Source of the DNA: Candidatus Latescibacterota bacterium | GTDB lineage: Bacteria > Latescibacterota > UBA2968 | Direction: 5' to 3' | DNA length: 64,000 nt | Assembly (NCBI GenBank): GCA_965222605.1 | Contig: OZ244960.1 | Location: 5,728,001-5,792,000, forward strand | The notes under the pieces: generated by a model | What the model saw: only the letters and a program-made list of their open reading frames with translations | Told to the model about the DNA's origin: nothing | The model's database searches: none | Shown here: positions 1-64,000 of the stretch, piece after piece | Position numbering within the stretch: the first letter of the stretch is position 1 | Layout: the number at the start of each line of letters is the position of its first letter | Position numbers and translations under genes: made by a program

Positions 1-89
1 CATTAAACAAAACATAAATCACTCACTCAGACATAGGATAGACTTTTATAACCCTAAACGCAACAACCTAAATAGTTACTTTAATTTTA

Positions 90-2078
90 TCAAGCCGCGC
101 GGAAATGTACGGCGTGGCCCCTTTCTGGAAACCAGATTACGTCCAGCATCAGGGACAGGGCTACGCCGAGGACATAGCCGACGAGCAAGCCGATGAAAAA
201 GGGCCGCGATTTGTGATAGACAGAAGGACCGCCCACTTTGAGCATCACCAGCTTAATCAGCCAGGCGATAAATAATGTGAAACTGCTGGCGCGAATCAAT
301 GGGGTTCCGGAAAGCGCGAGGCCCACCGGGTGCAGGGGCCACCACACAAACCGATGGCGCATAAAAATGAGACCGATCATCGCGAGACCGCCTATGCCGA
401 AAAAGGCCAGATTTTCGGGATTATCCACGTAAAAGGGCGGATTGTCGGCATTCTTGACCGCGTTGGCGGCATTCTTAAAATAATTGCGAGCACTTCTGGG
501 GATCTCGGCGACATTAAAATTAAACGCGCCCTCGTCATAGCCCAATTTCAAAGTGAGGAAAATGCTCGTTATAAAACTCACCGCAAAAGCCATGTAAAGT
601 GCGGCCATCAACTTGTGGCGGTTATCGGTGATGCCCTCGGACAACTTGCCGACCTGGGCGGTAGCCGGCAAAAATAGGCCCTTGGCATTCCCCGTAATTA
701 AATTGGCGAATCGAAACGCCACGTGCGTAGTGGGTGGGATTCCGACATTGCCGAAAAAGGGCGCCACATAATTCCACGCAATCCCCGGTATCTGAGTGTA
801 GGGCATGCCGGTATCCGACAAAATTTTCGCCATTCCAATATATCCACAGACACATGCCATCAGCAGCAAGGCGCTGATGATGGGATCCATGTTCATCTGC
901 ATCATCCAGATAAACAAAAACGCGAGGCCAGCCACAACGCCGACCACAGCGGCGCGATAGGACAATAGCTCATCGCGGTCATCCACGCTTTCGTCTTTGC
1001 CCAGGGCCTTCATTATTACATCCCGCAAATGCAGTCGCGCCACCCAGAACATCGAAATCACCAGCACGACAAACGCGCCGCGCGTCTGCCATTGGTACAC
1101 GCCGCGATAAGCAACGGGGACCATGGATTTATATCCCAATTTATTGAGCCAGCCCCCTTCGACGATAAAGACCAGATCGAACACCCACAAACTGAGCAAC
1201 ACATCAAGGCTGGCAAAATAGGAGAAGAAGATGGAAAACAAGCCCACGGATGCTCGAATGCGCGGGAATTGTGGATCCATGATATGCCATCTGCCCCCGT
1301 GAATGGGAAAGCGCGGAAAATTTGGCAAAAAATAATTGATACAATTCCAGGCGATCATGCCAAATGCCAGGACAAAGCCAATCCAGAACAGGCGATTGTA
1401 CATAAAGCCCGGCAATGCGCGTTTGCCGCCCCCCGGTTCGGACATCATATTGATCAGGGGAGCCATCGCGGGATATGCCAGGCGTTCGTTTTGCACCCAC
1501 TGTTTTCTAAAAATGATCCCCACACAGGTCAGTACCACAAACGCAGCTGTAAAAGCCATAAACCACCAGAACAGCGGCAGCACCCATATATCCCACGGGA
1601 TGGCCGCACCTTCGGGGCGACCTTCGAAAAACCATGCGATGCCATTGCCTTCATTGGTCGGAATCATAAAATCGGGCAGATGTGGATGCAGCAATTCGGC
1701 CCAGTTGTTGTCTTCGGTCGCGTAGAAATAAGGTGCGGACATATACCCGATCAAAAATCCCGTACTGCCCCAGATCGGCATGGTTGCGCCCACGAGGCCC
1801 ATCGACAAAATGGTGTGCCATTCCCCGGACTGAAGGGAGAATCGCGCAAGCCTGCCCATCACCGCGAGCGCGATTAGCATGGTAATAAATACGATGAGCA
1901 TGGCCATTGGAATGTGCGATAGCACCATGCGCGAGCCGTGATAATAAAACCGCACATAGACCGCAATCACATCCAGTAGTATCACCAGGAGCAGGCCCAA
2001 ACCGATGGCCCGCAGCGTAATACCCCCGCGAGGAGATTGTTCTGTATCGCGCTGGATATCTGATACACGTGTTGCCAT
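90..2078 (-). CDS. Polytopic membrane protein, DUF6785/DUF6784 type (OPT-like putative transporter)
   Basis: 662 aa hydrophobic ORF; family-typical motifs RKQWVQNERLAYP and C-terminal WWPLHPVG...PFFIGLLVG; paralog at 57091. Confidence 0.75.
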   Translation of the reverse strand: MATRVSDIQRDTEQSPRGGITLRAIGLGLLLVILLDVIAVYVRFYYHGSRMVLSHIPMAMLIVFITMLIALAVMGRLARFSLQSGEWHTILSMGLVGATMPIWGSTGFLIGYMSAPYFYATEDNNWAELLHPHLPDFMIPTNEGNGIAWFFEGRPEGAAIPWDIWVLPLFWWFMAFTAAFVVLTCVGIIFRKQWVQNERLAYPAMAPLINMMSEPGGGKRALPGFMYNRLFWIGFVLAFGMIAWNCINYFLPNFPRFPIHGGRWHIMDPQFPRIRASVGLFSIFFSYFASLDVLLSLWVFDLVFIVEGGWLNKLGYKSMVPVAYRGVYQWQTRGAFVVLVISMFWVARLHLRDVIMKALGKDESVDDRDELLSYRAAVVGVVAGLAFLFIWMMQMNMDPIISALLLMACVCGYIGMAKILSDTGMPYTQIPGIAWNYVAPFFGNVGIPPTTHVAFRFANLITGNAKGLFLPATAQVGKLSEGITDNRHKLMAALYMAFAVSFITSIFLTLKLGYDEGAFNFNVAEIPRSARNYFKNAANAVKNADNPPFYVDNPENLAFFGIGGLAMIGLIFMRHRFVWWPLHPVGLALSGTPLIRASSFTLFIAWLIKLVMLKVGGPSVYHKSRPFFIGLLVGYVLGVALSLMLDVIWFPERGHAVHFRAA

Positions 2079-2107
2079 CTACGGCATTCCTTTTAAATAA
2101 GACAGGC

Positions 2108-2842
2108 TTAAAGTGCGCGTCCGCGCAAAACCTCGCGGCATTGTTCCTCGCTATTGCCCGTCACATTATAGGCAAAGGTATTCATGCGGCGATCTCGGTG
2201 CGATGTATTTGGTCCCGATCCGTGAATGGTTAGCGCGCTAAAAAACACGCCATCGCCCGGTTCCATTGCTACGGGCACCGCGTCTTCTCGCTCGCGATAG
2301 TGCCCCGGCAAAAATACGCCAAAACTCGTTTGTGCGCGTTCGTGTTCTTGCAGGCCCCATTTGTGGCTGCCGGGGATGAATTGAATACAGCCATTTTCAT
2401 CGTCTGTCCCGTCAATAGCGAGTTGGCAGTTGACCATCAAAGGCCGATTGTCTTCGCGTTTCCAATACGCGTAATCCTGATGCCAGGGTATCGCCGTGCC
2501 ATCGCGCGCGGCTTTCATCAATAGCTTGCTGTGATACAGTGAGATATTCGGCCCAATCAGAGCCTCAATAATATCCAACATATCGTCGCAGCGCAATGCG
2601 CGATTTAATCCCTCGCTGATCACTTCGCTGTGCATCAACTGTCGGATGCGCTGGGGCAGGCGATCATCCTCAAATTCTTCCCATGAGATCCCGATTTCGT
2701 CGGGCGCGTTTTCTGCCATTCGCTCGTGCAAGCCCGCGATTTCGCGTTCGATATGCGAAATTTCATCGGATGAAATCAATCCTTTTTTCAACACATATCC
2801 ATTTTGGTCGTAGAATTTTTGTTCTGCATCCGTTAGTCCCAT
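2108..2842 (-). CDS. Phytanoyl-CoA dioxygenase (PhyH) family Fe(II)/2OG oxygenase
   Basis: FYDQNGY start, WHQD iron motif, IPGSHKW, distal IHGSGPN; ATG at 2842 with an AAGGAG RBS. Confidence 0.9.
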   Translation of the reverse strand: MGLTDAEQKFYDQNGYVLKKGLISSDEISHIEREIAGLHERMAENAPDEIGISWEEFEDDRLPQRIRQLMHSEVISEGLNRALRCDDMLDIIEALIGPNISLYHSKLLMKAARDGTAIPWHQDYAYWKREDNRPLMVNCQLAIDGTDDENGCIQFIPGSHKWGLQEHERAQTSFGVFLPGHYREREDAVPVAMEPGDGVFFSALTIHGSGPNTSHRDRRMNTFAYNVTGNSEEQCREVLRGRAL

Positions 2843-3096
2843 TGGACACTCCTTTTTGGTGACGTTTATCCATCTCAACCGGCATCTAATTTACAAATTA
2901 TGACGCGCTCTTGCAAAATCAATTATATTAATGTACAAATTAGAAATAAGGAACAGAAAGAGAGTGGTTGACGTATAAATGGGGTTGAGCGCGTTTTTCG
3001 CCCCACGCTTGATCTGGATATTATAATAAGCATATATTGCAGAGTAAACCCGACCTTTTGCCACCGCCCAATTGGGCATTAAAACAAGGAAAGCCG

Positions 3097-5253
3097 ATGA
3101 AAATACGTATTCTTTTTACTTTGTTGTCCTGTATCGCTCTTCTGGGAAGTATTTCCGAGGCGTCTGATTGGACGCACTGGCGCGGTCCTATGCAAAACGG
3201 CGCGTCGCCGGAGACAGGACTCATTTCTTCATGGTCTATAGCTGGCGAAAATCTGATCTGGCAGCGTGCATTTATCGGTAGATCTACACCGGTTATTGTA
3301 AATGGTCGGGTCTATGTTATCGGACGAACCGGCAAAGACATAACCGAGCAGGAGCACATCGCGTGTTTTGATGCCGAAACGGGCGATCTCGTGTGGGAAA
3401 AAAAGTTCAATGTCTGGCACTCGACCATTCCCTTCAACCGTCTCGGCTGGGCAAGCATGGGGGCCGATGGTGAAACCGGCAATATTTACGCCCATCTCGT
3501 CAATGGGTTATTGATCTGTTTTGATACCGATGGCTATGTCCAATGGCAGCGGTCTCTAACCGAAGAATTTAATCGATTCTCCGGTTATGGTGGGCGATTG
3601 CACACGCCCGTTGTCGATGGCGACCTGGTCATCATCAGCATGGGCAACCGAGGGTGGGCGGGCAAACCGCCTTCTCATCGGTATGTTGCCTTCAACAAAC
3701 ACACGGGTGAAACCGCGTGGATGGCTCGTCCAGGCGGCGGTGGACAGGTTGATTTAACCGTTTACTCTACGCCTGTTGTCACGACAATTGACGGGCAGCG
3801 CGCGTTGGTTGCCGGCAATGGCAATGGCGGTATTTTTGCCTTCAAAGTCGCAACGGGTGAAAAAGTGTGGGGATTTCCTCTCAGTAGGCGCGGTATCAAT
3901 ACTTCGCCCGCTGTGGCTGACAATCGCGTTTATGTCACGCACAGCGAAGAAAATGTCGATAATACCTCCCTTGGTCGCGTCACCTGTTTGGATGCGCGCA
4001 CGGGCAAAGAAATCTGGCGACAAGACGGTATGACTGTGGGCTATGCTTCGCCAGCGGTTCACGAGGGACGCGTCTATGTTATCGACAATTCGGCCAATGT
4101 GCATTGTTTGGACGCCAAGACGGGAAAGCAATATTGGGAGCAAAGTATCGGTACTGTGGGCAAGGGATCGCCGACATGGGCCGATGGCAAACTCTATGTT
4201 ACTGAAGTCAATGGCGGCTTCCAAATTCTCAAAACGAGCGATATGGGCGCGGAAGTGCTCGACAAAAAGAAAATCGCAATGCCTGAGGGCGGGCATGCCG
4301 AGATCTACGGGTCAGTCGCCGTTGCGTATCATCGCATCTATTTTGCGACCGAAGCAGGGTTGTTTTGTCTGGGCGATAAAAACGCGCGATTTGAAGTCAT
4401 GCCTTCTCCTCATGCAAAGCACGAAAGCGCGCCTTCGGGTGCCAAACCCGCATCTATTCTTTCTATTCCGGCTGAGACGACCATACAACAGGGCGAGGTA
4501 CTGCCCCTGCGGGCAGAGGCTTATGACGAAAAGGGTCGTTTGATCGGCAATGCCACTGCCGAGTGGTCGTTGAATGGCCTGGATGGAGAAATAAAGAACA
4601 ATCAGTTTGTACCATCCCGAGCGGGACAGGGCGGCTGGATCACGGCCAGGGTAGGTGAATTAACCCGACAAACCTGGGTGCGCGTGGTGCCCCCTTTGCC
4701 CTGGACAGAGGATTTTGAAAATGTCGAAGTCGGCAAAAACCCATTACACTGGGTGTGGGGGGGCAGGGGTTTCGCGGTGGAGGAAAAAGATGGCAACAAG
4801 GTACTGGCAAAACCCCCTGCTGCGCGCGGCTTAGATCGCTCAAATCTCTATGTGGCGCCGTACAAACTCAGTGGATATACGATTCAGGCCGATCTTATGG
4901 GTACGCAAAACAAGCGTCGTCGTCCCGATATGGGTCTCATTGCCCACCGCTATATCCTCGATCTTCAGGGCATTCACCAACGCCTCGAAGTTCGGTCGTG
5001 GTCGTCGGATTTGCGCATGGCAAAACGCATCGATTTTCACTGGGACATGGACGTGTGGTACACCATGAAAATGAGAGTTGATGTCGAAGGCGGTAAAGCC
5101 ATCGTTCGGGGCAAAGTTTGGAAAAAAGGCGATCCCGAACCCGATGCCTGGAGTATCGAAGTAGAAGATCCTCTGCCGATAGAAGAGGGCAGCCCCGCGC
5201 TTTATGGCTATTCACCCGCCACGATTTACTACGATAATGTGAAAATGTGGTAA
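3097..5253 (+). CDS. Secreted PQQ-like beta-propeller protein with C-terminal Ig-like and beta-sandwich domains
   Basis: Signal peptide then DWTHWRGP; repeated DAxTG..W blades; C-terminal PLPWTEDFE...YYDNVK domain; ATG 3097 after AAGGA. Confidence 0.85.
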   Translation: MKIRILFTLLSCIALLGSISEASDWTHWRGPMQNGASPETGLISSWSIAGENLIWQRAFIGRSTPVIVNGRVYVIGRTGKDITEQEHIACFDAETGDLVWEKKFNVWHSTIPFNRLGWASMGADGETGNIYAHLVNGLLICFDTDGYVQWQRSLTEEFNRFSGYGGRLHTPVVDGDLVIISMGNRGWAGKPPSHRYVAFNKHTGETAWMARPGGGGQVDLTVYSTPVVTTIDGQRALVAGNGNGGIFAFKVATGEKVWGFPLSRRGINTSPAVADNRVYVTHSEENVDNTSLGRVTCLDARTGKEIWRQDGMTVGYASPAVHEGRVYVIDNSANVHCLDAKTGKQYWEQSIGTVGKGSPTWADGKLYVTEVNGGFQILKTSDMGAEVLDKKKIAMPEGGHAEIYGSVAVAYHRIYFATEAGLFCLGDKNARFEVMPSPHAKHESAPSGAKPASILSIPAETTIQQGEVLPLRAEAYDEKGRLIGNATAEWSLNGLDGEIKNNQFVPSRAGQGGWITARVGELTRQTWVRVVPPLPWTEDFENVEVGKNPLHWVWGGRGFAVEEKDGNKVLAKPPAARGLDRSNLYVAPYKLSGYTIQADLMGTQNKRRRPDMGLIAHRYILDLQGIHQRLEVRSWSSDLRMAKRIDFHWDMDVWYTMKMRVDVEGGKAIVRGKVWKKGDPEPDAWSIEVEDPLPIEEGSPALYGYSPATIYYDNVKMW

Positions 5254-5285
5254 TTGTCATAACCCCTTACAGATAAAGGAATAAA

Positions 5286-6713
5286 ATGAAATTGAAACGA
5301 CTTTTGAGCGGATGTGCTATCGCTGGTCTGATTGCATCGGCTGGGATAGCCGAAGAGACCATGTGGGGATTTACTCCAGATCGCAACCTCGTATCAGACG
5401 CAAAAAATTTGCCGATGAGTTGGAATGTAGAAACGGGTGAAAACATCGCCTGGAAAGCAGATCTCGGCGCGCAGTCTTATGCCGGCCCCATCAGGATCGG
5501 TGGTAAAATATTTATGGGGACAAATAATCAGATCGCGCGCAATCCAAAAATCACGGGTGACAAGGGCGTGATCATGGCTTTTCAGGAATCCGATGGGAAA
5601 TTTCTGTGGCAAGCAGCGCATCCCAAGCTGCCCGCGGGGCGTGTCAATGACTGGCCGCAGCAAGGCATTTGTTCCACGCCTTATATTCGCGGGGATCGGA
5701 TGTATTATATCTCCAATCAATGTCACGTGGTGTGCGCGGATACAGAGGGTTTTTTGGATGGGGAAAATGATGGTCCATACACCGGGGAAGAGGATACGAG
5801 CGATATCGGCGTGGATATTATCTGGGAATACGATATGATGGAAGAGTTGGATGTGTTTCCACACAATCTGGCGACCTGTTCGCCCGTGGGAGCGGGGAAT
5901 CTCCTTTTTGTGATTACCGCCAATGGCGTCGATGAAGGCCATGTCGCTATTCCGTCGCCTCTGGCGCCCAGCTTTATTGCAATCGATCTCAATACGGGCG
6001 AACTGGTGTGGGAAAAAGACTATCCCGGCGAAAATATCTTGCACGGGCAGTGGTCCAATCCCGCTTATGGCGTCATCAATGGCAAGCCACAAGTGCTCTG
6101 TCCTGCAGGCGATGGCTGGATTTATGCGCTGGAACCTGCAACGGGCGATTTGATTTGGAAATTTGACTGCAATCCAAAAGACGCGGTGTGGGAGTTGGGC
6201 GGGCGCGGCACGCGCAATGCGATTATTTCCACCCCCGTTATTTACGATAACAAGGTTTTTATCGGCGTCGGGCAAGACCCGGAACACGGCGAGGGCATCG
6301 GACACCTGTGGGCTATTGATGCGACGGGTAGAGGCGATGTGACGGGTAGCCATGCAGTGTGGCACTTTGGCAATGAAGATTTCAACCGAACTATTTCAAC
6401 GGTGGGCATCAGCGATGGCCTGCTCTATGCGGCAGACCTCAGCGGTTTTGTCTATTGTCTCGATCTAAAAACCGGCACACAGCACTGGAAATACGACACA
6501 TTTGCCGCGGTATGGGGGTCACCTTTTGTCGCAGATGGGAAGGTGTATATTGGAGATGAAGATGGCGATGTGGCGATTTTGAAAGCCGGAACACAATTTG
6601 AACTGATCAACGAAATCAATATGGGTAGTGCCGTATATACCACGCCTATTGCAAAAGATGGCATGCTTTACATTGGCACGCGCAATACGTTGTATGCGAT
6701 TAAGGGCGAGTAG
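5286..6713 (+). CDS. Secreted PQQ-like beta-propeller protein
   Basis: Signal peptide, repeated xTGxLxW and SP..DG.vY blades; AAGGA RBS. Confidence 0.85.
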   Translation: MKLKRLLSGCAIAGLIASAGIAEETMWGFTPDRNLVSDAKNLPMSWNVETGENIAWKADLGAQSYAGPIRIGGKIFMGTNNQIARNPKITGDKGVIMAFQESDGKFLWQAAHPKLPAGRVNDWPQQGICSTPYIRGDRMYYISNQCHVVCADTEGFLDGENDGPYTGEEDTSDIGVDIIWEYDMMEELDVFPHNLATCSPVGAGNLLFVITANGVDEGHVAIPSPLAPSFIAIDLNTGELVWEKDYPGENILHGQWSNPAYGVINGKPQVLCPAGDGWIYALEPATGDLIWKFDCNPKDAVWELGGRGTRNAIISTPVIYDNKVFIGVGQDPEHGEGIGHLWAIDATGRGDVTGSHAVWHFGNEDFNRTISTVGISDGLLYAADLSGFVYCLDLKTGTQHWKYDTFAAVWGSPFVADGKVYIGDEDGDVAILKAGTQFELINEINMGSAVYTTPIAKDGMLYIGTRNTLYAIKGE

Positions 6714-6726
6714 AAGGGGTCATAAT

Positions 6727-7815
6727 ATGGAAGTGTTGGCAACACCTTTTACCGATAAGGTCAAAGAAGCGCGCGATATCCTTGATGTCCATGTGCGCGA
6801 TATGGTCGCGTGGCATTTTGATCCCAATACGGGATGTCCGTTCTGGCTGGAATTTGCAGGGGAACTGGATTTTGATCCTCGCCGTGAAATCGGCGGGTAC
6901 AGCGATCTGAAATACCTCGGGCATTTCCAGGATGAATGGCTACGCGGGGGACCCGTGCGGCGATGGATCCCCAGGGGGAGTGAAGAAAAGCGGACTTATG
7001 TATTTGAGACGGGTGGCTCAACCGGTGTTCCCAAATATCGGATCAGCCAAAATGATTTTCAGATCGACTACGAAATTTTTAGCGAGCACCTCTCAGAAGA
7101 AACATTTCCGAGAGGTGCGGACTGGTTGATGCTGGGGCCAACAGGTCCCCGACGATTGCGCCTGGCTGTTGAATATCTTTGTCAGATTCGCGGTGGAATT
7201 TGTTTTCTCGTGGATCTCGATCCCCGATGGGTCAACAAGCTGATCAAGCGCGGCGCACTTCAGGAATTGGAGCTTTACAAAGCCCATGTTATCGATCAGG
7301 CACTCACTATTTTGCGCGCTAACGACAATGTGAAATGCATGTTCACAACTCCTGCGCTCCTGGAAGAATTGTGCGAAAAAATTTCTCTGCAAAAAGCCGG
7401 GATCAGCGGCATTTTTTGCGGCGGTACAGAGATGAATGCACAATTTAATCGGTTTGCGAGAGAGGAGCTTATCCCGGGCATCGATTTTGTTCCTACCTAC
7501 GGCAATACCCTGATGGGGCTGGCTTATTCCAAGCCGCTGGAACCTGAAGACAATTACGCGATTACTTACTATCCACCCGTGCCCCGCGCGTTTATCGAAT
7601 TGGTGAATCCAAATAATTCCGATGAAGTGGTCGATTACGACGAAGTTGGGCGCGTGATGCTCACGACGCTCACAAAAGAATTTTTTATGCCCCGATTTCT
7701 CGAACGCGACGAGGCCGAACGCGCCAAACCGATTGACGCTTATCCCTGGGATGGCGTGAGAAACCTGGGTCTGTTCTCCGAGTTGCAGGAATCTGTCGTT
7801 GTCGGGGTGTATTAA
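6727..7815 (+). CDS. EhpF/GriC-like short adenylate-forming enzyme
   Basis: MVAWHFDPNTGCPFW, A3-like ETGGSTGVPK, YGNTLMG and ERD motifs recalled from phenazine EhpF / grixazone GriC; no C-terminal ANL lid domain. Confidence 0.7.
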   Translation: MEVLATPFTDKVKEARDILDVHVRDMVAWHFDPNTGCPFWLEFAGELDFDPRREIGGYSDLKYLGHFQDEWLRGGPVRRWIPRGSEEKRTYVFETGGSTGVPKYRISQNDFQIDYEIFSEHLSEETFPRGADWLMLGPTGPRRLRLAVEYLCQIRGGICFLVDLDPRWVNKLIKRGALQELELYKAHVIDQALTILRANDNVKCMFTTPALLEELCEKISLQKAGISGIFCGGTEMNAQFNRFAREELIPGIDFVPTYGNTLMGLAYSKPLEPEDNYAITYYPPVPRAFIELVNPNNSDEVVDYDEVGRVMLTTLTKEFFMPRFLERDEAERAKPIDAYPWDGVRNLGLFSELQESVVVGVY

Positions 7816-7837
7816 ATCGGGCGGATCGTTTATCCTA

Positions 7838-8977
7838 TCAGGGTAACCCCAACTCACGACAGAAGGTAGAAAACGGTAGAACGCGCGTGTTGTCTGCCGC
7901 GTTGCCGAAATCTTTTGTGCCCAGATGTACCTGGTAGAATCGCGAAATATCTGTTCGCTCCCTGAAGTACCTGCATGCGGGAGATGTCCCGCGCTCGCCA
8001 GTTTTGCACTCGACGGCAAATTCCGCATATCCATCGCGGAGAACGACAAAATCTACCTCGCGCTTGTCGGTATCGCGGATGAAGCGCAATTCCATGTCAT
8101 ATCCTTCAGTGTCTTCGACATAGTGGCAGTACTTCAGCAAGTGTCCGGCTACCATGTTCTCAAATCGGGCACCGCGGTCTGTTACGCGCGACCAGTCCCA
8201 GAAATATAGTTTTTTTTCTTTGCGTACGGCTCTGATCCTCTTTGCTCCAAACGGCGGAATGCGATAGCACAGGTACAGCCGTTCAAAGATCGCAAGCCAG
8301 CGTTCAACGGTTTCGTAAGCCACTTGCAAGAGTTTGCTGAGGCTATTGACCGAAAGCGGGGATCCCACGCAGGCGGGCAGGTGAGACAATAGCAGGTCCA
8401 GCATGGATACCTCTCGCACATTTTCCAGGTCACGGAGGTCTTCATAGATGACTCTTGTGGAATGCTCGCGTAGCCACCGGCGGTGAAATCGCGCCTCTCC
8501 CCTGAGAAAAGGCTCGGGGAAACCGCCAAATCTGAGTAATTGCGCCACGAGTGCGTTGTCTGGCTTCTGCCCGCATTCCATCAGGGTGAAGGGATGAAGA
8601 CGGTAATAGTGATACCGCCCCTGCAATGAGTCGCCGCCTTTGCGATAGTAGTCCAGCCGTGCCGAACCGGTGACAATAAAAGAAACGGATGTCTTGTTTT
8701 TGTCGAATAATCCCTTCATTAGATTTCGCCACAGCGCGTATTTGTGAATTTCATCGAAAATGATGCAAGTTTGTCCAGAAGGGAGTCTTCCCGCCAGAAT
8801 ATCCTCGCGATCGGCCAGTACATCCCAGTTCAGGTAGGCAGGTGACGACTCATTCTGGCCTTGCCCCAGTAGAGAGATTGCAAGTGTTGTTTTTCCAACC
8901 TGGCGCGGACCGCCGATGAATATCATCCTGTCTGCGATATCTGTTTTAATATGATCCATGATGTGGCGAGGTTCCAT
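7838..8977 (-). CDS. AAA_14 ATPase with C-terminal DUF4143 (PD-(D/E)XK-like) domain
   Basis: Walker A GPRQVGKT, Walker B IFDEIH, VTGSA, GGFPEP, EVDFV...AVECK. Confidence 0.9.
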   Translation of the reverse strand: MEPRHIMDHIKTDIADRMIFIGGPRQVGKTTLAISLLGQGQNESSPAYLNWDVLADREDILAGRLPSGQTCIIFDEIHKYALWRNLMKGLFDKNKTSVSFIVTGSARLDYYRKGGDSLQGRYHYYRLHPFTLMECGQKPDNALVAQLLRFGGFPEPFLRGEARFHRRWLREHSTRVIYEDLRDLENVREVSMLDLLLSHLPACVGSPLSVNSLSKLLQVAYETVERWLAIFERLYLCYRIPPFGAKRIRAVRKEKKLYFWDWSRVTDRGARFENMVAGHLLKYCHYVEDTEGYDMELRFIRDTDKREVDFVVLRDGYAEFAVECKTGERGTSPACRYFRERTDISRFYQVHLGTKDFGNAADNTRVLPFSTFCRELGLP

Positions 8978-8999
8978 ACTTATCACCTTTCTCGCATGT

Positions 9000-9067
9000 C
9001 GTGAGTATTTTAGACTAAACCTTAATATACTCGTGAGCATTTTAGAGTCAATATGAAAATACTCACG
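9000..9067 (-). promoter_or_regulatory. Promoter/operator of the AAA-DUF4143 gene
   Basis: 12-bp perfect inverted repeat CGTGAGTATTTT (9000-9011) / AAAATACTCACG (9056-9067) in two imperfect 32-bp tandem units; TTGACT-16-TATATT on the minus strand. Confidence 0.5.
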
Positions 9068-9249
9068 TTGGGCTGGTGTTTCTATCGTGTTATTGCGCTT
9101 GCTTTTAATGAGGCGAAGTGCTACTTTTTTATGCTAAACGCGATTTAAAACCACATTTGTGGATGATTTAATAGTTATTAAATTTTTTCCCAAAATGTTG
9201 CGAGTAGGTGATAATTGGTTGGTGCCAGTCTTTCAAAGAGGCAAAATAA

Positions 9250-10674
9250 ATGATTCACTTACCCATTTTACGTGCGGGAAAACCCTACACCAGCTTGAGC
9301 GTTCAGGAAGTCTCGCATATTCAAACTGGCGAGCCACTCGTTCAGGTCAGTCAGGCAAACCGGGGGCTGGTCGCGAAAGACTTGAATGCAGCCGCGGCGA
9401 ACAAACACGCGCTCGATAGGCTGAGTGTATCCGAACTTGCAGGTATGACCCGCGAAGCTGCGCGCTTATTTGCAGAAGCCGATTTGCCACTTGGCGATCA
9501 TATCCAGACGCCTGATGACTATGTCAAACAGGTGTCTGGCACAACGGGCATGCCCGAAGCTCTCTGCCGCGCGAATATGGAAAAAATTCGGCTCGTATGC
9601 ACGGAAATCGAAGCTATATTAGGGGGCCTCACGCGCGGGTTAGACCTCGCTGTGCTCGATGAGGGGTGGTACGATCAGGATGGTCGCTCTCTCAGCTATA
9701 TTTGTCAGGCCGATGCGCTCGGGGCCATTTTGCCGAGCAATTCGCCGGGGGTACACGCGCTGTGGGTTCCGTCCATACCGCTCAAAGTGCCTCTCGTTCT
9801 AAAACCCGGACGCGAAGAGCCATGGACGCCTTTCCGCATTGCACAGGCGTTCATCGAAGCGGGGTGTCCACCAGAAGCGTTTGGGTTCTATCCGACGGAT
9901 CACGGTGGCGCCACTGAAATTTTGCTTCGCTGCGGTCGTTCCATGCTCTTTGGGGGCGGGGCGACGGTTGCGCCCTGGCTGAGCGATCCCCGCGTGGAAA
10001 TTCACGGGCCGGGGCAGAGTAAGGTCATTATTGGCGAAGATATGATAGATCGCTGGGAAGACTGTCTCGACATCGCGGTTGCCTCGATTACTGCAAATGG
10101 TGGTCGTTCCTGCATCAATGCGTCGGGTGTGTGGGTTCCCGCGCATGGCAGAAAAATTGCCGAAGCACTCGCCGAGCGATTGGCAAAAATTGTCGGGAGA
10201 CCTCTATATGATCCAGAAGCGCAGATCGCCGCATTTACCAATCCCGCATTCGCCGATCAAATTTCGACAACGATAGACATTCATCTCATAACGTCAGGAG
10301 CCGAAGATCTGACCGAAAAAATTCGCGGTGATCGGCTGGTCGAGATCGATGGATTAAAATTTTTAAATCCCACTGTTGTCTGGTGTGATGATTTTGAACA
10401 TCCTCTCGCAAATACCGAATATCTGTTTCCATACGCGAGCGTGGTCGAAGTTCCTCAGTCGGAAATTCTGGACAGGATTGGACCGAGTCTCGTGGTGACA
10501 GCAATAACAGAAGACAGTACATTTATCGACAAATTGCTCAATTCGCCCCAGGTAGAACGCCTCAATGTGGGCGCAATTCCCACGCATCAGATCTCGTGGG
10601 ATCAACCACACGAGGGCAATTTGTTCGAACACTTGTATCGGCAGCGCGCGCTGCAATGGGCGAAACAGGCTTAG
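9250..10674 (+). CDS. Aldehyde dehydrogenase-fold acyl reductase (GriD/EhpG/LuxC-like)
   Basis: ILPSNSPGVH, LKPG, FGGG, HGPGQSK in place of ELGG, catalytic Cys in GRSCINAS, EYLFP. Confidence 0.8.
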   Translation: MIHLPILRAGKPYTSLSVQEVSHIQTGEPLVQVSQANRGLVAKDLNAAAANKHALDRLSVSELAGMTREAARLFAEADLPLGDHIQTPDDYVKQVSGTTGMPEALCRANMEKIRLVCTEIEAILGGLTRGLDLAVLDEGWYDQDGRSLSYICQADALGAILPSNSPGVHALWVPSIPLKVPLVLKPGREEPWTPFRIAQAFIEAGCPPEAFGFYPTDHGGATEILLRCGRSMLFGGGATVAPWLSDPRVEIHGPGQSKVIIGEDMIDRWEDCLDIAVASITANGGRSCINASGVWVPAHGRKIAEALAERLAKIVGRPLYDPEAQIAAFTNPAFADQISTTIDIHLITSGAEDLTEKIRGDRLVEIDGLKFLNPTVVWCDDFEHPLANTEYLFPYASVVEVPQSEILDRIGPSLVVTAITEDSTFIDKLLNSPQVERLNVGAIPTHQISWDQPHEGNLFEHLYRQRALQWAKQA

Positions 10675-10677
10675 AAG

Positions 10678-11793
10678 ATGGAAGCATTTGATTTTTATCC
10701 CACTGCGCGCGTGGTGTTTGGGGAGGGCACACTCGCGCAATTGGGGAAACTATCAGAAGAATTGGGCGGTAGCCGTATTCTTTTTGTGACCGATCCAGGG
10801 ATTGTAAGTGCCGGGCTTGCAGACCGTGCGATTGCGGTGCTTCAACGCGCTTCCCTGGATTTTTTTGTGTTTGATAGTGTGGACGAAAATCCCACGACCG
10901 CGCATATAGAGGCCGGTGTCGCGTTTGCAAAAGCGCGTGGAAATATTGATCTGATCGTCGGGATGGGCGGGGGTAGCGCGATGGATTGCGCCAAGGGGAT
11001 CAATTTTATCCTGACCAACGGCGGGCAGATAGAAGATTATCAGGGTATGGGCCATGCAGCAAAACCCATGTTGCCCTCTATCGGGATACCAACGACCGCG
11101 GGCACGGGGAGCGAAGCGCAGTCCTACGCGCTTATTTCTCATGCAGATACCCATGTCAAGATGGCCTGTGGCGATCTGAAGGCGCGATTTCGGAGTGTTA
11201 TTCTCGATCCTTCGCTAACCGAAAGTGTGCCAGAAAATGTCGCCGCAGCAGCGGGTATAGACGCCATTGCCCACGCTATTGAAAGTTATGTTTGCACGCG
11301 CCGCAATGCGGTTTCTATGATGTTCGCGCAAAAGGCGTGGCAATTGCTTTCATCGAGTTTTGAACGCGCACTAAAGGATGCTTCCGATAGCGAGGCGAGG
11401 AGCAAAATGCTTTTGGGCGCACACTTTGCCGGCGCGGCTATTGAGAATGCCATGTTGGGTGCAGCCCATGCCTGTGCCAATCCATTGACCGCTCATTTTG
11501 GCATTGCGCATGGCGTCGCTGTGGCACTTATGCTGCCCGCTGTCGTCCAATTCAATGGGGAAGCTGAAGGCACGCGCTATCGCGGGCTCGGCTTTGATGT
11601 CAAGGAACTTGTCGAGAAGGTCGCTTCTATGAAAGAATGTGCAAATCTGCCTTTTCGGCTGCGCGACCTCGGCGTAGAACGCGATAGTCTCCCAATACTG
11701 GCAAGAGATGCGACAGAACAATGGACAGGTACGTTTAATCCGAGACCTGTTGGCGAAAATGATTTTCTCACCCTTTACGAATCGGTGTATTGA
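10678..11793 (+). CDS. Iron-containing alcohol dehydrogenase
   Basis: GGGSAMD, PTTAGTGSE, DAIAHAIESY, HACANP...HG metal ligands. Confidence 0.92.
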   Translation: MEAFDFYPTARVVFGEGTLAQLGKLSEELGGSRILFVTDPGIVSAGLADRAIAVLQRASLDFFVFDSVDENPTTAHIEAGVAFAKARGNIDLIVGMGGGSAMDCAKGINFILTNGGQIEDYQGMGHAAKPMLPSIGIPTTAGTGSEAQSYALISHADTHVKMACGDLKARFRSVILDPSLTESVPENVAAAAGIDAIAHAIESYVCTRRNAVSMMFAQKAWQLLSSSFERALKDASDSEARSKMLLGAHFAGAAIENAMLGAAHACANPLTAHFGIAHGVAVALMLPAVVQFNGEAEGTRYRGLGFDVKELVEKVASMKECANLPFRLRDLGVERDSLPILARDATEQWTGTFNPRPVGENDFLTLYESVY

Positions 11794-11799
11794 TCCGCA

Positions 11800-12900
11800 A
11801 TGAGAACGACTCTTTTTTTTGTGTTTTTTGTTATATTTTTAGTTTCTGTCCATGCAGAAGAATGGAGCCGATTTCGCGGGGATGCACAATCTACTGGTGT
11901 TGCAAATAGCAGCTTGTCCTCCGAACTGGATGTGCTGTGGACGGCACAGGTCGAAATTGGGATTGAGTCCACCGCTGCAATCTGGCAGGATGCGGTGTAT
12001 GTGGGCGGGTTGGACAAAAAGCTATACGCTTTTGATTTTAATAGCGGTGCGATCAAGTGGACGTATTTGGCTACAGGCGAGATCAAATCGTCGCCATTGG
12101 TTTTTGGTAAAACCGTATTCTTTGGCGATGATAATGGTATTTTTCACGCTGTTGATGCACAAACAGGTAACGCACTTTGGACGTTTCAAACAGATGGGGA
12201 GATTATCTCGTCGGCAAATGCAACCGAGGGGCGCGTCCTGTTTGGGTCTTATGATCAGTTCTTATACTGCCTCGCGCCAGAAGATGGCTCTTTGTTGTGG
12301 AAGATAGAAACAGATGGTTATGTTCACGGCATGCCGGCTATTGCACAAGCGCATACACTTATCGCGGGCTGTGATGGTATTTTGCGCGTTATCGATATTG
12401 CCAGCGGAAAAGAGCAATCGCAAATTGAACTCGGTGCTTATGTGGTCGCCAGCGCAGCCGTTCATCAGGCGCGCGCTTATGTAGGGACTTATGAAAGCCA
12501 GGTTTTGTGCATCGACTTGAAGTCAAAAGAAATTGCCTGGCGATACGAACATCCACAGCGGAAATATCCCTTTTTTGCATCGCCATCTGTGATCTCTGCG
12601 CGGGTCATTGTTGCAGGGCGCGACAAAATGGTTCACGCGCTCGATTCCGATACGGGTGATGTTTTGTGGACCTACACAGCCCGCGCCCGATTTGAAGCAT
12701 CTCCTGTTGTGGTGGGTGATCGCGTTTTTGTAGGTTCAATAGACGGAAAGATCGTGGCATTAAATCTCGAGACCGGTGAACCCGATTGGGAATTTGTAAC
12801 CGGGTCGGAATTTATCGCCTCGCCCAGTGTGGCGCGCAAGCGGCTGATTATTGGCACAACAGATGGCACGTTATATTGTTTTGGAAAGGCGGAAAAATGA
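11800..12900 (+). CDS. Secreted BamB/PQQ-like beta-propeller protein
   Basis: Signal peptide, WSRFRGD, regular SSP..G..W repeats. Confidence 0.85.
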   Translation: MRTTLFFVFFVIFLVSVHAEEWSRFRGDAQSTGVANSSLSSELDVLWTAQVEIGIESTAAIWQDAVYVGGLDKKLYAFDFNSGAIKWTYLATGEIKSSPLVFGKTVFFGDDNGIFHAVDAQTGNALWTFQTDGEIISSANATEGRVLFGSYDQFLYCLAPEDGSLLWKIETDGYVHGMPAIAQAHTLIAGCDGILRVIDIASGKEQSQIELGAYVVASAAVHQARAYVGTYESQVLCIDLKSKEIAWRYEHPQRKYPFFASPSVISARVIVAGRDKMVHALDSDTGDVLWTYTARARFEASPVVVGDRVFVGSIDGKIVALNLETGEPDWEFVTGSEFIASPSVARKRLIIGTTDGTLYCFGKAEK

Positions 12901-14243
12901 GCGAGAAAATCCAGATTCCAGAGCCGGCGACGACCCGCAAAGTGTGGAAGGAGACAGATGTTGGGAGCGTGTTTGTTTCCAATTATCCGCCTTACTCTTT
13001 TTGGCGCGATGAAAACACAGCAGAGATTGAGGAGATGTTGCACATATCCGACTCAGGGGGCAGAGATACACCCCTGGGCCTTTACATGCATATTCCATTT
13101 TGCCGAAAGCGGTGCAAGTTCTGTTATTTTCGGGTTTATACAGATCGCAATAGCGCTGAAATTCAAACGTATTTGGATGCTCTGGCAAAAGAGGTAGAAA
13201 CTTATAGTGCCTTGCCGCGTATTGCAGGTCGAAAATTGAACTTTGTTTATTTTGGCGGTGGTACGCCGTCCTATATCAGTGTCAAACACTTAAAGGTTTT
13301 GGTTGACAGGGTCAAGGCTGTGATGCCGTGGGATGATGCGGAAGAGGTGGCATTTGAGTGCGAACCGGGCACGCTTTCACAGTCCAAAGTTGAGGCTGTC
13401 CGGGAAATCGGCGTCACGCGCTTGAGCCTGGGATTGGAAAACTTAAACGACGATATTTTGCGGGAGAATGGTCGCGCGCACGTCAGCAAAGAAATTTACA
13501 GGGCCATGCCCTGGGTCAAGGCGCAGGAATTTGCACAGGTCAATGTAGATTTAATCGCAGGTATGGTCGGGGAATCGTGGGAATCGTGGCGAGATACAGT
13601 GCAGGGCACCATTGATCTCGACGCGGATAGCGTTACTATCTATCAGATGGAATTGCCGTTTAATACGACGTATTCAAAAGCGATACGCGATGGGGGAGGT
13701 TTGCCTGTCGCCGATTGGGAGACCAAGCGGGCCTGGCACAATTACGCGATTGAAGAATTTGCCAAAGCGGGTTATGAAACATCGAGTGCTTATACGCTGA
13801 CCAAAAAAGGGCGCTTGAACAAATTCGTCTATCGAGATGCTCTGTGGCGCAGCGCGGATCTCATCGGTACGGGTGTGGCTTCTTTTTCTCATGTGGGTGA
13901 TATGCATTTTCAAAACCAGACGCATTGGGATCCCTATATCGAAACCATTGGCAAAGGGCAACTTCCGATCAATCGCTCTTTTGTACCAACAAAAGAAGAG
14001 CGGCTGATCAGAGAGATGATTTTGCAACTCAAGCTCGGGCGGATTGAAACCGCTTATTTCCAGAATAGATTTGGCGTCAATATCCTGCACCAATTTGGTG
14101 CAGCCTATCAAAAACTCAGGGATTACGAGATGCTGGATTTCGATTCGCAAAGTATCACTCTGAGCAGGGAGGGACTGTTGCGCGTCGATCAATTGCTACC
14201 CGAATTTTATCACCAAAAATATCGCAATTCGCGTTATACATGA
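12897..14243 (+). CDS. HemN-like radical SAM enzyme (coproporphyrinogen oxidase family, possibly class C methyltransferase)
   Basis: YMHIPFCRKRCKFC (CxxxCxxC), YFGGGTPS, HemN_C-like tail; ATGA overlap with the upstream gene. Confidence 0.85.
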   Translation: MSEKIQIPEPATTRKVWKETDVGSVFVSNYPPYSFWRDENTAEIEEMLHISDSGGRDTPLGLYMHIPFCRKRCKFCYFRVYTDRNSAEIQTYLDALAKEVETYSALPRIAGRKLNFVYFGGGTPSYISVKHLKVLVDRVKAVMPWDDAEEVAFECEPGTLSQSKVEAVREIGVTRLSLGLENLNDDILRENGRAHVSKEIYRAMPWVKAQEFAQVNVDLIAGMVGESWESWRDTVQGTIDLDADSVTIYQMELPFNTTYSKAIRDGGGLPVADWETKRAWHNYAIEEFAKAGYETSSAYTLTKKGRLNKFVYRDALWRSADLIGTGVASFSHVGDMHFQNQTHWDPYIETIGKGQLPINRSFVPTKEERLIREMILQLKLGRIETAYFQNRFGVNILHQFGAAYQKLRDYEMLDFDSQSITLSREGLLRVDQLLPEFYHQKYRNSRYT

Positions 14244-14323
14244 GCGATCAATGCGAATTAAAAATTAAAAATTGAGGAACGGTGTACAACTGCGTAGCAG
14301 TTCATTAAGAATTGTATGCACGG

Positions 14324-14400
14324 AGGTATCGGATGCACAGGCAGAGCCTGTGACCGGAAGGAGCGAGTAATAGTCGGAAGAGGCCGGGGGACTGATATCT
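14324..14400 (+). promoter_or_regulatory. Candidate structured cis-regulatory RNA in the TonB receptor leader
   Basis: P1 AGGTATCGG/CTGATATCT, P2 CACAGGC-AGA-GCCTGTG, CCGG/CCGG stem with purine-rich loops; ends 6 nt before the AGGAG RBS; no known riboswitch recognised. Confidence 0.3.
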
Positions 14401-14419
14401 GACAACAGGAGACGGCGCT

Positions 14420-16540
14420 ATGCGTTTTTATTTTCGACATTTTTTGATTTTTGCCTGTGTTTTTGGCATGCCTGGCAATCCCATTTTCGCTCAGAATACA
14501 GAAGAGGAGGAGAAGCGGGAAGAAGAGCTGCCCGTTTATGCAGGGGAAGAGATTGTGGTGACGGAAAGCAAGGAAAAAGTTCCCACGGTGAGCACAATTG
14601 CGACCAAGGTCCCCATTCCAATCCGTTTGACACCGGCGAGTATCGGTGTTGTCAATCACGGGTTGTTTCAACACCAGAGTGGCGTGGTTTTGGGGGATGC
14701 ACTACGAAATGTGAGTGGGGTCAATATTCAAACCGTATTTGGTGTCACAGATTTCTTCGTTATTCGCGGGTTTGATTCGCTTTCCAGTGGGCTGGTGCTC
14801 ACCGATGGCGCGTCTGAGCCAGAAGCTACGTTTTACAATCTTTACAATTTGGAGCGCGTGGAGGTGCTCAAGGGACCGGGCGCATTTTTATACGGCGGAA
14901 ACCCGCTTTCTGGGTCGGTGAATCTGAGTCGCAAACAACCGATTTTTACGAATGCATTCCAGATCGGAGGTTCTTACGGTCCCTACAAGACGGGGCGTGG
15001 AACAGTAGATGCGAATTGGGCGGATATCGATCAGGGTATTGCCTTGCGCGTCAATGCGTTACGACAGGTATCTGACAGCTATCGCGATGATAAAGACAGC
15101 GGCTTGTGGGCCGTGAATCCCGCGGTGACCTGGCGGCCCAATGACAACACCACAGTGACCGCCAATTTTGAATATGTCACCAGCAGGTACAAATCGGATT
15201 CGGGTCTGCCCATTATCAGTGGGGCGGTTGCAGATGTGCCGCGCACACAATCGTATCAATCGCCTTTTGATGCGTCAGATCAAGATATTTATCGGGCGCG
15301 CGTCGATCTTCAGTCTCGCTTGTCGCGGCGGGTCACGCTTCGCAACAAGCTCTATTATACTGATTTTTCATGGGTATCTCAGGGCACATTGTTCAGTGGC
15401 GTTTTTCCCAATGCCGAGGGGAGTCTGGACATCCTGCGCTCACTTGTTCTTTTGGACGACCGCCAGAGGGTTTTGGGCAATCAGTTTGAGCTTTTATCTA
15501 CATTTCGCACGGGCCACGTAGAACACACTGTGCTCACCGGACTGGAACTGATGCAGTGGAAAGACAAATTTACCTTAGATGTGGCTGCTTTGCCCAATAT
15601 CGACGTGTTCAACCCTGTGGAAACCGCGAGCCAACCTTATTTTATTATTCCGGGGCAATCGCAGGGAGCAGATTCAAAAAGCCGCGTTGTTGCGCCCTAT
15701 ATTGTGGATCGCATTGTCTTTTGTCCATGCTATCAGGCATTTGTAGGCGTGCGATACGACCGCATTGATTACGATGATCCCCTGACTTCTACTTCTCGCA
15801 AGTACAACAAACTGAGTCCTATGGCTGGCATGGTGGTTTCATTTACGAAGGATCTCTCGTTTTACGCCAATATCGGGAGAGCCTTTGCGCCTCCCTCCAG
15901 CCAGGTCGCAGGTCCACGAGAAACCGAAGAGAGTTTCCAGATGGAAGTGGGGGCGAAAAAATACCTGTTGGACAATCGCCTGCACGCGAGCCTTGCAGTT
16001 TATCATTTGACAAAAAACAATATTGGTATTCCCGATGCAACAGGTGTGACAAAACAAGATGGGGACCAGAGATCTCGCGGTGTCGAGCTTGAAGTGATGA
16101 TGCGCCCCGTGAGAAATTGGCACACATTTTTGTCCTATGCATTTTCCAATGCCAAACTCACCCGTTTTGCCGAGTTTGTTCCCGTGTTCACGCAAACGGG
16201 CATCACATACCAGCTTGCAGATCGTTCGGGTAATAGGGCGGCTTTTTCGCCGCGTCATATTTTTAATGTGTGGACGGCGAGAGGATTTGAAAACGGGTTG
16301 GAATTTGGGATTGGCGCGCGCTATGTTGCCAGCCAGTTTATTGCCGAAGACAATCAATTCCAAATTAGAGACGTGTTGACGCTGGATGCCTCGGTGTCTT
16401 ATGCGTACAGACATATAAAATTTCGCATCAACGCCAAAAATTTGACCAATCGGGAATACGAAACGCGGGGCTTTGGTTCCACCTCAATTATTCCGGCCAA
16501 TCCATTTGGCATGTATTGCGCTTTTGAAATCAATATTTGA
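14420..16540 (+). CDS. TonB-dependent outer-membrane receptor (siderophore receptor type)
   Basis: Signal peptide, EEIVVT TonB box, IRGF, LERVEVLKGPGAFLYG plug, NLTNREY C-terminus. Confidence 0.92.
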   Translation: MRFYFRHFLIFACVFGMPGNPIFAQNTEEEEKREEELPVYAGEEIVVTESKEKVPTVSTIATKVPIPIRLTPASIGVVNHGLFQHQSGVVLGDALRNVSGVNIQTVFGVTDFFVIRGFDSLSSGLVLTDGASEPEATFYNLYNLERVEVLKGPGAFLYGGNPLSGSVNLSRKQPIFTNAFQIGGSYGPYKTGRGTVDANWADIDQGIALRVNALRQVSDSYRDDKDSGLWAVNPAVTWRPNDNTTVTANFEYVTSRYKSDSGLPIISGAVADVPRTQSYQSPFDASDQDIYRARVDLQSRLSRRVTLRNKLYYTDFSWVSQGTLFSGVFPNAEGSLDILRSLVLLDDRQRVLGNQFELLSTFRTGHVEHTVLTGLELMQWKDKFTLDVAALPNIDVFNPVETASQPYFIIPGQSQGADSKSRVVAPYIVDRIVFCPCYQAFVGVRYDRIDYDDPLTSTSRKYNKLSPMAGMVVSFTKDLSFYANIGRAFAPPSSQVAGPRETEESFQMEVGAKKYLLDNRLHASLAVYHLTKNNIGIPDATGVTKQDGDQRSRGVELEVMMRPVRNWHTFLSYAFSNAKLTRFAEFVPVFTQTGITYQLADRSGNRAAFSPRHIFNVWTARGFENGLEFGIGARYVASQFIAEDNQFQIRDVLTLDASVSYAYRHIKFRINAKNLTNREYETRGFGSTSIIPANPFGMYCAFEINI

Positions 16541-16543
16541 ACT

Positions 16544-17812
16544 ATGCCTGACTTGACCACAGATCGAGACGCGCTCTGGCAGCGGCAGTTGAAGCGGTTG
16601 CGCGGTATGCTGTCTTCAGTGCTGAATGGCAATGATTTTTATCGCAATAAGTTGAATCGGGCGGGTATTCAACGACCCGAAGATATTCAGACGCGCGATG
16701 ATTACAGGCTATTGCCCTTCACAACCAAAGCGGAATTATCGGCAGATCAGTTGGCGTATCCACCTTATGGAAGCAACCTGACGTTTCCGCTGGATCACTA
16801 TATCCGCGTCCATCAAACATCGGGTACTACGGGAGAGCCTCTGTGCTGGTTGGATACGGTAGAGAGTTGGGATTGGTTTGCGCGCTGCTGGACTTATGTG
16901 TATCGCGGGGCGGGCGTGACGGCAAATGACAGATTGTTTTTTGCCTTTTCTTTTGGTCCTTTTATTGGATTCTGGAGCGGGCATGAGGGTGCGCATTTGA
17001 TGGGTGCGATGTCCATCTCTGGGGGGGCCATGTCTTCGATTCAGCGTTTGCAAGCGATTCAGGATTATCGGGCTACTGTTCTTATCTGTACGCCGACGTA
17101 TGCTCTGCATCTGGCAGAGGTGGCTCAGGCCGAAGGCATTGATATTGCAGGTGGAAGTGTTCAGACCACGATTCACGCGGGCGAACCCGGCGCGGGATTG
17201 CCCGCGACCAGACAGCGCATTGAGCAGGCCTGGGGCGCGCGTTGTTACGACCACGCGGGGGCGACTGAGGTGGGTGCGTGGGGATTTGAATGTGCGTTTC
17301 GAGATGGCATGCATATCAACGAAGCCGAATTTATTTGCGAAGTGATTGATCCCAATACGGATGAACATGCAAGCGAAGGCGAGTTGGTGCTCACCAATTT
17401 GGGACGCGCTGGCATGCCCGTTATTCGCTATCGCACGGGAGATCGCGTGAAGCTGCATGCAGGAATATGTGATTGCGGTTCAAGTTTCTCTCATCTGGAA
17501 GGGGGCGTGATTGGGCGTATTGATGATGCGTTGATTATCCGCGGGGTCAATGTCTATCCCAGTGCGATTGAAAATATCGTGCGGGGATTTCCCGAAGTGA
17601 CTGAGTTTGCGGTGGATATCTACCGACAAGGTGAAATGGATGATATGAAAATTCGCATCGAATTAAATGGCGGAGAGTCGGGCCCGATTGCCGAGGCGAT
17701 AGCCAGAGAAGTGCGACATATTCTGAGCATACGCGCCGGCGTTCAAACCGTGCCGCACAATACTTTGCCGCGATTTGAGTTGAAAGCGAGACGGTTTACG
17801 GATCATCGTTAA
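16544..17812 (+). CDS. Phenylacetate-CoA ligase (PaaK) family ligase
   Basis: LPFTTKAEL, QTSGTTGEP, AGEPG, IRYRTGD, RGVNVYPSAIE. Confidence 0.88.
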   Translation: MPDLTTDRDALWQRQLKRLRGMLSSVLNGNDFYRNKLNRAGIQRPEDIQTRDDYRLLPFTTKAELSADQLAYPPYGSNLTFPLDHYIRVHQTSGTTGEPLCWLDTVESWDWFARCWTYVYRGAGVTANDRLFFAFSFGPFIGFWSGHEGAHLMGAMSISGGAMSSIQRLQAIQDYRATVLICTPTYALHLAEVAQAEGIDIAGGSVQTTIHAGEPGAGLPATRQRIEQAWGARCYDHAGATEVGAWGFECAFRDGMHINEAEFICEVIDPNTDEHASEGELVLTNLGRAGMPVIRYRTGDRVKLHAGICDCGSSFSHLEGGVIGRIDDALIIRGVNVYPSAIENIVRGFPEVTEFAVDIYRQGEMDDMKIRIELNGGESGPIAEAIAREVRHILSIRAGVQTVPHNTLPRFELKARRFTDHR

Positions 17813-17891
17813 AAAGCAATACTATTGCTAAATAGTTATATTGATTGAAAGCTGCTGTTTTACCGTTTGATATACAGCCAAGAAGTCAATA

Positions 17892-18230
17892 ATGCATATT
17901 GCACAACCAAGAGAGCTACAAATCTACCGTACCCCAAATGGTCGCGCACTTTTTATTGACTGGTTGAAATCACTTCGAGATCGAAGAGCGCGAAAACAGA
18001 TTCAAGTCCGACTTGACCGTCTCGAAACCGGTAATTTCGGTGATTGCAGATCAGTTGGAGAAGGTGTGTTTGAACTCCGTTTCCAGTTCGGTCCAGGCTA
18101 TCGCATCTATTTTGGAGAAGTAGATCAGACTATTGTGTTGCTCCTCTGCGGCGGGGATAAATCTTCGCAAGTCAGAGATATTGAACAGGCAAAAGCCTAT
18201 TGGAGAGAATACAAGGAGTCCCAAAAATGA
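17892..18230 (+). CDS. Type II TA toxin, RelE/ParE fold (addiction module killer type)
   Basis: GNFGDCRSVGEGVFELRFQFGPGYRIYF, LLCGGDKSSQ. Confidence 0.9.
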   Translation: MHIAQPRELQIYRTPNGRALFIDWLKSLRDRRARKQIQVRLDRLETGNFGDCRSVGEGVFELRFQFGPGYRIYFGEVDQTIVLLLCGGDKSSQVRDIEQAKAYWREYKESQK

Positions 18231-18733
18231 GAAAAATGATAAAGTATCGCGATTACTTAATTGAAGAACTTTCTGACCGCGAAGAGGCAATTGTCTATCT
18301 CCAAACCTCCATAGAAGAATATCAGAAGGACGGGGATACTTTAGCCCTCCTGTTAGCACTCCAAAGCATTATCGAAGCGCAGAGGGGGCGGAGTGAACTC
18401 GTTCTGCAAGTTTATTTGTTGCGAGGCTTGGTTTATCACTCACAAAAGGAGTATGACGCCGCCATTGAAGACTATACCAAAGTGCTGGAACTGAATCTCG
18501 ATTATAAAGGAGATAGCAGCCTGCCTGACCTTCTGACCAGTGCCTTTGAGGAAGTTCAAAAACTTCCCGAAGAGTCACGGGATGCACTTGCCGAGCAATT
18601 GATAAAAGATATAGAGGCAGATATCCAGTGGGATGAAACACTGGCAAAATCTCCCGATGTGCTTGCAAGACTTGCAGATAAGGCCAGAGAAGAATATAAA
18701 GCGGGGCGTACAGAACAACTGAAAAACTTTTAG
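18227..18733 (+). CDS. Antitoxin-like chimeric protein (antidote N-terminus, TPR, second antitoxin-like C-terminus)
   Basis: ATGA overlap with toxin; N-terminus YLIEELSDREEAIVYL; TPR YLLRGLVY..KEYDAAIEDYTKVLELN; C-terminus WDETLAKSPDVLARLADKAREEYKAG. Confidence 0.6.
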   Translation: MRKMIKYRDYLIEELSDREEAIVYLQTSIEEYQKDGDTLALLLALQSIIEAQRGRSELVLQVYLLRGLVYHSQKEYDAAIEDYTKVLELNLDYKGDSSLPDLLTSAFEEVQKLPEESRDALAEQLIKDIEADIQWDETLAKSPDVLARLADKAREEYKAGRTEQLKNF

Positions 18734-18743
18734 GAACTATTTC

Positions 18744-20003
18744 ATGATCTTAGATCAATACGATGTCATTGTCATTGGCGGGGGACCCGCGGGAAGCACG
18801 ACAGCTGCGCTTGTCGCTGAATACGGGCACTGCGTGCTGCTGCTGGAGCGGGAAGAGTTTCCCAGATTTCAGATTGGCGAATCCCTGATGCCGGGTACGT
18901 ACTGGTCATTCAAACGACTGGGGTTGCTCGACAAATTAAAAAAAAGTGCGTTTGTCAAAAAATACAGTGTTCAATTTTTCAGCGGTTCGGGAAAAGGTTC
19001 TGCGCCATTTTATTTTCACTTACACGATCCCCACGAGAGTTCCATCACATATCAGGTGTTGCGCAGCGAATTTGATCTTATGATGCTGGACAATGCCCGA
19101 GAGAAAGGTACCGAAGTTGAGCAGGGGGCGAGTGTACATCAGGTGCATTTTAGCGGGGATAGGGCAACGGGTGTTCAGGTAAAATACCGCGATGGACAGA
19201 TCAAAGATGTATCTGCCAATGTCATCGTAGATGCGACGGGGCGAAGCGCGCTTATTTCGCGAAAGCTAAAGACCAAGACGATTGAGCCAAAGCTCAAAAA
19301 AGCGTCCATTTTCACGCACTACAAAGGCGCGTTCCGCGATGAGGGGATTGACGAAGGTGCAACGCTGATTTTACATACGCAAGACAAGGATTCCTGGTTC
19401 TGGTACATCCCACTGCCAGATGATGTGGTCAGCGTGGGCGTTGTCGGGGGATTGGATTATCTGCTGCAGAACCGCAAGAGAAGCCCCCAGGAAATTTTTG
19501 AAGAAGAGTTGGCAAAGTGCATCCGCATGGAAGAACGACTCGCGGGAGCCGAGCAGTTATTTCCCATGAAAGTCACACAGGACTTTTCATACCGATCCGA
19601 TACTGTCGCGGGTGAGGGATGGGTACTGGTGGGTGATGCTTTTGGTTTTATCGATCCCGTTTATTCCTCGGGTGTGTTCCTCGCGCTCAAATCGGGCGAG
19701 ATGGCCGCCGATGCGATCCACGAGGCCATTGAAAAGCGCGATTTCTCTGCCGAGCAACTCGGCAAATGGGGACCAGAATTTCTTCCTGGCATGGAGGCGA
19801 TTCGCAAATTGGTCTATGCTTTTTATTCCAAAAATTTCAGTTTTGCCAAATTTTTAAAATCACATCCAGATTGTATAGATGGCGTTATCAATATCTTAAA
19901 AGGCAATGTCTATCGCGAAGATGTCACCCCTATTTTTGAGCCTATGGGGCAAATGTGCGATCTGCCCGAAACTGTGGATCACTACGCTGAGGTCTCTGAT
20001 TAA
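18744..20003 (+). CDS. Flavin-dependent halogenase-family oxidoreductase
   Basis: GGGPAG, FPRFQIGES, FVKK (catalytic Lys region), WFWYIP (WxWxIP), GDAFGFIDPVYSSG. Confidence 0.8.
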   Translation: MILDQYDVIVIGGGPAGSTTAALVAEYGHCVLLLEREEFPRFQIGESLMPGTYWSFKRLGLLDKLKKSAFVKKYSVQFFSGSGKGSAPFYFHLHDPHESSITYQVLRSEFDLMMLDNAREKGTEVEQGASVHQVHFSGDRATGVQVKYRDGQIKDVSANVIVDATGRSALISRKLKTKTIEPKLKKASIFTHYKGAFRDEGIDEGATLILHTQDKDSWFWYIPLPDDVVSVGVVGGLDYLLQNRKRSPQEIFEEELAKCIRMEERLAGAEQLFPMKVTQDFSYRSDTVAGEGWVLVGDAFGFIDPVYSSGVFLALKSGEMAADAIHEAIEKRDFSAEQLGKWGPEFLPGMEAIRKLVYAFYSKNFSFAKFLKSHPDCIDGVINILKGNVYREDVTPIFEPMGQMCDLPETVDHYAEVSD

Positions 20004-20018
20004 ACGGGATTGCTGTAT

Positions 20019-21320
20019 ATGCGAATTGCTTATATTGCCGCTGGTGCCGCGGGCATGTATTGTGGCAGTTGTATTCACGACAATGCGCTGGCCTCTGCTC
20101 TCCAGCGCAAGGGAATAGATTTCGCGCTTATTCCAACGTACACGCCCCTGCGTACCGATGAACCGGGCGCGAGTATCGATCGGGTATTTTACGGTGGCAT
20201 CAATGTTTATCTCCAGCAGAAAATGGGTATTTTTCGGCACACGCCGTATTTTATTGATCGGTTATTGAATAGTCGAATACTGCTCAATAGTCTCGCCCGT
20301 TTCAGTGGATCAACCCGTGCGGAAGACCTCGGCGCACTCACGGTATCGGTTTTAGAAGGGGAAGAAGGCGCGCAAAAAAAAGAACTCGCAAAGCTGGTGC
20401 GCTGGTTAAAAGAGGATTTCCAGCCCGATCTCGTGCAATTGACCAATTCCATGTTTTTGGGCATGGCCAGAGAAATGAAACGAGAACTCGGTGTTCCCAT
20501 TTTGTGTTCTCTGCAAGGCGAAGATATTTTCCTCGAAGGATTGATAGAACCCTACAAATCGGACGCGCGGCAGTGCTTACAAGATCGGGCAAAGGATGTC
20601 GATGGATTTGTCGCTACTTGCGATTATTATGCCGATTTTATGGCCGATTATCTCGATGTGCCGCGCAGTCGAATGCACATCGCGCCTTTGGGTATCAAAT
20701 TAGATGGGCATGGAGAAAGCGATGTAAAGCCAGACCCATTGCCTTTTGCGATTGGTTATCTCGCCCGAATATGTCCCGAGAAGGGGTTGCATGTGCTGGT
20801 TGATGCATTTCATCAATTGGCTGAACAAGTCGGTAAGGAAAATGTAAGACTCAGTGTTGCCGGTTATCTCGGACAAAGAGACGCGCCGTATTTTCAGCGC
20901 GTATGCGAACAAATCGCATCCCGGGGACTTTCCGATGTTTTTGATTATCGCGGGGAAGTCAATCGAGATGAAAAAATTGCATTTCTGAATAGCGTCCATA
21001 TCTTATCCGTACCTACGCCTTATAAAGAGCCTAAAGGACTATCGCTGCTTGAAGCTATGGCCAATGGCGTTCCCGTTGTTCAGCCTCGGCACGGTATTTT
21101 TCCAGAATGGATTGAAAAAACGGGTGGGGGAATTTTGGTAGAGCCAGATTCTTCAGAGGCATTGGCGGCTGGGCTGTTGTGGATGATGAATGACGAAGAA
21201 GGGCGAGAGGCGATGGGGCAAAAAGGCAAAGAAGCAGTGCATCAAAATTTTAGCGACGACGATATGGCGAAAGCAACACTGGCGGTATATCGACAGTATG
21301 TGATGGATTCAAAAACTTAA
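20019..21320 (+). CDS. Glycosyltransferase family 4 (GT-B)
   Basis: ARICPEKG, EPKGLSLLEAMANGVPVV; N-terminal MYCGSC. Confidence 0.88.
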   Translation: MRIAYIAAGAAGMYCGSCIHDNALASALQRKGIDFALIPTYTPLRTDEPGASIDRVFYGGINVYLQQKMGIFRHTPYFIDRLLNSRILLNSLARFSGSTRAEDLGALTVSVLEGEEGAQKKELAKLVRWLKEDFQPDLVQLTNSMFLGMAREMKRELGVPILCSLQGEDIFLEGLIEPYKSDARQCLQDRAKDVDGFVATCDYYADFMADYLDVPRSRMHIAPLGIKLDGHGESDVKPDPLPFAIGYLARICPEKGLHVLVDAFHQLAEQVGKENVRLSVAGYLGQRDAPYFQRVCEQIASRGLSDVFDYRGEVNRDEKIAFLNSVHILSVPTPYKEPKGLSLLEAMANGVPVVQPRHGIFPEWIEKTGGGILVEPDSSEALAAGLLWMMNDEEGREAMGQKGKEAVHQNFSDDDMAKATLAVYRQYVMDSKT

Positions 21321-21333
21321 TACAGGGGGGCAA

Positions 21334-21825
21334 ATGCCGACTTCATCTTCTGGACTTACGTGGTTGATTTTTGCGTTGTTGACTGTGGGGGCGTGGGGTT
21401 TGTACGGGATTTTTTTGCACACCGGGCAGATCGCTATGGGCGATCCCGAAAATGGACGCTACAAGGCGTTTCTTTTTGTGGGAATTGCCTATCTTTTGAC
21501 CGCCGTTATTGGATCTCTCATTGTGCTGGCGATCAACGGCTCGGACTGGACATTCCCGACAAAAGGGCTGACATGGTCGCTGCTGGCTGGTATTGTGGGG
21601 GCAATTGGCGCGTTCGGCGTGCTCCTCGCCTTTGGAGCAAAGGGAACGCCGCCCGTGGTTATGTCCATTGTTTTTGCCGGCGCGCCTATGGTCAATGCTG
21701 TCGTCTCTCTCATTATGCATCCGCCAGCAGGTGGATGGGGCGGTTTGAACTGGCAATTTGTGTTGGGTATTATATTGGCCGCGCTGGGAGGGTGTCTGGT
21801 GACCTTATTTAAACCTTCGTCTTGA
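21334..21825 (+). CDS. Small EamA/DMT-like membrane protein
   Basis: 163 aa, about five TM helices, WGLYG and GAPMVNA motifs. Confidence 0.6.
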   Translation: MPTSSSGLTWLIFALLTVGAWGLYGIFLHTGQIAMGDPENGRYKAFLFVGIAYLLTAVIGSLIVLAINGSDWTFPTKGLTWSLLAGIVGAIGAFGVLLAFGAKGTPPVVMSIVFAGAPMVNAVVSLIMHPPAGGWGGLNWQFVLGIILAALGGCLVTLFKPSS

Positions 21826-21840
21826 TTGAAAATAAAAACT

Positions 21841-22263
21841 ATGCACAGTGAATTTCACACCACACACAGAGTCGCGTTTTCCGATACGGACATGGCCGGG
21901 ATTGTACACTTTTCCCGGTTTTTTGTCTTTATGGAAGCGGCCGAGCACGCTTTTTTGCGCGCGTTGGGTACGAGTGTTTCAACAGAATGGGATGGGAATA
22001 AAATTGGATGGCCGCGGTTGGAGGCGACGTGTACATATCTCAGTCCGGCCGTATTTGAAGATGTGCTGGATATTCATCTGAAGGTGATACGGAAGGGTAC
22101 AAAATCGTTGACCTATCGGTTTGATTTTTTTCGCGGGGAAACGGCTATTGCCCGTGGAAAATTGAGCACGGTATGTTGTATATGCAATCCCGGCGAAAAA
22201 ATCAGGTCCATACCGATCCCAGATTTTATTGCGGAGCAAATTCAGATCGCGGATGAGAGGTGA
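21841..22263 (+). CDS. Hot-dog fold acyl-CoA thioesterase (4HBT/YbgC type)
   Basis: VAFSDTDMAGIVHF motif. Confidence 0.88.
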   Translation: MHSEFHTTHRVAFSDTDMAGIVHFSRFFVFMEAAEHAFLRALGTSVSTEWDGNKIGWPRLEATCTYLSPAVFEDVLDIHLKVIRKGTKSLTYRFDFFRGETAIARGKLSTVCCICNPGEKIRSIPIPDFIAEQIQIADER

Positions 22264-22276
22264 GAAGATGATTGAT

Positions 22277-22303
22277 CTGGATTCCGGCTTTTTCCGGAAT
22301 GAC
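22277..22303. repeat. REP-like palindromic element
   Basis: CTGGATTCCGG-CTTTTT-CCGGAATGAC, matching the widespread GTCATTCC..GGAATCCAG intergenic palindrome type. Confidence 0.6.
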
Positions 22304-22316
22304 GATGGAGCACAAA

Positions 22317-22970
22317 ATGGCACTAAAAATTGAGCATCTTTCCAAACGCTTTGGCGATGTAAATGTTTTGCGGGATATATCTTTTGAAATGGCGGCGGGG
22401 CAATCGCTGAGTGTTATGGGACCTTCGGGGTCGGGAAAGAGTACCTTATTGCATGTGCTGGGTACGCTGGATCGACCATCTGAGGGAAGCCTTGAAATTG
22501 AAGGCCAGGATCCCTACGCATTGTCGGAAATCGAACTCGCGCGGTTTAGAAATCAGGGTATTGGATTTGTGTTTCAAGAGCACCATCTTTTGCCGCAATA
22601 CTCGGTTTTGGAAAATGTTTTGATCCCAACGCTGGCATTTAGAAATGGAGATGCGCGAGACCGCGCCCGAGAGATTATTGATCGCGTGGGCTTGTCGCAT
22701 CGCATTGATCATCGGCCCGCTGAATTATCTGGCGGCGAGCGACAGCGCACAGCTGTTGCGCGTGCCCTCATCAATTCCCCGGCATTGCTTTTGTGCGACG
22801 AGCCAACGGGTAGCCTGGATGGGGCGCGAGCAGAAGAAATAGCCGATCTGCTATTTGAGTTGCACAAGCGTGAAAATAATATTCTGATCTGCGCGACGCA
22901 CAGTACGGCACTGGCCCATCGCTTTGAGCGACGGTTTGATCTGCGGGGTGGAACGTGCGTCGAAGTCTGA
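22317..22970 (+). CDS. ABC transporter ATP-binding protein (LolD/MacB type)
   Basis: GPSGSGKS, IGFVFQ, LSGGERQR, DEPTGSLD. Confidence 0.93.
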   Translation: MALKIEHLSKRFGDVNVLRDISFEMAAGQSLSVMGPSGSGKSTLLHVLGTLDRPSEGSLEIEGQDPYALSEIELARFRNQGIGFVFQEHHLLPQYSVLENVLIPTLAFRNGDARDRAREIIDRVGLSHRIDHRPAELSGGERQRTAVARALINSPALLLCDEPTGSLDGARAEEIADLLFELHKRENNILICATHSTALAHRFERRFDLRGGTCVEV

Positions 22971-25900
22971 TCTATTTCTGGCGAATTAATCTGGCTGTTG
23001 TGCTCGGTGTGGCAGTGGCTACGGCTGTTCTGACGGGTGCTTTGATCGTGGGCGATTCCGTGCGCGGCAGCTTGCGGGATTTGTCGCTGAATCGCCTGGG
23101 AAAAATTGATCACGCCCTGGTATCCGAGCGATTTTTTCGCGCGAGTCTGGGACGCGATCTCGAGCGTGAACTCGACACTCAAGATGTTGTATCGGCCATT
23201 AGCTTGAGTGGAACGGCTGTTCACGCGGGATCGAATACGCGGGCTTCTCGCGTGCAGATTCAGGGTATTGATAATCGCTTTGCAAATCTGTTTGATCAAA
23301 TATTGCCCGAGTTGACGAGCGAGGGAATATTCCCGCCGGTTATTGTCAACGAATCCCTCCAAAAAGAACTCAACGCACAGATTGGCGATGCCATTCTGCT
23401 GTCTTTTGAGCAATCAGATGATATTCACCGCGAATCGCTATTTGGACGTGCTGATGATGCGGTTCAAACAATTCGACTGACACTTGCGGCCGTGCTTCCA
23501 GATAGGGGAATGGGGCGCTTTGGCCTGTTCGCCCGCCAGACGGTTCCTTTTAATGCGTATCTGTCGTTGCCGGTTTTGCAAAAAGCGTTGGGTCAAAGAG
23601 GCCGCGTGAATACATTGCTGGTGTCGGGTGATCCTGATACAGACGTTCAGGAAGCACTTTCCCGCGTTGCAACGCCCGATGATCTCGGCATTGTCATCCG
23701 CCGAGAGGCCGATTATTTCGCTATTGAGAGCACGCAGTTTATTCTCAAATCCCATATCGCGGAAACTATTCAAAAAGTATCTGCCGAATTAAATGCGCCT
23801 CACATGTCCATTCTCACCTATCTGGCGAATACCACACAGGTGGGGAAAAGAGAACTGCCCTATTCTACAATTTCTGCGTTAGATGTTGGAAATCTGGGGG
23901 ATTTTCAGCTTGTAGATGGGTCACTACAACTCGGGGAAGATGATATTTTGCTGAACACCTGGGCGGCTGAGGATTTAAACGCACGGGTTGGCGATGAAGT
24001 CAAAGTTGCCTATTACGAAGTCGCGCCTGGGGAAGAACTTCTGACCCGTTGGGCGCCATTCCAACTCAAGGGTATTGTGGCAATGGCGGGATTGGGGGCG
24101 GATGAAAAGTTGTCTCCCGACTATCCGGGCCTGGGCGATACGAATAATATGGCCGATTGGGAGGCCCCTTTTCCCATAGACCTGAGTCGTGTTCGTCCCA
24201 AAGACGAAGCGTATTGGGACACTTATCGCGATGCGCCAAAAACCTTTGTGTCTGCCGCGACTGGACAGCGATTGTGGAGAAGTCGATTTGGCGTATTAAC
24301 CGCTGTACGCATTGGGGCTATTGCGGGGCGGGATATTGAAATGACAGCAAAGCTATTTGAGGATAGCTTGCGCAAAAACATCGCGCCCGAATCGGTTGAC
24401 CTGACATTTCAGCCTATCAAACAGCAGGGCCTGGTCGCTTCTACGGGGGCAACGGACTTTAGCGGACTGTTTATTGCATTCAGTCAATTCCTGATCATCT
24501 CCGCAGCACTCCTGGTCGGATTATTATTTCGCCTGAGTGTGGAGCAGCGGGGCAGAGAAGTCGGGATGCGGATGGTATCGGGATATACGGGAAAAAAAAT
24601 TCGCCGACTCTTTAGCCGTGAGGGCCTTGTGCTGGCCGGTGTGGGTGGCATCTTGGGGCTGGTAGGCGGTGTTTTCTACGCTTATCTGATTACGGTGGGA
24701 TTGCGTACTTATTGGGTGGGCGCGGTTGGGACGTCTGATCTCTCGCTTCACATCCACACATCAAGTCTGTTATTGGGATATGCCATTTCACTAATCGTGA
24801 TCCTGTTGGCAATCTGGCTCACGCTCCGCCGGTTGGGCAATATTTCTGTTCGCGCATTATTATCGGGTATTACGGAAGTGGTGCGCGCAAAGCCGCGCAC
24901 AAAATGGTATGCTCTGGGCAGCCTCATCCTCGCCGCGCTCAGTCTGGGGGGGGGCGCGACGGTGGATCCATCAACGGGTACAGGTTTGTTTTTTGTTAGT
25001 GGCGCGCTGTGGATGGTTGCGGGGTTGTGCTTTCTCTCGGTCTGGTTTAGACGCGGGCATCGCGCCATAAGAGAAGGTATTGTTGGCATGGGGGTGCAAA
25101 ATAGCAAGCGGCAGCCCGCGCGCAGTTTGCTGTGTGCCTCACTCATCGGATGTGCGTGTTTTGTCATTGTTGCAGTAGGCGCGAATAGGCGAACTGATCT
25201 GACTCAAAATATCGCGCAAGACAAAGCTTCTGGTACGGGCGGCTTTGCCCTTATCGCTGAAGTTGATGTGCCGATTTATCAGGATTTTAATTCAAAAGAC
25301 GGGCAATTTGAACTCGGATTTTCGCAGGCAGATACAGAACTCTTAAATCAAGCGCGGTTCATCCCGCTGCGCGTTTTGCCCGGGGAAGATGCGAGTTGTC
25401 TCAATCTTTATCAGCCCGAAAGCCCGCGTGTTTTGGGGGTTCCCGAAGCTCTACGTCAGCGAGGTGGTTTTACATTTCAGCAAACGAGCACCGAAGTAGA
25501 AAATCCCTGGACTCTATTATCCGAGGATTTGGGCGCAGATGTGATTCCGGCAATTGGGGATTATAATTCGGCTATGTGGATTTTGCACAAGCAATTGGGC
25601 GATGATATTGTGTTGCAGAATGAAATGGGGGAGACTGTCAAGCTGAGATTGGTGGGCTTGTTAAAGACGAGTATTTTTCAAAGTGAATTGCTGATTTCCG
25701 AAGACAATTTTTTGCGACATTTTCCCGACCAAAGTGGGTATGGTGCTTTTCTCGTTGAAACACAACAACCCGTTCAGCTTACTGTGCTTGTGGAAAGCAG
25801 ATTAAAAGACATCGGGTTAGACGCCGTATCCACAGCGCAAAAACTCGCGCATTTTCAGGAGGTCGAAAATACGTATCTCTCCACCTTTCAAACACTGGGG

Positions 25901-26254
25901 GGATTGGGCCTGCTGTTGGGTACGATCGGATTGGGAATCGTCCTGTTGAGAAATGTTATTGAAAGACGCGGTGAATTGGCCGTTCTTCGCGCCTTTGGCT
26001 TTCGCCGCGCTGTGTTGTCGCGCATGTTGCTCGCGGAGAATGGTTTTTTAATGTTCGTGGGCCTGGCTATCGGCAGCGTCTCTGCGCTTATTGCCGTAGC
26101 GCCCCATGTCATAAGCTATGGTGCGTTAATTCCATGGGGATCACTGGGCCTCACACTCGTCATCATATATGGCGCGGGTCTCATCGCAAGTGCGATAGCC
26201 GTTTTCTTCGCCCTGCGAGCACCTTTATTGCCCGCATTGAAACAGGAGATGTGA
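22955..26254 (+). CDS. ABC transporter permease, tandem FtsX/MacB-like
   Basis: 1099 aa, two FtsX-type halves (EQRGREVGM, ERRGELAVLRAFG) with large periplasmic loops. Confidence 0.88.
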   Translation: MRRSLIYFWRINLAVVLGVAVATAVLTGALIVGDSVRGSLRDLSLNRLGKIDHALVSERFFRASLGRDLERELDTQDVVSAISLSGTAVHAGSNTRASRVQIQGIDNRFANLFDQILPELTSEGIFPPVIVNESLQKELNAQIGDAILLSFEQSDDIHRESLFGRADDAVQTIRLTLAAVLPDRGMGRFGLFARQTVPFNAYLSLPVLQKALGQRGRVNTLLVSGDPDTDVQEALSRVATPDDLGIVIRREADYFAIESTQFILKSHIAETIQKVSAELNAPHMSILTYLANTTQVGKRELPYSTISALDVGNLGDFQLVDGSLQLGEDDILLNTWAAEDLNARVGDEVKVAYYEVAPGEELLTRWAPFQLKGIVAMAGLGADEKLSPDYPGLGDTNNMADWEAPFPIDLSRVRPKDEAYWDTYRDAPKTFVSAATGQRLWRSRFGVLTAVRIGAIAGRDIEMTAKLFEDSLRKNIAPESVDLTFQPIKQQGLVASTGATDFSGLFIAFSQFLIISAALLVGLLFRLSVEQRGREVGMRMVSGYTGKKIRRLFSREGLVLAGVGGILGLVGGVFYAYLITVGLRTYWVGAVGTSDLSLHIHTSSLLLGYAISLIVILLAIWLTLRRLGNISVRALLSGITEVVRAKPRTKWYALGSLILAALSLGGGATVDPSTGTGLFFVSGALWMVAGLCFLSVWFRRGHRAIREGIVGMGVQNSKRQPARSLLCASLIGCACFVIVAVGANRRTDLTQNIAQDKASGTGGFALIAEVDVPIYQDFNSKDGQFELGFSQADTELLNQARFIPLRVLPGEDASCLNLYQPESPRVLGVPEALRQRGGFTFQQTSTEVENPWTLLSEDLGADVIPAIGDYNSAMWILHKQLGDDIVLQNEMGETVKLRLVGLLKTSIFQSELLISEDNFLRHFPDQSGYGAFLVETQQPVQLTVLVESRLKDIGLDAVSTAQKLAHFQEVENTYLSTFQTLGGLGLLLGTIGLGIVLLRNVIERRGELAVLRAFGFRRAVLSRMLLAENGFLMFVGLAIGSVSALIAVAPHVISYGALIPWGSLGLTLVIIYGAGLIASAIAVFFALRAPLLPALKQEM

Positions 26255-26260
26255 GGCGCG

Positions 26261-27796
26261 TTAATTTATATTCTTGAGTGCGAGTTCATAGCACGCCGCT
26301 TCCCTGTCGTTTCTCACGAGTAGATAGGGTGCGGCAAGTGTGGGGCTATTCCATGTGTGGTTGCTTAGAGCGGGGAAGCGCGCGCGTTCATTGTGTTCAA
26401 TTGGCGAGGCATCGACGAGTACGATATCGCCCGATTCGGTTTGGATGAGCAAAAGGTCATCTACCAGGATGAGTTGCCCATGCCCATAGCGCCCTCGTTT
26501 CCATTTTCGCTGTCCGTCTGCGAGATCCAAACACACGAGGACGCCATCGTCCAGTCCGTAAATATATCCGTCTTTGTGAACCATATTGGCAAATTTGGCT
26601 TTGAGGCGGGGGCTTTTCCATATTCGGTCGGCTGTAAATTCATCCTGGCTATTTTTTTCAATTTGAATCAGTTCGCAACCAATGCCATAACCGGCCGATA
26701 CAAAGACGCGGTCTCCAGACAGTGGGATGGGTTGGGCAACGTGTTGCGTCATCCCGCTATACCAGGGATATTCCCATAGCAACTTGCCGGAAACTGGATT
26801 GTGACCCGCAACCTGCCCATTGTTAAAAATGATCACTTGATCCATTCCCGCTATGGCAGTTAAACTCGGCGAGCTATGACCCGCTCTTGCATGGCCACCT
26901 CCCCAAATAATATCACCGGTTTCGCGGTGGTATGCCATCAGCGATTGCTCGTTTTGTCCGCCCGGACTCACGATCACTTTGTCGTCTAAAACGAGGGGTG
27001 AACCGCTCATGCCCCATTCTTTAACGCGCGCACCGGTTTCTTTCACGGTATCGCGCGACCAGATTTCTCTACCGGTTTCCAAATCGAGACAGGTGAGGAT
27101 GCCGGTTCCGCCAAAAGAATAAACGCGGTTGCCCGATATGGTGGGCGTGGCTCGCGGACCAATCCCGGCAATCGCGGTTTCATATCGCGCGCGCGCGCTG
27201 TGACGCCATTTCTCTTTTCCGGTTAAAAGGTCGTAACAAGCTACGGTTTCGTCTTCGCCTTTTTGCTCTTGAGTCACGGCAGAGCGTCCAACAACGGCAA
27301 AGGCAGAATAGGCTTCACCAACGGGTACGCGCCAGAGTAGCCTGGGGGGATTTTGATCCCAGTCGGATTCCAGCTCTATTCCTTCGAGCGTGGCGTTGCG
27401 ATGTGGCCCCAAAAATTGAGGATAGTCTATGTCGGGGCCATCTGAAAATTGTCTCGCCACAGATATCGATGTAACAGAAGACCAGCGCCACTCTATCTTG
27501 GGAGCTAAATCGCCCGTAAAACCGCGAATTTGAAATAATGAAACTGTCAGGATGATCAGGAGTATAAGAATACTTAGACCCCGCAGGCGAATTGTCCGAC
27601 TCGCTTGGGAAAAAGCAAAGAACCAGAGACAGAGTAAAATAGAGCCGATTGAGCAAATCAGTATCGTCGGCATAACTTGCATCTGGCGGTCTGGTCTGTC
27701 GGGAATCCAGATCGCCGATAATACAATGATCATTAACGCGGCGATAGAGATAGCGGGCCACCATCGAATGGGTTTGGGATAAAGCGGAGCAGGCAT
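26261..27796 (-). CDS. Membrane-anchored PQQ-like beta-propeller protein
   Basis: Three N-terminal TM segments, DYPQFLGPHRN, GPRATPT, KWKRGRYGHGQ. Confidence 0.85.
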   Translation of the reverse strand: MPAPLYPKPIRWWPAISIAALMIIVLSAIWIPDRPDRQMQVMPTILICSIGSILLCLWFFAFSQASRTIRLRGLSILILLIILTVSLFQIRGFTGDLAPKIEWRWSSVTSISVARQFSDGPDIDYPQFLGPHRNATLEGIELESDWDQNPPRLLWRVPVGEAYSAFAVVGRSAVTQEQKGEDETVACYDLLTGKEKWRHSARARYETAIAGIGPRATPTISGNRVYSFGGTGILTCLDLETGREIWSRDTVKETGARVKEWGMSGSPLVLDDKVIVSPGGQNEQSLMAYHRETGDIIWGGGHARAGHSSPSLTAIAGMDQVIIFNNGQVAGHNPVSGKLLWEYPWYSGMTQHVAQPIPLSGDRVFVSAGYGIGCELIQIEKNSQDEFTADRIWKSPRLKAKFANMVHKDGYIYGLDDGVLVCLDLADGQRKWKRGRYGHGQLILVDDLLLIQTESGDIVLVDASPIEHNERARFPALSNHTWNSPTLAAPYLLVRNDREAACYELALKNIN

Positions 27797-27871
27797 AAAA
27801 ATTCCTTATTTTAAGTGGTCAATGAGTAGTCTAATCAACTCGAGCATCCAACGTATAAAAAAAAGAAAGGT

Positions 27872-27900
27872 TTGACAACCATTCATTAAACGGATATTTT
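27872..27900 (+). promoter_or_regulatory. Sigma70-like promoter
   Basis: TTGACA-17 nt-TATTTT upstream of the gene at 27946. Confidence 0.55.
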
Positions 27901-27945
27901 GAACCTCTGAATTGCGAAATATCACATCACAGAAAGGAGTTTGCG

Positions 27946-29256
27946 ATGAAGAAATGGTTTTGGATTTTGATGGGTTTTTGTCTCATTCCGATTCTGGTTC
28001 AGGCAAAACACCATGCGGTGCAGGAGACACACAACTGGCCCCACTGGCGCGGGCCGAATGCAAATGGCCTCGTGGATACGGGCAATCCCCCCGTGGAATG
28101 GAGCGAGAGTACCAATATTCGCTGGAAAACAAAAATCCCGGGTACGGGGTACGCTACGCCCATTGTATGGGGCGATAAAATTTTTGTCCAGACGGCGATT
28201 AAGACCGACAAAACCGTAGAAGTCGCCCAGAAAGGCAAAAAGCCTTTGCCCTCTCATATCTATCAATTTAAGCTACTTGCACTGGATCGCAAAAGTGGTG
28301 ATGTGGTGTGGGAAAAGACCGTGAGCGAGGCGGTGCCCCACGAAGGTACCCATAAAACGTCTAATTATGCTTCCACATCGGGTGTTACAGATGGCGAACA
28401 CCTGTACGCATTTTTCGGTTCCTGGGGGTTGTATTGCTTTGATTTCGACGGCAATTTGAAATGGGATAAGGACCTGGGCGATATGAGAGTTGCAGGCTCT
28501 TTTGGAGAAGGCACATCACCGACCATTCACGGCAATACGCTGATTATCAACTGGGATCACCAGGGCGATTCGTTTATTGTCGCGCTGGATAAACGCACGG
28601 GTGAGGAAATCTGGCGTACGGCGCGACCGGAGAGAACGTCGTGGAGCACGCCCATGGTTGTCGAACACAAGGGTACGCAACAGATTATTGTGAGCGCGAG
28701 CAAAAAAACCCGTAGTTACGACCTCAAAACCGGCGATGTCTTATGGGAATGCGCGGGATTGGGTACAAATGTCATTCCCACGCCCGTCTATGCCGATGGC
28801 ATCGTGTATGTTACAAGCGGTCATAGACAGCCAGCCATGCAGGCGATTTCACTCGACAAAGCCAAGGGCGATATCACGGGTACAGATGCCGTACTGTGGG
28901 CAGTTACTGGTAATACCCCTTATGTTTCTTCGCCCCTTCTTTCCGGAAACAATATTTATTGCATGAAAAGTACCAGGAACATCTTGTCCTGTTACAATGC
29001 TAAAACAGGCGAAACAGTTTTCGGTCCAGCACGACTCCAGGGATTGGGAAAAATATACTCTCCGCTGGTTGGCACAGGCGACCGCGTGTACATCGCCGGG
29101 ATGGACGGCGTGACATTTGTGATCAAGAACAGCACTAAATTGGAAGTGCTCGCACAAAACAAACTCGACGAGGGTACCAGCGCATCTCCCATTATCGTGG
29201 GCGACGAGTTGTATTTGCGCGGTACCGAACACCTCTATTGTATTGCGGAAAATTGA
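27946..29256 (+). CDS. Secreted PQQ-like beta-propeller protein
   Basis: Signal peptide, NWPHWRGP, LDKRTGEEIW, SWSTP; AAGGAG RBS. Confidence 0.88.
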   Translation: MKKWFWILMGFCLIPILVQAKHHAVQETHNWPHWRGPNANGLVDTGNPPVEWSESTNIRWKTKIPGTGYATPIVWGDKIFVQTAIKTDKTVEVAQKGKKPLPSHIYQFKLLALDRKSGDVVWEKTVSEAVPHEGTHKTSNYASTSGVTDGEHLYAFFGSWGLYCFDFDGNLKWDKDLGDMRVAGSFGEGTSPTIHGNTLIINWDHQGDSFIVALDKRTGEEIWRTARPERTSWSTPMVVEHKGTQQIIVSASKKTRSYDLKTGDVLWECAGLGTNVIPTPVYADGIVYVTSGHRQPAMQAISLDKAKGDITGTDAVLWAVTGNTPYVSSPLLSGNNIYCMKSTRNILSCYNAKTGETVFGPARLQGLGKIYSPLVGTGDRVYIAGMDGVTFVIKNSTKLEVLAQNKLDEGTSASPIIVGDELYLRGTEHLYCIAEN

Positions 29257-29342
29257 TCGCGGATGAAGGGGATAGCGCGGATTTCACGGATTAAATCTAC
29301 GAGAGTTGTAGCGTTCGGTTTGTAAACTTTGAAAGGATTGGT

Positions 29343-30296
29343 ATGCAGTGCAAAGCAGCAGCACTCATCTTCGCGATAGGCGTGTTCATCGGGTGTGGCA
29401 CGCCTCAGGATCGGGCGGATAAATTTCTCAGCGTGGGCACGGCGCCGCCCGGTGGCGCGTTTTTTGTCGTGGGGGGCGCGATTGCTCAGGTTGTCAACGA
29501 TCACATGTCCTGGGAGGTTTCTGCCGAGGCCACCAAAGGTACGCAGGAGAATATTCGCCGTCTTTCGAGTGGGGAATTGGATTTTGCGCTGGCCAATGCT
29601 GCCATTTCCTATTTTGCAGTGCGCGGAGAAGGCGCGTGGGGAGAGAAACAAAATATCAATGCGGTTATGACATTGGCACCGAATGTCGCGCTTTTTATCA
29701 CGCCCCAAAACGCGGGTGTCAATAGTTTGAGCGATCTCATGGGCAAGCGCGTTGTCGTTGGGCCAGCGGGTGCGGGATTCGAGTATTTCTTAAAACCCAT
29801 CCTGAACGCGCACGGGGTCACTTATGACGATTTCACACCGCTTTACAATACGCAGGCGGGAACGGTTGACATGCTCGCCGATGGATCGGCTGCTGCGGCT
29901 TTTTTGGGGGGCGCAGTGCCCACGGCCTCGATCACCCAGGCCAGTGCGTCTCAGGATATTTATTTTATTCCCTTTGATGAATCGGCCAAACAAAGCCTTT
30001 TTGAGACCTATCCCTTCTTTTTTTCCGCAACGATTCCCGCGAATACCTACCGGGGACAAACAGAAGATTTCGCCGGGATGAATGTCGGCTCTATGCATCT
30101 CATCACGCGGGCAAGTTTGAGCGAAGATACGGTTTACAATTTTACTAAGACCCTGTATGAGCACCGCGCGGAAGTTGTAAAAAAACACCCGGCAGGTAAG
30201 GCTATAAATCCCAAGAATATCGTTCGGGATACGGGTGCGCCTTTTCATCCAGGTGCGATAAAATATTTCAAAGAAATTGGTATCTGGCAGGATTAA
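29343..30296 (+). CDS. TAXI-family TRAP solute-binding lipoprotein
   Basis: Lipobox-like FIGC, GTAPPGG, TKGTQENI, PFHPGAIKYFKE. Confidence 0.92.
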   Translation: MQCKAAALIFAIGVFIGCGTPQDRADKFLSVGTAPPGGAFFVVGGAIAQVVNDHMSWEVSAEATKGTQENIRRLSSGELDFALANAAISYFAVRGEGAWGEKQNINAVMTLAPNVALFITPQNAGVNSLSDLMGKRVVVGPAGAGFEYFLKPILNAHGVTYDDFTPLYNTQAGTVDMLADGSAAAAFLGGAVPTASITQASASQDIYFIPFDESAKQSLFETYPFFFSATIPANTYRGQTEDFAGMNVGSMHLITRASLSEDTVYNFTKTLYEHRAEVVKKHPAGKAINPKNIVRDTGAPFHPGAIKYFKEIGIWQD

Positions 30297-30320
30297 ATGG
30301 TTTTGAGTTAGTCAGGCTCT

Positions 30321-32207
30321 ATGACGCGCCTCCATTCCCACTTGTTTCGCATTCTCTCTGCACTACTCAGTCTTTTTATTTTGGCGGAAGTCAATCATCC
30401 GCAACTCTCACCGCAAGCCCAGCTATCGGTTTTTGCCCTGCTGGGCTTATGTCTTGTATTTCTCAAATATCCGATCCACTCCAATAAATCCCTCCAGATC
30501 CTCGATCTCTTTTTCGTTCTGGCTGTTGTTTTCTGTTTTGGTTATGTCCTGACCCAAACTGAATCGCTTTTTCAATCTTATTGGCTCAAAGGCCAATCCC
30601 TGGGCAATCGCGCGGGGATCGAACACGCGCTCGATCACGTTGTCGGTCTCATCGGGCTTATCCTGGTTCTCGAAGCCACCCGTCGCGCCATTGGTCTCAC
30701 CCTGCCCCTGCTCGCACTCGTTTTTTTGATTTATGCAGCTTATGGATATATCCTGCCCGACTGGCTCTTTCCCCACCGCGGATATAACTGGGAACGCATA
30801 GTCTCCCAGACCTATCTCCACTCTCAGGGCGTTTTTGGCATCGCGTTGAAAGTGATGTTTACCTACGTTTTTCTTTTTGTACTTTTTGGCACTGTGCTCG
30901 AAGAGACTGGTGCCACGGGATATATTCTGAATACGGCTCGCCGCATTTTTCGCAATAGCACCGGTGGACCAGCCAAAGTGGCTGTTATTTCTTCGGGTAT
31001 GATGGGGTCGCTTTCGGGCAGTGCCGTGGCTAATACTGCGACTACTGGCACGTTTACCATTCCGCTGATGCGCTCAACCGGATTTCGCCCAACTGTGGCT
31101 GGTGGTATTGAAGCCGCAGCGAGTTCGGGCGGTGCGCTCGTTCCGCCCATTATGGGTGCGGGCGCGTATATGATGCTCGAAATCGTCGAACCCGCTGTCA
31201 CGTATTTGGAGATCATCAAAGCCGCTCTGGTTCCGGCAATCCTCTATTACGCAGCACTTTTGCTGATTGTCCATTTTCACGCCAAACGCATTGGCGCGTC
31301 TGCAAGCGATGGAGATGTTCAGGAACGTCCCCCCAGACCCCAGGGGCTGGTGTTTCTCGTCGCTTTCATCACACTTATTGTATTTCTCATTTTGGGATAC
31401 ACGCCTTTCCGCGCTGTGAGTATCGCTCTGCTCTTTGTCCTGATTGTCGGTGCGTTCAACCCCACAACGCGCGTTGGTCTCCGCGCTATGATCCGTGCAT
31501 TGGAAAAGGCCGCACACGGCGGTGTCTCGCTTATTGCAGCGGCTTCATGCGTGGGTATTATTATCGGCGTTGTGACGCTCACGGGTATTGGCACAAAACT
31601 GCCGAGCACTTTGTTGCCCCTGGCGGAGAATAATATTATTCTGGCGTTAATTCTCCTTATGATCTCTACCATTATTCTGGGCATGGGCTTGCCTTCAGCC
31701 GTGTGTTATCTGCTTATGGCGACCATGGTGGGGCCTGTTCTGAGCGACCTCGGCATTGTGCCACTGGGCGCGCATCTGTTCATTTTTTATTTTGGCATGA
31801 TGTCTATGGTTACGCCTCCGGTCGCGCTGGCTGCGTACACGGCTGCCGCTATTGCAAAGGCGAGTATTATGCAAACTGGTGTCACGGCTTTCCGCTTTGC
31901 CCTTGTGGGTTTCGCTTTGCCCTATGCCTTTGTTTTACATCCAGAACTTTTGCTTTTGTCTTCTGATTTCACCGCTATAATCGCCAATATCCTCATCGTT
32001 CTGCTCGGTATTTTTCCCTTATCAGCCGCTGCCGCCGGGCATGCTTTTGCCCCTTTGCCCACTTATCAGCGCATCCTTTTACTCGCCGCTGCCCTTCTCT
32101 TATTCCTCACGCCATCGGGAGATACGCGCCTTTATTTACAAGGTATCGCGTTGCTCATCGCTGGCGGCATCGCGGTCTCAAACTATCGATCTGCTAATCA
32201 GGACTGA
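30321..32207 (+). CDS. TRAP transporter fused 4TM/12TM permease
   Basis: GGPAKVAV, SGSAVAN, ASSGGALVPPIMGAGA, TPPVALAAY. Confidence 0.92.
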   Translation: MTRLHSHLFRILSALLSLFILAEVNHPQLSPQAQLSVFALLGLCLVFLKYPIHSNKSLQILDLFFVLAVVFCFGYVLTQTESLFQSYWLKGQSLGNRAGIEHALDHVVGLIGLILVLEATRRAIGLTLPLLALVFLIYAAYGYILPDWLFPHRGYNWERIVSQTYLHSQGVFGIALKVMFTYVFLFVLFGTVLEETGATGYILNTARRIFRNSTGGPAKVAVISSGMMGSLSGSAVANTATTGTFTIPLMRSTGFRPTVAGGIEAAASSGGALVPPIMGAGAYMMLEIVEPAVTYLEIIKAALVPAILYYAALLLIVHFHAKRIGASASDGDVQERPPRPQGLVFLVAFITLIVFLILGYTPFRAVSIALLFVLIVGAFNPTTRVGLRAMIRALEKAAHGGVSLIAAASCVGIIIGVVTLTGIGTKLPSTLLPLAENNIILALILLMISTIILGMGLPSAVCYLLMATMVGPVLSDLGIVPLGAHLFIFYFGMMSMVTPPVALAAYTAAAIAKASIMQTGVTAFRFALVGFALPYAFVLHPELLLLSSDFTAIIANILIVLLGIFPLSAAAAGHAFAPLPTYQRILLLAAALLLFLTPSGDTRLYLQGIALLIAGGIAVSNYRSANQD

Positions 32208-34465
32208 ATGGTCAAATCTTCTGATCCGGATGAGAGAGAAAGAACGGTGCTTTCATCGGGGGACAGGTTGATTTGCGCGGTTGTATTTTCTGCATTAAGC
32301 GCGATTTGATTTTCTGATACAGCTATCGAAAAGTCGGGGTCGCTCTCGCCGGGACCGCGAACAGAGAAAATCGCGGCAATTCGACAGCGTTCTACGCGCT
32401 CTGTTTCTGCTGTAAGATGCCATCGCTTTTCGGGCAATTCTTTATCGAGTGTCGGATATCCTTTATCTGGTGCTACGGGCCATGCGTCTGTCTGGCTGAG
32501 GCGAAGATCTGTTGATCCAAAAAGCTGACCTTTTAAAGAAGCTCCCTTGCGGTTGGATGTGACAGTCGCCAGGTTGAGATCAAATTTTTCGAATGCGTGT
32601 AGCAGCCACTGGAATGTCGATGCCTCGGGGGCTTCCAATTCATCGACGAGAATAGTGATCGACGGGCGGACCATCACGAGATGCCGCCTGTATCGGTTCA
32701 ATCGATCTCCGTAAGCGTTCTCGGCTTCGCCACAGACATAACCAAACGGATCTGTGGTCTTGAAATCGATAATTTCGCCACCGCGGTTGCCATCCCGATT
32801 GATCGCTCCTTCGCCATTGACGAGAACGCAGTTGTGTGAAATCGAATGCTGTGCGTATTCGTTGTGAAATGGCGTACCGTGATGCGGATAGCGAAGGCCT
32901 CCGGCACAGATTAAAGCGCGTCCGCCTTTCATGACTGCAAAATCATTTTGGCTCGCATGGCCGTGGCTCACGCCGCCAAAGGGCGATGATCGGAAGAGTA
33001 CCATAAAATCTTTGTCCGGATGTTCTATATCGCTGTGCAATGCGCCCCAACCAACGCCTCGAAAGGCGCGATCTTGTGGCACTGAATCTTTTTGGGGAGG
33101 GATCGGTTTGTCTTCGAGCAGAATGCCGGGGAAGGGGTCGATCTGTGCGGGCTGATCCTCGGGGTCGCGCACCTGATCTGCCCAGGCGCGCAATCGATGA
33201 TTTTGCAATCTGAGACCGTGAAATTGAAGAAAGGTTCTGGCCTGTGAGGCGCGAACGGGCTGATCTTCGGTATCGCCAAATGGCATAAGCTCGCCAACTG
33301 GGGAAACGACGTAATAAAAAAACCACGGCATGTTCTGATAATAGGGTTTGAGCCATATATTGTGCCCGGTCGCCAATTTCCATGAGTGAAAAGGCATCGA
33401 GTCCCGCGAGTTGTAAGACATGCCATAGGGAACCCCCTGCGCCCAGCCTCCTTCATATCCGGCCCAATGGGGGAAATTTGTCGCAATAATTTTGAGCGCG
33501 TATTCCGCCCATGAGGGCGCGCGTTCATCTTCGGCACATGCAATGGCGTGTTCGAGCAAAAATCCGGGCAGACGCCCGTCGTGACTCCCGTCGGGCGTGA
33601 ATGTATAATCGTTTTTCTCCAGTCTTCGAATCATCTGGTCTGCCCGCGCGCCGAGCATGCGGGCGACGAGTTCGCGTTCGTCTTTGGTGAAAATATCGTA
33701 GATCCAGTCATAGACTTCAGCACCCGCCCTGAGCAATCCGAGACCGACTTCATCGCCATAAGGCGCGAGGATGGAGGATATGCCCTCCACATCCCACTGT
33801 GCGGCGTCAACAATAAAGCGCCGTGCGGCCTCGCCATATCGCTTTTCTCCAGTGAGCAAGTAAAACAGGGCAAGACTTCGCATGCCCCCATCGTGAAATT
33901 TGCGCATGGTCGAAAAACACGCATGGTAAGCCAGCCTGCGTTCGGCGGGGTCTTCAATCTGGTCGTACGTAGGCTCTGGCGGTGGCTCGAGTGTGAGCGC
34001 GTGGTCGGCGTCTTTTCTCAGGGCTTCATAAGCTTCGGATCGGGTGGATGTTAGCGAGCATCGCACGTTTTCCAGGTCAGACGCCAGAAAAAAGAGACGC
34101 GGGCGTTCTTTGGGGACGTTTGCCAGCAGTGTAGCGGCGTCTGGGTGAGGTTGTTCGGCAGCGCAATTGGTAATTTTAAAAGATTGGGACTCCGAGCACG
34201 CTCGAACTGCGCCATTTACAATGGCCTGTACATGCCAATCGTAGGTTCCGGGCGCAAAAGCGCGCTCTGGATGATGTATGGGATCGGAAAGGAGTGGAGA
34301 TTCATAATAGGGTTTTCCGTCGCGCGTGACAATGACGCGATACTGACATGCACCCCGATCAGCGGCCCGCCACCAACTAAAGCCGGGAGGCGAGAGTGTG
34401 AGTGTTTCACGGTCAAGGGGACGAATATAATTGGCGCGTGGCGGACGAATTGATGGAAATTTCAT
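32198..34465 (-). CDS. Heparinase II/III-family lyase with DUF4962-type N-terminus (oligosaccharide lyase)
   Basis: RPRLF, GGWAQGVPYG, SHGHASQNDF, HNCVLVNG, FQWLLHA; ATG 34465 after AAGGA; no signal peptide. Confidence 0.8.
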   Translation of the reverse strand: MKFPSIRPPRANYIRPLDRETLTLSPPGFSWWRAADRGACQYRVIVTRDGKPYYESPLLSDPIHHPERAFAPGTYDWHVQAIVNGAVRACSESQSFKITNCAAEQPHPDAATLLANVPKERPRLFFLASDLENVRCSLTSTRSEAYEALRKDADHALTLEPPPEPTYDQIEDPAERRLAYHACFSTMRKFHDGGMRSLALFYLLTGEKRYGEAARRFIVDAAQWDVEGISSILAPYGDEVGLGLLRAGAEVYDWIYDIFTKDERELVARMLGARADQMIRRLEKNDYTFTPDGSHDGRLPGFLLEHAIACAEDERAPSWAEYALKIIATNFPHWAGYEGGWAQGVPYGMSYNSRDSMPFHSWKLATGHNIWLKPYYQNMPWFFYYVVSPVGELMPFGDTEDQPVRASQARTFLQFHGLRLQNHRLRAWADQVRDPEDQPAQIDPFPGILLEDKPIPPQKDSVPQDRAFRGVGWGALHSDIEHPDKDFMVLFRSSPFGGVSHGHASQNDFAVMKGGRALICAGGLRYPHHGTPFHNEYAQHSISHNCVLVNGEGAINRDGNRGGEIIDFKTTDPFGYVCGEAENAYGDRLNRYRRHLVMVRPSITILVDELEAPEASTFQWLLHAFEKFDLNLATVTSNRKGASLKGQLFGSTDLRLSQTDAWPVAPDKGYPTLDKELPEKRWHLTAETERVERCRIAAIFSVRGPGESDPDFSIAVSENQIALNAENTTAQINLSPDESTVLSLSSGSEDLTIQS

Positions 34466-34485
34466 ATTTGGTGTCCTTTCTGTTT

Positions 34486-35646
34486 CTAAGACCACAACTC
34501 TGTGCCATCGGGTAAGTGCTTTAATATTTCTTCTTCGTCTAATTCGATGCCCAATCCGGGGCCATCTGGCACGGTGATGTACCCATTTTGAATCGGATTT
34601 TTGATATTCAACATCGTTGACCAGAGCGGGATATTGGCCGAGTGATATTCCAGAGCCAGGAAGTTGGGTATGGTGGAACAGATGTGTACAGCGGCTATGC
34701 CGGCTACTGTGCTCGCCATATAATGCGGTGCAATCGACATGTGATACATTTCGGCCAATTCTGCAATGCGCCGCGTTTCTATGGCGCCACCGCTGCGCGG
34801 TATATCGGGTTCGAGCAAGTCGCACGCGCCTTTTTCCATGAGTTCTCGAAATAGCTTTGCGCCGTAAAATATCTCGCCGGTACAAATCGGTGTTTCTGTT
34901 TGCATACAAATTTTTGCCAGAGCATCTACGTTACCCCATTCCCAACGAATCGGGTCTTCCAGCCACAATAAGTCGAGATGTTCCACATCTTTGCATATCC
35001 GCAGACCATCAATCGCGTTAAACGATCCGTGTAGATCTATCGACAAATCGATATACGGCCCTATTGCATCGCGCAACGCTTCAATCGTGGTTACGATATG
35101 TTCGTGTTGCCGCCGTCCGACAGACCGATCGTACACATCCATTTTCCAGGGGTTGGGAACGTCCAGATCAAATTTTAAGGCTGTAAATCCTTCGGCAACG
35201 CGCTCTTTTGCCCGCGCTACATAGCTCGATGTTTCATATACGGGATCTAATTCACCCGATGCCCGAACTTCGGCCCAGCGTCGATTATAGTCTTCTTGTG
35301 TCCAGTACGCACCCGAATGGCAATCGCAATACATCCGCACCTTGTCGCGCAGCTTACCTCCCAGGAGATCGCACATCGGTACGCCATAAGCTTTGCCGGC
35401 AATATCCCAGAGCGCGATTTCCACGCCTGCGCCCGCGCCTTGCATGCGCCACAGGTGATCTTGATGCAATTTGTTCACGTTGGTCGGGTCTTGTCCGATT
35501 AGCGTCCACTTCAATTGGTCAACCGATTGTCCTCCGCGCCATTCACCCAATCCTTCAATGCCTTCGTCTGTGATGATTTTTAATAATGACCAGTGCCGGC
35601 AGGCAGCCCCCAGAGAGGGTGTTTTTTGTATGTCTATGATTTTCAC
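34486..35646 (-). CDS. Mandelate racemase/enolase-superfamily acid-sugar dehydratase
   Basis: EIALWDIAGK, GFTALKFD, DLHG, WLEDP, TGE, PDGPGLGIELDE; GTG start after AGGAGGT. Confidence 0.9.
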   Translation of the reverse strand: MKIIDIQKTPSLGAACRHWSLLKIITDEGIEGLGEWRGGQSVDQLKWTLIGQDPTNVNKLHQDHLWRMQGAGAGVEIALWDIAGKAYGVPMCDLLGGKLRDKVRMYCDCHSGAYWTQEDYNRRWAEVRASGELDPVYETSSYVARAKERVAEGFTALKFDLDVPNPWKMDVYDRSVGRRQHEHIVTTIEALRDAIGPYIDLSIDLHGSFNAIDGLRICKDVEHLDLLWLEDPIRWEWGNVDALAKICMQTETPICTGEIFYGAKLFRELMEKGACDLLEPDIPRSGGAIETRRIAELAEMYHMSIAPHYMASTVAGIAAVHICSTIPNFLALEYHSANIPLWSTMLNIKNPIQNGYITVPDGPGLGIELDEEEILKHLPDGTELWS

Positions 35647-35754
35647 AATTACCTCCTAAAAAATGTCGCAGGAGACCCCCGGTTTTAGACAGGGGAGGCA
35701 TGCGAAGCACAATGCCAATAATGCGACATGTTAACAAATATCTGCATATAGATG

Positions 35755-35783
35755 TTGACATCCATACCTTTTGTAAGTATAAT
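35755..35783 (+). promoter_or_regulatory. Consensus sigma70 promoter inside the IS, upstream of tnpB
   Basis: TTGACA-17 nt-TATAAT, exact consensus. Confidence 0.75.
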
Positions 35784-35880
35784 AAAGTATGAATAGAACA
35801 ATAAAAAACAATATGTTATATCTATTATTCTGCATACCATTCTGCCGATTGGACACTATATTCAGGACGGTTAGTTTTAA

Positions 35881-37119
35881 ATGCCATACCTGACAATAAA
35901 AGCCCGTCTTCGCGGCGCACCTGAACGCTTTGCCATTCTTCGTGACGCAATGTTGTCTGCGACCAAAGTCTATAATGGCTTGATCTTTCATCTGCGTGAA
36001 GAATACGAGCAGCATGGAAAAGTCTGTTATTCGGCCAGCCATCTCAACCGTATCGCACGCGGGTTGCCGCGCCACAAGGAATTGTATTCCGATGTGGTAG
36101 ATACCACGCGACGAGAGGTGGGGCAGGCTTTTCAGTCGTTCTTTACAAGGTGCAAGCGCGACAAGAAGGCGCGGCCTCCAGGTTTCAGGAAGAAGACGCG
36201 ACTCTCTCCGCTGCGCTATTCTCACCCTAACAATGGCTCCATCAAGGTAATCCACAAGCGTGGAATGACCTTTCTTCGCATTTCCCTTGGCACCACCCGA
36301 AAGGACGGTGTGCGTCGCCTCGTCTTTCGTCTCCACACCCGCCCAAATGTTGACCTTTCCCAGTTGAAGAACGTCCAGATCATCTACGATATGCACACAC
36401 GGGATTTCCAAGCCCGTCTGGTGGTCGAAGTGGATGTCGTTCAAAAGCCGGGAGAGGCCACCGTTGGTGTAGATATAGGCGAAGACTGGCTCATTGCCGC
36501 AGATTTCTGTGATGGCTCTCGGTATCTGATCTGTGGACGTGAACTTAAGGCCACACGCCGATACTGGCAGAAGATCAGAGCAAAGGTCAAACCGCCCAGC
36601 CAGGACCATCCCAAGATGTCGAGACGCTATCGCCAGATCGCCCGAAAAGAAGCCCGACAAATCACGCATGCCCTCCATATCGCCAGCAGACGGTTTGTGG
36701 ATATGTGTGCCGAAAAGGGTGTGGGCACTATCATCCTGGGCGACCTGACCGGCATCCGACAGCACATCGCTTATGGCACAAGGATGAATCAACGCCTGCA
36801 CGCCTGGCCATATGCCAGACTCAGCGCAATGATTGAATACAAGGCCGCGCTGCTTGGCATAAAGGTCAAAGTCGTCTCGGAGAAATATACCTCGCAGACT
36901 TGCCCGCAATGTGGTATAAGAAAGAAATCCAATCGCAAGCATCGTGGTTGGTACTCCTGTCGTTGCGGCTTTGAAGGTCAAGCAGACCTTGTGGGTGCGT
37001 TCAATATCCATCGGCAGGTATCTGGGGTTTCCAGTAGTGGGCGTTCGGCGCGCCCCGTGGTCTTGGTGTTTGATCACCATACGGTCCACGAAGCTGCAAG
37101 TTCTCGGGAGGCCGCCTGA
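35881..37119 (+). CDS. tnpB: RNA-guided endonuclease TnpB
   Basis: RPPGFRKK, RuvC-I GVDIG, IILGDL, SEKYTSQTCPQC zinc finger, CRCG, RuvC-III ADLVGAFNI. Confidence 0.93.
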   Translation: MPYLTIKARLRGAPERFAILRDAMLSATKVYNGLIFHLREEYEQHGKVCYSASHLNRIARGLPRHKELYSDVVDTTRREVGQAFQSFFTRCKRDKKARPPGFRKKTRLSPLRYSHPNNGSIKVIHKRGMTFLRISLGTTRKDGVRRLVFRLHTRPNVDLSQLKNVQIIYDMHTRDFQARLVVEVDVVQKPGEATVGVDIGEDWLIAADFCDGSRYLICGRELKATRRYWQKIRAKVKPPSQDHPKMSRRYRQIARKEARQITHALHIASRRFVDMCAEKGVGTIILGDLTGIRQHIAYGTRMNQRLHAWPYARLSAMIEYKAALLGIKVKVVSEKYTSQTCPQCGIRKKSNRKHRGWYSCRCGFEGQADLVGAFNIHRQVSGVSSSGRSARPVVLVFDHHTVHEAASSREAA

Positions 37120-37172
37120 TAAAGGGCGACTCCCGGAATCCCGTGACTGAAGTCAAGGGAGCACGTCGAGTC

Positions 37173-38567
37173 TCAGTATCCCCAAATTCGTTTTTTTGGG
37201 CGTTCCATTTCGATCAGCCGTTTGATCAATAGATGCCGATGTTCAATCAGTGCATTGTCTGCATCTTGCGACACATCGCGGTATTCACCCCATTCAGCAT
37301 TCAAGTCATAGAGAAATTCTCGTCCATCGTCATGCGCGATATAGCGATAGTCGGCAGATCGGATCATTTTCCAGCCCGTGGCCTCCATCAATGCCACAGC
37401 TTTGTCCGGGGCGTTCCCCCCGCAGAAAACGGGATATAGCGATTGGCCCTGCAAATGGGGTGGGGTGGGTACACCGCAGGCTTCGAGCAAGGTGGGGAGT
37501 ACATCTACGCCTTCGACGATGCTGGAAACGCGCTGCCCGCTTTCTTTCCCGGGTATGCGCATTAGCAGGGGTACGCGGCTGACACAGTCGTGCCCCGGGT
37601 AGCTTTTGCCATAGCGCAAATGTTCGCCCAGCCATTCGCCGTGATCGGATGTGAAGACTACGATTGTTTCATCTGCAATGCCCAATTCGTCCAGCGCGTT
37701 TAACATGCGGCCCACGTGGTGATCGACTTCGCTGACCATGCCGTAATATCCCTGTCGCGCGAGGCGAAGCTCGCGATCGCCGTAGTGATTTTCACTGCGC
37801 TTTTCATCGACTTCTGGCGGGAAGGATGGCAAGGTAATTTGATCGGGATCGTATAAATTCAGGAAACGCTGTGGCGCGACCCAGGGCGAATGGGGGGAGT
37901 AAATTCCCGCGATGCACAAAAACGGGCTGCCTTCACTTGCACGTTCCGACATATATTGAATTGATCGGCTCGCCACCCACGCCGTGTGTGTGTATTCATC
38001 TTTTCCGCGGAAGGCAATAGGATGTTTGGGAAATCGTTCATCGGGGTGATGCACGCCGTCTTGTACGCCCATCATCTGGTGCCAATGCTCTGCCAATGGC
38101 GGCAATCCCAGGCTCAAATGATCGAGTTGATCCGGTGCTTCCATGCGTACCCAGGCGCGATAAGCATCTTCGTAACAGCCGGGTTCGTCGCTGATTTCCA
38201 GATGATCAAATCCATAATCGGGATGTACTTCGCGGTGGTCTCGATTGGCGTGTGGCAAAAAGTGCAATTTGCCGATATTTGCCGAGTGATATCCCGAATT
38301 GTGTAGCAATTTGGGCAATGTCACAAAGTCCTCGGGCACGGGTACGCCCATGTGTGTAATGCCGAGTGTGGAAGGGTATTGTCCGGTCAAAAAACTCACC
38401 CGACTGGGCATACATACGGGGTTCTGGACAAAGTAGTGATCAAAGTTTATGCCCTCGTTTGCCAGGCGATCCAGATTCGGTGTTTGAATATCGGTATTCC
38501 CATTCACACCCATGGCATCCCATCGCTGTTGGTCGGTGTAAATCAGTAATATATTCGGTCGTTTCAT
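37173..38567 (-). CDS. Cys-type (formylglycine) sulfatase, cytoplasmic
   Basis: RPNILLIYTDQQR, CMPSR, GKLH, FTSDHGE. Confidence 0.92.
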   Translation of the reverse strand: MKRPNILLIYTDQQRWDAMGVNGNTDIQTPNLDRLANEGINFDHYFVQNPVCMPSRVSFLTGQYPSTLGITHMGVPVPEDFVTLPKLLHNSGYHSANIGKLHFLPHANRDHREVHPDYGFDHLEISDEPGCYEDAYRAWVRMEAPDQLDHLSLGLPPLAEHWHQMMGVQDGVHHPDERFPKHPIAFRGKDEYTHTAWVASRSIQYMSERASEGSPFLCIAGIYSPHSPWVAPQRFLNLYDPDQITLPSFPPEVDEKRSENHYGDRELRLARQGYYGMVSEVDHHVGRMLNALDELGIADETIVVFTSDHGEWLGEHLRYGKSYPGHDCVSRVPLLMRIPGKESGQRVSSIVEGVDVLPTLLEACGVPTPPHLQGQSLYPVFCGGNAPDKAVALMEATGWKMIRSADYRYIAHDDGREFLYDLNAEWGEYRDVSQDADNALIEHRHLLIKRLIEMERPKKRIWGY

Positions 38568-38734
38568 GCTGTGCCTCTCTTTTACGAGATTTGTGATAAG
38601 GTCGTCCATAATACCCAAATTTGCCGTCAAAATCCACTGCCTTTTCCCTTGACACACCGTCCTATTTCGCCTTTTTTGATGCAACATTGATAGACTTTTG
38701 TTGGCCTCCTATTCACTGATTTCAGGAGATTGCA

Positions 38735-40024
38735 ATGCATTATAAAACACCGATTACCGATGTTCAGATTGAAGCCAATTTTAAGCATGCTGCCGAACAG
38801 TACGCCGCTTTTGGCGTGGATATTGGACGGGCTGTGGATAGGGCACTTGAAGTGCCGATCTCGCTCCATTGCTGGCAGGGCGACGATGTGGCGGGTTTTG
38901 AAGTCAAAGACGAAGCCGTTGAAGGCGGCGGCATTATGGCTACGGGCAATTATCCCGGTCGCGCGCGCAATGGGGATGAGCTTCGCCGAGATTTGAAAAA
39001 AGTCGTTGATCTTTTGCCCGGGCCACACAGAGCGAATATACACGCCTCTTATGGTGATACGGGTGGCGAAGTCGTTGATCGCGATGCCCTGACACCTGAG
39101 CACTTTGCGGGCTGGATCGATTGGGCAAAAGCGCACGATATCGGTATTGATTTTAATCCGACATATTTTGCACATCCCAAAGCCAACGATGGTTTCACCT
39201 TGAGCCATTCCGATAAAGGTATTCGCAATTTCTGGATTCAACACGGTATTGCGAGTCGCCGCATCTCTGAAGCTATTGGCAAAGCACTTGGGGATGACGT
39301 TGTCAACAATCACTGGATTCCCGATGGTGCCAAAGACCATCCCGCTGATCGGTGGACGCCCCGCGAGCGTCTGGTGGAAGCATTTGACACGATTTTCGAC
39401 GATGGTCTGGGCATAGGTCCCAAATGCGTTGATGCCGTTGAGGGCAAACTTTTTGGATTGGGTATGGAGGATTATACGGTTGGGTCCAATGATTTTTACG
39501 CCAATTATGCGTTGAGCAGGGGCAAACTGCTCTGTCTCGATATGGGGCATTTTCATCCGACTGAATCGATTGCCGATAAGCTCTCGGCACATTTTGCATT
39601 TCATGACAAGTTGCTCATCCACACGAGCCGTCCCATTCGCTGGGACTCGGATCACGTCGTTCTCTTTAGCGATGATGTGCGCTATGTTTTTCTGGAACTT
39701 GCCCGTCACAATGCGATTGACCGCATGTATCTCGCGCTCGATTTCTTCGATGCGAGCATCAATCGCATCGCGGCTTATGTTATTGGCACGCGCGCCACGC
39801 GCAAAGCCCTCCTCTATGGTCTCGTTGATCCGACTGATTGCCTGCGCCAACTCGAAGCCGAAGGCAAACTGGCACAAAAACTCGCGCTGATGGAAGAAAT
39901 GAAGACTATGCCTTTTTCCGCTGTGTGGGATATGTGCTGCCTCAAAGCCAATGTGCCTATCGGTGCTTCCTGGCTTGATGAGATAGAAGCTTACGAGCGC
40001 GATGTGTTGTCGCAACGCGATTGA
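38735..40024 (+). CDS. rhaA: L-rhamnose isomerase
   Basis: ISLHCWQGDDV, TGNYPGRAR, WIPDG, DMGHFHPTE, RWDSDHV, LDFFDASINR. Confidence 0.95.
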   Translation: MHYKTPITDVQIEANFKHAAEQYAAFGVDIGRAVDRALEVPISLHCWQGDDVAGFEVKDEAVEGGGIMATGNYPGRARNGDELRRDLKKVVDLLPGPHRANIHASYGDTGGEVVDRDALTPEHFAGWIDWAKAHDIGIDFNPTYFAHPKANDGFTLSHSDKGIRNFWIQHGIASRRISEAIGKALGDDVVNNHWIPDGAKDHPADRWTPRERLVEAFDTIFDDGLGIGPKCVDAVEGKLFGLGMEDYTVGSNDFYANYALSRGKLLCLDMGHFHPTESIADKLSAHFAFHDKLLIHTSRPIRWDSDHVVLFSDDVRYVFLELARHNAIDRMYLALDFFDASINRIAAYVIGTRATRKALLYGLVDPTDCLRQLEAEGKLAQKLALMEEMKTMPFSAVWDMCCLKANVPIGASWLDEIEAYERDVLSQRD

Positions 40025-40033
40025 GATATCCAA

Positions 40034-41008
40034 ATGACCAACCAAAATTTTGGGCATCTGCAAGGGGCCATTGTCCTCGATGTTGAGACAACAGGGTTTA
40101 GTCCGCAATATGACCGCGTCGTATCTGTAGCGGCACTTCAGGTGGATGTTTCGAATCCCAATGAGGAAGTCATCCCATTTGCTTCAAGGGTCAATCCGCA
40201 GCGGCTTATTCCTTGGGGCGCGGTGCAGGTGCATGGCATTACAAATCGCGATGTGAGTGCGGCGCCGACCTTTTTTGACCTCGCGCCAAGGCTGCATGCG
40301 TTTATTGGCAATTACCCAATTATTGGGCACAATGTCGATTTTGATCTCAGATTTTTGCAGGCGGAGTTTGCACGTGCAGGCATAACTGCGCCGAGTTGGA
40401 ATTCCTCTTTTTGCACAATGGCATACTTTCAGCAGCACTTTAATGGGAGGCAACGAAAGGGCAGCAGGTTGGACGATGTCATTAAATATTTCGACATTGA
40501 TGGGCGCACCACCGATCACCACGACGCCCTCGAAGATGTGTTATTGACTTGGGAAGTTGTCAAATATTTTATTGCACATGAAATAGGTGAGCAACGTGCC
40601 GCGAATGAACCTATAAAAATCTACAATCAGGGTCAAAATGGACAGTGTGAAAGGCTGGACAGAATGAGGTCGAATGAACCTATAGAAATTGTCAATTGCA
40701 ATCTGACCTTTGAGATTAACAAAAAATACGGAATTTACAGTCATCCAGTAAGGTACGAATACACGAGACATAAATTTATTGGCATGGAGAAGAACAATGC
40801 TGTGCAAGCTATTTTGGAGATCGATAGCATTTTTGAGGTGTCGTACAAAGGAGGGAAGTTGGAAAAAGTGCTCGTAGCGGGACGGGATACGGATCAGTAC
40901 GACAATGAGATTATAGAAAGTATCGCAGAGATACAAAGGAGGTTGGGTTGGGATGCCAGTCAGTGGCGATTTTTCTGTGGGGAGTGCATAGAAGACTTGT
41001 TTATTTGA
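40034..41008 (+). CDS. DEDDh 3'-5' exonuclease (DnaQ-like) with an additional C-terminal domain
   Basis: VLDVETTG, VHGIT, GHNVDFD, HDALED. Confidence 0.85.
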   Translation: MTNQNFGHLQGAIVLDVETTGFSPQYDRVVSVAALQVDVSNPNEEVIPFASRVNPQRLIPWGAVQVHGITNRDVSAAPTFFDLAPRLHAFIGNYPIIGHNVDFDLRFLQAEFARAGITAPSWNSSFCTMAYFQQHFNGRQRKGSRLDDVIKYFDIDGRTTDHHDALEDVLLTWEVVKYFIAHEIGEQRAANEPIKIYNQGQNGQCERLDRMRSNEPIEIVNCNLTFEINKKYGIYSHPVRYEYTRHKFIGMEKNNAVQAILEIDSIFEVSYKGGKLEKVLVAGRDTDQYDNEIIESIAEIQRRLGWDASQWRFFCGECIEDLFI

Positions 41009-41031
41009 TGGCCTGATCGCAATAAAAATAT

Positions 41032-41066
41032 AAAACGGCTGCCAGATTGATCTGACAGCCGTTTTT
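41032..41066. terminator. Bidirectional intrinsic terminator
   Basis: AAAACGGCTG-CCAGA..TCTGA-CAGCCGTTTTT between convergent genes. Confidence 0.75.
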
Positions 41067-41090
41067 CATTTTGTGAATAGTTTATCGAAT

Positions 41091-41849
41091 CTAATTGACC
41101 TCTAAATCGTAGTCTTCCAATCGATACCAGAACACATCTCCCGACTGTGTGATGTTCCGTATGCGGTTGTCTATATTTAAGGCAGCGATGGCGGCATGGG
41201 TATTGCGACCTGTGAATTTCTTCAAAAATCCCGCGAACATGATGGCCCTGTCTGTGTCTCTGGCGTCAGCGGTGTAAGAGATTTCCACCGCGATATAATG
41301 CGTTTTGTCCTGAGCGTCAACAGCTTCGATAATTAAGTCCGCGTTGCGGAATTTTCGCAGATCAATTGAGTCAATGCCCGTCGTGTCTCCGTTGGCGATC
41401 ATGCGAAGAAGGTGGTGCATGCTCAGGTTCCTTGTCCACTGGAATCCCATGTCTGAGGCAATGCCGGGAGCCTGTCGGATAGCGGCAGTTCTGGCGTGGG
41501 CCGCCCTGAATCTCGCGTGGTCTCTATCCATCTTGTTGAAGCGTCTGTCCGTTATTTCGATGTACTTATCTACTTTTTTGATAAACTGGTCGAACTGATC
41601 GTGTCTCTGTTCAAAACTGGCTAAACGCTCGTCTGTCTTTTCGATGTACTTATCTACTTTTTTAATAAACTGGTCAAGTCGCTGGTCAAGACTGTCTAAA
41701 CGCCTGTTCGTCGTTTCGGCGAACTCTGCGAATTTTTCGGGCAATTCCAGTAGCTCGCGCGTCAGCAGCCGCGCACGCAAAGCCTCAATCCACTGCGGGT
41801 TTTCGTCCAATATTTCGATAAGCTCTTCTATTGTGTTGAAAACAGCCAT
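41091..41849 (-). CDS. Coiled-coil protein with C-terminal PD-(D/E)XK-like domain
   Basis: N-terminal ILDENPQW..LRARLLT.ELLELP, heptad region, ADLII..AVEISYT. Confidence 0.6.
   Translation of the reverse strand: MAVFNTIEELIEILDENPQWIEALRARLLTRELLELPEKFAEFAETTNRRLDSLDQRLDQFIKKVDKYIEKTDERLASFEQRHDQFDQFIKKVDKYIEITDRRFNKMDRDHARFRAAHARTAAIRQAPGIASDMGFQWTRNLSMHHLLRMIANGDTTGIDSIDLRKFRNADLIIEAVDAQDKTHYIAVEISYTADARDTDRAIMFAGFLKKFTGRNTHAAIAALNIDNRIRNITQSGDVFWYRLEDYDLEVN
41555..41675. repeat. Intragenic 37-bp direct repeat (one mismatch), 84-bp period
   Basis: TTTCGATGTACTTATCTACTTTTTTRATAAACTGGTC at 41555 and 41639, encoding DQFIKKVDKYIE twice. Confidence 0.85.
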
Positions 41850-41891
41850 TTTTTCTCGCTATCTATCGTCAGGCTTTACAGATAAAGTAAA

Positions 41892-41920
41892 ATGATATCC
41901 GATAATAGTAGGCGTGTCAA
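41892..41920 (-). promoter_or_regulatory. Sigma70-like promoter
   Basis: TTGACA-17 nt-TATCAT on the minus strand upstream of 41849. Confidence 0.6.
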
Positions 41921-42010
41921 GGCGTAATCCGTTAAATAGCGGTCAGTCGTCAGCAGTCGGCTTTATTGGCGTTGTGCTCCGAGTGTAGCTTTTTGCCTCT
42001 CGCTGTTTTC

Positions 42011-42829
42011 TCAAATCGTCAATGTCACATAATCTTTTTTTACGATCTCTTTTTTGTATGTATAGGATTGTGTTTCGATAAGCTCTTGCGTTTCGGGCGA
42101 AAGCCGCGCCAGTACTGGATCGGGGAATTCGTGGATTTGTCGGTGATATTGCGGGCGGTATCTGAGAATAAAGAAGCGGCGATCCCGATCTTTGGGTTGC
42201 CATGCCATTGCCCCGTGTGTCATCAATTCTGTGGTTATGACAATATCGCCAGCCCGAGCCGTGATATTCGCGACACCGAGGGGTACGTCTTTTCCGATCC
42301 ACCCGTCGTTGAACACATCCGCTGGTCGCTTAAAATCGCTTTTGTGCGATCCCGGCACGAGTAGCAATCCGCCATCTCCGGGCAAGACATCCGTCAGGTA
42401 GATAAACACAACCAGATCGTCGCAATAGATTTTGCCATCGTCGCAGCTATATCGGCAACTATACGGGCCAAAACTCTCGCGTGAACAATGCAACCGATGA
42501 ACGGGGTCTTTAGCCGTATTGATCCGCACTTCACCGCTATTTAGCCGCGGGCGTCGCCCAGATACTTCCAGTACAATGGGCCAGAACGAGCGATGGAAGA
42601 CCAATGTTTCCAGTGCTTTGTCAAAAGCAAAGGCGTATTTGAATTGTGTGCGATTTTTGTCAAATAATGAGGTCGAACGCCCAAATCCTTCGGGTAGTTC
42701 ATCATCTGAGGCATTTACGTACCGATTTATAGCTCGTTGCGCGGCTTTCAGTTCAGTTCGTCCCAGTGCTTGTTCCAGATGCAAATATCCCATCATATCG
42801 AATAAATAGCGCTGTGCATCTGTCATCAT
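42011..42829 (-). CDS. PhyH-family Fe(II)/2OG oxygenase, atypical iron motif
   Basis: QRYLFDMMGY, YLTDV..GDGG..VPGSHK, distal THG; LHCS where HxD is expected. Confidence 0.82.
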   Translation of the reverse strand: MMTDAQRYLFDMMGYLHLEQALGRTELKAAQRAINRYVNASDDELPEGFGRSTSLFDKNRTQFKYAFAFDKALETLVFHRSFWPIVLEVSGRRPRLNSGEVRINTAKDPVHRLHCSRESFGPYSCRYSCDDGKIYCDDLVVFIYLTDVLPGDGGLLLVPGSHKSDFKRPADVFNDGWIGKDVPLGVANITARAGDIVITTELMTHGAMAWQPKDRDRRFFILRYRPQYHRQIHEFPDPVLARLSPETQELIETQSYTYKKEIVKKDYVTLTI

Positions 42830-42867
42830 GGTGATCTCCAGGCGAGTAACGGGCTGGGGGTAGGTGC

Positions 42868-43713
42868 CTACCCATAAGCTCCATGATCCAAAAATCCGAC
42901 GAGGCGTCTGAGCCTATCGTTTGCATTGCGATAGACATGTTCTGGCAGGGTGTAGTTCATAAAGGGATAGTATTTGTGGCCGATGAGCCGCCTGCCATAG
43001 GTGATTTGGGTGATGTAGCGGCTGCGATTGCTCTGATTTGGTCCCCCTCTGTGCCAGACCTGATTGTTGAACATGATTACGCTACCGGCTTTGCCGAGGT
43101 TGTAATGGACTTTGTTCTGCCATGTTTTCCATGCATCAGTATTGAAAACCTGAAGTGGGTTTTCACCAATGAGATGTGAGCCTGGTATGACTTCTGTGCA
43201 GCCGTGTTCGATTTCTGTGACATCGGTGAGATAATAATTACAGGTGAATACGAGTACGGGGAGGTGGATATTTGTGGGCGGCTCGCCATCGGTGACAACA
43301 TAATGTGGGGAATCGTCCTGATGCCATGTGGTAATGCCGCCGCCGGGTGGCGTGATAAAGGAGTTGTTGTGTATAACGTGACAATTTGTGGCAACGAGGG
43401 CTTCGGCAAAGCTGGCGATGGGTTCGAGGTCAAATAGATTGAGGTTGGCCGGACTGTGCTCAAACATGCGATGGCACAGGCGGTTGCTGGATTTGGTGCT
43501 TTGTGGGTTGAGTTTGCTATTGGGGTCTTTATCTCGGCTGGTAAAATGCGCGAGGGACCAGTCGAGGTCTGCTTTGAGTTGTGCGACGTGTTCTTGTTGC
43601 AATACATCTTCGAGAAATAGAAATCCGTCTCTGTGAAATTGTTCTACCCATTCGGAAATTTGATCGGTGTCGAGCGGATAGTTGGATTCAAAACGCTGAT
43701 TTTGTGGTTTCAT
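42868..43713 (-). CDS. PhyH-family Fe(II)/2OG oxygenase
   Basis: FHRDGF, WHQD, YYLTDV, IPGSH, WHRGGPN. Confidence 0.9.
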   Translation of the reverse strand: MKPQNQRFESNYPLDTDQISEWVEQFHRDGFLFLEDVLQQEHVAQLKADLDWSLAHFTSRDKDPNSKLNPQSTKSSNRLCHRMFEHSPANLNLFDLEPIASFAEALVATNCHVIHNNSFITPPGGGITTWHQDDSPHYVVTDGEPPTNIHLPVLVFTCNYYLTDVTEIEHGCTEVIPGSHLIGENPLQVFNTDAWKTWQNKVHYNLGKAGSVIMFNNQVWHRGGPNQSNRSRYITQITYGRRLIGHKYYPFMNYTLPEHVYRNANDRLRRLVGFLDHGAYG

Positions 43714-43733
43714 AATGGCCTCCGGTGGTCAGG

Positions 43734-45755
43734 CTACCCAATCACCAGGATCGGCGAGCCATCCTGTATTTTGATCTGTGCGTTGCGAGATACTGTTTCG
43801 ACTTCGTCCGTGCATAAATGATAGATGCGAACAGGGCTGATGTCGAGTGAAAATTCGAGGGTGTTGAGATCGAAAATATTTTGAGCAGGCAGCACCAGAG
43901 CGAGTCTGCGATAGGTATTGTTGAGATACAGGATACGGTTGTTGTTCTGTATTTGTTCGCGAGGATCTGTAAAGGTGGTGGCGTGAACGGGGCTGTTGAG
44001 GAGCGTGTTCAAACAACGCAGCGCGTGAAAAGGTGCGCGGGGGTTGCAGAGGGTGTCGAGCAATCCATGTGTGACATCCATTGTGCGGTCAAAATCGGTG
44101 AGTGGATCGACAAAGAGACGCGCGCCTATCAGGCGGACAATGGCAAATGTGGCTTCGGCAATTCGGCAGGCGTTGGTGTAGTCGTTCTGTGCGTCTAATT
44201 CGAGTGAGACGTCGATGTGGTCAATATTCGAGTATTTGCGTTCGCTCAGGGATTGGATATAAGTCCACGGCGATTCGTTGGGCGGTACGCGACAGAGGGC
44301 GCGCTGAAGGTGAATATCGGCGTTTTGGAGGGTCGCGTTCAGGTTTTCGAGTTCTTCGAGTTGATAACCCATTCGGGTTCGCAAATGTTGTTTGCCGGGT
44401 ACGCGCTCGTTGGGGATGATGGGACAGAGCGAGAGTTCTGCCAGTTCTGCACATCGGTTGAGTATCTCGCAAACTTCATCGGATGGTAGCGCGGGATTAG
44501 ATATTTGAATTTCCCAGTTCTGTACAAAATCGAGGTTGGCTTCAATGTGCTCGGGCAATGAGGCGATGTGGGGTTCGAGGAATGTGGCAATGGGCGTTAT
44601 CCCTTCGGAGCCGAGCATTTCGAGGCGCGTGCGCTGAAAGGGATCGCACAGGTCGCGCCAGGGAAAGCGCGCAAATTTGGCACCGAGTTCTATGCAGGCC
44701 AAAAAATGCTGGTCATTGCGCGTTTTTTGACGCACGGCAGAGGGATAGGCGATTGGGAGCTCTGCAATGGGCGTGATGGGATGGCGAAGGGTGAGTCCAA
44801 TCGGAGAAGACAGATCGGCGGATGTGCAGGTGACGAGGCGGTCGCGGGCAGGGCGTTTTGTTTCGCCTTTTGTGCGGATGAAGTGGATATCGGTGTGATC
44901 GGCGCGTATGCGAAGCAGATAAAATCCCAGCTTGCCAATGTCGTCTCGTCCCTGTTCGGGCGGCGGGGCACTGGCGTAGAGATGGCCGAATCCGGGGCGC
45001 GTAAACGATGTGGAAGGGACGATGAGATAGCGCGTTTTGCCAATTTTGTCGTAAAAAGGATAGTGAACGTGTGCTGCGAAGAGGAGTTCGATCCCGTATT
45101 TTCGAATCAATGCGAAGAGGCGGTCTCGATCAGGTGGGTTGATATTGTCGTAGTGTCCCAATCCCGGTTCATTTTTATCCCAGAGATATAAGGGCAGATG
45201 AAAAAAGAGAAAGAGCCGCTGGTTTTGATGTGTCGCAAGATCGGTTTTAAGCCATTCCCACTGGTCGTCTGCTTCAGCAATTTCGGAGTTGAATATCTGA
45301 GAATTAAGCACGATAAAGTGACACAGATCGTGGTCAAAACTATAATAGGAGGGGCCAAAGAGGCCGTGGAAGAACGCGAGCGATTCTGCGGTTGCCGCAT
45401 GGGTGGGCATGGTGGGATCAGTTTTGTCGCCGATATCGTGATTGCCGGCGACATAGTGCGGAGAAATATTGCAGGCGCGTATCTGTTCGCGCGCTTCGGC
45501 CATCGCGCGTTTGAAATCCGGCGTTTCGGGATATTCCTGGACGAGGTCGCCCATGTGGATGACGAGGTCGGCTCCAATGCCCGCGACCTGTTGCAGAGCT
45601 ATGCCGGCGCGTTGGGTTTGCTTGCGGCGCGATTCAAATTCGAGGGGGTGGTCGCCAACGTCAATCATGTAATGCGTATCGGCGATGACCGCGCATTCAA
45701 ATTGAGCGGGTGGGAGGTGGGTTTTGTCGAAGCTTATTTTTCTTCCGCTTTCCAT
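43734..45755 (-). CDS. Calcineurin-like metallophosphoesterase with a large C-terminal domain
   Basis: ADTH, GDLV, GNHD, FHLP, AHVH motifs. Confidence 0.85.
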   Translation of the reverse strand: MESGRKISFDKTHLPPAQFECAVIADTHYMIDVGDHPLEFESRRKQTQRAGIALQQVAGIGADLVIHMGDLVQEYPETPDFKRAMAEAREQIRACNISPHYVAGNHDIGDKTDPTMPTHAATAESLAFFHGLFGPSYYSFDHDLCHFIVLNSQIFNSEIAEADDQWEWLKTDLATHQNQRLFLFFHLPLYLWDKNEPGLGHYDNINPPDRDRLFALIRKYGIELLFAAHVHYPFYDKIGKTRYLIVPSTSFTRPGFGHLYASAPPPEQGRDDIGKLGFYLLRIRADHTDIHFIRTKGETKRPARDRLVTCTSADLSSPIGLTLRHPITPIAELPIAYPSAVRQKTRNDQHFLACIELGAKFARFPWRDLCDPFQRTRLEMLGSEGITPIATFLEPHIASLPEHIEANLDFVQNWEIQISNPALPSDEVCEILNRCAELAELSLCPIIPNERVPGKQHLRTRMGYQLEELENLNATLQNADIHLQRALCRVPPNESPWTYIQSLSERKYSNIDHIDVSLELDAQNDYTNACRIAEATFAIVRLIGARLFVDPLTDFDRTMDVTHGLLDTLCNPRAPFHALRCLNTLLNSPVHATTFTDPREQIQNNNRILYLNNTYRRLALVLPAQNIFDLNTLEFSLDISPVRIYHLCTDEVETVSRNAQIKIQDGSPILVIG

Positions 45756-46159
45756 TCGGCGATTTTTTCATCGGCTTTGCGGCGCAGTTCGCGGCCCTTG
45801 TCCGGGGTGGGGTCTTTGATGAGGCCATAGACCTGGCGGCCTTCGTGATCTTCGGGTAAGTATTCCGTAATGGGCATGCCTTCGGGGGTGACAAAGAGCA
45901 GGCAGTGACAGTATTTGAAAATTTTCATTTCGTCACAGGCACAGACCCATTCGCGGCTGCGTTCGAGTTCGGCCTCTTTGTCGGGATAAAAGTTGCAGGG
46001 GCAAAGCGGGCGACCCAGTTCATCGATGTTCTGCGCAAGGCCATTGATGACCGTGTCGGCGACTTCTCGGGTTGGATGCGGCGATGTCCCGGTTTTTTCC
46101 CAGTACTTTTCCGTGTATATCTGCATTCTTTTGTGGCTTTTTTCTGTGGGTTCAGACAT
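45734..46159 (-). CDS. Ferredoxin-thioredoxin reductase catalytic subunit-like protein
   Basis: CPC, CAC and CHCLLF cysteine motifs; GGAGGT RBS. Confidence 0.85.
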   Translation of the reverse strand: MSEPTEKSHKRMQIYTEKYWEKTGTSPHPTREVADTVINGLAQNIDELGRPLCPCNFYPDKEAELERSREWVCACDEMKIFKYCHCLLFVTPEGMPITEYLPEDHEGRQVYGLIKDPTPDKGRELRRKADEKIAEWKAEEK

Positions 46160-46195
46160 GGCTATACCTCCAGATTTTGGGACTTTATATTTGAT

Positions 46196-47008
46196 CTACA
46201 ACTGGCTGTTGAGATAATCCATAGATTTTCGGAGTTCTGCTCTGTCATCGCCCGAAGGGATGCTGCATTCGAAGCCGCAGTAGTACTCATATCCGATGTC
46301 GGATAGTGCTTTGAGCGCGGGGCCAAAATCTGTGTGACCATAGCCCGGCAAGATGCGATTGCTGTCGGCCAGATGTACATTGGCGATGTGTTTGCCTCCC
46401 GCGTGGATGGCTTCGGCGAGATCGGCTTCCTCAATGCTCATGTGGAAAAGATCAGCCATGGCGGCGATAGACGGACTGCCCACGGCTTCGCAGATTTCAA
46501 CGCCCTGGGCAACTGTGCAGGGCCACCACTGTTCGTAGCGGTTCAAGGGTTCGAGAACCAGACGACTGCCGCACGCTTCGGCATGTGGTGCGATGTCCCG
46601 TTTGAGAATTTCGATGAGGAGATCTTTTTCAAGCGCAGATGTGCTGTACAGAGGGGAGAGGTCGGGGATGCGTTCACCTCCGCCCATTTTGATGCCGATA
46701 AGCGGTGGAAAAATCACGCCGACACCGCCGACTTCGGCACACAGAGTCAGGGCGTCGTTAATGGATTTTATGGCTGTGCGGCGTTCTTGGGGACGCGCGT
46801 CGAGCAGGCGATTGCCGCCTCGAGCAGAGCAAATATTGGGTATGATACCAGTCGCGTCTGTGGCTGCTTTGATCTCATCTGCAAAATCTGCGGTGCTGCT
46901 ATTGGTGATTTCTATGCCGGAAAAGCCGAGTTCTTTGAGCGTCTGAAATTTCTCCATCAGGGTGTTGCCAGGAGCCATGGGTTCACGAAGAGAATATTTG
47001 ATTGTCAT
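46196..47008 (-). CDS. Sugar phosphate isomerase/epimerase (AP endonuclease 2 TIM barrel)
   Basis: GFSGIE, LEPLNRYE, DLFHM, VHLADSNR..PGYG. Confidence 0.88.
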   Translation of the reverse strand: MTIKYSLREPMAPGNTLMEKFQTLKELGFSGIEITNSSTADFADEIKAATDATGIIPNICSARGGNRLLDARPQERRTAIKSINDALTLCAEVGGVGVIFPPLIGIKMGGGERIPDLSPLYSTSALEKDLLIEILKRDIAPHAEACGSRLVLEPLNRYEQWWPCTVAQGVEICEAVGSPSIAAMADLFHMSIEEADLAEAIHAGGKHIANVHLADSNRILPGYGHTDFGPALKALSDIGYEYYCGFECSIPSGDDRAELRKSMDYLNSQL

Positions 47009-47283
47009 AAGTTGAGTCCAAAAAATACGCACGGGGCGTTGGTTGAATTGGGCACTCGCTTCAATACTGCTAACAAAAAGAAAATACGTTGGATACTGAG
47101 AAAAAACAACCTGAAATTGTAGAATGAATGGCGGATTCACACTAAACCACAACGACGCAAAACCCAATGCAAAAAACAGGAGTTACATCTGGCTGCAACG
47201 ATGTTTGAGAACAGAGTCAGAAAAATATATACCTTCAACCTCTAGGATAAGGACTCTAAGCCGTTGTCAAAGTTACAGTAATC

Positions 47284-50200
47284 CTACAAAGCTGTTGGTA
47301 AAGGCATTATGAATCTTTCGCGTAATTGAAATCCTGTCGAAGAACCAGAGTTGATCAACGCATCAAGAAGCTCAACAGTGGCTTGGCGAATTCTTATATT
47401 GCCTCGAATCTCGCTTTCTCGACTCAGAAGGTTATTTCGCAATAGCACCTCAAGATCAAATCGTGTATTAGGCTCTTGAAATATTTTTTTAGCATCTCCT
47501 TGTTGGAGGGCTTTATTAAGCCAAAGTAAGGCATCTGGAAGAAATAATCTTTCAACAGCCGATTTGAGCAAACAGACCAGTGCATTGAATCCAATTGGGT
47601 GGTGCCCTATGTGTGAACAGGCATTTTGTATGAACTCTCGATTATTTGTCAATGGCTCCCACTCTGTTGTATTCTCTTTCCATTTAATATCCGAAAAGAG
47701 CAATGTCCGGATAATTTTCCTTAGTTCTGAAGGAATAGGTCTATCGTCTGCGCGTTGATTTAGGTCTTCAAAAGCTTTAGTCGCAATTGTTGACCAAATG
47801 TTCCAGAACTGTGCATCATTTCTTGACTGATCTTCAGCCTCAAAAAGGTATGGGATGAAATATTCGGTTACTTTGTAGCAGTTCTGCCAGTTATCCATCA
47901 TAAGTTGCATTGCTGATGTTATATATTCATTAGGTTGGTTGAGGATAAATCTTGAGAAATATCCCAAGAACAGACCTGCAAATTCATAAGGATATCCGGG
48001 ATATCCACTTGAATATCTCCTCTCTGTATTTACCTCAACCGATTTTTCAATCAATAGAGTAAAGATTTTTGCATGTAACTCCTGATGATATGCTTGTGTT
48101 GATGTAGGTGGAATCAGCCCAATAGCATACTGGAGGCCGTGATAATCATGGGTCTCCAATGTTATGTCCTCAATATTGGGGTCATCTTGAATTTTACCTT
48201 CTGCAAGTTGTCGCAAGAGCGTTGTCCTACCATTGAAAATTGCCTCTACATGTGTCTGCTGCGCTTGACCTGTGTATAGATTATTAAAATGAGGAATATG
48301 ATCAATTCTCATCTTCGCATTTATGATATGCGCCTTAAGGCAATTTTCAGCAAACACCGGATCCTTTTCCCATAGTGTCTCGTGACATCCACTCACAGCA
48401 AACCATCTCACTTCCCGTGACGGATGCAAGTGGCTTGCAGCTATCCCCACTCTTATTTCCTTTTCACCCTGCTCATCAAACTGGCCCAGTAGTAAGGGCA
48501 GCACGGTTGCTGCTGGTCGAGATCCCGCCATCTCAAATATAGAAACCTCATCTTGATTATCAAGGCTACTGAATTTATGGGCAATTGCCTCAAGGAGAAC
48601 CTGACGACACCACTCTTTTTGTTCATCACTTGTTTCAGCCCAATGGTCTCTTACAATAATAGCAGCTGTATATGCATATCCGCCAGAAAAAATCTGGTAG
48701 CTTTCATCATCTGCATGTTGCAGTATTATACTCTGCGCTTCTTGGGCTTCCTGAAGAGCTTCCTGCCAGTTTGCAAAATAGTTGCTATTGTTGTCCTCTT
48801 TTTTGTATTGGGCTATACCCCAGTCCAAAAGTCTGCGAAGTTTCATTTTTCCTTCAAATTCTGGATATCCTTGTTCCTGAAACTGCTGTAAATCTTGTTC
48901 AAGTTCCTGAGGATTTAGTATGATACGTTGGTTTTCAGTATCTTCTTGCGCATTGTATCGCCGTAGGTCTATTCGGCTTAATACAATTCTCCAGGTCTTA
49001 TCTTCTTCACTTTGATCTTCAAGTGGCGGAAGTTGACTTCTAAAATTATCAAATATGTCAAAGATTTGACTCTGTACCTCAGTTATTTGCAGATTTCTTG
49101 CAAGGTCTTCAAGGCACTTCCCTCGATGGTTTCTTTGAGCTGAAGTTTTCCTTTCGTTGTCGTGGATTTCATGATCTACAGGTGTCAGTAAACCCAACAG
49201 GGATTGCCCTGCACTTATAGATTGTTCCAGAACTAATCTCTGAGTGTCCCAACAATAGAATTCTCTGGTCCTCAATAGAGGCAAGGCATGTTTTTTAAAC
49301 ACCTTTGGGTACGCGGTTGCGATGCTGACCAGCATACTCGTGATGGCTACATTATTGCTCTCAAACAGTAGTTTGTTAAATATATCTATTACGTCATTGC
49401 CGGATTCTATTTGCCTGAATAGCCAGTTTTCAAGAGCCATTAATGCAGATTGTAAAATATCGGGAGCGACAGAAGTTCCGCGATAAAGACACCATAACCT
49501 TTGTCCACCCCATTGTTGTATGGTTCTACCATCATTGAGATGCACATTCACTTGAACAGGTTCGCCGTCGTCAAGGTCTGATTTTGTATAGGCCAATATT
49601 GCGTGGTTTAAGAGTTCAATGATGAAGTCTATACCCTTTTCAGAATTATGTCGAAGTAAATTTGCAAAAGGCCCCTGCAATCCACTTGGGGGATAAAGCG
49701 AATTATGTACATCATCTAACCCAAAATTCTCATCTCTATCAAGATGTCCACTATAGAATCCATCGGAATCAGGTTCCTGATAATACCAAGCCTGCTTTGC
49801 CAATTTGACGACAATATCGGGGTAGTGCTTACAGAGTTCCTCCGAATAGAGAAAGTCCAGAGCTTCTTTTTTAAAAATGTCAAATATTCTCTCGCAAGAT
49901 TCTCCATGAATTCTGGCGTTTGCCAGTTCCGAGATTTCAGAGTTGAGCACCTCGCACACCCTCAGAACCACTCTTATCAAATCTTTGTGATTGTCTCGCC
50001 CATAATGCTCTCTTTTATCGTACAGTCGATGAAGTGCAATTAGACCCACCTTCCGTGCTTCGTCTGGTAAGGGATGATCTCTTTCTATCCCTTGTATCCA
50101 ATCGGATAATACCCCATCAATTGTAAAGTGGTGCTGCTGGCCGATTTTATCATAATGAGCATGGATGAATTCAATAACGTGTTTCCATCCGGATCCAGAT

Positions 50201-52356
50201 GGACGTAAGAACATCAGACTTATTGCGAATAATTCATGCGAATGAAGTCCGTCAAGCTGCTTGAGTGACGAGACATTGGGGTCTTTGCAAGCAATTCTGA
50301 GCAAATGCATTATCCTGTTTAACAACTGACCGTCATTGCGGAGCAATGTCTGGCACTGTTCTTGGAAGAAGGTGCCTGCATTTTCTGATTGTAGTACAGC
50401 GATTATGATATCGTCACTCCAAATTTGTTTCAGGCCATTCTGTGCCAAGCAGTCCGAGATAAAATCGTGAATATCTGGTACGGACTTCTCATTGATTGAA
50501 TCCAAGAGCCAGATACGGAAACTACGCCGAATAGCAAGTTCCATTCCTAATGCATCAAAGAATGCGAGAATATCATTCCCTTTGACTTGATACTGTTCGT
50601 CTATATATCTGATGAGTGCCCAATCCTCAAAAAGATCATGTGCAGGTGCATATCCACCATCTCGTTCGATGATAATATTATCCTGCTTGAGTTTTTCGAT
50701 TGCTTCTGGATCAGAGTCTATGTAAGGCACAGTAACTGTCATTGCTCTGGCTCGTCTGAGTGCTATATCTGTAAAACACTTTTCCCTTTTCAGCGGCAGC
50801 CCACGAATATTTTCCTGTCTTTTTTTGATCACATTTTGCCAGATCACATCTTTGAAATTTTGCTCTGTTAGAGTGGAGGGCGAGTCTGACCAGTCAATTG
50901 AACTGGCGTATTTAAGGTAGAGGGGGATTCTCAAGAGTTTAGCTACACGGTCGTTTGTCGCCAGAGGCGCAATGCTCGGTATCTGGCTTAAAACTTTGCC
51001 AAAATCATCAGCATCTAATGGTGGAATCGTCAATGTTGTCAGGTTATGAATTCTACTCGGATATAATAGATGCTGGTAGGCCATATCCAGTGAATGAATT
51101 CTACAGGTAGCAATAATTCTCCATGTATCATCCTCTGCGATAGTCGTGAGAAATTGAATGATGGTCTCAACAGAATTACTTTCGAAAATTCGCTCTAATG
51201 ACTCAATTAAAAGAACCTTTCGCGGTAATAGCGCAAACCGCGCAGATAGTTGAGGGATAGTGTCACTTATGCCAACGCTTGAAAGAACTACATCAACATG
51301 CGGTTGATTAAATTCCTCTGCTTTGAAGACAAAACAAGGAGTATCCTTTTGCAGTCTCTCCAAGACGTTCTTTGCAAGAGCAGATTTTCCTATACCTGCT
51401 CTTCCTACAATTAAAACTCCCTTCTTTTCCGAAATAGCATCTACTGCCTCAGATATAAGTGCAGATCGCTCAATATGCAGGTCGTGTCTAATTCGATCAT
51501 CTATGTTATTGAGTGTCACTTGCCCGTGTTGTCTTAGCCTCTCGATTGAATCGCACCTCACAACACTTTCATTTGGTCTGAACCATTGTTTGACTTTATC
51601 AGGCAGGGTGTCTTTTGTAATCGTTGCAGAATTGGGATTTGCCCGGGCAATGAAATCTGTTATCTGCGGCCATATAGTGCTTAAAGAGTCTGTGACATTC
51701 GGATTCTTTGCCATTTGTGCCATATTGAGGAACAAGGTTCTATCAGTACTTTCGTCCTGATCTAAGTCATAGTGAAGCCAGTGAAACACTTTGATAAAAC
51801 GCCATAATTCATCATCTGTTATAGCTGATCCTTTAGCATTATCAAGGTGCAGTCGAATAACTCTAAGGAATTCTCTCATTGTATCCGATGCAAATTTGAC
51901 GGTATGCACCTTGTCAATATATTCCGCTGCACTCTCACAATATCTTGCCCATTGGAGCAGGCGGGGAAGATTCTGGGTTATCCTTCCAGCAAGTGGTCCT
52001 GTAATCAAAACAATGGCATCGTGATTTGGGTTAAATACTGATGCATTGTTATAATCTTGCCACGCAAAATTGAGAACACCTGCTAATTTATCATCTGATT
52101 CAGTTATGGCGATTTTGTGCGTAATCTGAGCCAGAAGCTTGTGTTGGTCACCATAAGTATCCACAAGGGAAACCATCATGTCATCTATGCCAATTCCTAA
52201 TTGCCGCGCTTGCACACGTATTGAAGTGATCTCGCCCTCTGGTAAGCATGGGACAGTTCCGCCGACAAGCATATTGACGACGTATCCAGCCTGAATTTCA
52301 CGCTCGAATGTAGTTCCGCCGCCACTAGTTGAAAAAGGGTTGGATACTGTTGGCAT
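47284..52356 (-). CDS. Large STAND NTPase, Avs4-like anti-phage protein (nuclease-like N-terminus, ATPase, helical sensor)
   Basis: 1690 aa in an AT-rich tract; SNPFSTSGGG..FE N-terminus, Walker A GRAGIGKS, HDLFEDWA, LWCLYRGT..P..LQSALMALE motif recalled from Avs4. Confidence 0.7.
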   Translation of the reverse strand: MPTVSNPFSTSGGGTTFEREIQAGYVVNMLVGGTVPCLPEGEITSIRVQARQLGIGIDDMMVSLVDTYGDQHKLLAQITHKIAITESDDKLAGVLNFAWQDYNNASVFNPNHDAIVLITGPLAGRITQNLPRLLQWARYCESAAEYIDKVHTVKFASDTMREFLRVIRLHLDNAKGSAITDDELWRFIKVFHWLHYDLDQDESTDRTLFLNMAQMAKNPNVTDSLSTIWPQITDFIARANPNSATITKDTLPDKVKQWFRPNESVVRCDSIERLRQHGQVTLNNIDDRIRHDLHIERSALISEAVDAISEKKGVLIVGRAGIGKSALAKNVLERLQKDTPCFVFKAEEFNQPHVDVVLSSVGISDTIPQLSARFALLPRKVLLIESLERIFESNSVETIIQFLTTIAEDDTWRIIATCRIHSLDMAYQHLLYPSRIHNLTTLTIPPLDADDFGKVLSQIPSIAPLATNDRVAKLLRIPLYLKYASSIDWSDSPSTLTEQNFKDVIWQNVIKKRQENIRGLPLKREKCFTDIALRRARAMTVTVPYIDSDPEAIEKLKQDNIIIERDGGYAPAHDLFEDWALIRYIDEQYQVKGNDILAFFDALGMELAIRRSFRIWLLDSINEKSVPDIHDFISDCLAQNGLKQIWSDDIIIAVLQSENAGTFFQEQCQTLLRNDGQLLNRIMHLLRIACKDPNVSSLKQLDGLHSHELFAISLMFLRPSGSGWKHVIEFIHAHYDKIGQQHHFTIDGVLSDWIQGIERDHPLPDEARKVGLIALHRLYDKREHYGRDNHKDLIRVVLRVCEVLNSEISELANARIHGESCERIFDIFKKEALDFLYSEELCKHYPDIVVKLAKQAWYYQEPDSDGFYSGHLDRDENFGLDDVHNSLYPPSGLQGPFANLLRHNSEKGIDFIIELLNHAILAYTKSDLDDGEPVQVNVHLNDGRTIQQWGGQRLWCLYRGTSVAPDILQSALMALENWLFRQIESGNDVIDIFNKLLFESNNVAITSMLVSIATAYPKVFKKHALPLLRTREFYCWDTQRLVLEQSISAGQSLLGLLTPVDHEIHDNERKTSAQRNHRGKCLEDLARNLQITEVQSQIFDIFDNFRSQLPPLEDQSEEDKTWRIVLSRIDLRRYNAQEDTENQRIILNPQELEQDLQQFQEQGYPEFEGKMKLRRLLDWGIAQYKKEDNNSNYFANWQEALQEAQEAQSIILQHADDESYQIFSGGYAYTAAIIVRDHWAETSDEQKEWCRQVLLEAIAHKFSSLDNQDEVSIFEMAGSRPAATVLPLLLGQFDEQGEKEIRVGIAASHLHPSREVRWFAVSGCHETLWEKDPVFAENCLKAHIINAKMRIDHIPHFNNLYTGQAQQTHVEAIFNGRTTLLRQLAEGKIQDDPNIEDITLETHDYHGLQYAIGLIPPTSTQAYHQELHAKIFTLLIEKSVEVNTERRYSSGYPGYPYEFAGLFLGYFSRFILNQPNEYITSAMQLMMDNWQNCYKVTEYFIPYLFEAEDQSRNDAQFWNIWSTIATKAFEDLNQRADDRPIPSELRKIIRTLLFSDIKWKENTTEWEPLTNNREFIQNACSHIGHHPIGFNALVCLLKSAVERLFLPDALLWLNKALQQGDAKKIFQEPNTRFDLEVLLRNNLLSRESEIRGNIRIRQATVELLDALINSGSSTGFQLRERFIMPLPTAL

Positions 52357-52412
52357 TTGTGTATATCCTCTTTGGTGTAAATATTGCCGTGACAGTCTCT
52401 GGCTACGTCATA

Positions 52413-52442
52413 AATGTGACTACGTTATAAAGTAGTCACATT
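52413..52442. promoter_or_regulatory. 30-bp near-perfect palindrome upstream of the STAND gene
   Basis: AATGTGACTAC-GTTATAAA-GTAGTCACATT, overlapping a CTACGTYATAAA direct repeat. Confidence 0.55.
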
Positions 52443-52509
52443 ACAGCCAATTTGCAATGATACCTTCTATTTTGATGCTCCATTTCACTTTTGCAGTGAA
52501 CACAACTCT

Positions 52510-52599
52510 CTATAACAGTCGCCATAGATCACCACAAAAATTCTCGAATTCTTCCCAAGATTCAGGGGGCGGAATTTGTCTAGTTCGTGAGGAATTCAT
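52510..52599 (-). pseudogene. 5' remnant of an Mrr-like nuclease gene
   Basis: RBS AAGGA then MNSSRTRQIPPPESWEEFENFCGDLWRLL*, resembling the IPPP..W..FE..C.DLW start of Mrr-type effector domains. Confidence 0.55.
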
Positions 52600-52634
52600 T
52601 GGCTATCCTTCTGTTGTATTGAACATTAAACCGA

Positions 52635-52692
52635 CTAAGCCCCCCACACAATCAGTCATCAAATTGAGCAACTGATAGTGAGAGGGGCTTAG
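52635..52692 (-). terminator. Long imperfect hairpin directly 3' of the tRNA-like gene
   Basis: CTAAGCCCC...ATCAGT / ACTGAT...GGGGCTTAG. Confidence 0.5.
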
Positions 52693-52778
52693 CGGAGAGG
52701 GCGGGATTCGAACCCACAAGGGAACAAGTCCCTGCATCCGATTATCAGTCGGCCGCCTTACCGTTCAGCCACCTCTGA
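52693..52778 (-). tRNA. Class II (Ser-like) tRNA or pseudo-tRNA with GAT (Ile) anticodon
   Basis: TCAGAGG-TG-GCTGAACGGTAAGGC-G-GCCGA-CTGATAA-TCGGA-long V arm (AGGGA/TCCCT)-GTGGG-TTCGAAT-CCCGC-CCTCTCC-G; pairs 1:72 and 2:71 mismatched; no CCA. Confidence 0.75.
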
Positions 52779-52824
52779 GTAAGAACCACTCATGGTTCCC
52801 ATCCAAAATTGGCCGAACAGAGAA

Positions 52825-52853
52825 AACATGACAAACAGATAGCCTAATGTCAA
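52825..52853 (-). promoter_or_regulatory. Promoter of the tRNA-like gene
   Basis: TTGACA-17 nt-CATGTT with extended TG, about 45 nt upstream of the tRNA-like gene. Confidence 0.45.
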
Positions 52854-53072
52854 GATTTAACCAACGAAAGTGTTGTGCAGTAGTTTAGTGTTTGCTGATA
52901 TCTTCAGCAATTCAGTGTCTCAAATTTAGTCGGATCTTACAACTCTCCTTGGACGATTTTTTGACAGGGAAGATACGGACACTTTTATAGGTATAGCAAA
53001 AAGCGTAAAGCATGGTGCGATCTTCTGAAAAGGGTTCAATGATCTGATGGGGCTTCTTCGGGAGAACCAATT

Positions 53073-53603
53073 TCAACGCACAGGTGGAGGAGGTGGGGAA
53101 GTGTAGGTGCGGGCGGCTCTACCGTTGCGTCGGATTGCGTCCGCGATAGGTCCAAGCCGCGATGGCCCCGAAAACATCCCGTCGTCCAAAATTCTCTGAA
53201 TCTCGTCCGTTTTCATTGTCGCTATGAACTTGAAAACCCTCGGTATGGCACTGACTCGAGACTTGGATGCAGGTTCATCAATCCCGTAAATCTGGCAGAA
53301 ATTTCTAATGTCGCCAAACGTTGGGAGAAAGGCCTTGTTTTCAAATCTTTTTGCAAGCTCCGTCGCTATCGGCTTTTTTTTCGAAGAAAGTTCCATCTTG
53401 GCAACATACTCCGGAGCATTAACCTTTGCCCTCTTATTAAGGGGCTTTGTTACTGCTTTTTTATCAGATAGCACTTTGCTCTGTTTGGAACTTTTGAGTT
53501 GACGATCAGCAAGGCGAATTTCCCGTAGAGATTGATCAACTTGCTCGAAACCATATTGGCGAACTATCAAACGCAGCGTATCTTTGAGTTTAGCTTTAGT
53601 CAT
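53073..53603 (-). CDS. Hypothetical basic protein downstream of ParA
   Basis: 176 aa ORF, GGAGG upstream, co-oriented 21 nt after parA; no family recognised. Confidence 0.7.
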   Translation of the reverse strand: MTKAKLKDTLRLIVRQYGFEQVDQSLREIRLADRQLKSSKQSKVLSDKKAVTKPLNKRAKVNAPEYVAKMELSSKKKPIATELAKRFENKAFLPTFGDIRNFCQIYGIDEPASKSRVSAIPRVFKFIATMKTDEIQRILDDGMFSGPSRLGPIADAIRRNGRAARTYTSPPPPPVR

Positions 53604-53624
53604 AAGCTATCAACCCTCCTGCCA

Positions 53625-54479
53625 TCATTCAAGCCCAAGTACTTGGAAGAATTCGCTCGCAAAATTATCAAAGAGAACGGCATCACCACGGTGCGTAAAA
53701 TCTCCACGCATCATTTTGGGGAATCCACGAGAGAGGGGAATCTCGTTCTCGAATATGCGCCATCCGTTTTCTCTGGCTTCCTGAAGTATTTCAAGCCTAG
53801 CTCTACGCCTTTCTGGCCCACCCCTGTTTCCACTGTAATGATAAGATGAATTGTTGATAACGACGCCGATAACGTCAATCCGGTGGCCTCGATTATGTCC
53901 TCTAAACGCGTTAAGGGAATCGTTCAGTAATGGAAAGCCAATAGTTGCAAAATACTCAGGCTTGACGGGAACAAGAATGTAGCCAGAGGCATGGTATGCG
54001 GCTTGGGTGAATATAGATTCGGTTGGCGCGCAATCTATAATGATGAGGTCTTTATCTTGGAAACTATTGGCGATAAGCCGCGCCAGAATCTCCGGATCAG
54101 GCTTAATTGATTCAACCAAGTTGTCGGAGAAATCAAACCTTGAAGGAATGAGATGCAAATTGCGACCGCCCAAGGGAGTATTGCTAACAATCACATCAGC
54201 AATATTAAGTGGTCCTGGCGATGTCATACTAGCAGTTGGCGGCTGATATCCATTAAATATCTCAACAATTGATGGAGAGTTGTCGTTTAGGAACTGCCTA
54301 TAATTTCTATCCCTCATAAAAGCTTGAGAAAGATTAGCTTGTGGGTCCAGGTCAATAGCAAGGACATTAAGATTAAGACGTGATGCCGCATACCGACTCA
54401 GCAACGCCGCAATAGTCGTCTTACCGACGCCGCCTTTCATGTTAATCACCGAGACACAAACAGGTCCCGTTTGGGCCAT
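53625..54479 (-). CDS. ParA/Soj-family ATPase (orphan)
   Basis: INMKGGVGKTT, IDLDPQANLS, IIDCAP. Confidence 0.9.
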   Translation of the reverse strand: MAQTGPVCVSVINMKGGVGKTTIAALLSRYAASRLNLNVLAIDLDPQANLSQAFMRDRNYRQFLNDNSPSIVEIFNGYQPPTASMTSPGPLNIADVIVSNTPLGGRNLHLIPSRFDFSDNLVESIKPDPEILARLIANSFQDKDLIIIDCAPTESIFTQAAYHASGYILVPVKPEYFATIGFPLLNDSLNAFRGHNRGHRIDVIGVVINNSSYHYSGNRGGPERRRARLEILQEARENGWRIFENEIPLSRGFPKMMRGDFTHRGDAVLFDNFASEFFQVLGLE

Positions 54480-54569
54480 ATTTATCTCCTACTTTGCGAA
54501 GGCTGAATAGCACATAATACAAGACATTTTACTGATGTTAATATACGGTCTTTAGGATAAAAGGCAAGT

Positions 54570-55961
54570 TCAGGACGGCTGCGCTTTCGCGGCTTCCCAA
54601 CCTTTTTTTATGACTTTCTCCAGTTCGCTTACTGTCTCGGCATAGCGATCATCTCCCGCGGCATTGACGTTTTCCGCCGCATCTTGCCGATGATCGTAAA
54701 GCTCTCGTGCTTTTACGTCTCCCGTTTCTCTCGATTGCCATTCTGTGTAGCGGAAGTCATCCGTCTTGATGGTATAGCCCATCACGTCTTTTCGCGGATA
54801 TTGGCTGAAGGCCGCCTGTTTCCATGTTCTTTCAGGTTCTTCCATCAAGGGGCCAAAGCTCTGGCCCTCGAGATGATCGGGCAGCGGCAGATCGCACAGG
54901 TCGCACAGCGATGGGTACATATCGACGAATTCCGTAAGACCAGATGCCTTTGCGCCCTGCTTGCCGCGTTCTGGCGAACGGATGATCATTGGGGCATGGG
55001 TATCGATGTCGAAGTTCGTGTGCTTGCACCAGCTGCCGTGTTCGCCGAGTTTCCAGCCGTGATCTCCCCACAGAATTACAACCGTGTTCTCTTTGAGGCC
55101 AAGCCGTTCGACTTCGTCGAGCACGCGACCGACCTGCGCGTCCATATACGAGACACACGCGCAGTAGCCGTGGACCAGTGTGCGCGATAGGTCCTCTGGT
55201 ATCGGTCCCTCTTTCGGCATTCCAAAGTAGCCGCGAAGTTCGCCGAATTCAGTCAGAGAATACTCGGTGACGTTTTCTGGCGCGCTGGTATTCAGGGCGA
55301 GTGGCAATGCTACCCGATCGTAAACGTCCCAGTGACGCTTTGGGGCATTGAAGGGCAGATGGGGTTTGTGAAAGCCCACGGCGAGGAAGAAGGGCTGATC
55401 GCGTAATTCGTTGAGCGTTTTGATTGCGTGATCGGCATCCTTGCCGTCGTGATAGGCGTCGTCTGGAACGTCCGCGGCTTCAAAAGCCGGTCCCATACCC
55501 CGTCTCGTGGATCCTTCAGTAGCCATCTGTGCATCTGTTCGCTCGATCACTTCCATCGCTTCATCCGTCAGGTAGCCCCGTCCCTTCCAATCTCCCGTTG
55601 AGACGTGTGGTTCGCCGGACCATCCTTGCAGATCGTCGTTTCGATGGTGATAGATTTTTCCGATGGATCGCGTCTCGTAGCCGTGCTGCTTGAAGTGCTG
55701 TGGTAGCGAGAGGACATCGGGCATCACGGACCGCAAAGGGGTCTGTAGATCGTAAATTGTTGTCGTATCCGGACGGCAGCCACTCAGAACACTCGCCCGA
55801 GAAGGCGCGCACACGGCTTGCTGACAGTAAGCCCGCTCGAAGAGGACTCCCTCTGCGGCCAATTGATCGATGTTTGGCGACTGTACGAAATTCTGACCAT
55901 AACAACCGAGTTGCGGGCGGAGGTCATCTACGGCGATGAATAGCACGTTCATTTTGTTCAC
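54570..55961 (-). CDS. Sulfatase (iduronate-2-sulfatase-like)
   Basis: NVLFIAVDDLRP, CAPSR, GKIYH, GFHKPHLPF, WGDHGW; GTG start after GGAGGT. Confidence 0.92.
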   Translation of the reverse strand: MNKMNVLFIAVDDLRPQLGCYGQNFVQSPNIDQLAAEGVLFERAYCQQAVCAPSRASVLSGCRPDTTTIYDLQTPLRSVMPDVLSLPQHFKQHGYETRSIGKIYHHRNDDLQGWSGEPHVSTGDWKGRGYLTDEAMEVIERTDAQMATEGSTRRGMGPAFEAADVPDDAYHDGKDADHAIKTLNELRDQPFFLAVGFHKPHLPFNAPKRHWDVYDRVALPLALNTSAPENVTEYSLTEFGELRGYFGMPKEGPIPEDLSRTLVHGYCACVSYMDAQVGRVLDEVERLGLKENTVVILWGDHGWKLGEHGSWCKHTNFDIDTHAPMIIRSPERGKQGAKASGLTEFVDMYPSLCDLCDLPLPDHLEGQSFGPLMEEPERTWKQAAFSQYPRKDVMGYTIKTDDFRYTEWQSRETGDVKARELYDHRQDAAENVNAAGDDRYAETVSELEKVIKKGWEAAKAQPS

Positions 55962-56100
55962 AGTACCTCCACATGGACATTGGATTTTCCATTTTGATTT
56001 ATGGATACGGATGAGACGCAGGCAATATACGGTCTTTGGTGTGAAAATCAAGTTCGGGATAGATGAGCGGTGGGGCGCTACCTACACGACAGATCAAATG

Positions 56101-56130
56101 TTGACAACACAGGTTTTGTGATGCCATATT
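56101..56130 (+). promoter_or_regulatory. Sigma70-like promoter
   Basis: TTGACA-18 nt-CATATT with extended TG. Confidence 0.45.
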
Positions 56131-56179
56131 ACGAGTATGAGATTAGCAATTTTGGGGCGTTAAAAATCAGGAGGATAGT

Positions 56180-57082
56180 ATGGCACAGGATACTGTAAGA
56201 GAGGTCACGACGAGCACGGTCCCCCATAGAGTCCTGGGCAAGACCGGGGAGCGGGTGTCCATTCTGGGGTATGGATCTGCCCCCGGTGGGATGGGGCTTT
56301 CAGATGAAGACGCTATTGCGCTTTGCCATAAGGTGATTGATCTGGGGGTGACGTATATCGATACGGCACCCGGATATGGTCGGGCGCATGTTCAACTGGG
56401 GCAGGTGATGGCGGAGCGGCGAGATGAGGTATTTTTGGTGACCAAGACAGCGGCGGATGACGCGGAACAGGCGTTGAAGATATTGGAGAAGGGGCTAAAA
56501 GATTTGCAGACGGATCAAGTGGATCTGGTTTATGTGCATTCGATGGGCCATAGAGATGCGGATCGGGTGCTGGGATCCGATGGTGCGCTGGCAGGGCTGC
56601 GGGAAGCCCAGCGGCGGGGTTGGACGCGATTTGTAGGGGTTACCGCGCACAATGCACCCTGGAGAACCGCCCGCGTGTTGCGGGAGGCGGATATAGATGT
56701 GGTTATGCTCGCTATGAATCTCGCGGATCGCTATACTTACAATTTTGAGAATGAGGTGTTGCCTCTGGCGTATGAACAAAATGTGGGCGTGGCGGCAATG
56801 AAGGTTTACGGTGGGGCGCAGGGGATGACGTACGAAAAACCCGCTACTTCAGCTTTGGCCGCGCATGGATCACACGATCACGAGGCAGCACTGCGTTACG
56901 CGCTGGGATTGCCCGGCGTTTGTACAGCCGTAATTGGCATGTTTTCGGAGGCAGAGCTCGTGCAGAACCTGGAGTGGGCGCGGCGATTTACACCGCTGAA
57001 TGCAGTGGATGGTATAGCTCTTGAGGGGCTTGGTCGAGAGGTTGCGGCGGAATGGGGACCGCATTACGGTGCAGTGGAGTAG
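56180..57082 (+). CDS. Aldo/keto reductase
   Basis: RVLGKTG, YIDTAPGYG, FLVTK, DLVYVH, AMKVYGG. Confidence 0.9.
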   Translation: MAQDTVREVTTSTVPHRVLGKTGERVSILGYGSAPGGMGLSDEDAIALCHKVIDLGVTYIDTAPGYGRAHVQLGQVMAERRDEVFLVTKTAADDAEQALKILEKGLKDLQTDQVDLVYVHSMGHRDADRVLGSDGALAGLREAQRRGWTRFVGVTAHNAPWRTARVLREADIDVVMLAMNLADRYTYNFENEVLPLAYEQNVGVAAMKVYGGAQGMTYEKPATSALAAHGSHDHEAALRYALGLPGVCTAVIGMFSEAELVQNLEWARRFTPLNAVDGIALEGLGREVAAEWGPHYGAVE

Positions 57083-57090
57083 CGTGAGAA

Positions 57091-59073
57091 ATGGCTGAAA
57101 TCAAAAGGAAACTCTTCCCATCATCTGTGTTGGCTGAGGATAGCTTGCGCTGGACCATTGTGGTGCTTTCCTCGGCCACATTGGTTTTTGCCTGTGTTGC
57201 CGCAACGTTTTTGGAGTTCAAATCTCGTTCTGCACATATGGCGATGGCGAACCTGCCTCTGGCGGTGTTGTTGCCCTTTGTGGCATGGCTTCTGGTGAAT
57301 GCTTTTTTGAAGCGGTTTATGCCCCGCCTGTCTATGACTTCTGCAGAGTTGCGGATGGTGTTGAGCATGCTCTGGGTAGGCGGATCGTTCGCGGGGTATA
57401 ACTGGATTACGCAGTGGGTGGGCGCGATGGCGGCGCCGAGATACTATGCGTCGCCCGAGAACCGGTGGCAGGAGTTGATTTTTGACTATTTGCCCTGGTG
57501 GATGTTCCCTGCGAATTTCCCCGGGGTGACAGAGGGATTTTTTCTGGGGCTGGAGGAAGGCGCGGCAGTGCCGTGGGGGGCGTGGATAGCACCTATTTTT
57601 TGGGCGATGTCCGCCGGGTTGGCAATGACGGCTATTGGGCTGGGTTTGACGGCGGTGTTCCAGAAGCAGTGGGTTCGGCATGAACGGCTGACGTATCCAC
57701 TGGCACAGGTTCCGCTCGATTTGACAGAAGGGTTCGACGGCAAGCGTGGCTGGCCGCCGTTTATGCGGAATTGGCTGTTCTGGGTGGGGTTTGCTGTAGC
57801 TGCTTTCCCTTTGTTATGGAATCTGATCGAATACTGGACGCCGGGTTTTCCCCGGCTGACGATTTTTGACCCTTATTATGGTCCAAGAGGTCCCCGGGGT
57901 GCTGCATTGTCGCGTTATTTACGGCCGTTCTCCTATCGGATATTGCCCCCTGTGCTGGGGTTTACATTTTTGTGCGATCTGAATATCCTGTTCAGCATCT
58001 GGTCTTTGTGGCTGGCGGGACAGGCGGGACTTTACGGGATGTCCAGGGTTGGATTTTCCGTGGGGCTGGCCGGGCAAGAGGCGAAGCCGACTGCGATTTT
58101 GGGCCTGTTCACCCATGGCGTGAGTATGGGGTTGGCGATTTGGGCGATTTGGGTTGCTCGCGGTCATCTGCGGAAGGTTTTTCGGCAGGTGTTACGCCCG
58201 CCCGTAATCGGGGAGGTGGAAACGGCGATTTTGTCTCCCCGATTAGCCGTGTTTGGGATTTTGGGCGGCGGTATTTATATGGTTTTCTGGCTGTACAGCG
58301 CGGGTTATAGCGCGGGGATTGGGCTGGCCTGGCTGTTGCTTTTCTGGGCGAGTATTCTGGTGGTGATGAAGTTTTTGGCGGCCAGTGGGTTTGCGTATCT
58401 GTTTCCGAGTTTCGGTACGTCGATTCTGGATATGACAGTGGGAGCCAGCCAGATGCAGGAATCGACGTTGGTAGGACTTCGGCTGGTGAATTGGCGATTA
58501 CTGGCCGGCTGGCGTTTGCCGGCAGCATTGCCCCATGTAGAACGCCTGGTGAGGCCGGCAAAGCGGGTTGGTTGGGTAGTAATTGGGAGCCTGATACTGG
58601 GGATGCTGGCGGCCATTATTTACACGGTTTCCATCTGCTATGAATCGGGGGGGAGCACTTTCCGCACATGGTCTTTGGTGGGCGCGCCAGTGGGGATGTA
58701 CGAGGGGATTGCCAAGGCGGTTGCAGAGACAGACCGCACTGTAACCGATCCGGGAAAAATTGGGGTGTGGGTTTTGGGCTGCGTGATTGCGGGGATTATT
58801 CAGGTGATGCAGAGCCGGTTTGCCTGGTGGCCGCTTCATCCGCTGGGTGTGATGCTGATGTCGAGCGGTTATGTTCGGCTGTATGTGCTGGATATTTTCC
58901 TGGTGTGGCTGAGCAAATTGCTGGTTCTCAGTTTTGGTGGCATTTCACTTTACCGAAGGATTAAGCCGTGTTGTTATGGGTTGATTGTGGGTTATGTATT
59001 TGCCGTGGGATGTTCTTTTTTAATTGATTTGATCTGGTTTCCAGAAGGTGGGCATTATATCCACGGGTATTAG
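57091..59073 (+). CDS. Polytopic membrane protein, DUF6785/DUF6784 type
   Basis: KQWVRHERLTYP, WWPLHPLG; paralog of 90..2078. Confidence 0.75.
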   Translation: MAEIKRKLFPSSVLAEDSLRWTIVVLSSATLVFACVAATFLEFKSRSAHMAMANLPLAVLLPFVAWLLVNAFLKRFMPRLSMTSAELRMVLSMLWVGGSFAGYNWITQWVGAMAAPRYYASPENRWQELIFDYLPWWMFPANFPGVTEGFFLGLEEGAAVPWGAWIAPIFWAMSAGLAMTAIGLGLTAVFQKQWVRHERLTYPLAQVPLDLTEGFDGKRGWPPFMRNWLFWVGFAVAAFPLLWNLIEYWTPGFPRLTIFDPYYGPRGPRGAALSRYLRPFSYRILPPVLGFTFLCDLNILFSIWSLWLAGQAGLYGMSRVGFSVGLAGQEAKPTAILGLFTHGVSMGLAIWAIWVARGHLRKVFRQVLRPPVIGEVETAILSPRLAVFGILGGGIYMVFWLYSAGYSAGIGLAWLLLFWASILVVMKFLAASGFAYLFPSFGTSILDMTVGASQMQESTLVGLRLVNWRLLAGWRLPAALPHVERLVRPAKRVGWVVIGSLILGMLAAIIYTVSICYESGGSTFRTWSLVGAPVGMYEGIAKAVAETDRTVTDPGKIGVWVLGCVIAGIIQVMQSRFAWWPLHPLGVMLMSSGYVRLYVLDIFLVWLSKLLVLSFGGISLYRRIKPCCYGLIVGYVFAVGCSFLIDLIWFPEGGHYIHGY

Positions 59074-61107
59074 TCACTCTCGCGAGAGGTGCGGCAAGTA
59101 GCCTTGTTTCTGGAGTATTTGAATTAGTGATTTGGGGTTTGCCGCATTGTTGAGGGTTGCAGTGGTTGGAGAAATGCGGTCGCCCAATGCCTGGGCGATG
59201 CGGGGTTGGGCATAGAGTTCATCGAGCAATTCGCGCGTGGCGGTTTTGATACGTCCGATGGAGGGAATGATTTTGATCTCGCCGTATTTTTCGTCACATT
59301 CGGCAATCAAAGTATCGACCATGTCGGGTAACCCACTTGCGCTGTGCCGCGTCAAAAATGCGCGTATCTCGTCCCCTGACAAGCCGCGTGCTAATGCGCG
59401 GCGGATCGAGTCGCGAGAAAGATGGAAACACGCCATTACATCCTGTGTTTTGAGGTCGCCGAGGACGCACAGTCTGAGATAGTGAGCGCAGGGAAGGTCT
59501 GGCGGGGATAGAACTTCAAAATTGGGCTGTACAACAAATTTTGCATCTGAATTTTGCAGGGGTATTTGTTCGATTAGTGCATCATCATGCGTGTCGTGCA
59601 ATAGGGCGTAGCCCGCAGGGGTGATCTGAAAGACCGCCTGTTTGCTGCGCTGCAATGGTGCAGAGAAATCGGGGAAGTTGCCCACGAGGACAACGCCCAT
59701 CCATGTGAGCGCACCTGTGATGATGCGGCGCAACAATTCATCGGCGGTGGTTCCGGTATGGGCTGGGTTTTTGGCAAAATGCCGAAAAGGTTCTGAAAGG
59801 CGTGTCAGGAATTGATAATACGACGGATATGTTATCCAGGTGTCGGTAGGGCAATGCCGCAGGCTCCGCACGAGTTCACTGCGAATATTTTTCAGTTCTT
59901 GCATTCGGGCACTGGTGGCTTTTGTGCGGTCGGAAGCCCACTCATTCCACCGCTTGCTGTGAAACCAGAATTCAAAGCACGCCTTGCGTATGTCGATGAT
60001 GTGCCCTATCCGGGTGCCAGCATCCGAGGCGGTATGCCAGGCTGCGCCCTGGGGAGTTACCAGCTCCGTTGTTTCGGCAAAGAGCGTGAGAAATTCAATA
60101 TAGCCCGGATCGTTCTGGATATGGCAGTATTTGTTCGCGTCGCGCAAATCGGTTTTGGATATGCCACCGTGTTTGAGTCTGCGGGGCAAGCGTTGTGCAA
60201 TAATGCCGAGCAATGTGGTCAGGTCCCGAGTGAGAAAGGCGGTATTTTCGCATATCGCGGTGGGAGTGATGGTAGAGGTTTTGAGGAGCGTATCGAGACT
60301 GCTTTCGAGTTGTCCTCCCTGAGATTGGGCGATTTTGGATAGGGCAGCGCAAAGGTCTGATGCGAGACATATCGCAGCGTCGGGGGCTTGAAGATTGCGA
60401 TTCGGTGCGTAAAAGATCGGCATTTTCCAGAGCATGTCTTCCAATTCACGGACTGCGGATTCCCCCAATTTGTCGGCGATTTCGCGACGTGTGAGTGCGT
60501 TGGCTGGGAGGAACAAGTCGAGAATGGCGCGGCGATCTTCGCTGAGTGTGTCGAGGTAGGCGTGCAGTGTTTTAATGTCGAGCAGGGCATCTCTTATGGC
60601 GTTGGATACGATGGGTTTGCGCGTGTCTGAAAGGCGCAGGCCAATCTGATCTGCAAAAGCTCGGAGCAAACCCACAGATACGGGTTTCAAGATGACGAGC
60701 AGTCGGCCCTGATCTGCGTCGGGAATGGGAATGGATTTGAGCAGCGATTCGGGAATGCCGATTAGAACGTCTGAATCACCCAATGTATGTACATCTCGAA
60801 ATACAAAACCGGTCAGGTCACTGAGTTGTGCATGGAGACGGGGAAGAAATCCGTTGGCAAATTTTTCAACGGTTTCGGTTTCTAAAAGCTCGCCCCCTTC
60901 GGCAGCAAGGGTCTGTACCATCGCGCGCTGTTCATGCGATAGGGCAGCGAGGCGTTTTGCTACACGCTCGGGGTTGGGGAGTAAGCGGCAAAGCTCATCG
61001 GCGAGGCTGGTTTTGTTGCTGCTGTGGCCCGGATCAACACCCATATCTCGGGCGAGTTGACAGAGCGTGCTGAAGGGATATTGTGTGAGTGCTGCGCGTA
61101 GTTTCAT
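59074..61107 (-). CDS. Helicase-associated (XPB C3 / Helicase_C_3) domain protein
   Basis: VVQPNFEV, LSRDSIRRALARG..I..FL..HS..LP..V motif. Confidence 0.75.
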   Translation of the reverse strand: MKLRAALTQYPFSTLCQLARDMGVDPGHSSNKTSLADELCRLLPNPERVAKRLAALSHEQRAMVQTLAAEGGELLETETVEKFANGFLPRLHAQLSDLTGFVFRDVHTLGDSDVLIGIPESLLKSIPIPDADQGRLLVILKPVSVGLLRAFADQIGLRLSDTRKPIVSNAIRDALLDIKTLHAYLDTLSEDRRAILDLFLPANALTRREIADKLGESAVRELEDMLWKMPIFYAPNRNLQAPDAAICLASDLCAALSKIAQSQGGQLESSLDTLLKTSTITPTAICENTAFLTRDLTTLLGIIAQRLPRRLKHGGISKTDLRDANKYCHIQNDPGYIEFLTLFAETTELVTPQGAAWHTASDAGTRIGHIIDIRKACFEFWFHSKRWNEWASDRTKATSARMQELKNIRSELVRSLRHCPTDTWITYPSYYQFLTRLSEPFRHFAKNPAHTGTTADELLRRIITGALTWMGVVLVGNFPDFSAPLQRSKQAVFQITPAGYALLHDTHDDALIEQIPLQNSDAKFVVQPNFEVLSPPDLPCAHYLRLCVLGDLKTQDVMACFHLSRDSIRRALARGLSGDEIRAFLTRHSASGLPDMVDTLIAECDEKYGEIKIIPSIGRIKTATRELLDELYAQPRIAQALGDRISPTTATLNNAANPKSLIQILQKQGYLPHLSRE

Positions 61108-61119
61108 GATGGACACAGT
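61094..61119. repeat. 26-bp direct repeat, copy 1
   Basis: GCGCGTAGTTTCATGATGGACACAGT, identical to 61586..61611. Confidence 0.9.
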
Positions 61120-61152
61120 AAAAATAAGACACTTACAAAATTGTAAGTGTCT
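61120..61152 (-). terminator. Intrinsic terminator after tRNA-Ala
   Basis: AGACACTTACAA/TTGTAAGTGTCT hairpin followed by TATTTTT on the minus strand. Confidence 0.7.
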
Positions 61153-61161
61153 AAAAAAAAG

Positions 61162-61234
61162 TGGAGCCGAGCGGGATCGAACCGCCGACCTTTTGACTGC
61201 CAGTCAAACGCTCTCCCAGTTGAGCTACGGCCCC
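61162..61234 (-). tRNA. tRNA-Ala (GGC)
   Basis: Full cloverleaf GGGGCCG...CGGCTCC-A, G3:U70, loop CTGGCAG; CCA not encoded; TTGACA-17-TACCCT promoter at 61252..61280. Confidence 0.95.
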
Positions 61235-61299
61235 ACTGCTATGTGTAGTCAAGGGTAACAAAATGGGGTGGGTCTGTCAAGCAAAAAGCCGATTGCGGA

Positions 61300-61599
61300 C
61301 TACGCGTTTTCTTTGTCAATGAGTTCGACAAATTCCTCTTCATTGAGGATTTCGATATTTAGTTGTTCGGCTTTTGTGCGTTTGGAGCCGGCGTTTTCAC
61401 CTGCGATGACGAGGTCGGTTTTGCCGCTAACGCTGGATGTGGGTTTTCCGCCAAGGGCACGAATGAGGTCCTGAGCTTGTTGGCGGCCCCAGCGTGAGAA
61501 GGTACCAGTAACGACTACTGTTTTGCCTTCGAGGGGTTTGGGGGCTGTGGCGGCAGGAGCTTCGGATTCGAGAGCGATACCCGCGGCGCGTAGTTTCAT
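61300..61599 (-). pseudogene. ligA: C-terminal BRCT fragment of NAD-dependent DNA ligase
   Basis: KLRAAG...LEGKTVVVTGT...GGKPTSSVSGKTDLVIAGENAGSK; no upstream ligase body. Confidence 0.8.
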
Positions 61600-61611
61600 G
61601 ATGGACACAGT
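61586..61611. repeat. 26-bp direct repeat, copy 2 (probable att/junction)
   Basis: Identical to 61094..61119; sits where ligA similarity ends and island sequence begins. Confidence 0.9.
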
Positions 61612-61674
61612 CGTGAGTTGTGGGGAGATAGGACTGGCTTTGTCTATTTAACCTTTGTTTAAAATAATATGATA

Positions 61675-64000
61675 TTATGACCAAACATAGTCGAAACACA
61701 CCAGATGCAGGTCTTCGCGCCTGAACGGCCCAGACCTTTGGATATTGTGATGTTCTTGCTCAGTTTCGCTTGTTGCAGAAGCAGGCACAGCATTGACCAA
61801 TTGGTGGATATCTTGATGCTGTGAGAAGGCTGTGTAAGCAGATCTTAGCTCTCTAACTGCAACACGCGCCATGGGCGGGGAAAGTTTTTTAATCGCCGAC
61901 CTCACTTCCTGCCTGGAAATGACCGGGCTGTTGAGGTAATTTCGGAGTAGGGTGATAACATTCTGCTGAATAGGATCGAGTATCCTGGGAGCCGCTACCA
62001 CGGCCTGCTGCTCCTGCACAGACCGCAAGATATCCTCTATTACCTTTTCCTGCACGTCGAATAGATCGCAATCGCCTACTACCCTCGGAGTATCTTGAGA
62101 GCAGGTGATTAGGTTGGTAATCAGGAGGCGATTGTCCTGGATTTCGTTCCGTTTCAGGTCGTAGTACCGCCAGAAGTGGCGACGACCTTCGCCGTGAGTT
62201 GCAGGTGCGGTAAAGTAGAAGAATACGCCGCGCTCTCCCTTTTGGGCCAAACCCGAATGGATGCCATCGGGTAGTTCCTCAAGCATCTCCTGAGCACCGG
62301 ACTCCAGCGCATTGCGAAGTTGCTGTAATAGAAATTCGTTGCTCGCTAACTCCGCGAATTGTTCCTGCTCTTCAATAACACTGTCGTCCTCATCCATGAT
62401 GCGATTCAAAGTATTAAAGTTTCGAGGGTGGACTGTTTCACCCAGTACCGAGGCGTCCAGAAATCCAGCACTATCAATATCTTCAATTTTGCGACTCAGG
62501 CTTTCCACCAGTTTCAAGAGCCGCTCCAGCCCTTCTTCGGGAAACATGTTGTAAACCCATAGTGTCTGAAATTCCGAACCTATGCGATCAATTCGTCCGG
62601 CTCGCTGCACCATGCGCGTCGGATTCCAATGCAGGTCGTAATTGACCAATATGCCACAGTCCTGGAGGTTCTGACCCTCAGATAAAACATCCGTAGAGAT
62701 CAGTATATCGATTTCTTGCTCAGAATTGATTAATTCCTCTTTGCCGTTTGAACGTGGCGCAAAAGCCTCAATAAGTCGTCTGCGATTTTTAGGGGGAGCA
62801 CCGCCGTCCATGCGGCGGATGAGCGGATTGCCAGCTTTCTTTCTAAATTTCTCGCTGCGTTCTAACTCTCGGTAAATGTAGCGCGCTGTGTCCCGGTAGT
62901 ATGAAAAAACGATGACTTTCTCGCCTTTCAGATCTTGGGAAAGGAGCGCCTTGAGCATCGTTAGTTTGGCATCCTGCTCTGGTTTAATATCACGGATCAT
63001 GTGCCAAACTTCGGTTAGTGCATCTACATCGTGTTGTAGCGATTCGTGTAGGCGTCCGAGATCGTACTGCTGAGAATCCAGTGTCGGCAGGCTTTCCAGA
63101 ATTTGTCGCGCCTCTTCGTTGCCATCCAACTCGTCGGCTATACTGGAAGGGGTGCTATCGTCCTCTTCGTCCTCGCGCTCGAGGAAGCGCATGGCTTGGC
63201 GGAATGATGTACTATCCAACAGCCTGCCGTCCAAAAGATAACTCTTAAAGGTCGAGGTGAATTCCAGAGCACGTTTTACACTAATGCGGAAGGCTTCTAC
63301 GCTTGACTCAAATCGCTTCAGGTAGCGACTTCTAAAAATGCCAGCCAGTGCTACTTCCCTGCCCAGTTCAAACGTATCTCTCTCGATGCCTAACTTTTTG
63401 TAGGTCTCTAACTGATAGGGAGCAAGGCGCAGATTATCTATGGCGTTAACAATTTTTTCATAGATTCCAGCGTACAAGGACTCCAGATCGTAGCGAATCG
63501 TCTTGAGCCTGCGCTCAGGCCATTGTATAGCATTACCTTGAATGGTGGCTTCGGGATACGTCTTGCGAATGAACACCCTGGTGCGCCTGATCACGACCTC
63601 TTCAAGCAGATTGAAGAGCGCAGTCCCCGTGCGGTGATCGGCTGAATTCTGACGTGCGCGGAGGAAGAACCTGCGTAGATCACCAATTCCAGCACTGGCG
63701 AAGTAGCTTAGATCTCCACCTGTGAACAGGTTTATTTGGTTATACAGATCAAAGATATTGTTGTTGATGGGGGTGGCGGTGAGCATGATCAGTTTCTTGC
63801 GTCCACCATCCTTACTTCTTCTACCATTACCGCTAAGAATGCGCTCAAGATTTTCGTAGCGCTGAGTGTTACTGTTGCGAAAGTTATGGGATTCGTCAAT
63901 CAGTACTACATCTGCATCAGCATGGTGCAGAGTGTCAAAATCAGCCTGTCCAAGCGCTTCTTGAGAGATGATAGCGGCTGATATGGTGGCATCTTGAAGT
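61675..64000 (-). CDS. SNF2-family helicase (restriction-modification/defence island type), 5' partial
   Basis: LVDESHNFRN, MLTATPINN, STDVLSEGQNLQD, YDLHWNPTRMVQRAGRIDR; frame appears to stay open to the window edge. Confidence 0.85.
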   Translation of the reverse strand, partial: LQDATISAAIISQEALGQADFDTLHHADADVVLIDESHNFRNSNTQRYENLERILSGNGRRSKDGGRKKLIMLTATPINNNIFDLYNQINLFTGGDLSYFASAGIGDLRRFFLRARQNSADHRTGTALFNLLEEVVIRRTRVFIRKTYPEATIQGNAIQWPERRLKTIRYDLESLYAGIYEKIVNAIDNLRLAPYQLETYKKLGIERDTFELGREVALAGIFRSRYLKRFESSVEAFRISVKRALEFTSTFKSYLLDGRLLDSTSFRQAMRFLEREDEEDDSTPSSIADELDGNEEARQILESLPTLDSQQYDLGRLHESLQHDVDALTEVWHMIRDIKPEQDAKLTMLKALLSQDLKGEKVIVFSYYRDTARYIYRELERSEKFRKKAGNPLIRRMDGGAPPKNRRRLIEAFAPRSNGKEELINSEQEIDILISTDVLSEGQNLQDCGILVNYDLHWNPTRMVQRAGRIDRIGSEFQTLWVYNMFPEEGLERLLKLVESLSRKIEDIDSAGFLDASVLGETVHPRNFNTLNRIMDEDDSVIEEQEQFAELASNEFLLQQLRNALESGAQEMLEELPDGIHSGLAQKGERGVFFYFTAPATHGEGRRHFWRYYDLKRNEIQDNRLLITNLITCSQDTPRVVGDCDLFDVQEKVIEDILRSVQEQQAVVAAPRILDPIQQNVITLLRNYLNSPVISRQEVRSAIKKLSPPMARVAVRELRSAYTAFSQHQDIHQLVNAVPASATSETEQEHHNIQRSGPFRREDLHLVCFDYVWS

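What the first reader, a model, noticed from the sequence alone, without database searches (positions are those of the whole stretch)
3097..26254. Orphan biosynthetic cluster with no PKS/NRPS core, embedded among secreted beta-propellers
Seen: a co-oriented, tightly spaced run of two adenylating enzymes, an acyl reductase, an Fe-ADH, a HemN-like radical SAM, a flavin halogenase-family enzyme, a GT4, a thioesterase, an EamA-like protein, a LolD/FtsX ABC system, a TonB receptor and three PQQ-like propellers. Two more propellers follow at 26261 and 27946. Known: these tailoring families typically modify small carboxylic acids. Inference: the locus imports or makes an (aryl)carboxylate, then reduces, methylates, halogenates and glycosylates it, and exports it. 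The product could be an undescribed cofactor or ligand for the abundant orphan propellers; no pqq genes occur in the window. I do not recognise it as a characterised pathway.
Basis: partly seen in the sequence, partly recalled or inferred. Interest (0 to 1): 0.8.

Follow-up and report, generated by a model that had tools for sequence, protein, structure and literature searches.

The report
Conserved acid-reductase, halogenase, propeller gene cluster
About twenty genes that several little-studied bacterial phyla keep as a set most likely reduce, methylate, halogenate and sugar-tag an organic (probably aromatic) acid and handle it in the cell envelope with secreted propeller proteins; the product is unknown.

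Summary
Observation confirmed.

The locus is not a chance neighbourhood.
- g05 to g20 keep their order in 7 of 10 relatives fetched across one order.
- The signature gene g05 has relatives in 589 of 602 matched stretches, from several phyla.
- g05, permease g20, propeller g22 and TAXI protein g23 share one presence/absence pattern in 41 relatives, even where dispersed. A flanking gene does not.

Core set: an EhpF/EhpG-type two-protein carboxylate reductase, a GT4, a double-FtsX ABC system and a propeller.

Accessory set: Fe-ADH, a HemN-like radical SAM enzyme, a motif-complete flavin halogenase, a PaaK-like ligase, a thioesterase, an EamA half-transporter, a TonB receptor and a TAXI-TRAP importer.

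The whole genome has only one convincing ketosynthase match.

Best reading (0.45): an aromatic acid is reduced, tailored, glycosylated and passed to periplasmic propellers that carry one conserved face. The product is unknown and the cofactor idea is untested.

The scan met this cluster family before on other DNA. I rate it a new variant of a known kind, interest 0.6.

The parts
3097..5253 (+). g03: exported 8-blade-type PQQ_2 propeller followed by an Ig-like domain and a lectin/CBM-like beta-sandwich
   Evidence: Pfam PQQ_2 1.7e-36. Hydrophobic N-terminus. AF2 model of the last 290 aa has pLDDT 92. Foldseek hits lectin/CBM domains, e.g. CBM66 with TMt 0.66-0.69 and rmsd 3.0. Homologues lie upstream of g05 in 40 of 80 loci.
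5286..6713 (+). g04: exported 8-blade propeller with one strongly conserved face
   Evidence: Pfam PQQ_2. 47-94% identical across the 24 orthologues aligned. AF2 pLDDT 82, pTM 0.86. Foldseek top hit is BamB, E 9e-22. 61 of 67 invariant loop residues lie on the D-A and B-C loops.
6727..7815 (+). g05: EhpF-type adenylating half of a two-protein carboxylate reductase (ANL N-domain only)
   Evidence: PDB EhpF 6.6e-44, aligned 12-348 to 11-351 of 366 with the P-loop kept. Listed homologues are 72-89% identical, including ones named Calditrichia, KSB1, Poribacteria and Acidobacteria. Single copy in the genome.
7838..9040 (-). g06: AAA_14/DUF4143 ATPase, a variable insertion, not part of the conserved set
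   Evidence: Pfam. Present in 2 of 10 relatives fetched (G014, G016). Clustered in 2 of 80 loci.
9250..10674 (+). g07: ALDH-fold reductase half (EhpG-like); Cys kept, general-base Glu replaced by His
   Evidence: Pfam Aldedh 4.9e-15. Alignment to KauB. C288, H252 and N164 are invariant in 24 sequences. Found in 53 of 80 loci.
10678..11793 (+). g08: iron-containing alcohol dehydrogenase
   Evidence: Pfam Fe-ADH 1.5e-45 plus ADH_Fe_C. Found in 23 of 80 loci.
11800..12900 (+). g09: exported propeller, overlapping the start of g10 by 7 bases
   Evidence: Beta-prop_ACSF4 210 bits (cut-off 133) and PQQ_2 2.7e-43. Hydrophobic N-terminus. Overlap. Found in 19 of 80 loci.
12894..14243 (+). g10: HemN-like radical SAM enzyme, candidate class C methyltransferase
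   Evidence: Radical_SAM 5.7e-19 and HemN_C. hemN and ChuW/HutW models about 1e-54, below cut-offs. PDB HemN 4.6e-32 and NocN methyltransferase 2.9e-24. CxxxCxxC and GGGTP conserved (95% or more) in 34 sequences.
14420..16540 (+). g11: TonB-dependent siderophore-type receptor (accessory)
   Evidence: TIGR01783 248 bits, over the cut-off. PDB 5nec 3.7e-36, FhuA, Fiu. Missing from the cluster in G021 and G029.
16544..17812 (+). g12: PaaK-family acid-CoA ligase
   Evidence: AMP-binding_C_2 7.5e-19. PaaK models 3e-76 and 2e-69, FlxY 4.7e-49, all below cut-offs.
17892..18733 (+). g13/g14: RelE/HI1419-type toxin plus TPR ORF, a strain-specific insertion
   Evidence: TIGR02683 129 bits, over the cut-off. 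Among 10 relatives, g14 was seen only in G014 and g13 in none. RNA-library contigs of runs X17 and X21 join 17808 to 18744.
18744..20003 (+). g15: flavin-dependent halogenase family enzyme with complete motifs
   Evidence: Trp_halogenase 5.9e-26. CmlS model 3.7e-67, below cut-off. PDB halogenases 8zop 9.8e-68, CmlS, PltA and others. WFW[YF]IP, the Lys and GDA kept in 13 of 13 orthologues; GxGxxG in 12 of the 12 that cover it.
20010..21320 (+). g16: GT4 glycosyltransferase with a conserved N-terminal MYCGxCxxDN motif (likely start ATG 20019)
   Evidence: Glycos_transf_1 6.7e-31. Motif kept at 95% or more in 30 sequences. Found in 22 of 80 loci.
21334..21825 (+). g17: five-helix single-EamA-type (DMT) membrane protein
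   Evidence: No Pfam or NCBIfam hit. Five hydrophobic segments. Atlas neighbours are 'putative EamA domain-containing protein', score 0.97.
21826..22263 (+). g18: 4HBT/YbgC-type thioesterase
   Evidence: 4HBT_2 5e-11 and 4HBT 1.4e-10. YbgC model 1.7e-18, below cut-off.
22272..22970 (+). g19: LolD/YbbA-like ABC ATPase
   Evidence: ABC_tran 7.8e-35. LolD 240 bits (cut-off 307.75) and YbbA 5.7e-53.
22955..26254 (+). g20: 1099-aa fused double-FtsX permease with two periplasmic domains (type VII ABC architecture)
   Evidence: MacB_PCD plus two FtsX stretches. Roughly ten hydrophobic segments; the scan lists eleven, partly overlapping. Invariant periplasmic motifs in 26 sequences. Found in 37 of 41 relatives.
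26261..27796 (-). g21: membrane-anchored propeller (hydrophobic N-terminal segments)
   Evidence: PQQ_2 1.3e-30. Hydrophobic segments. Orthologue next to g20 in G014 (90%) and G021 (51%).
27946..29256 (+). g22: exported propeller, paralogue of g04 with different conserved loops
   Evidence: PQQ_2 2.9e-23. hhalign against g04: probability 99.8, 26% identity. Found in 37 of 41 relatives, the same four genomes lacking it as for g05.
29343..32207 (+). g23/g24: TAXI solute-binding protein and fused TRAP permease (organic-anion importer)
   Evidence: TIGR02122 271 bits and TIGR02123 555 bits, both over cut-off. g23 found in 37 of 41 relatives with the same pattern. Both lie upstream of g03 in an acidobacterial record, L083.

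Best explanation
The locus is one vertically kept functional unit, not a mobile antibiotic cluster.

Shown by sequence: g05 adenylates a carboxylic acid, and g07 has what a thioester reductase needs (Cys, no general-base Glu). Together they should act as an EhpF/EhpG-type two-protein, ATP- and NAD(P)H-dependent carboxylate reductase that makes an aldehyde. This pair, a GT4 glycosyltransferase, a double-FtsX (type VII) ABC system and a periplasmic propeller form the core that is kept across phyla.

Inferred:
- In the window's lineage, Fe-ADH g08 takes the aldehyde to the alcohol.
- The aglycone is an electron-rich aromatic ring.
- That ring is C-methylated by the HemN-like radical SAM enzyme g10 and halogenated by g15.
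- A second acid function is handled as a CoA thioester by g12 and g18.
- The acid enters through the TonB receptor and the TAXI-TRAP importer.
- The GT4 glycosylates the product.
- The EamA half-transporter moves it across the inner membrane.
- The type VII ABC system hands it on in the periplasm.
- There the exported propellers bind it or act on it. They have one conserved polar face, and g03 also has a lectin-like domain.
For: Unit:
- g05 to g20 keep their order in 7 of 10 relatives fetched (G014, G016, G021, G029, G030, G033, G039).
- In G001, G010 and G018 the parts are dispersed yet all kept.
- g05, g20, g22 and g23 are each found in 37 of 41 relatives and missing from the same four genomes. 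The flanking PhyH gene shows 24 of 41 with a different pattern.
- 589 of 602 matched stretches in genome contigs encode g05 relatives. Record titles name Latescibacterota, Poribacteria, Gemmatimonadota, Acidobacteriota and Planctomycetota.
- Homologues in the 80 best loci: g07 in 53, g03 in 40, g04 in 38, g08 in 23, g16 in 22.
- The minimal order g05-g07-g16-g19-g20-propeller occurs in acidobacterial classes.

Chemistry:
- EhpF match, end to end.
- g07 residues.
- Halogenase motifs, 13 of 13, and the best solved relatives are halogenases.
- HemN and NocN matches.
- PaaK and FlxY matches, and TRAP-TAXI over its cut-offs.

Propellers:
- Five of about nine PQQ_2 genes of the genome lie here.
- PQQ_2 matches: median 8 in 83 genomes with g05, median 1 in 68 without.
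- g04 has one conserved face.
- g03 has a lectin-like domain.

Other:
- Type VII ABC systems work with periplasmic partners encoded nearby (PMC12646458, abstract and outline).
- Contigs from four RNA libraries lie on 16, 29, 20 and 29 of 30 bins of the cluster. One spans g05 to g08 and one spans g08 to g10.
Against: - No substrate, product or precursor pathway is identified. The extra recurrent families found in 80 loci gave no clue.
- The halogenase and radical SAM genes are absent from 2 of 3 minimal-module genomes tested. So the aromatic inference may not hold for the core.
- The relatives of the halogenase that I recall as characterised mostly act on carrier-bound substrates, and I saw no carrier protein gene in the cluster. 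This is recall plus the Pfam scan of ORFs of 100 aa or more; small ORFs were not scanned.
- Type VII ABC systems usually handle hydrophobic or membrane-held cargo, which fits a lipid better than a small glycoside.
- The RNA-library contigs are mostly 90-95% alike, so they come from relatives. The tool warns that such libraries may hold DNA.
- Related genomes are not independent.
Confidence: 0.45

Rival explanations
1. Envelope glycolipid route. A fatty or hydroxy-fatty acid is reduced to a fatty alcohol by g05/g07/g08, glycosylated by the GT4, flipped by g17, and extracted from the inner membrane by the type VII ABC system for the outer layers. This would resemble heterocyst glycolipid export.
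For: - The minimal core kept across phyla is just reductase pair + GT4 + ABC + propeller.
- g19 also matches the DevA heterocyst exporter model, 3.7e-43.
- g18 resembles YbgC acyl-CoA thioesterases.
- HglT and DevBCA as a parallel are recalled, not seen here.
Against: - Neither g05 nor g07 gave any LuxE or LuxC hit among the Pfam families listed (E up to 0.001). g05's only solved relative is EhpF, which acts on a phenazine acid (the substrate is recalled).
- Flavin halogenases need activated, usually aromatic, carbons (established knowledge).
- No membrane-fusion or TolC-type gene was seen in the locus.
Confidence: 0.17
2. Uptake and detoxification or catabolic funnelling. An environmental aromatic acid is taken up (TonB receptor, TAXI-TRAP), reduced, conjugated with sugar and expelled. 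The propellers release or bind the acid in the periplasm.
For: - TRAP-TAXI systems import organic anions. g23/g24 are over their family cut-offs and share the cluster's phyletic pattern.
- The TonB receptor sits inside the operon.
- No UbiC-type chorismate lyase was found in the genome, while the control rang in E. coli.
- The surrounding window is rich in polymer-degrading genes such as sulfatases and a heparinase-like protein.
Against: - A halogenase and a radical SAM enzyme are unusual in catabolism.
- Sequence identity is very high across phyla: g05 is 65-76% identical in loci titled as other phyla.
- g05 gave a single match in 82 of the 83 genomes that have it (a second, partial match in one genome). 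Both points fit a fixed endogenous role better than a variable xenobiotic one.
Confidence: 0.15
3. First reader's idea. The product is a new prosthetic group or ligand that the exported propellers need, a functional stand-in for PQQ.
For: - Propeller counts track the cluster.
- g22 co-occurs with g05 in 37 of 37 genomes with g05 and is missing from all 4 without it.
- g04 and g22 carry different invariant His/Asp/Glu-rich loops at equivalent positions. In g04 these lie on one face.
- No PqqE match over its cut-off was found in the genome.
Against: - The propellers are BamB-sized and score far below the PQQ dehydrogenase cut-offs.
- No protein of the locus has a CxxCH haem motif or a vicinal Cys pair, and no cytochrome gene lies in it.
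- The PqqC search was uninformative because its control rang nowhere.
- The minimal module makes at most a glycosylated aldehyde, a poor redox cofactor.
Confidence: 0.1
4. The genes are unrelated neighbours that merely lie side by side.
For: - Two insertions (g06, g13/g14) and a 176-base gap before g11 show that the array tolerates interruption.
- Promoter-like and terminator-like sites are no more frequent than in shuffles.
Against: - Synteny holds across an order and across phyla.
- The phyletic pattern is identical for parts that are dispersed in some genomes, while a flanking control gene differs.
Confidence: 0.03

Closest known systems
EhpF/EhpG of the D-alanylgriseoluteic acid (phenazine) pathway of Pantoea agglomerans; GriC/GriD of grixazone synthesis
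   Same: - g05 has the length of EhpF and aligns with it end to end, E 6.6e-44.
- An ALDH-like gene follows it, as ehpG follows ehpF in phenazine operons (PMC11278526, table passages).
- Together they should form a two-protein carboxylate reductase.
   Different: - No phenazine or 3,4-AHBA genes are in the locus.
- The family here is far more conserved and is tied to propellers, a GT4 and an ABC system.
- The roles of EhpF/EhpG and GriC/GriD are recalled, or came from earlier scan notes. For GriC/GriD I saw only a listing of three papers that mention them.
Flavin-dependent halogenases of the CmlS/PltA/Bmp2/CndH group
   Same: GxGxxG, WxWxIP, the catalytic Lys and the GDA motif are present. The best solved matches run from 9.8e-68 to 1e-45.
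   Different: - The score is below the CmlS equivalog cut-off (227 against 900 bits).
- No carrier protein or flavin reductase gene was seen in the locus.
- Substrate unknown.
YbbAP-TesA and other type VII ABC systems (LolCDE-LolA, MacAB-TolC, FtsEX-EnvC)
   Same: - LolD/YbbA-like ATPase plus a fused double-FtsX permease with MacB-type periplasmic domains.
- Exported proteins are encoded beside it, as TesA is beside YbbAP (PMC12646458, abstract and outline).
   Different: - The permease is about 300 residues longer than the roughly 800-residue YbbP (length recalled), with a 470-residue first periplasmic domain.
- The candidate partners are propellers, not a hydrolase.
- Binding was not tested.
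Tailoring and export sets of flexirubin and aryl-polyene clusters
   Same: A PaaK/FlxY-like ligase (FlxY model 4.7e-49), a 4HBT thioesterase, a flavin halogenase, a methylating enzyme, a glycosyltransferase and Lol-like export occur together. The make-up of those clusters is recalled.
   Different: There is no ketosynthase, ACP or reductase set for a polyene. The genome gives only one convincing ketosynthase match.
Halogenated p-anisyl/4-hydroxybenzoate metabolites: the planctomycete baa locus and the fungal aryl-alcohol redox cycle
   Same: - Small halogenated, methylated aromatic acids are made by stand-alone enzymes without a megasynthase (bioRxiv 10.1101/723874, passages).
- Fungi cycle aryl aldehydes and alcohols between intracellular NADPH reductases and extracellular oxidases (PMC8140971, section 5 passage).
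   Different: - The baa locus is a chorismate lyase plus a brominase. No chorismate lyase family match was found in this genome.
- The fungal enzymes are unrelated families.
- Any likeness is functional analogy only.
BamB and PQQ-dependent dehydrogenases
   Same: 8-blade propeller fold with PQQ_2 repeats. Foldseek finds BamB at 9e-22 and PQQ alcohol dehydrogenases at about 1e-17.
   Different: - All scores are below the BamB and PQQ-dehydrogenase family cut-offs.
- The conserved polar loops are family-specific.
- g03 carries extra Ig-like and lectin-like domains.

Membership tests
EhpF/EhpG-type two-protein carboxylate reductase | Adenylating subunit made of the ANL N-terminal domain only, with the phosphate-binding loop | tested here: met
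   362 aa, aligned 12-348 to EhpF 11-351 of 366. The ETGGSTGVPK loop aligns with that of EhpF; of it, E94, T95, G96, G97, T99, G100, P102 and K103 are invariant in 24 sequences and S98 nearly so.
EhpF/EhpG-type two-protein carboxylate reductase | Adjacent ALDH-fold partner with the catalytic Cys but without the general-base Glu | tested here: met
   C288 is invariant. His252 sits where the Glu of the ALDH motif aligns. The partner is next to g05 in most loci. In the window the two are separated by the inserted g06.
EhpF/EhpG-type two-protein carboxylate reductase | ATP- and NAD(P)H-dependent reduction of an acid to an aldehyde; physical complex | not testable with these tools
   This needs an enzyme assay.
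LuxE/LuxC fatty acid reductase | Match to the Pfam LuxE and LuxC families | tested here: not met
   At E up to 0.001, g05 hit only AMP-binding and g07 hit only Aldedh.
Flavin-dependent halogenase | GxGxxG, WxWxIP and the catalytic Lys | tested here: met
   All are present in the window protein (alignments). WxWxIP and the Lys are kept in 13 of 13 orthologues; GxGxxG in 12 of the 12 that cover it.
Flavin-dependent halogenase | Score over a curated equivalog cut-off | tested here: not met
   CmlS model 227 bits against a cut-off of 900. The GG-reductase superfamily model gives 139 against 158.8. It does pass the Pfam Trp_halogenase cut-off, 91.8 against 21.
Class C (HemN-like) radical SAM methyltransferase | CxxxCxxC cluster motif, GGGTP SAM motif, HemN-like C-terminal domain | tested here: met
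   Both motifs are kept at 95% or more in 34 sequences. HemN_C is weak, 2.3e-4. PDB matches: HemN 4.6e-32 and NocN 2.9e-24.
Class C (HemN-like) radical SAM methyltransferase | Methyl transfer rather than coproporphyrinogen oxidation or haem chaperoning | not testable with these tools
   The hemN, ChuW/HutW and HemW models all score alike and below their cut-offs. A separate HemN/HemW-like gene lies elsewhere in the genome, 27% identical.
Type VII (MacB/LolCDE/YbbAP) ABC system | FtsX-type permease with a MacB-like periplasmic domain plus a cognate ATPase | tested here: met
   MacB_PCD plus two FtsX stretches in g20, and ABC_tran in g19.
LolCDE lipoprotein release system | Scores over the LolD and LolC/E equivalog cut-offs | tested here: not met
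   LolD 240 against 307.75 bits; lolCE 34 against 362 bits.
TAXI-TRAP transporter | TAXI solute-binding protein and fused permease over their family cut-offs | tested here: met
   TIGR02122 271 against 84 bits; TIGR02123 555 against 321 bits.
PQQ-dependent dehydrogenase (quinoprotein) | Score over the family cut-off; vicinal Cys pair or haem c domain; pqq genes in the genome | tested here: not met
   - The best PQQ_enz_alc_DH score is 89 against 480 bits.
- No CC or CxxCH motif in any propeller.
- No PqqE match over its cut-off.
- The PqqC search was uninformative.
BamB | Score over the TIGR03300 cut-off | tested here: not met
   The best is g09 with 231.5 against 285.2 bits; the others score 47-79 bits.
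PKS/NRPS biosynthetic cluster | Ketosynthase, condensation or carrier domains | tested here: not met
   None among 43 ORFs of the window scanned. The genome gives one FabF-sized ketosynthase match plus one weak partial match.

The most novel reading that the evidence does not exclude
The set encodes a closed shuttle between cytoplasm and periplasm.

- A small halogenated aryl alcohol, possibly as a glycoside, is exported by the EamA protein and the type VII ABC system.
- In the periplasm it is oxidised or otherwise consumed by a new family of metal- or cofactor-dependent propeller enzymes, whose conserved His/Asp/Glu loops lie on one face.
- It returns as the carboxylate through TAXI-TRAP.
- It is then recharged by the ATP/NAD(P)H-driven two-protein reductase and the Fe-ADH.

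This would be a bacterial counterpart of the fungal aryl-alcohol redox cycle, and a new way to deliver reducing power or a reactive aldehyde to the envelope.
Probability: 0.1. Interest if true: 0.85.

Novelty: new variant of a known kind. Interest (0 to 1): 0.6.

Why it matters
**Scale.** That collection holds one genome per species, so the set is probably present in several hundred species of Latescibacterota, Poribacteria, Gemmatimonadota, Acidobacteriota and Planctomycetota. These groups are abundant in soils, sediments and sponges and are hard to culture.

**Conservation.** It is conserved at a level usual for central metabolism: g05 is 65-76% identical in loci titled as other phyla. Yet no product, substrate or phenotype is known.

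**What solving it would give:**
- The natural role of the rare two-protein carboxylate reductases, which are of interest as biocatalysts.
- A job for a large family of 'BamB-like/PQQ-like' propellers that annotation pipelines leave unnamed.
- A periplasmic partner and a cargo for a new branch of type VII ABC systems.

If a halogenated aromatic product is made at this scale, it would also bear on natural organohalogen budgets.

Tried and rejected
**Complex prediction.** No result exists. I also considered a job with a periplasmic domain of g20 and g22. I did not send it: two domains plus g22 exceed 1000 residues, and I could not tell which propeller is the partner.

**Promoter and terminator scan.** It found 31 and 28 sites against 22.9 and 22.6 in shuffles. 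It says nothing about operon limits.

**Foldseek on g04.** It gave only generic 8-blade propellers and no enzyme-specific match.

**PqqC family search.** Its control rang in none of 14 genomes, so it is no evidence of absence.

**Extra recurrent gene families in 80 loci.** These included a 233-aa Vgb_lyase-like protein in 12 loci, a sulfatase, a laminin-G protein and an M19 peptidase. None points to a precursor.

**Paper searches.**
- '8ZOP' found nothing.
- Acidobacteria + halogenase + radical SAM + propeller + glycosyltransferase gave one irrelevant paper.

**RNA runs.** I did not use depths to rank genes, and uncovered bins mean nothing.

**Readings rejected.**
- A LuxCDE-type fatty acid reductase: no LuxE or LuxC match.
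- A flexirubin or aryl-polyene cluster: no ketosynthase.
- True PQQ quinoproteins: scores and motifs do not fit.
- A LodB/QhpG-type protein hydroxylase for g15: the halogenase matches and motifs are much stronger.
- A RiPP: no precursor-sized conserved ORF was noticed, but small ORFs were not searched systematically.

**Not looked at.** Supplements of PMC9426513, a sponge BGC survey seen only in the listing. They might list this gene cluster family.

Full report
**Observation**

I listed ORFs and scanned 24 of them from 1-32 kb against Pfam and NCBIfam.
- Three PQQ_2-type propellers: g03, g04, g09.
- Two adenylating enzymes: g05, g12.
- An ALDH-like protein, g07.
- An Fe-ADH, g08.
- A HemN-like radical SAM enzyme, g10.
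- A TonB siderophore-type receptor, g11, over the TIGR01783 cut-off.
- A flavin halogenase family enzyme, g15.
- A GT4, g16.
- A 4HBT thioesterase, g18.
- A LolD-like ATPase, g19.
- A 1099-aa double-FtsX permease, g20.
- Two further propellers, g21 and g22.

The 163-aa g17 has no family hit. Its five hydrophobic segments and its atlas neighbours fit a single EamA-type domain.

Gaps between consecutive + strand genes run from -31 to 176 bases.

- An AAA_14/DUF4143 gene on the opposite strand (7838-9040).
- A RelE-type toxin plus TPR ORF (17892-18733).
- A TAXI-TRAP importer downstream (29343-32207).

**Is it one unit?**

g05 was found in 37 of 41 relatives of one order, at 76-98% identity. I fetched 32 kb around it in 10 of these genomes and laid all window proteins on them.
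- In 7 of 10 (G014, G016, G021, G029, G030, G033, G039), the genes from g05 to g20 lie in the window's order.
- The TonB receptor is missing in G021 and G029.
- g06 is present only in G014 and G016.
- g03/g04 are not upstream in the three genomes of the second family.
- In G001, G010 and G018 the second half was not within reach. Later searches found g20, g22 and g23 elsewhere on those chromosomes.

g05, g20, g22 and g23 are each found in 37 of 41 relatives, and each is missing from the same four genomes (G022, G023, G026, G036). The flanking PhyH gene g02 shows another pattern: 24 of 41, absent from all 16 genomes of the second family and present in G022. So the parts are kept or lost together even when unlinked. 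Related genomes are not independent, so this is a pattern, not a statistic.

**Beyond the order**

g05 has at least 8000 homologues in the protein collection. The 120 listed are 72-89% identical, and some are named Calditrichia, KSB1, Poribacteria or Acidobacteria.

Of these, 589 encode a relative. The nearest loci, 88-95% identical with the same gene order, are titled Candidatus Latescibacterota, so the window is most likely from that phylum.

In the 80 best loci I found homologues of g07 in 53, g03 in 40, g04 in 38, g08 in 23, g16 in 22, g09 in 19, g10 in 18 and g20 in 12. The threshold was 35% identity over 60% of length, and many loci are short contigs.

Two architectures appear.
- **Propeller-first:** g03-g04-g05-g07-g08-g09-g10-(propeller)-(g11)-g12-g15-g16... 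This occurs in Latescibacterota, Poribacteria (split into sub-clusters), Gemmatimonadota, Thermoanaerobaculia and the record titled Acidobacteria bacterium Mor1.
- **Minimal:** g05-g07-g16-g19-g20-propeller, in Blastocatellia, Pyrinomonadaceae, Vicinamibacteria and Bryobacteraceae.

A g05 tree of 69 rows splits into two clades, each with 100/99 support. One has 25 rows, 21 of them minimal modules. The other has 44 rows, 37 of them with propellers upstream.

Of three minimal-module genomes searched whole, two have no orthologue of the halogenase or the radical SAM enzyme. So the core is the reductase pair, GT4, ABC system and a propeller. The rest is accessory.

Within the window's phylum, g05 was found in 83 of 151 genomes sampled. 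All of these are in three families of one class. It is not universal.

**The enzymes**

- **g05.** It matches only EhpF among solved structures (6.6e-44). It has the same length and aligns end to end, including the phosphate loop. It lacks the C-terminal ANL subdomain.
- **g07.** It keeps the ALDH catalytic Cys (C288, invariant in 24 sequences) and the Asn. It has an invariant His where the general-base Glu aligns. This is what a thioester-reducing enzyme needs and a hydrolysing aldehyde dehydrogenase does not. Neither g05 nor g07 matches Pfam LuxE or LuxC.
- **g15.** It has GxGxxG, WxWxIP and the Lys. Its best solved relatives are halogenases: 8zop 9.8e-68, then CmlS, PltA and several entries titled only as halogenases. 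WxWxIP and the Lys are kept in 13 of 13 orthologues; GxGxxG in 12 of the 12 that cover it.
- **g10.** It has the CxxxCxxC and GGGTP motifs. It matches HemN (4.6e-32) and the methyltransferase NocN (2.9e-24). Whether it methylates cannot be told from sequence.
- **g12.** It is PaaK-like and also matches the flexirubin ligase model FlxY. All scores are below their cut-offs.
- **g16.** This GT4 carries an N-terminal MYCGxCxxDN motif kept at 95% or more in 30 sequences. I cannot explain it.
- **Megasynthases.** No ketosynthase, condensation or carrier domain is in the window. The genome has one FabF-sized ketosynthase match plus one weak partial match.
- **Copy number.** None of g05, g07, g12, g16, g17, g18 or g20 has a second copy in the genome.

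**The propellers**

Five of about nine PQQ_2 genes of the genome lie in this locus.

In the phylum sample, PQQ_2 matches at E up to 1e-15 have a median of 8 (range 4-16) in the 83 genomes with g05. The median is 1 (range 0-10) in the 68 without. All 83 of the former have four or more matches, against 12 of the 68. Three caveats apply:
- Matches are not copy numbers.
- The cluster's own propellers are counted.

g04 is 47-94% identical across the 24 orthologues aligned, with long invariant polar loop motifs. Its model (pLDDT 82, pTM 0.86) is a generic 8-blade propeller, nearest to BamB. Of its invariant loop residues, 61 of 67 fall on the D-A and B-C loops, which share one face. Six fall on the opposite loops. 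This count rests on my strand assignment from the model's secondary-structure string.

g22 is a paralogue of g04 (hhalign probability 99.8, 26% identity). It has different conserved His-rich loops at equivalent positions.

The last 290 residues of g03 fold with pLDDT 92 into an Ig-like domain plus a beta-sandwich. That sandwich resembles lectin and carbohydrate-binding modules.

g03, g04, g09 and g22 have signal-peptide-like N-termini. g21 has hydrophobic N-terminal segments.

No protein of the locus has a CxxCH motif or, among the propellers, a vicinal Cys pair. All scores against the PQQ dehydrogenase and BamB models are below their cut-offs.

A propeller gene that sits between g10 and g11 in relatives, and after g20 in minimal modules, is missing from the window. 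The best match elsewhere in the genome is only 51-55% identical.

**Expression**

Contigs of four RNA libraries from four studies lie on 16, 29, 20 and 29 of 30 bins of 3037-22970, at 90% likeness or more. One contig covers 7116-11243 and one covers 11570-14252. Contigs of two runs join 17808 to 18744, so they lack the toxin insert.

Most are 90-95% alike, so they come from relatives. The tool warns that DNA can be present in such libraries.

**Mechanism**

Shown by sequence:
- An EhpF-type adenylating enzyme beside a Cys-only ALDH-fold partner.
- A motif-complete flavin halogenase.
- A HemN-like radical SAM enzyme.
- An organic-anion importer.
- A type VII ABC architecture.
- Exported propellers with a conserved face.
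- Joint inheritance of these parts.

Inferred:
- The acid is aromatic.
- The order of the steps.
- Glycosylation of the reduced product.
- Handover to the propellers.

I put 0.45 on this scheme. The rivals are an alkyl-glycoside envelope lipid (0.17), uptake and detoxification (0.15), a propeller cofactor (0.10) and chance neighbours (0.03).

**Comparison with known systems**

The closest known parts are these:
- EhpF/EhpG, and GriC/GriD. Their roles are recalled and came from earlier scan notes.
- The CmlS/PltA-type halogenases.
- YbbAP-TesA and other type VII ABC systems (PMC12646458, abstract and outline).
- The tailoring sets of flexirubin clusters (recalled).

Functional analogies are the planctomycete dibromo-anisic acid locus (bioRxiv 10.1101/723874, passages) and the fungal aryl-alcohol cycle (PMC8140971, passage).

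I found no paper on this cluster with the searches. For most hits these searches read titles and abstract starts only.

Earlier agents of this scan described the same cluster family in other genomes and also left the product open.

**Limits**

- No substrate is identified.
- The complex prediction could not be run.
- Small ORFs were not searched.
- Taxon labels of some bins look doubtful.
- All counts across genomes come from related genomes and from samples, not from complete surveys.

Noticed in passing
window 17892-18733: A RelE/HI1419-type toxin gene (over its NCBIfam cut-off) and an overlapping TPR ORF sit between g12 and g15. Relatives, and contigs of two RNA libraries, join 17808 directly to 18744, so this is a recent insertion into the operon.
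   Followed up: partly
window 7838-9040 (- strand): An AAA_14/DUF4143 ATPase gene lies on the opposite strand between the two halves of the reductase pair. It was present in only 2 of 10 relatives fetched.
   Followed up: partly
window 14243-14420, against L053:17513-18838 and L057:17799-19040: Relatives carry a roughly 410-aa exported propeller gene between the radical SAM and TonB receptor genes. The same family follows the FtsX gene in acidobacterial minimal modules. The window has only a 176-base gap there, and the best genome match (51-55% identity) lies about 2.7 Mb away on the chromosome (near base 3.01 million; the window starts at 5.73 million).
   Followed up: partly
window 20019-20100 (N-terminus of g16): The GT4 has an N-terminal MYCGxCxxDN motif with two Cys, kept at 95% or more in 30 sequences from several phyla. 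It is not part of the usual GT4 signature, and I have no explanation for it.
   Followed up: no
window 47284-54479: A low-GC stretch (0.42 against about 0.51) holds a 1690-aa ORF with a weak nSTAND3 NTPase match and a ParA/MinD-like gene. It is possibly a defence or mobile island.
   Followed up: no
window 90-2078 and 57091-59073: Two DUF6785/DUF6784 multi-pass membrane proteins. tblastn finds at least six more paralogues in the genome at 36-59% identity.
   Followed up: no
window 32198-56051: Polysaccharide-use genes: a heparinase II/III-like protein, three sulfatases, L-rhamnose isomerase, an enolase-superfamily enzyme and two more PhyH dioxygenases.
   Followed up: no
L060, L061, L094, L117: The loci titled Gemmatimonadota (L060, L061) have the same gene order as a Latescibacterota locus (L059), and their g05 genes sit beside its g05 in the tree. 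Loci titled Patescibacteria group (L094) and Acidimicrobiia (L117) carry the cluster too. These labels may reflect binning errors or gene transfer.
   Followed up: no
L084:11216-11917 and 11 other loci: A 233-aa ORF with a weak Vgb_lyase (propeller-like) match recurs in 12 of 80 loci. In the representative locus (L084) it lies just downstream of g05. It is absent from the window.
   Followed up: no

What the first reader, a model, noticed from the sequence alone, without database searches (positions are those of the whole stretch)
52693..52778. Serine-scaffold tRNA with an isoleucine anticodon
Seen: long variable arm, G73 and a CCTCTCC 3' strand (Ser-like), but the anticodon is GAT, one change from Ser GCT. 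The A15:U48 pair is compatible, and there is a promoter-like element upstream and a hairpin downstream. U1:C72, C2:C71 and G27:A43 are mismatched. Known: SerRS ignores the anticodon, and normal tRNA-Ile is class I with A73. Inference: either a missense tRNA inserting Ser at AUU/AUC (needing 5' repair or tolerance), a decoy for anticodon nucleases, an integration target, or a decaying pseudogene.
Basis: partly seen in the sequence, partly recalled or inferred. Interest (0 to 1): 0.7.

Follow-up and report, generated by a model that had tools for sequence, protein, structure and literature searches.

The report
Odd tRNA-like RNA beside defence gene
An extra, serine-shaped tRNA look-alike with an isoleucine anticodon sits in a phage-defence island; it is probably not a working tRNA but a tRNA-derived folded RNA whose own leader pairs with its front half.

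Summary
On the minus strand at 52693-52778 lies a class-II (serine-type) tRNA-like sequence with anticodon GAU, G73, U1:C72, C2:C71 and G27:A43 mismatches, and a long hairpin behind it. It is an extra gene: the genome has all four normal tRNA-Ser genes and a normal tRNA-Ile.

It lies in a variable island, 336 nt upstream of an Avs4 antiviral STAND gene. Only one homologue was found, in a congener (G005). That copy has the anticodon CAU, the same unpaired positions 1-2, two compensated acceptor pairs and a remodelled but still paired variable arm.

New finding: the 42-nt leader pairs with tRNA positions 1-18 in a 26-bp hairpin (G-U pairs but no mismatches). This fold excludes the acceptor and D stems and is about 17 kcal/mol more stable than the cloverleaf in both copies.

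A translating missense tRNA is very unlikely. My best reading is a tRNA-Ser-derived structured RNA kept by selection, perhaps a transcript-end or insulator module at a cassette junction. A functionless relic remains a serious rival, because everything rests on two related sequences.

The parts
52693..52778 (-). Class-II (Ser-type) tRNA-like body, 86 nt: anticodon GAU, G73, positions 1-2 unpaired, G27:A43 mismatch, no encoded CCA
   Evidence: ARAGORN; Rfam tRNA 39.7 bits; sequence; pair list; best match to host tRNAs is Ser, 71-73% identity
52761..52820 (-). Hairpin H1: the leader (52820-52779) pairs with tRNA positions 1-18. 26 pairs (19 Watson-Crick + 7 G-U, no mismatch), two 1x1 internal loops, loop UGAG. 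Mutually exclusive with the acceptor and D stems.
   Evidence: MFE and centroid folds; pair list; about 17 kcal/mol more stable than the cloverleaf; strongest leader:5'-half duplex among the 49 tRNA calls of the genome
52635..52692 (-). Hairpin H2, 22 pairs, starting one base after G73; no U-run behind it
   Evidence: the terminator scan found none
52825..52853 (-). Weak promoter-like site TTGACA-17-(TGn)CATGTT; a start about 7 nt on would fall at the base of H1
   Evidence: sequence; fails the consensus scan; G005 has TTTACA-17-TATATT, 10 of 12, at the homologous place, 5 nt before H1
52610..52854 (-). Whole block shared with G005 (79% identity), bounded on both sides by insertions or deletions between the two genomes
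   Evidence: blastn; alignments A2 and A3
52510..52599 (-). 29-codon remnant (plus stop) of the start of another conflict-system gene, between the element and Avs4; absent in G005
   Evidence: 78% identity over 102 nt to the 5' end of a 1313-aa gene elsewhere in the genome, which carries TPR repeats and the PIN-TPR-GreABC domain
52413..52442 (.). Perfect 11-bp inverted repeat AATGTGACTAC-N8-GTAGTCACATT upstream of Avs4, kept in G005; operator-like
   Evidence: sequence
47284..52356 (-). Avs4 antiviral STAND NTPase, 1690 aa, with an N-terminal LmuA/Cap4-like nuclease domain; low G+C (0.42)
   Evidence: PADLOC Avs4 E 1.5e-231; PDB 8dgf E 1.3e-132; AF2 pLDDT 90.4 and Foldseek hits to LmuA, Avs3 and Cap4; composition
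53073..54479 (-). ParA-like ATPase (53625-54479) and a 176-aa protein of no family (53073-53603), upstream on the same strand
   Evidence: Pfam; the block occurs without the element in G020 and G002
47011..54555 (.). Variable island in the spacer between the xylose-isomerase-like gene and the sulfatase gene
   Evidence: synteny over 21 genomes of the genus; empty sites read

Best explanation
This is a tRNA-Ser-derived structured RNA of about 190 nt that is no longer used in translation. From 5' to 3' it has a 26-bp leader hairpin (H1) that ties up tRNA positions 1-18, then the anticodon, variable and T hairpins, then a 22-bp hairpin (H2). It is read from the minus strand, from its own weak promoter and/or by read-through from the ParA/176-aa genes.

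I think selection keeps its helices. I think it acts in cis at a cassette junction of the defence island, as a transcript-end, processing or insulator module that shields the toxic Avs4 nuclease-NTPase gene from upstream transcription.

Shown: the sequence features, the two competing folds, the single homologue with the same defects, and the island context.
Inferred: selection on the structure (two sequences only), transcription, and the cis role.
For: (1) It is an extra gene, not part of the translation set. ARAGORN finds 49 tRNA genes, including Ser GCT/TGA/CGA/GGA and a class-I Ile GAT. The element is only 71-73% identical to the host Ser tRNAs.

(2) A homologue exists in G005.
- It shares both flanks.
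- Positions 1-2 are again pyrimidines opposite C71/C72.
- The anticodon is CAU and position 73 is U.
- Acceptor pairs 5:68 and 7:66 are changed on both sides.
- 27:43 is repaired to C-G.
- The variable arm is different but forms a 7-bp stem.
- The 15:48 pair reads A:U in G000 and G:C in G005.

(3) H1:
- 26 pairs with 7 G-U and no A-C in G000; 25 pairs plus one broken terminal pair in G005.
- 9 substitutions fall in H1 columns and 0-1 pairs are broken, against 3.6 expected (P 0.04 and 0.001).
- A strain SNP at 52812 turns a C-G pair into U-G (position read).

(4) Fold of 52635-52820:
- Minus strand: -89 kcal/mol, z -6.85, with 0 of 200 shuffles folding as well.
- Plus strand: -69.1 kcal/mol, z -5.08.
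- The 20 kcal/mol asymmetry fits G-U pairs in an RNA of the tRNA sense.

(5) The fold with H1 beats the cloverleaf by 17 kcal/mol in both copies.

(6) Structure taken from G005 alone and tested on G000: 3 of 63 pairs broken, against 10.4 expected (P 0.0004).

(7) Junction position:
- G005 has a type I R-M operon inserted just upstream of the element.
- G000 has a gene remnant just downstream.
- The flanks are 85-91% identical but the element only 79%.

(8) Contigs of RNA libraries X15 and X16 cover 52691-52843 and 52827-53100.
Against: - Only two related sequences exist, which amounts to one evolutionary instance.
- The tool's own shuffle control cannot separate signal from noise with two rows: 125 of 500 shuffles (H1 fold) and 56 of 500 (cloverleaf) reach the observed covariation.
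- With the structure taken from G000 alone, 6 of 58 pairs are broken in G005 against 9.2 expected (P 0.10).
- My first figure, P 3e-05, used a consensus that had already dropped pairs failing in either sequence, so it is biased.
- The acceptor covariation alone is weak. By my count P is about 0.05-0.1 given four transitions in the stem; the unconditional P is 0.38.
- The block diverges faster than its flanks (79% against 85-91%), which also fits relaxed constraint.
- None of the other 77 Avs4-homologue loci examined has such an element. The link to Avs4 may therefore be incidental, and Avs4 clearly needs no such RNA.
- No terminator-like site passes the scan.
- RNA-library contigs do not prove transcription, since DNA can be present in such libraries.
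- The cis role rests on inference only.
Confidence: 0.4

Rival explanations
1. Functionless relic. A tRNA-Ser gene, or most of one, came in with foreign island DNA. It lost its first two bases and its Ser anticodon in the common ancestor of G000 and G005, gained the leader complementarity through an inverted duplication, and is now drifting.
For: - Defects shared by both copies: positions 1-2 unpaired, no CCA, a non-Ser anticodon on a class-II body.
- G000 also has a G27:A43 mismatch and a D loop shorter by 2 nt.
- The block is the most diverged piece of the locus (79%).
- It is found in 2 of 168 genomes of the phylum by blastn and 2 of 151 by covariance model.
- It is absent from the other 77 Avs4 loci examined.
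- One unbiased test is not significant (P 0.10).
Against: - Substitutions mostly keep pairing: H1 P 0.04 and 0.001; structure from G005 tested on G000 P 0.0004.
- H1 has 7 G-U pairs and no A-C pair.
- There are two double-compensated acceptor pairs, and the variable stem is rebuilt rather than lost.
- The T loop, U8, A14 and G18-G19 are intact in both copies.
Confidence: 0.32
2. Trans-acting tRNA mimic in defence. The RNA is a stable small RNA whose tRNA-like half is hidden by the leader. It acts as a decoy, sensor or conditional effector: once the leader is cut away, for instance during infection, the cloverleaf can form and bind tRNA-binding proteins.
For: - Two mutually exclusive folds both look conserved.
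- tRNA core nucleotides and the 15:48 pair are kept.
- Anticodon position 34 and position 73 differ between the copies.
- It lies in a defence hotspot next to Avs4 and, in G005, a type I R-M system.
- Published Ser-type allo-tRNAs with a UAU anticodon and destabilised stems lie near toxin-antitoxin loci and were inactive in translation (PMC5389517, section 16 read).
Against: - No partner protein is evident.
- The Avs4 effector is a DNA nuclease of the LmuA/Cap4 type.
- The element is missing from the other 77 Avs4 loci examined.
- There is no evidence of leader cleavage.
- Only two copies are known.
Confidence: 0.12
3. DNA-level element. H1 and H2 are single-strand DNA hairpins or recombination sites that mark cassette borders in the island, and the tRNA likeness is incidental.
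For: Insertions and deletions lie directly on both sides of the block. The inverted repeats are long.
Against: - No integrase, transposase or HUH enzyme family was found among the ORFs scanned in the window island or in the G005 island.
- There are no other copies in the genome.
- The GTT...AAC order of the H1 ends is opposite to that of integron attC sites (attC consensus recalled).
- There are no direct repeats at the island borders.
Confidence: 0.07
4. Working missense tRNA. It is charged by SerRS, which ignores the anticodon, and reads AUU/AUC (AUG or AUA in G005), putting Ser at Ile or Met codons.
For: The long variable arm, C11:G24, A3:U70 and G73 (G000) are Ser-like. The anticodon loop is well formed, with U33 and A37. 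The T and D loops are canonical.
Against: - 1:72 and 2:71 are unpaired in both copies. G2:C71 is a major SerRS element in E. coli, and a 1:72 mismatch blocks EF-Tu binding, as in initiator tRNA (established knowledge, recalled).
- H1 outcompetes the cloverleaf by 17 kcal/mol.
- No CCA is encoded.
- G005 has U73.
- Ser at abundant Ile codons would be highly toxic.
Confidence: 0.03

Closest known systems
Bacterial class-II tRNA-Ser
   Same: Long variable arm with a stem, xxAGAGG/CCTCTCC acceptor, G73, C11:G24, G13:A22, canonical T loop. The nearest sequences are Ser tRNAs of the host (71-73%) and of the phylum.
   Different: GAU anticodon, positions 1-2 unpaired, no encoded CCA, D loop 2 nt shorter than in G005, and a leader that pairs with positions 1-18.
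allo-tRNA(UAU) species (Mukai et al., Nucleic Acids Res 2017, PMC5389517; passages and section 16 read)
   Same: Ser-type tRNA-like genes with isoleucine-type (NAU) anticodons and stem-destabilising changes. They were inactive in translation tests and are found near toxin-antitoxin or transposon genes. The authors suggest they are not used for translation.
   Different: allo-tRNAs are defined by an 8/4 or 9/3 acceptor/T arrangement. This element is 7/5. No leader hairpin is described there in the parts I read.
tRNA gene remnants at genomic-island borders (att sites; recalled)
   Same: A partial, foreign-looking tRNA inside a variable island.
   Different: No resident tRNA at the empty site, no repeated copy, no integrase found among the ORFs scanned. 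It lacks 2 nt at the 5' end, whereas att remnants keep only a 3' part.
tRNA-like processing or mimic RNAs (mascRNA/MALAT1 3' end, bacterial Y RNA YrlA, B. cereus tRNA-Other; recalled; the last is cited in PMC5389517)
   Same: A tRNA-shaped module inside or beside a longer structured RNA, not used for decoding.
   Different: No Rfam family other than tRNA reaches its gathering score here. There is no Ro/Rsr or RtcB neighbour.
Avs4 antiviral STAND (neighbouring gene; PDB 8dgf)
   Same: The downstream gene matches Avs4 over its NTPase and sensor parts.
   Different: Avs4 is a single-gene system. Of 78 homologue loci examined, only the G005 locus carries such an RNA.

Membership tests
tRNA (Rfam RF00005) | Score at or above the family's gathering score | tested here: met
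   39.7 bits against 29 in the window; 41.5 bits in G005. The alignment covers only model positions 3-68.
Elongator tRNA-Ser | Seven-pair acceptor stem with G1:C72 and G2:C71 | tested here: not met
   U1:C72 and C2:C71 in G000; C1:C72 and C2:C71 in G005
Elongator tRNA-Ser | Long variable arm with a stem; G73 | tested here: met
   5-bp stem (G000) and 7-bp stem (G005). G73 is present in G000 only; G005 has U73.
Elongator tRNA-Ser | Serine anticodon (NGA or GCU) | tested here: not met
   GAU in G000, CAU in G005
Elongator tRNA-Ser | Charged by SerRS and used on the ribosome | not testable with these tools
   Needs charging assays or tRNA-seq. tRNAscan-SE isotype models were not available.
tRNA-Ile | Class-I body with short variable loop and A73 (recalled), plus GAU anticodon | tested here: not met
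   The anticodon fits, but the body is class II with G73. The host's own tRNA-Ile(GAT) is 77 nt.
allo-tRNA | 12-bp acceptor branch arranged 8/4 or 9/3 (PMC5389517 abstract) | tested here: not met
   Read by hand from the sequences: an 8th or 9th acceptor pair would be U:C or G:G. The T stem has 5 pairs.
allo-tRNA | Ser-type body with a non-serine anticodon | tested here: met
Island att-site tRNA remnant | Resident tRNA at the empty site, a repeated tRNA part at the other island end, an integrase nearby | tested here: not met
   Empty sites in G003, G007, G013 and G004 have a short spacer without a tRNA. Only one copy exists in the genome. No integrase family appeared among the ORFs scanned.
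Intrinsic terminator | G+C-rich stem followed by a U run | tested here: not met
   0 sites in 52250-53150 and 0 in the G005 region. H2 is followed by GUCGGUUUAAUGUU.
Avs4 (neighbouring gene) | Match to the Avs4 profile and the solved Avs4 structure over the NTPase and sensor parts | tested here: met
   PADLOC PDLC02169 E 1.5e-231; PDB 8dgf_A E 1.3e-132, residues 255-1682

The most novel reading that the evidence does not exclude
A 'caged' tRNA. A serine-scaffold tRNA with an Ile/Met-type anticodon is kept inert by a leader that pairs with its 5' half. It is freed only when that leader is cut, for example during phage infection. It then acts as a defence effector or decoy, either through mistranslation-type abortive infection or by trapping tRNA-targeting phage or host enzymes. 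Position 34 and position 73 would vary between alleles under arms-race pressure.
Probability: 0.05. Interest if true: 0.85.

Novelty: new variant of a known kind. Interest (0 to 1): 0.5.

Why it matters
Serine-type tRNA look-alikes with sense-codon anticodons are known from soil metagenomes (allo-tRNAs). Their role near toxin-antitoxin loci has stayed open. This one is a canonical 7/5 version in a phage-defence hotspot, and it has a feature not described in the parts of that paper I read: a leader that hides the tRNA's 5' half.

If the structure proves to be under selection, it would show how a tRNA gene can be re-used as a structured RNA module in defence islands, or more boldly as a switchable tRNA mimic. 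It also offers a concrete, small construct to test.

If it is a relic, it is still a useful caution for tRNA annotation, because ARAGORN reports it as a plain tRNA-Ile.

Tried and rejected
Searches for more copies (none found):
- blastn of 111 nt over 41 genomes.
- blastn of 261 nt over 168 genomes of the phylum.
- Covariance model R1 over 151 genomes. The next-best hits, at most 67 bits, are ordinary tRNA-Ser genes with H1 deleted.
- 78 Avs4-homologue loci from genome contigs scanned with ARAGORN.
- 11 island stretches from congeners.
- Four viral contigs pattern scans: 2 + 2 chance matches, then 0 + 0.
- One metagenome contigs pattern scan: one unrelated hairpin in a 62% G+C contig.
- blastn against plasmids and phages: no match.

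Literature: searches for tRNA-like RNAs in anti-phage systems found nothing relevant in the listings.

Ideas dropped:
- An 8/4 or 9/3 allo-tRNA fold. The extra pairs do not form.
- attC-like site. The order of the GTT/AAC ends is wrong.
- The free acceptor 3' strand pairing with the Avs4 Shine-Dalgarno sequence. Only 5-6 nt of generic anti-SD complementarity, with weak duplexes (-11 to -13 kcal/mol).
- The anticodon loop CUGAUA pairing with UAUCAG in H2. It does not covary in G005.
- Avs4 as an anticodon nuclease. Its N-terminal domain is LmuA/Cap4-like, and Pfam and PDB sequence searches of that domain were blank.

Read laying:
- No RNA-library contig covers 51800-52690.
- One X15 contig ends at 52691, two bases past G73.
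- This is one study at low depth, so I do not use either point as evidence of a 3' end or of low Avs4 expression.
- DNA runs X3 and X10 carry no difference inside the tRNA-like body. That is uninformative, with only 4 differing places in 1301 nt over the two runs.

tRNAscan-SE isotype scoring was not available.

Full report
WHAT IS THERE

The feature lies on the minus strand. ARAGORN reports tRNA-Ile(gat) at 52692-52778. Rfam's tRNA model scores 39.7 bits (gathering score 29) but aligns only model positions 3-68.

Read 5' to 3', the 86-nt body runs from U1 (52778) to G73 (52693):
- Acceptor strands TCAGAGG and CCTCTCC give U1:C72 and C2:C71 mismatches plus five Watson-Crick pairs.
- The D arm is Ser-like (G10-C25, C11-G24, U12-G23, G13/A22).
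- The anticodon loop is CUGAUAA.
- 27:43 is G/A.
- The variable region has 19 nt with a 5-bp stem.
- The T arm is canonical.
- After G73 comes CUA, not CCA.

The upstream 'promoter' is weak: TTGACA, 17 nt, CATGTT did not pass the consensus scan. The downstream hairpin is real (22 pairs at 52635-52692).

IT IS AN EXTRA, FOREIGN-LOOKING GENE

The genome (one contig, 6.34 Mb) has 49 ARAGORN tRNA calls besides a tmRNA. They include Ser GCT, TGA, CGA and GGA, a 77-nt tRNA-Ile(GAT) beside tRNA-Ala(TGC), and three CAT tRNAs. The element is 71-73% identical to the host's Ser tRNAs and less to all others. Only one copy exists in the genome. Forty of the 49 calls encode CCA; this one does not.

CONTEXT

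The element lies 336 nt upstream of a 1690-aa gene (47284-52356, minus strand, G+C 0.42 against about 0.50 around it).
- That gene is an Avs4 antiviral STAND NTPase: PADLOC E 1.5e-231; PDB 8dgf E 1.3e-132 over residues 255-1682.
- Its first 260 residues have no Pfam or PDB sequence match.
- They fold with pLDDT 90.4 into a LmuA/Cap4/Avs3-type nuclease domain.
- Upstream on the same strand are a ParA-like ATPase and a 176-aa protein of no family.

Comparison with 20 congeners shows that 47011-54555 is a variable island in the spacer between a xylose-isomerase-like gene and a sulfatase gene.
- G003, G007, G013 and G004 have an empty site, a short spacer with no tRNA.
- Other genomes carry 2-10 kb of other content. 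None of the 11 island stretches examined holds a tRNA call.
- G020 and G002 carry the ParA/176-aa block without Avs4 and without the element.
- Avs4 of this kind is found in 2 of 21 genomes of the genus, G000 and G005, and the element is in the same two.

THE ONE HOMOLOGUE

In G005 the flanks are 90.6% (9883 nt) and 85.5% (1761 nt) identical to the window, but the 245-nt block 52610-52854 is only 79% identical. The record title of this G005 locus in genome contigs, L030, names a Candidatus Latescibacterota MAG.

A type I R-M operon (hsdR, hsdM, hsdS) is inserted in G005 just upstream of the block.

Just downstream, G000 has 139 nt that G005 lacks. They hold a 29-codon remnant of the start of another conflict gene. 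The full paralogue elsewhere in the genome has TPR repeats and the PIN-TPR-GreABC domain. So the block sits at a junction where cassettes have been gained and lost on both sides.

The G005 copy is again class II. It scores 41.5 bits, and ARAGORN calls it tRNA-Met(cat).
- Positions 1-2 are CC opposite C71-C72.
- The anticodon is CAU and position 73 is U.
- Acceptor pairs 5:68 (A-U to G-C) and 7:66 (G-C to A-U) are changed on both sides.
- 27:43 is C-G and 50:64 is C-G.
- The variable arm has a different sequence but a 7-bp stem.
- 15:48 reads G:C where G000 has A:U.

The defects that make it a poor tRNA are therefore ancestral, and the anticodon is NAU in both copies.

THE NEW STRUCTURAL FINDING

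Folded with its flanks, the RNA does not give a cloverleaf. The 42-nt leader (52820-52779) pairs with tRNA positions 1-18 in a 26-pair hairpin, H1.
- In G000 it has 19 Watson-Crick and 7 G-U pairs and no mismatch, with two 1x1 internal loops.
- In G005 it has 20 Watson-Crick and 5 G-U pairs, with one broken terminal pair.
- H1 excludes the acceptor and D stems.
- With the anticodon, variable and T hairpins and H2 kept in both folds, the H1 fold is about 17 kcal/mol more stable than the cloverleaf: -83.0 against -65.9 in G000, and -101.1 against -84.0 in G005.
- The 186-nt stretch folds at -89 kcal/mol (z -6.85; 0 of 200 shuffles as good). The opposite strand reaches only -69.1 (z -5.08). This fits G-U pairs in an RNA of the tRNA sense.
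- The leader:5'-half duplex (-22.4 kcal/mol) is the strongest among the 49 tRNA calls of the genome; the next is -15.5.
- In G005 a good promoter-like site (TTTACA-17-TATATT, 10 of 12) ends 5 nt before H1. In G000 the same place has a perfect -35 hexamer and a poor -10 hexamer.

IS THE STRUCTURE UNDER SELECTION?

There are 25 substitutions (18 transitions) in 167 comparable columns, with the variable arm excluded.
- With a consensus structure, 1 of 57 pairs is broken against 8.9 expected (P 3e-05). That consensus had already dropped pairs that fail in either sequence, so the figure is biased.
- With unbiased definitions the results are mixed. Structure from G000's MFE tested on G005: 6 of 58 pairs broken against 9.2 expected (P 0.10). 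Three of those six are in a long-range helix that belongs to neither H1 nor H2. Structure from G005's MFE tested on G000: 3 of 63 broken against 10.4 expected (P 0.0004).
- For H1 alone, given its nine substitutions: 1 of 26 broken (P 0.04) or 0 of 25 (P 0.001), depending on the reference.
- A strain SNP seen in DNA run X10 and RNA run X15 (52812) changes a C-G pair of H1 to U-G.
- The tool's own shuffle control has no power with two rows (125 of 500 and 56 of 500).
- The acceptor covariation alone is weak. By my count P is about 0.05-0.1.

I read this as moderate evidence that the helices are being kept, resting on two sequences.

EXPRESSION

Fourteen runs hold at least half of the sampled words of 51800-53100. 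Contigs of two RNA libraries from one study cover 52691-52843 (X15, 153 nt), 52862-53100 (X15) and 52827-53100 (X16). DNA runs X3 and X10 cover the whole stretch, with differences from the window at four places in all, none in the tRNA-like body. RNA-library contigs do not prove transcription or show strand. The lack of cover further downstream is not used as evidence.

WHAT IT IS NOT

- Working missense tRNA: unlikely. Positions 1:72 and 2:71 are unpaired, H1 is dominant, there is no CCA, and G005 has U73. That G2:C71 matters for SerRS and that a 1:72 mismatch blocks EF-Tu are recalled from the E. coli literature, not tested here.
- allo-tRNA: no, because the arrangement is 7/5 rather than 8/4 or 9/3. 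Those RNAs are still the nearest published analogue. allo-tRNA(UAU) species have destabilised stems, were inactive in translation tests and lie near toxin-antitoxin or transposon genes (PMC5389517, passages and section 16 read).
- att remnant: no sign. There is no resident tRNA at empty sites, no repeat and no integrase among the ORFs scanned.
- General Avs4 companion: no. Of 78 Avs4-homologue loci, only G005's own has it. Five others hold ordinary tRNA or tmRNA genes, for example tRNA-Asp 450 nt upstream in L072.

SEARCHES FOR MORE COPIES

All were negative:
- 2 of 41 genomes by 111-nt blastn.
- 2 of 168 genomes of the phylum by 261-nt blastn.
- 2 of 151 by covariance model: 155.6 and 142.7 bits, with the next hits at most 67 bits and all ordinary tRNA-Ser.
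- Only chance pattern matches in viral and metagenome contigs.
- No plasmid or phage match.

VERDICT

The most likely reading (0.40) is a tRNA-Ser-derived structured RNA that no longer decodes, is kept for its helices, and acts in cis at a cassette junction. A transcript-end or insulator role ahead of a toxic nuclease-NTPase gene is my inference, not shown.

Rivals:
- Functionless relic: 0.32.
- Trans-acting tRNA mimic or 'caged' tRNA: 0.12.
- DNA-level hairpin site: 0.07.
- Translating missense tRNA: 0.03.

Novelty: a new variant of a known kind (tRNA-derived or tRNA-like RNAs). Interest is moderate, because everything rests on one lineage.

Noticed in passing
window 47284-52356 (-): Avs4 whose first 260 residues have no Pfam or PDB sequence match, yet fold (pLDDT 90.4) into a LmuA/Cap4/Avs3-type nuclease domain. 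Homologues with the same N-terminus occur across many phyla.
   Followed up: partly
window 52510-52599 (-); paralogue at L134 1878-5819 (-): A 29-codon remnant of the N-terminus of a 1313-aa TPR + PIN-TPR-GreABC conflict-system gene lies between the tRNA-like element and Avs4. It is absent in G005. This is a sign of cassette replacement.
   Followed up: partly
window 47011-54555: Island hotspot in the spacer between a xylose-isomerase-like gene and a sulfatase gene. It is empty in G003, G007, G013 and G004 and holds 2-10 kb of differing content in other congeners.
   Followed up: partly
L016 4730-9836 (G005): A complete type I restriction-modification operon (hsdR 792 aa, hsdM 510 aa, hsdS 395 aa) is inserted between the 176-aa gene and the tRNA-like element in G005 only.
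   Followed up: yes
window 52413-52442: Perfect 11-bp inverted repeat (AATGTGACTAC N8 GTAGTCACATT) about 60 nt upstream of the Avs4 start, conserved in G005. It looks like an operator.
   Followed up: no
window 61161-61234 (-) and genome C1:5800291-5800364 (-): Two identical tRNA-Ala(GGC) genes within 181-bp blocks of 93% identity (promoter region, tRNA, terminator) lie 11 kb apart. They bracket helicase-type genes, so this may be a duplicated insertion site.
   Followed up: partly
window 59074-61116 (-) and 61675-63786 (-): A Helicase_C_3-domain protein and an SNF2-type helicase with weak-to-moderate PADLOC matches (HKD+Snf2, DrmD, BrxH) lie beside the tRNA-Ala gene. This may be another defence locus.
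   Followed up: no
window 53073-54479 (-): A ParA-like ATPase is followed by a 176-aa protein with no Pfam or PADLOC match. The pair also occurs in G020 (whole) and G002 (part) without Avs4.
   Followed up: partly
window 52812: A strain-level G>A difference (plus strand) seen in DNA run X10 and RNA run X15 falls in H1 and changes a C-G pair to U-G.
   Followed up: yes
genome C1, several places: Nine of the 49 ARAGORN tRNA calls do not end in an encoded CCA, among them several 74-nt genes (Arg cct, Lys ttt, Met cat, both Ala ggc). Boundaries were not checked.
   Followed up: no
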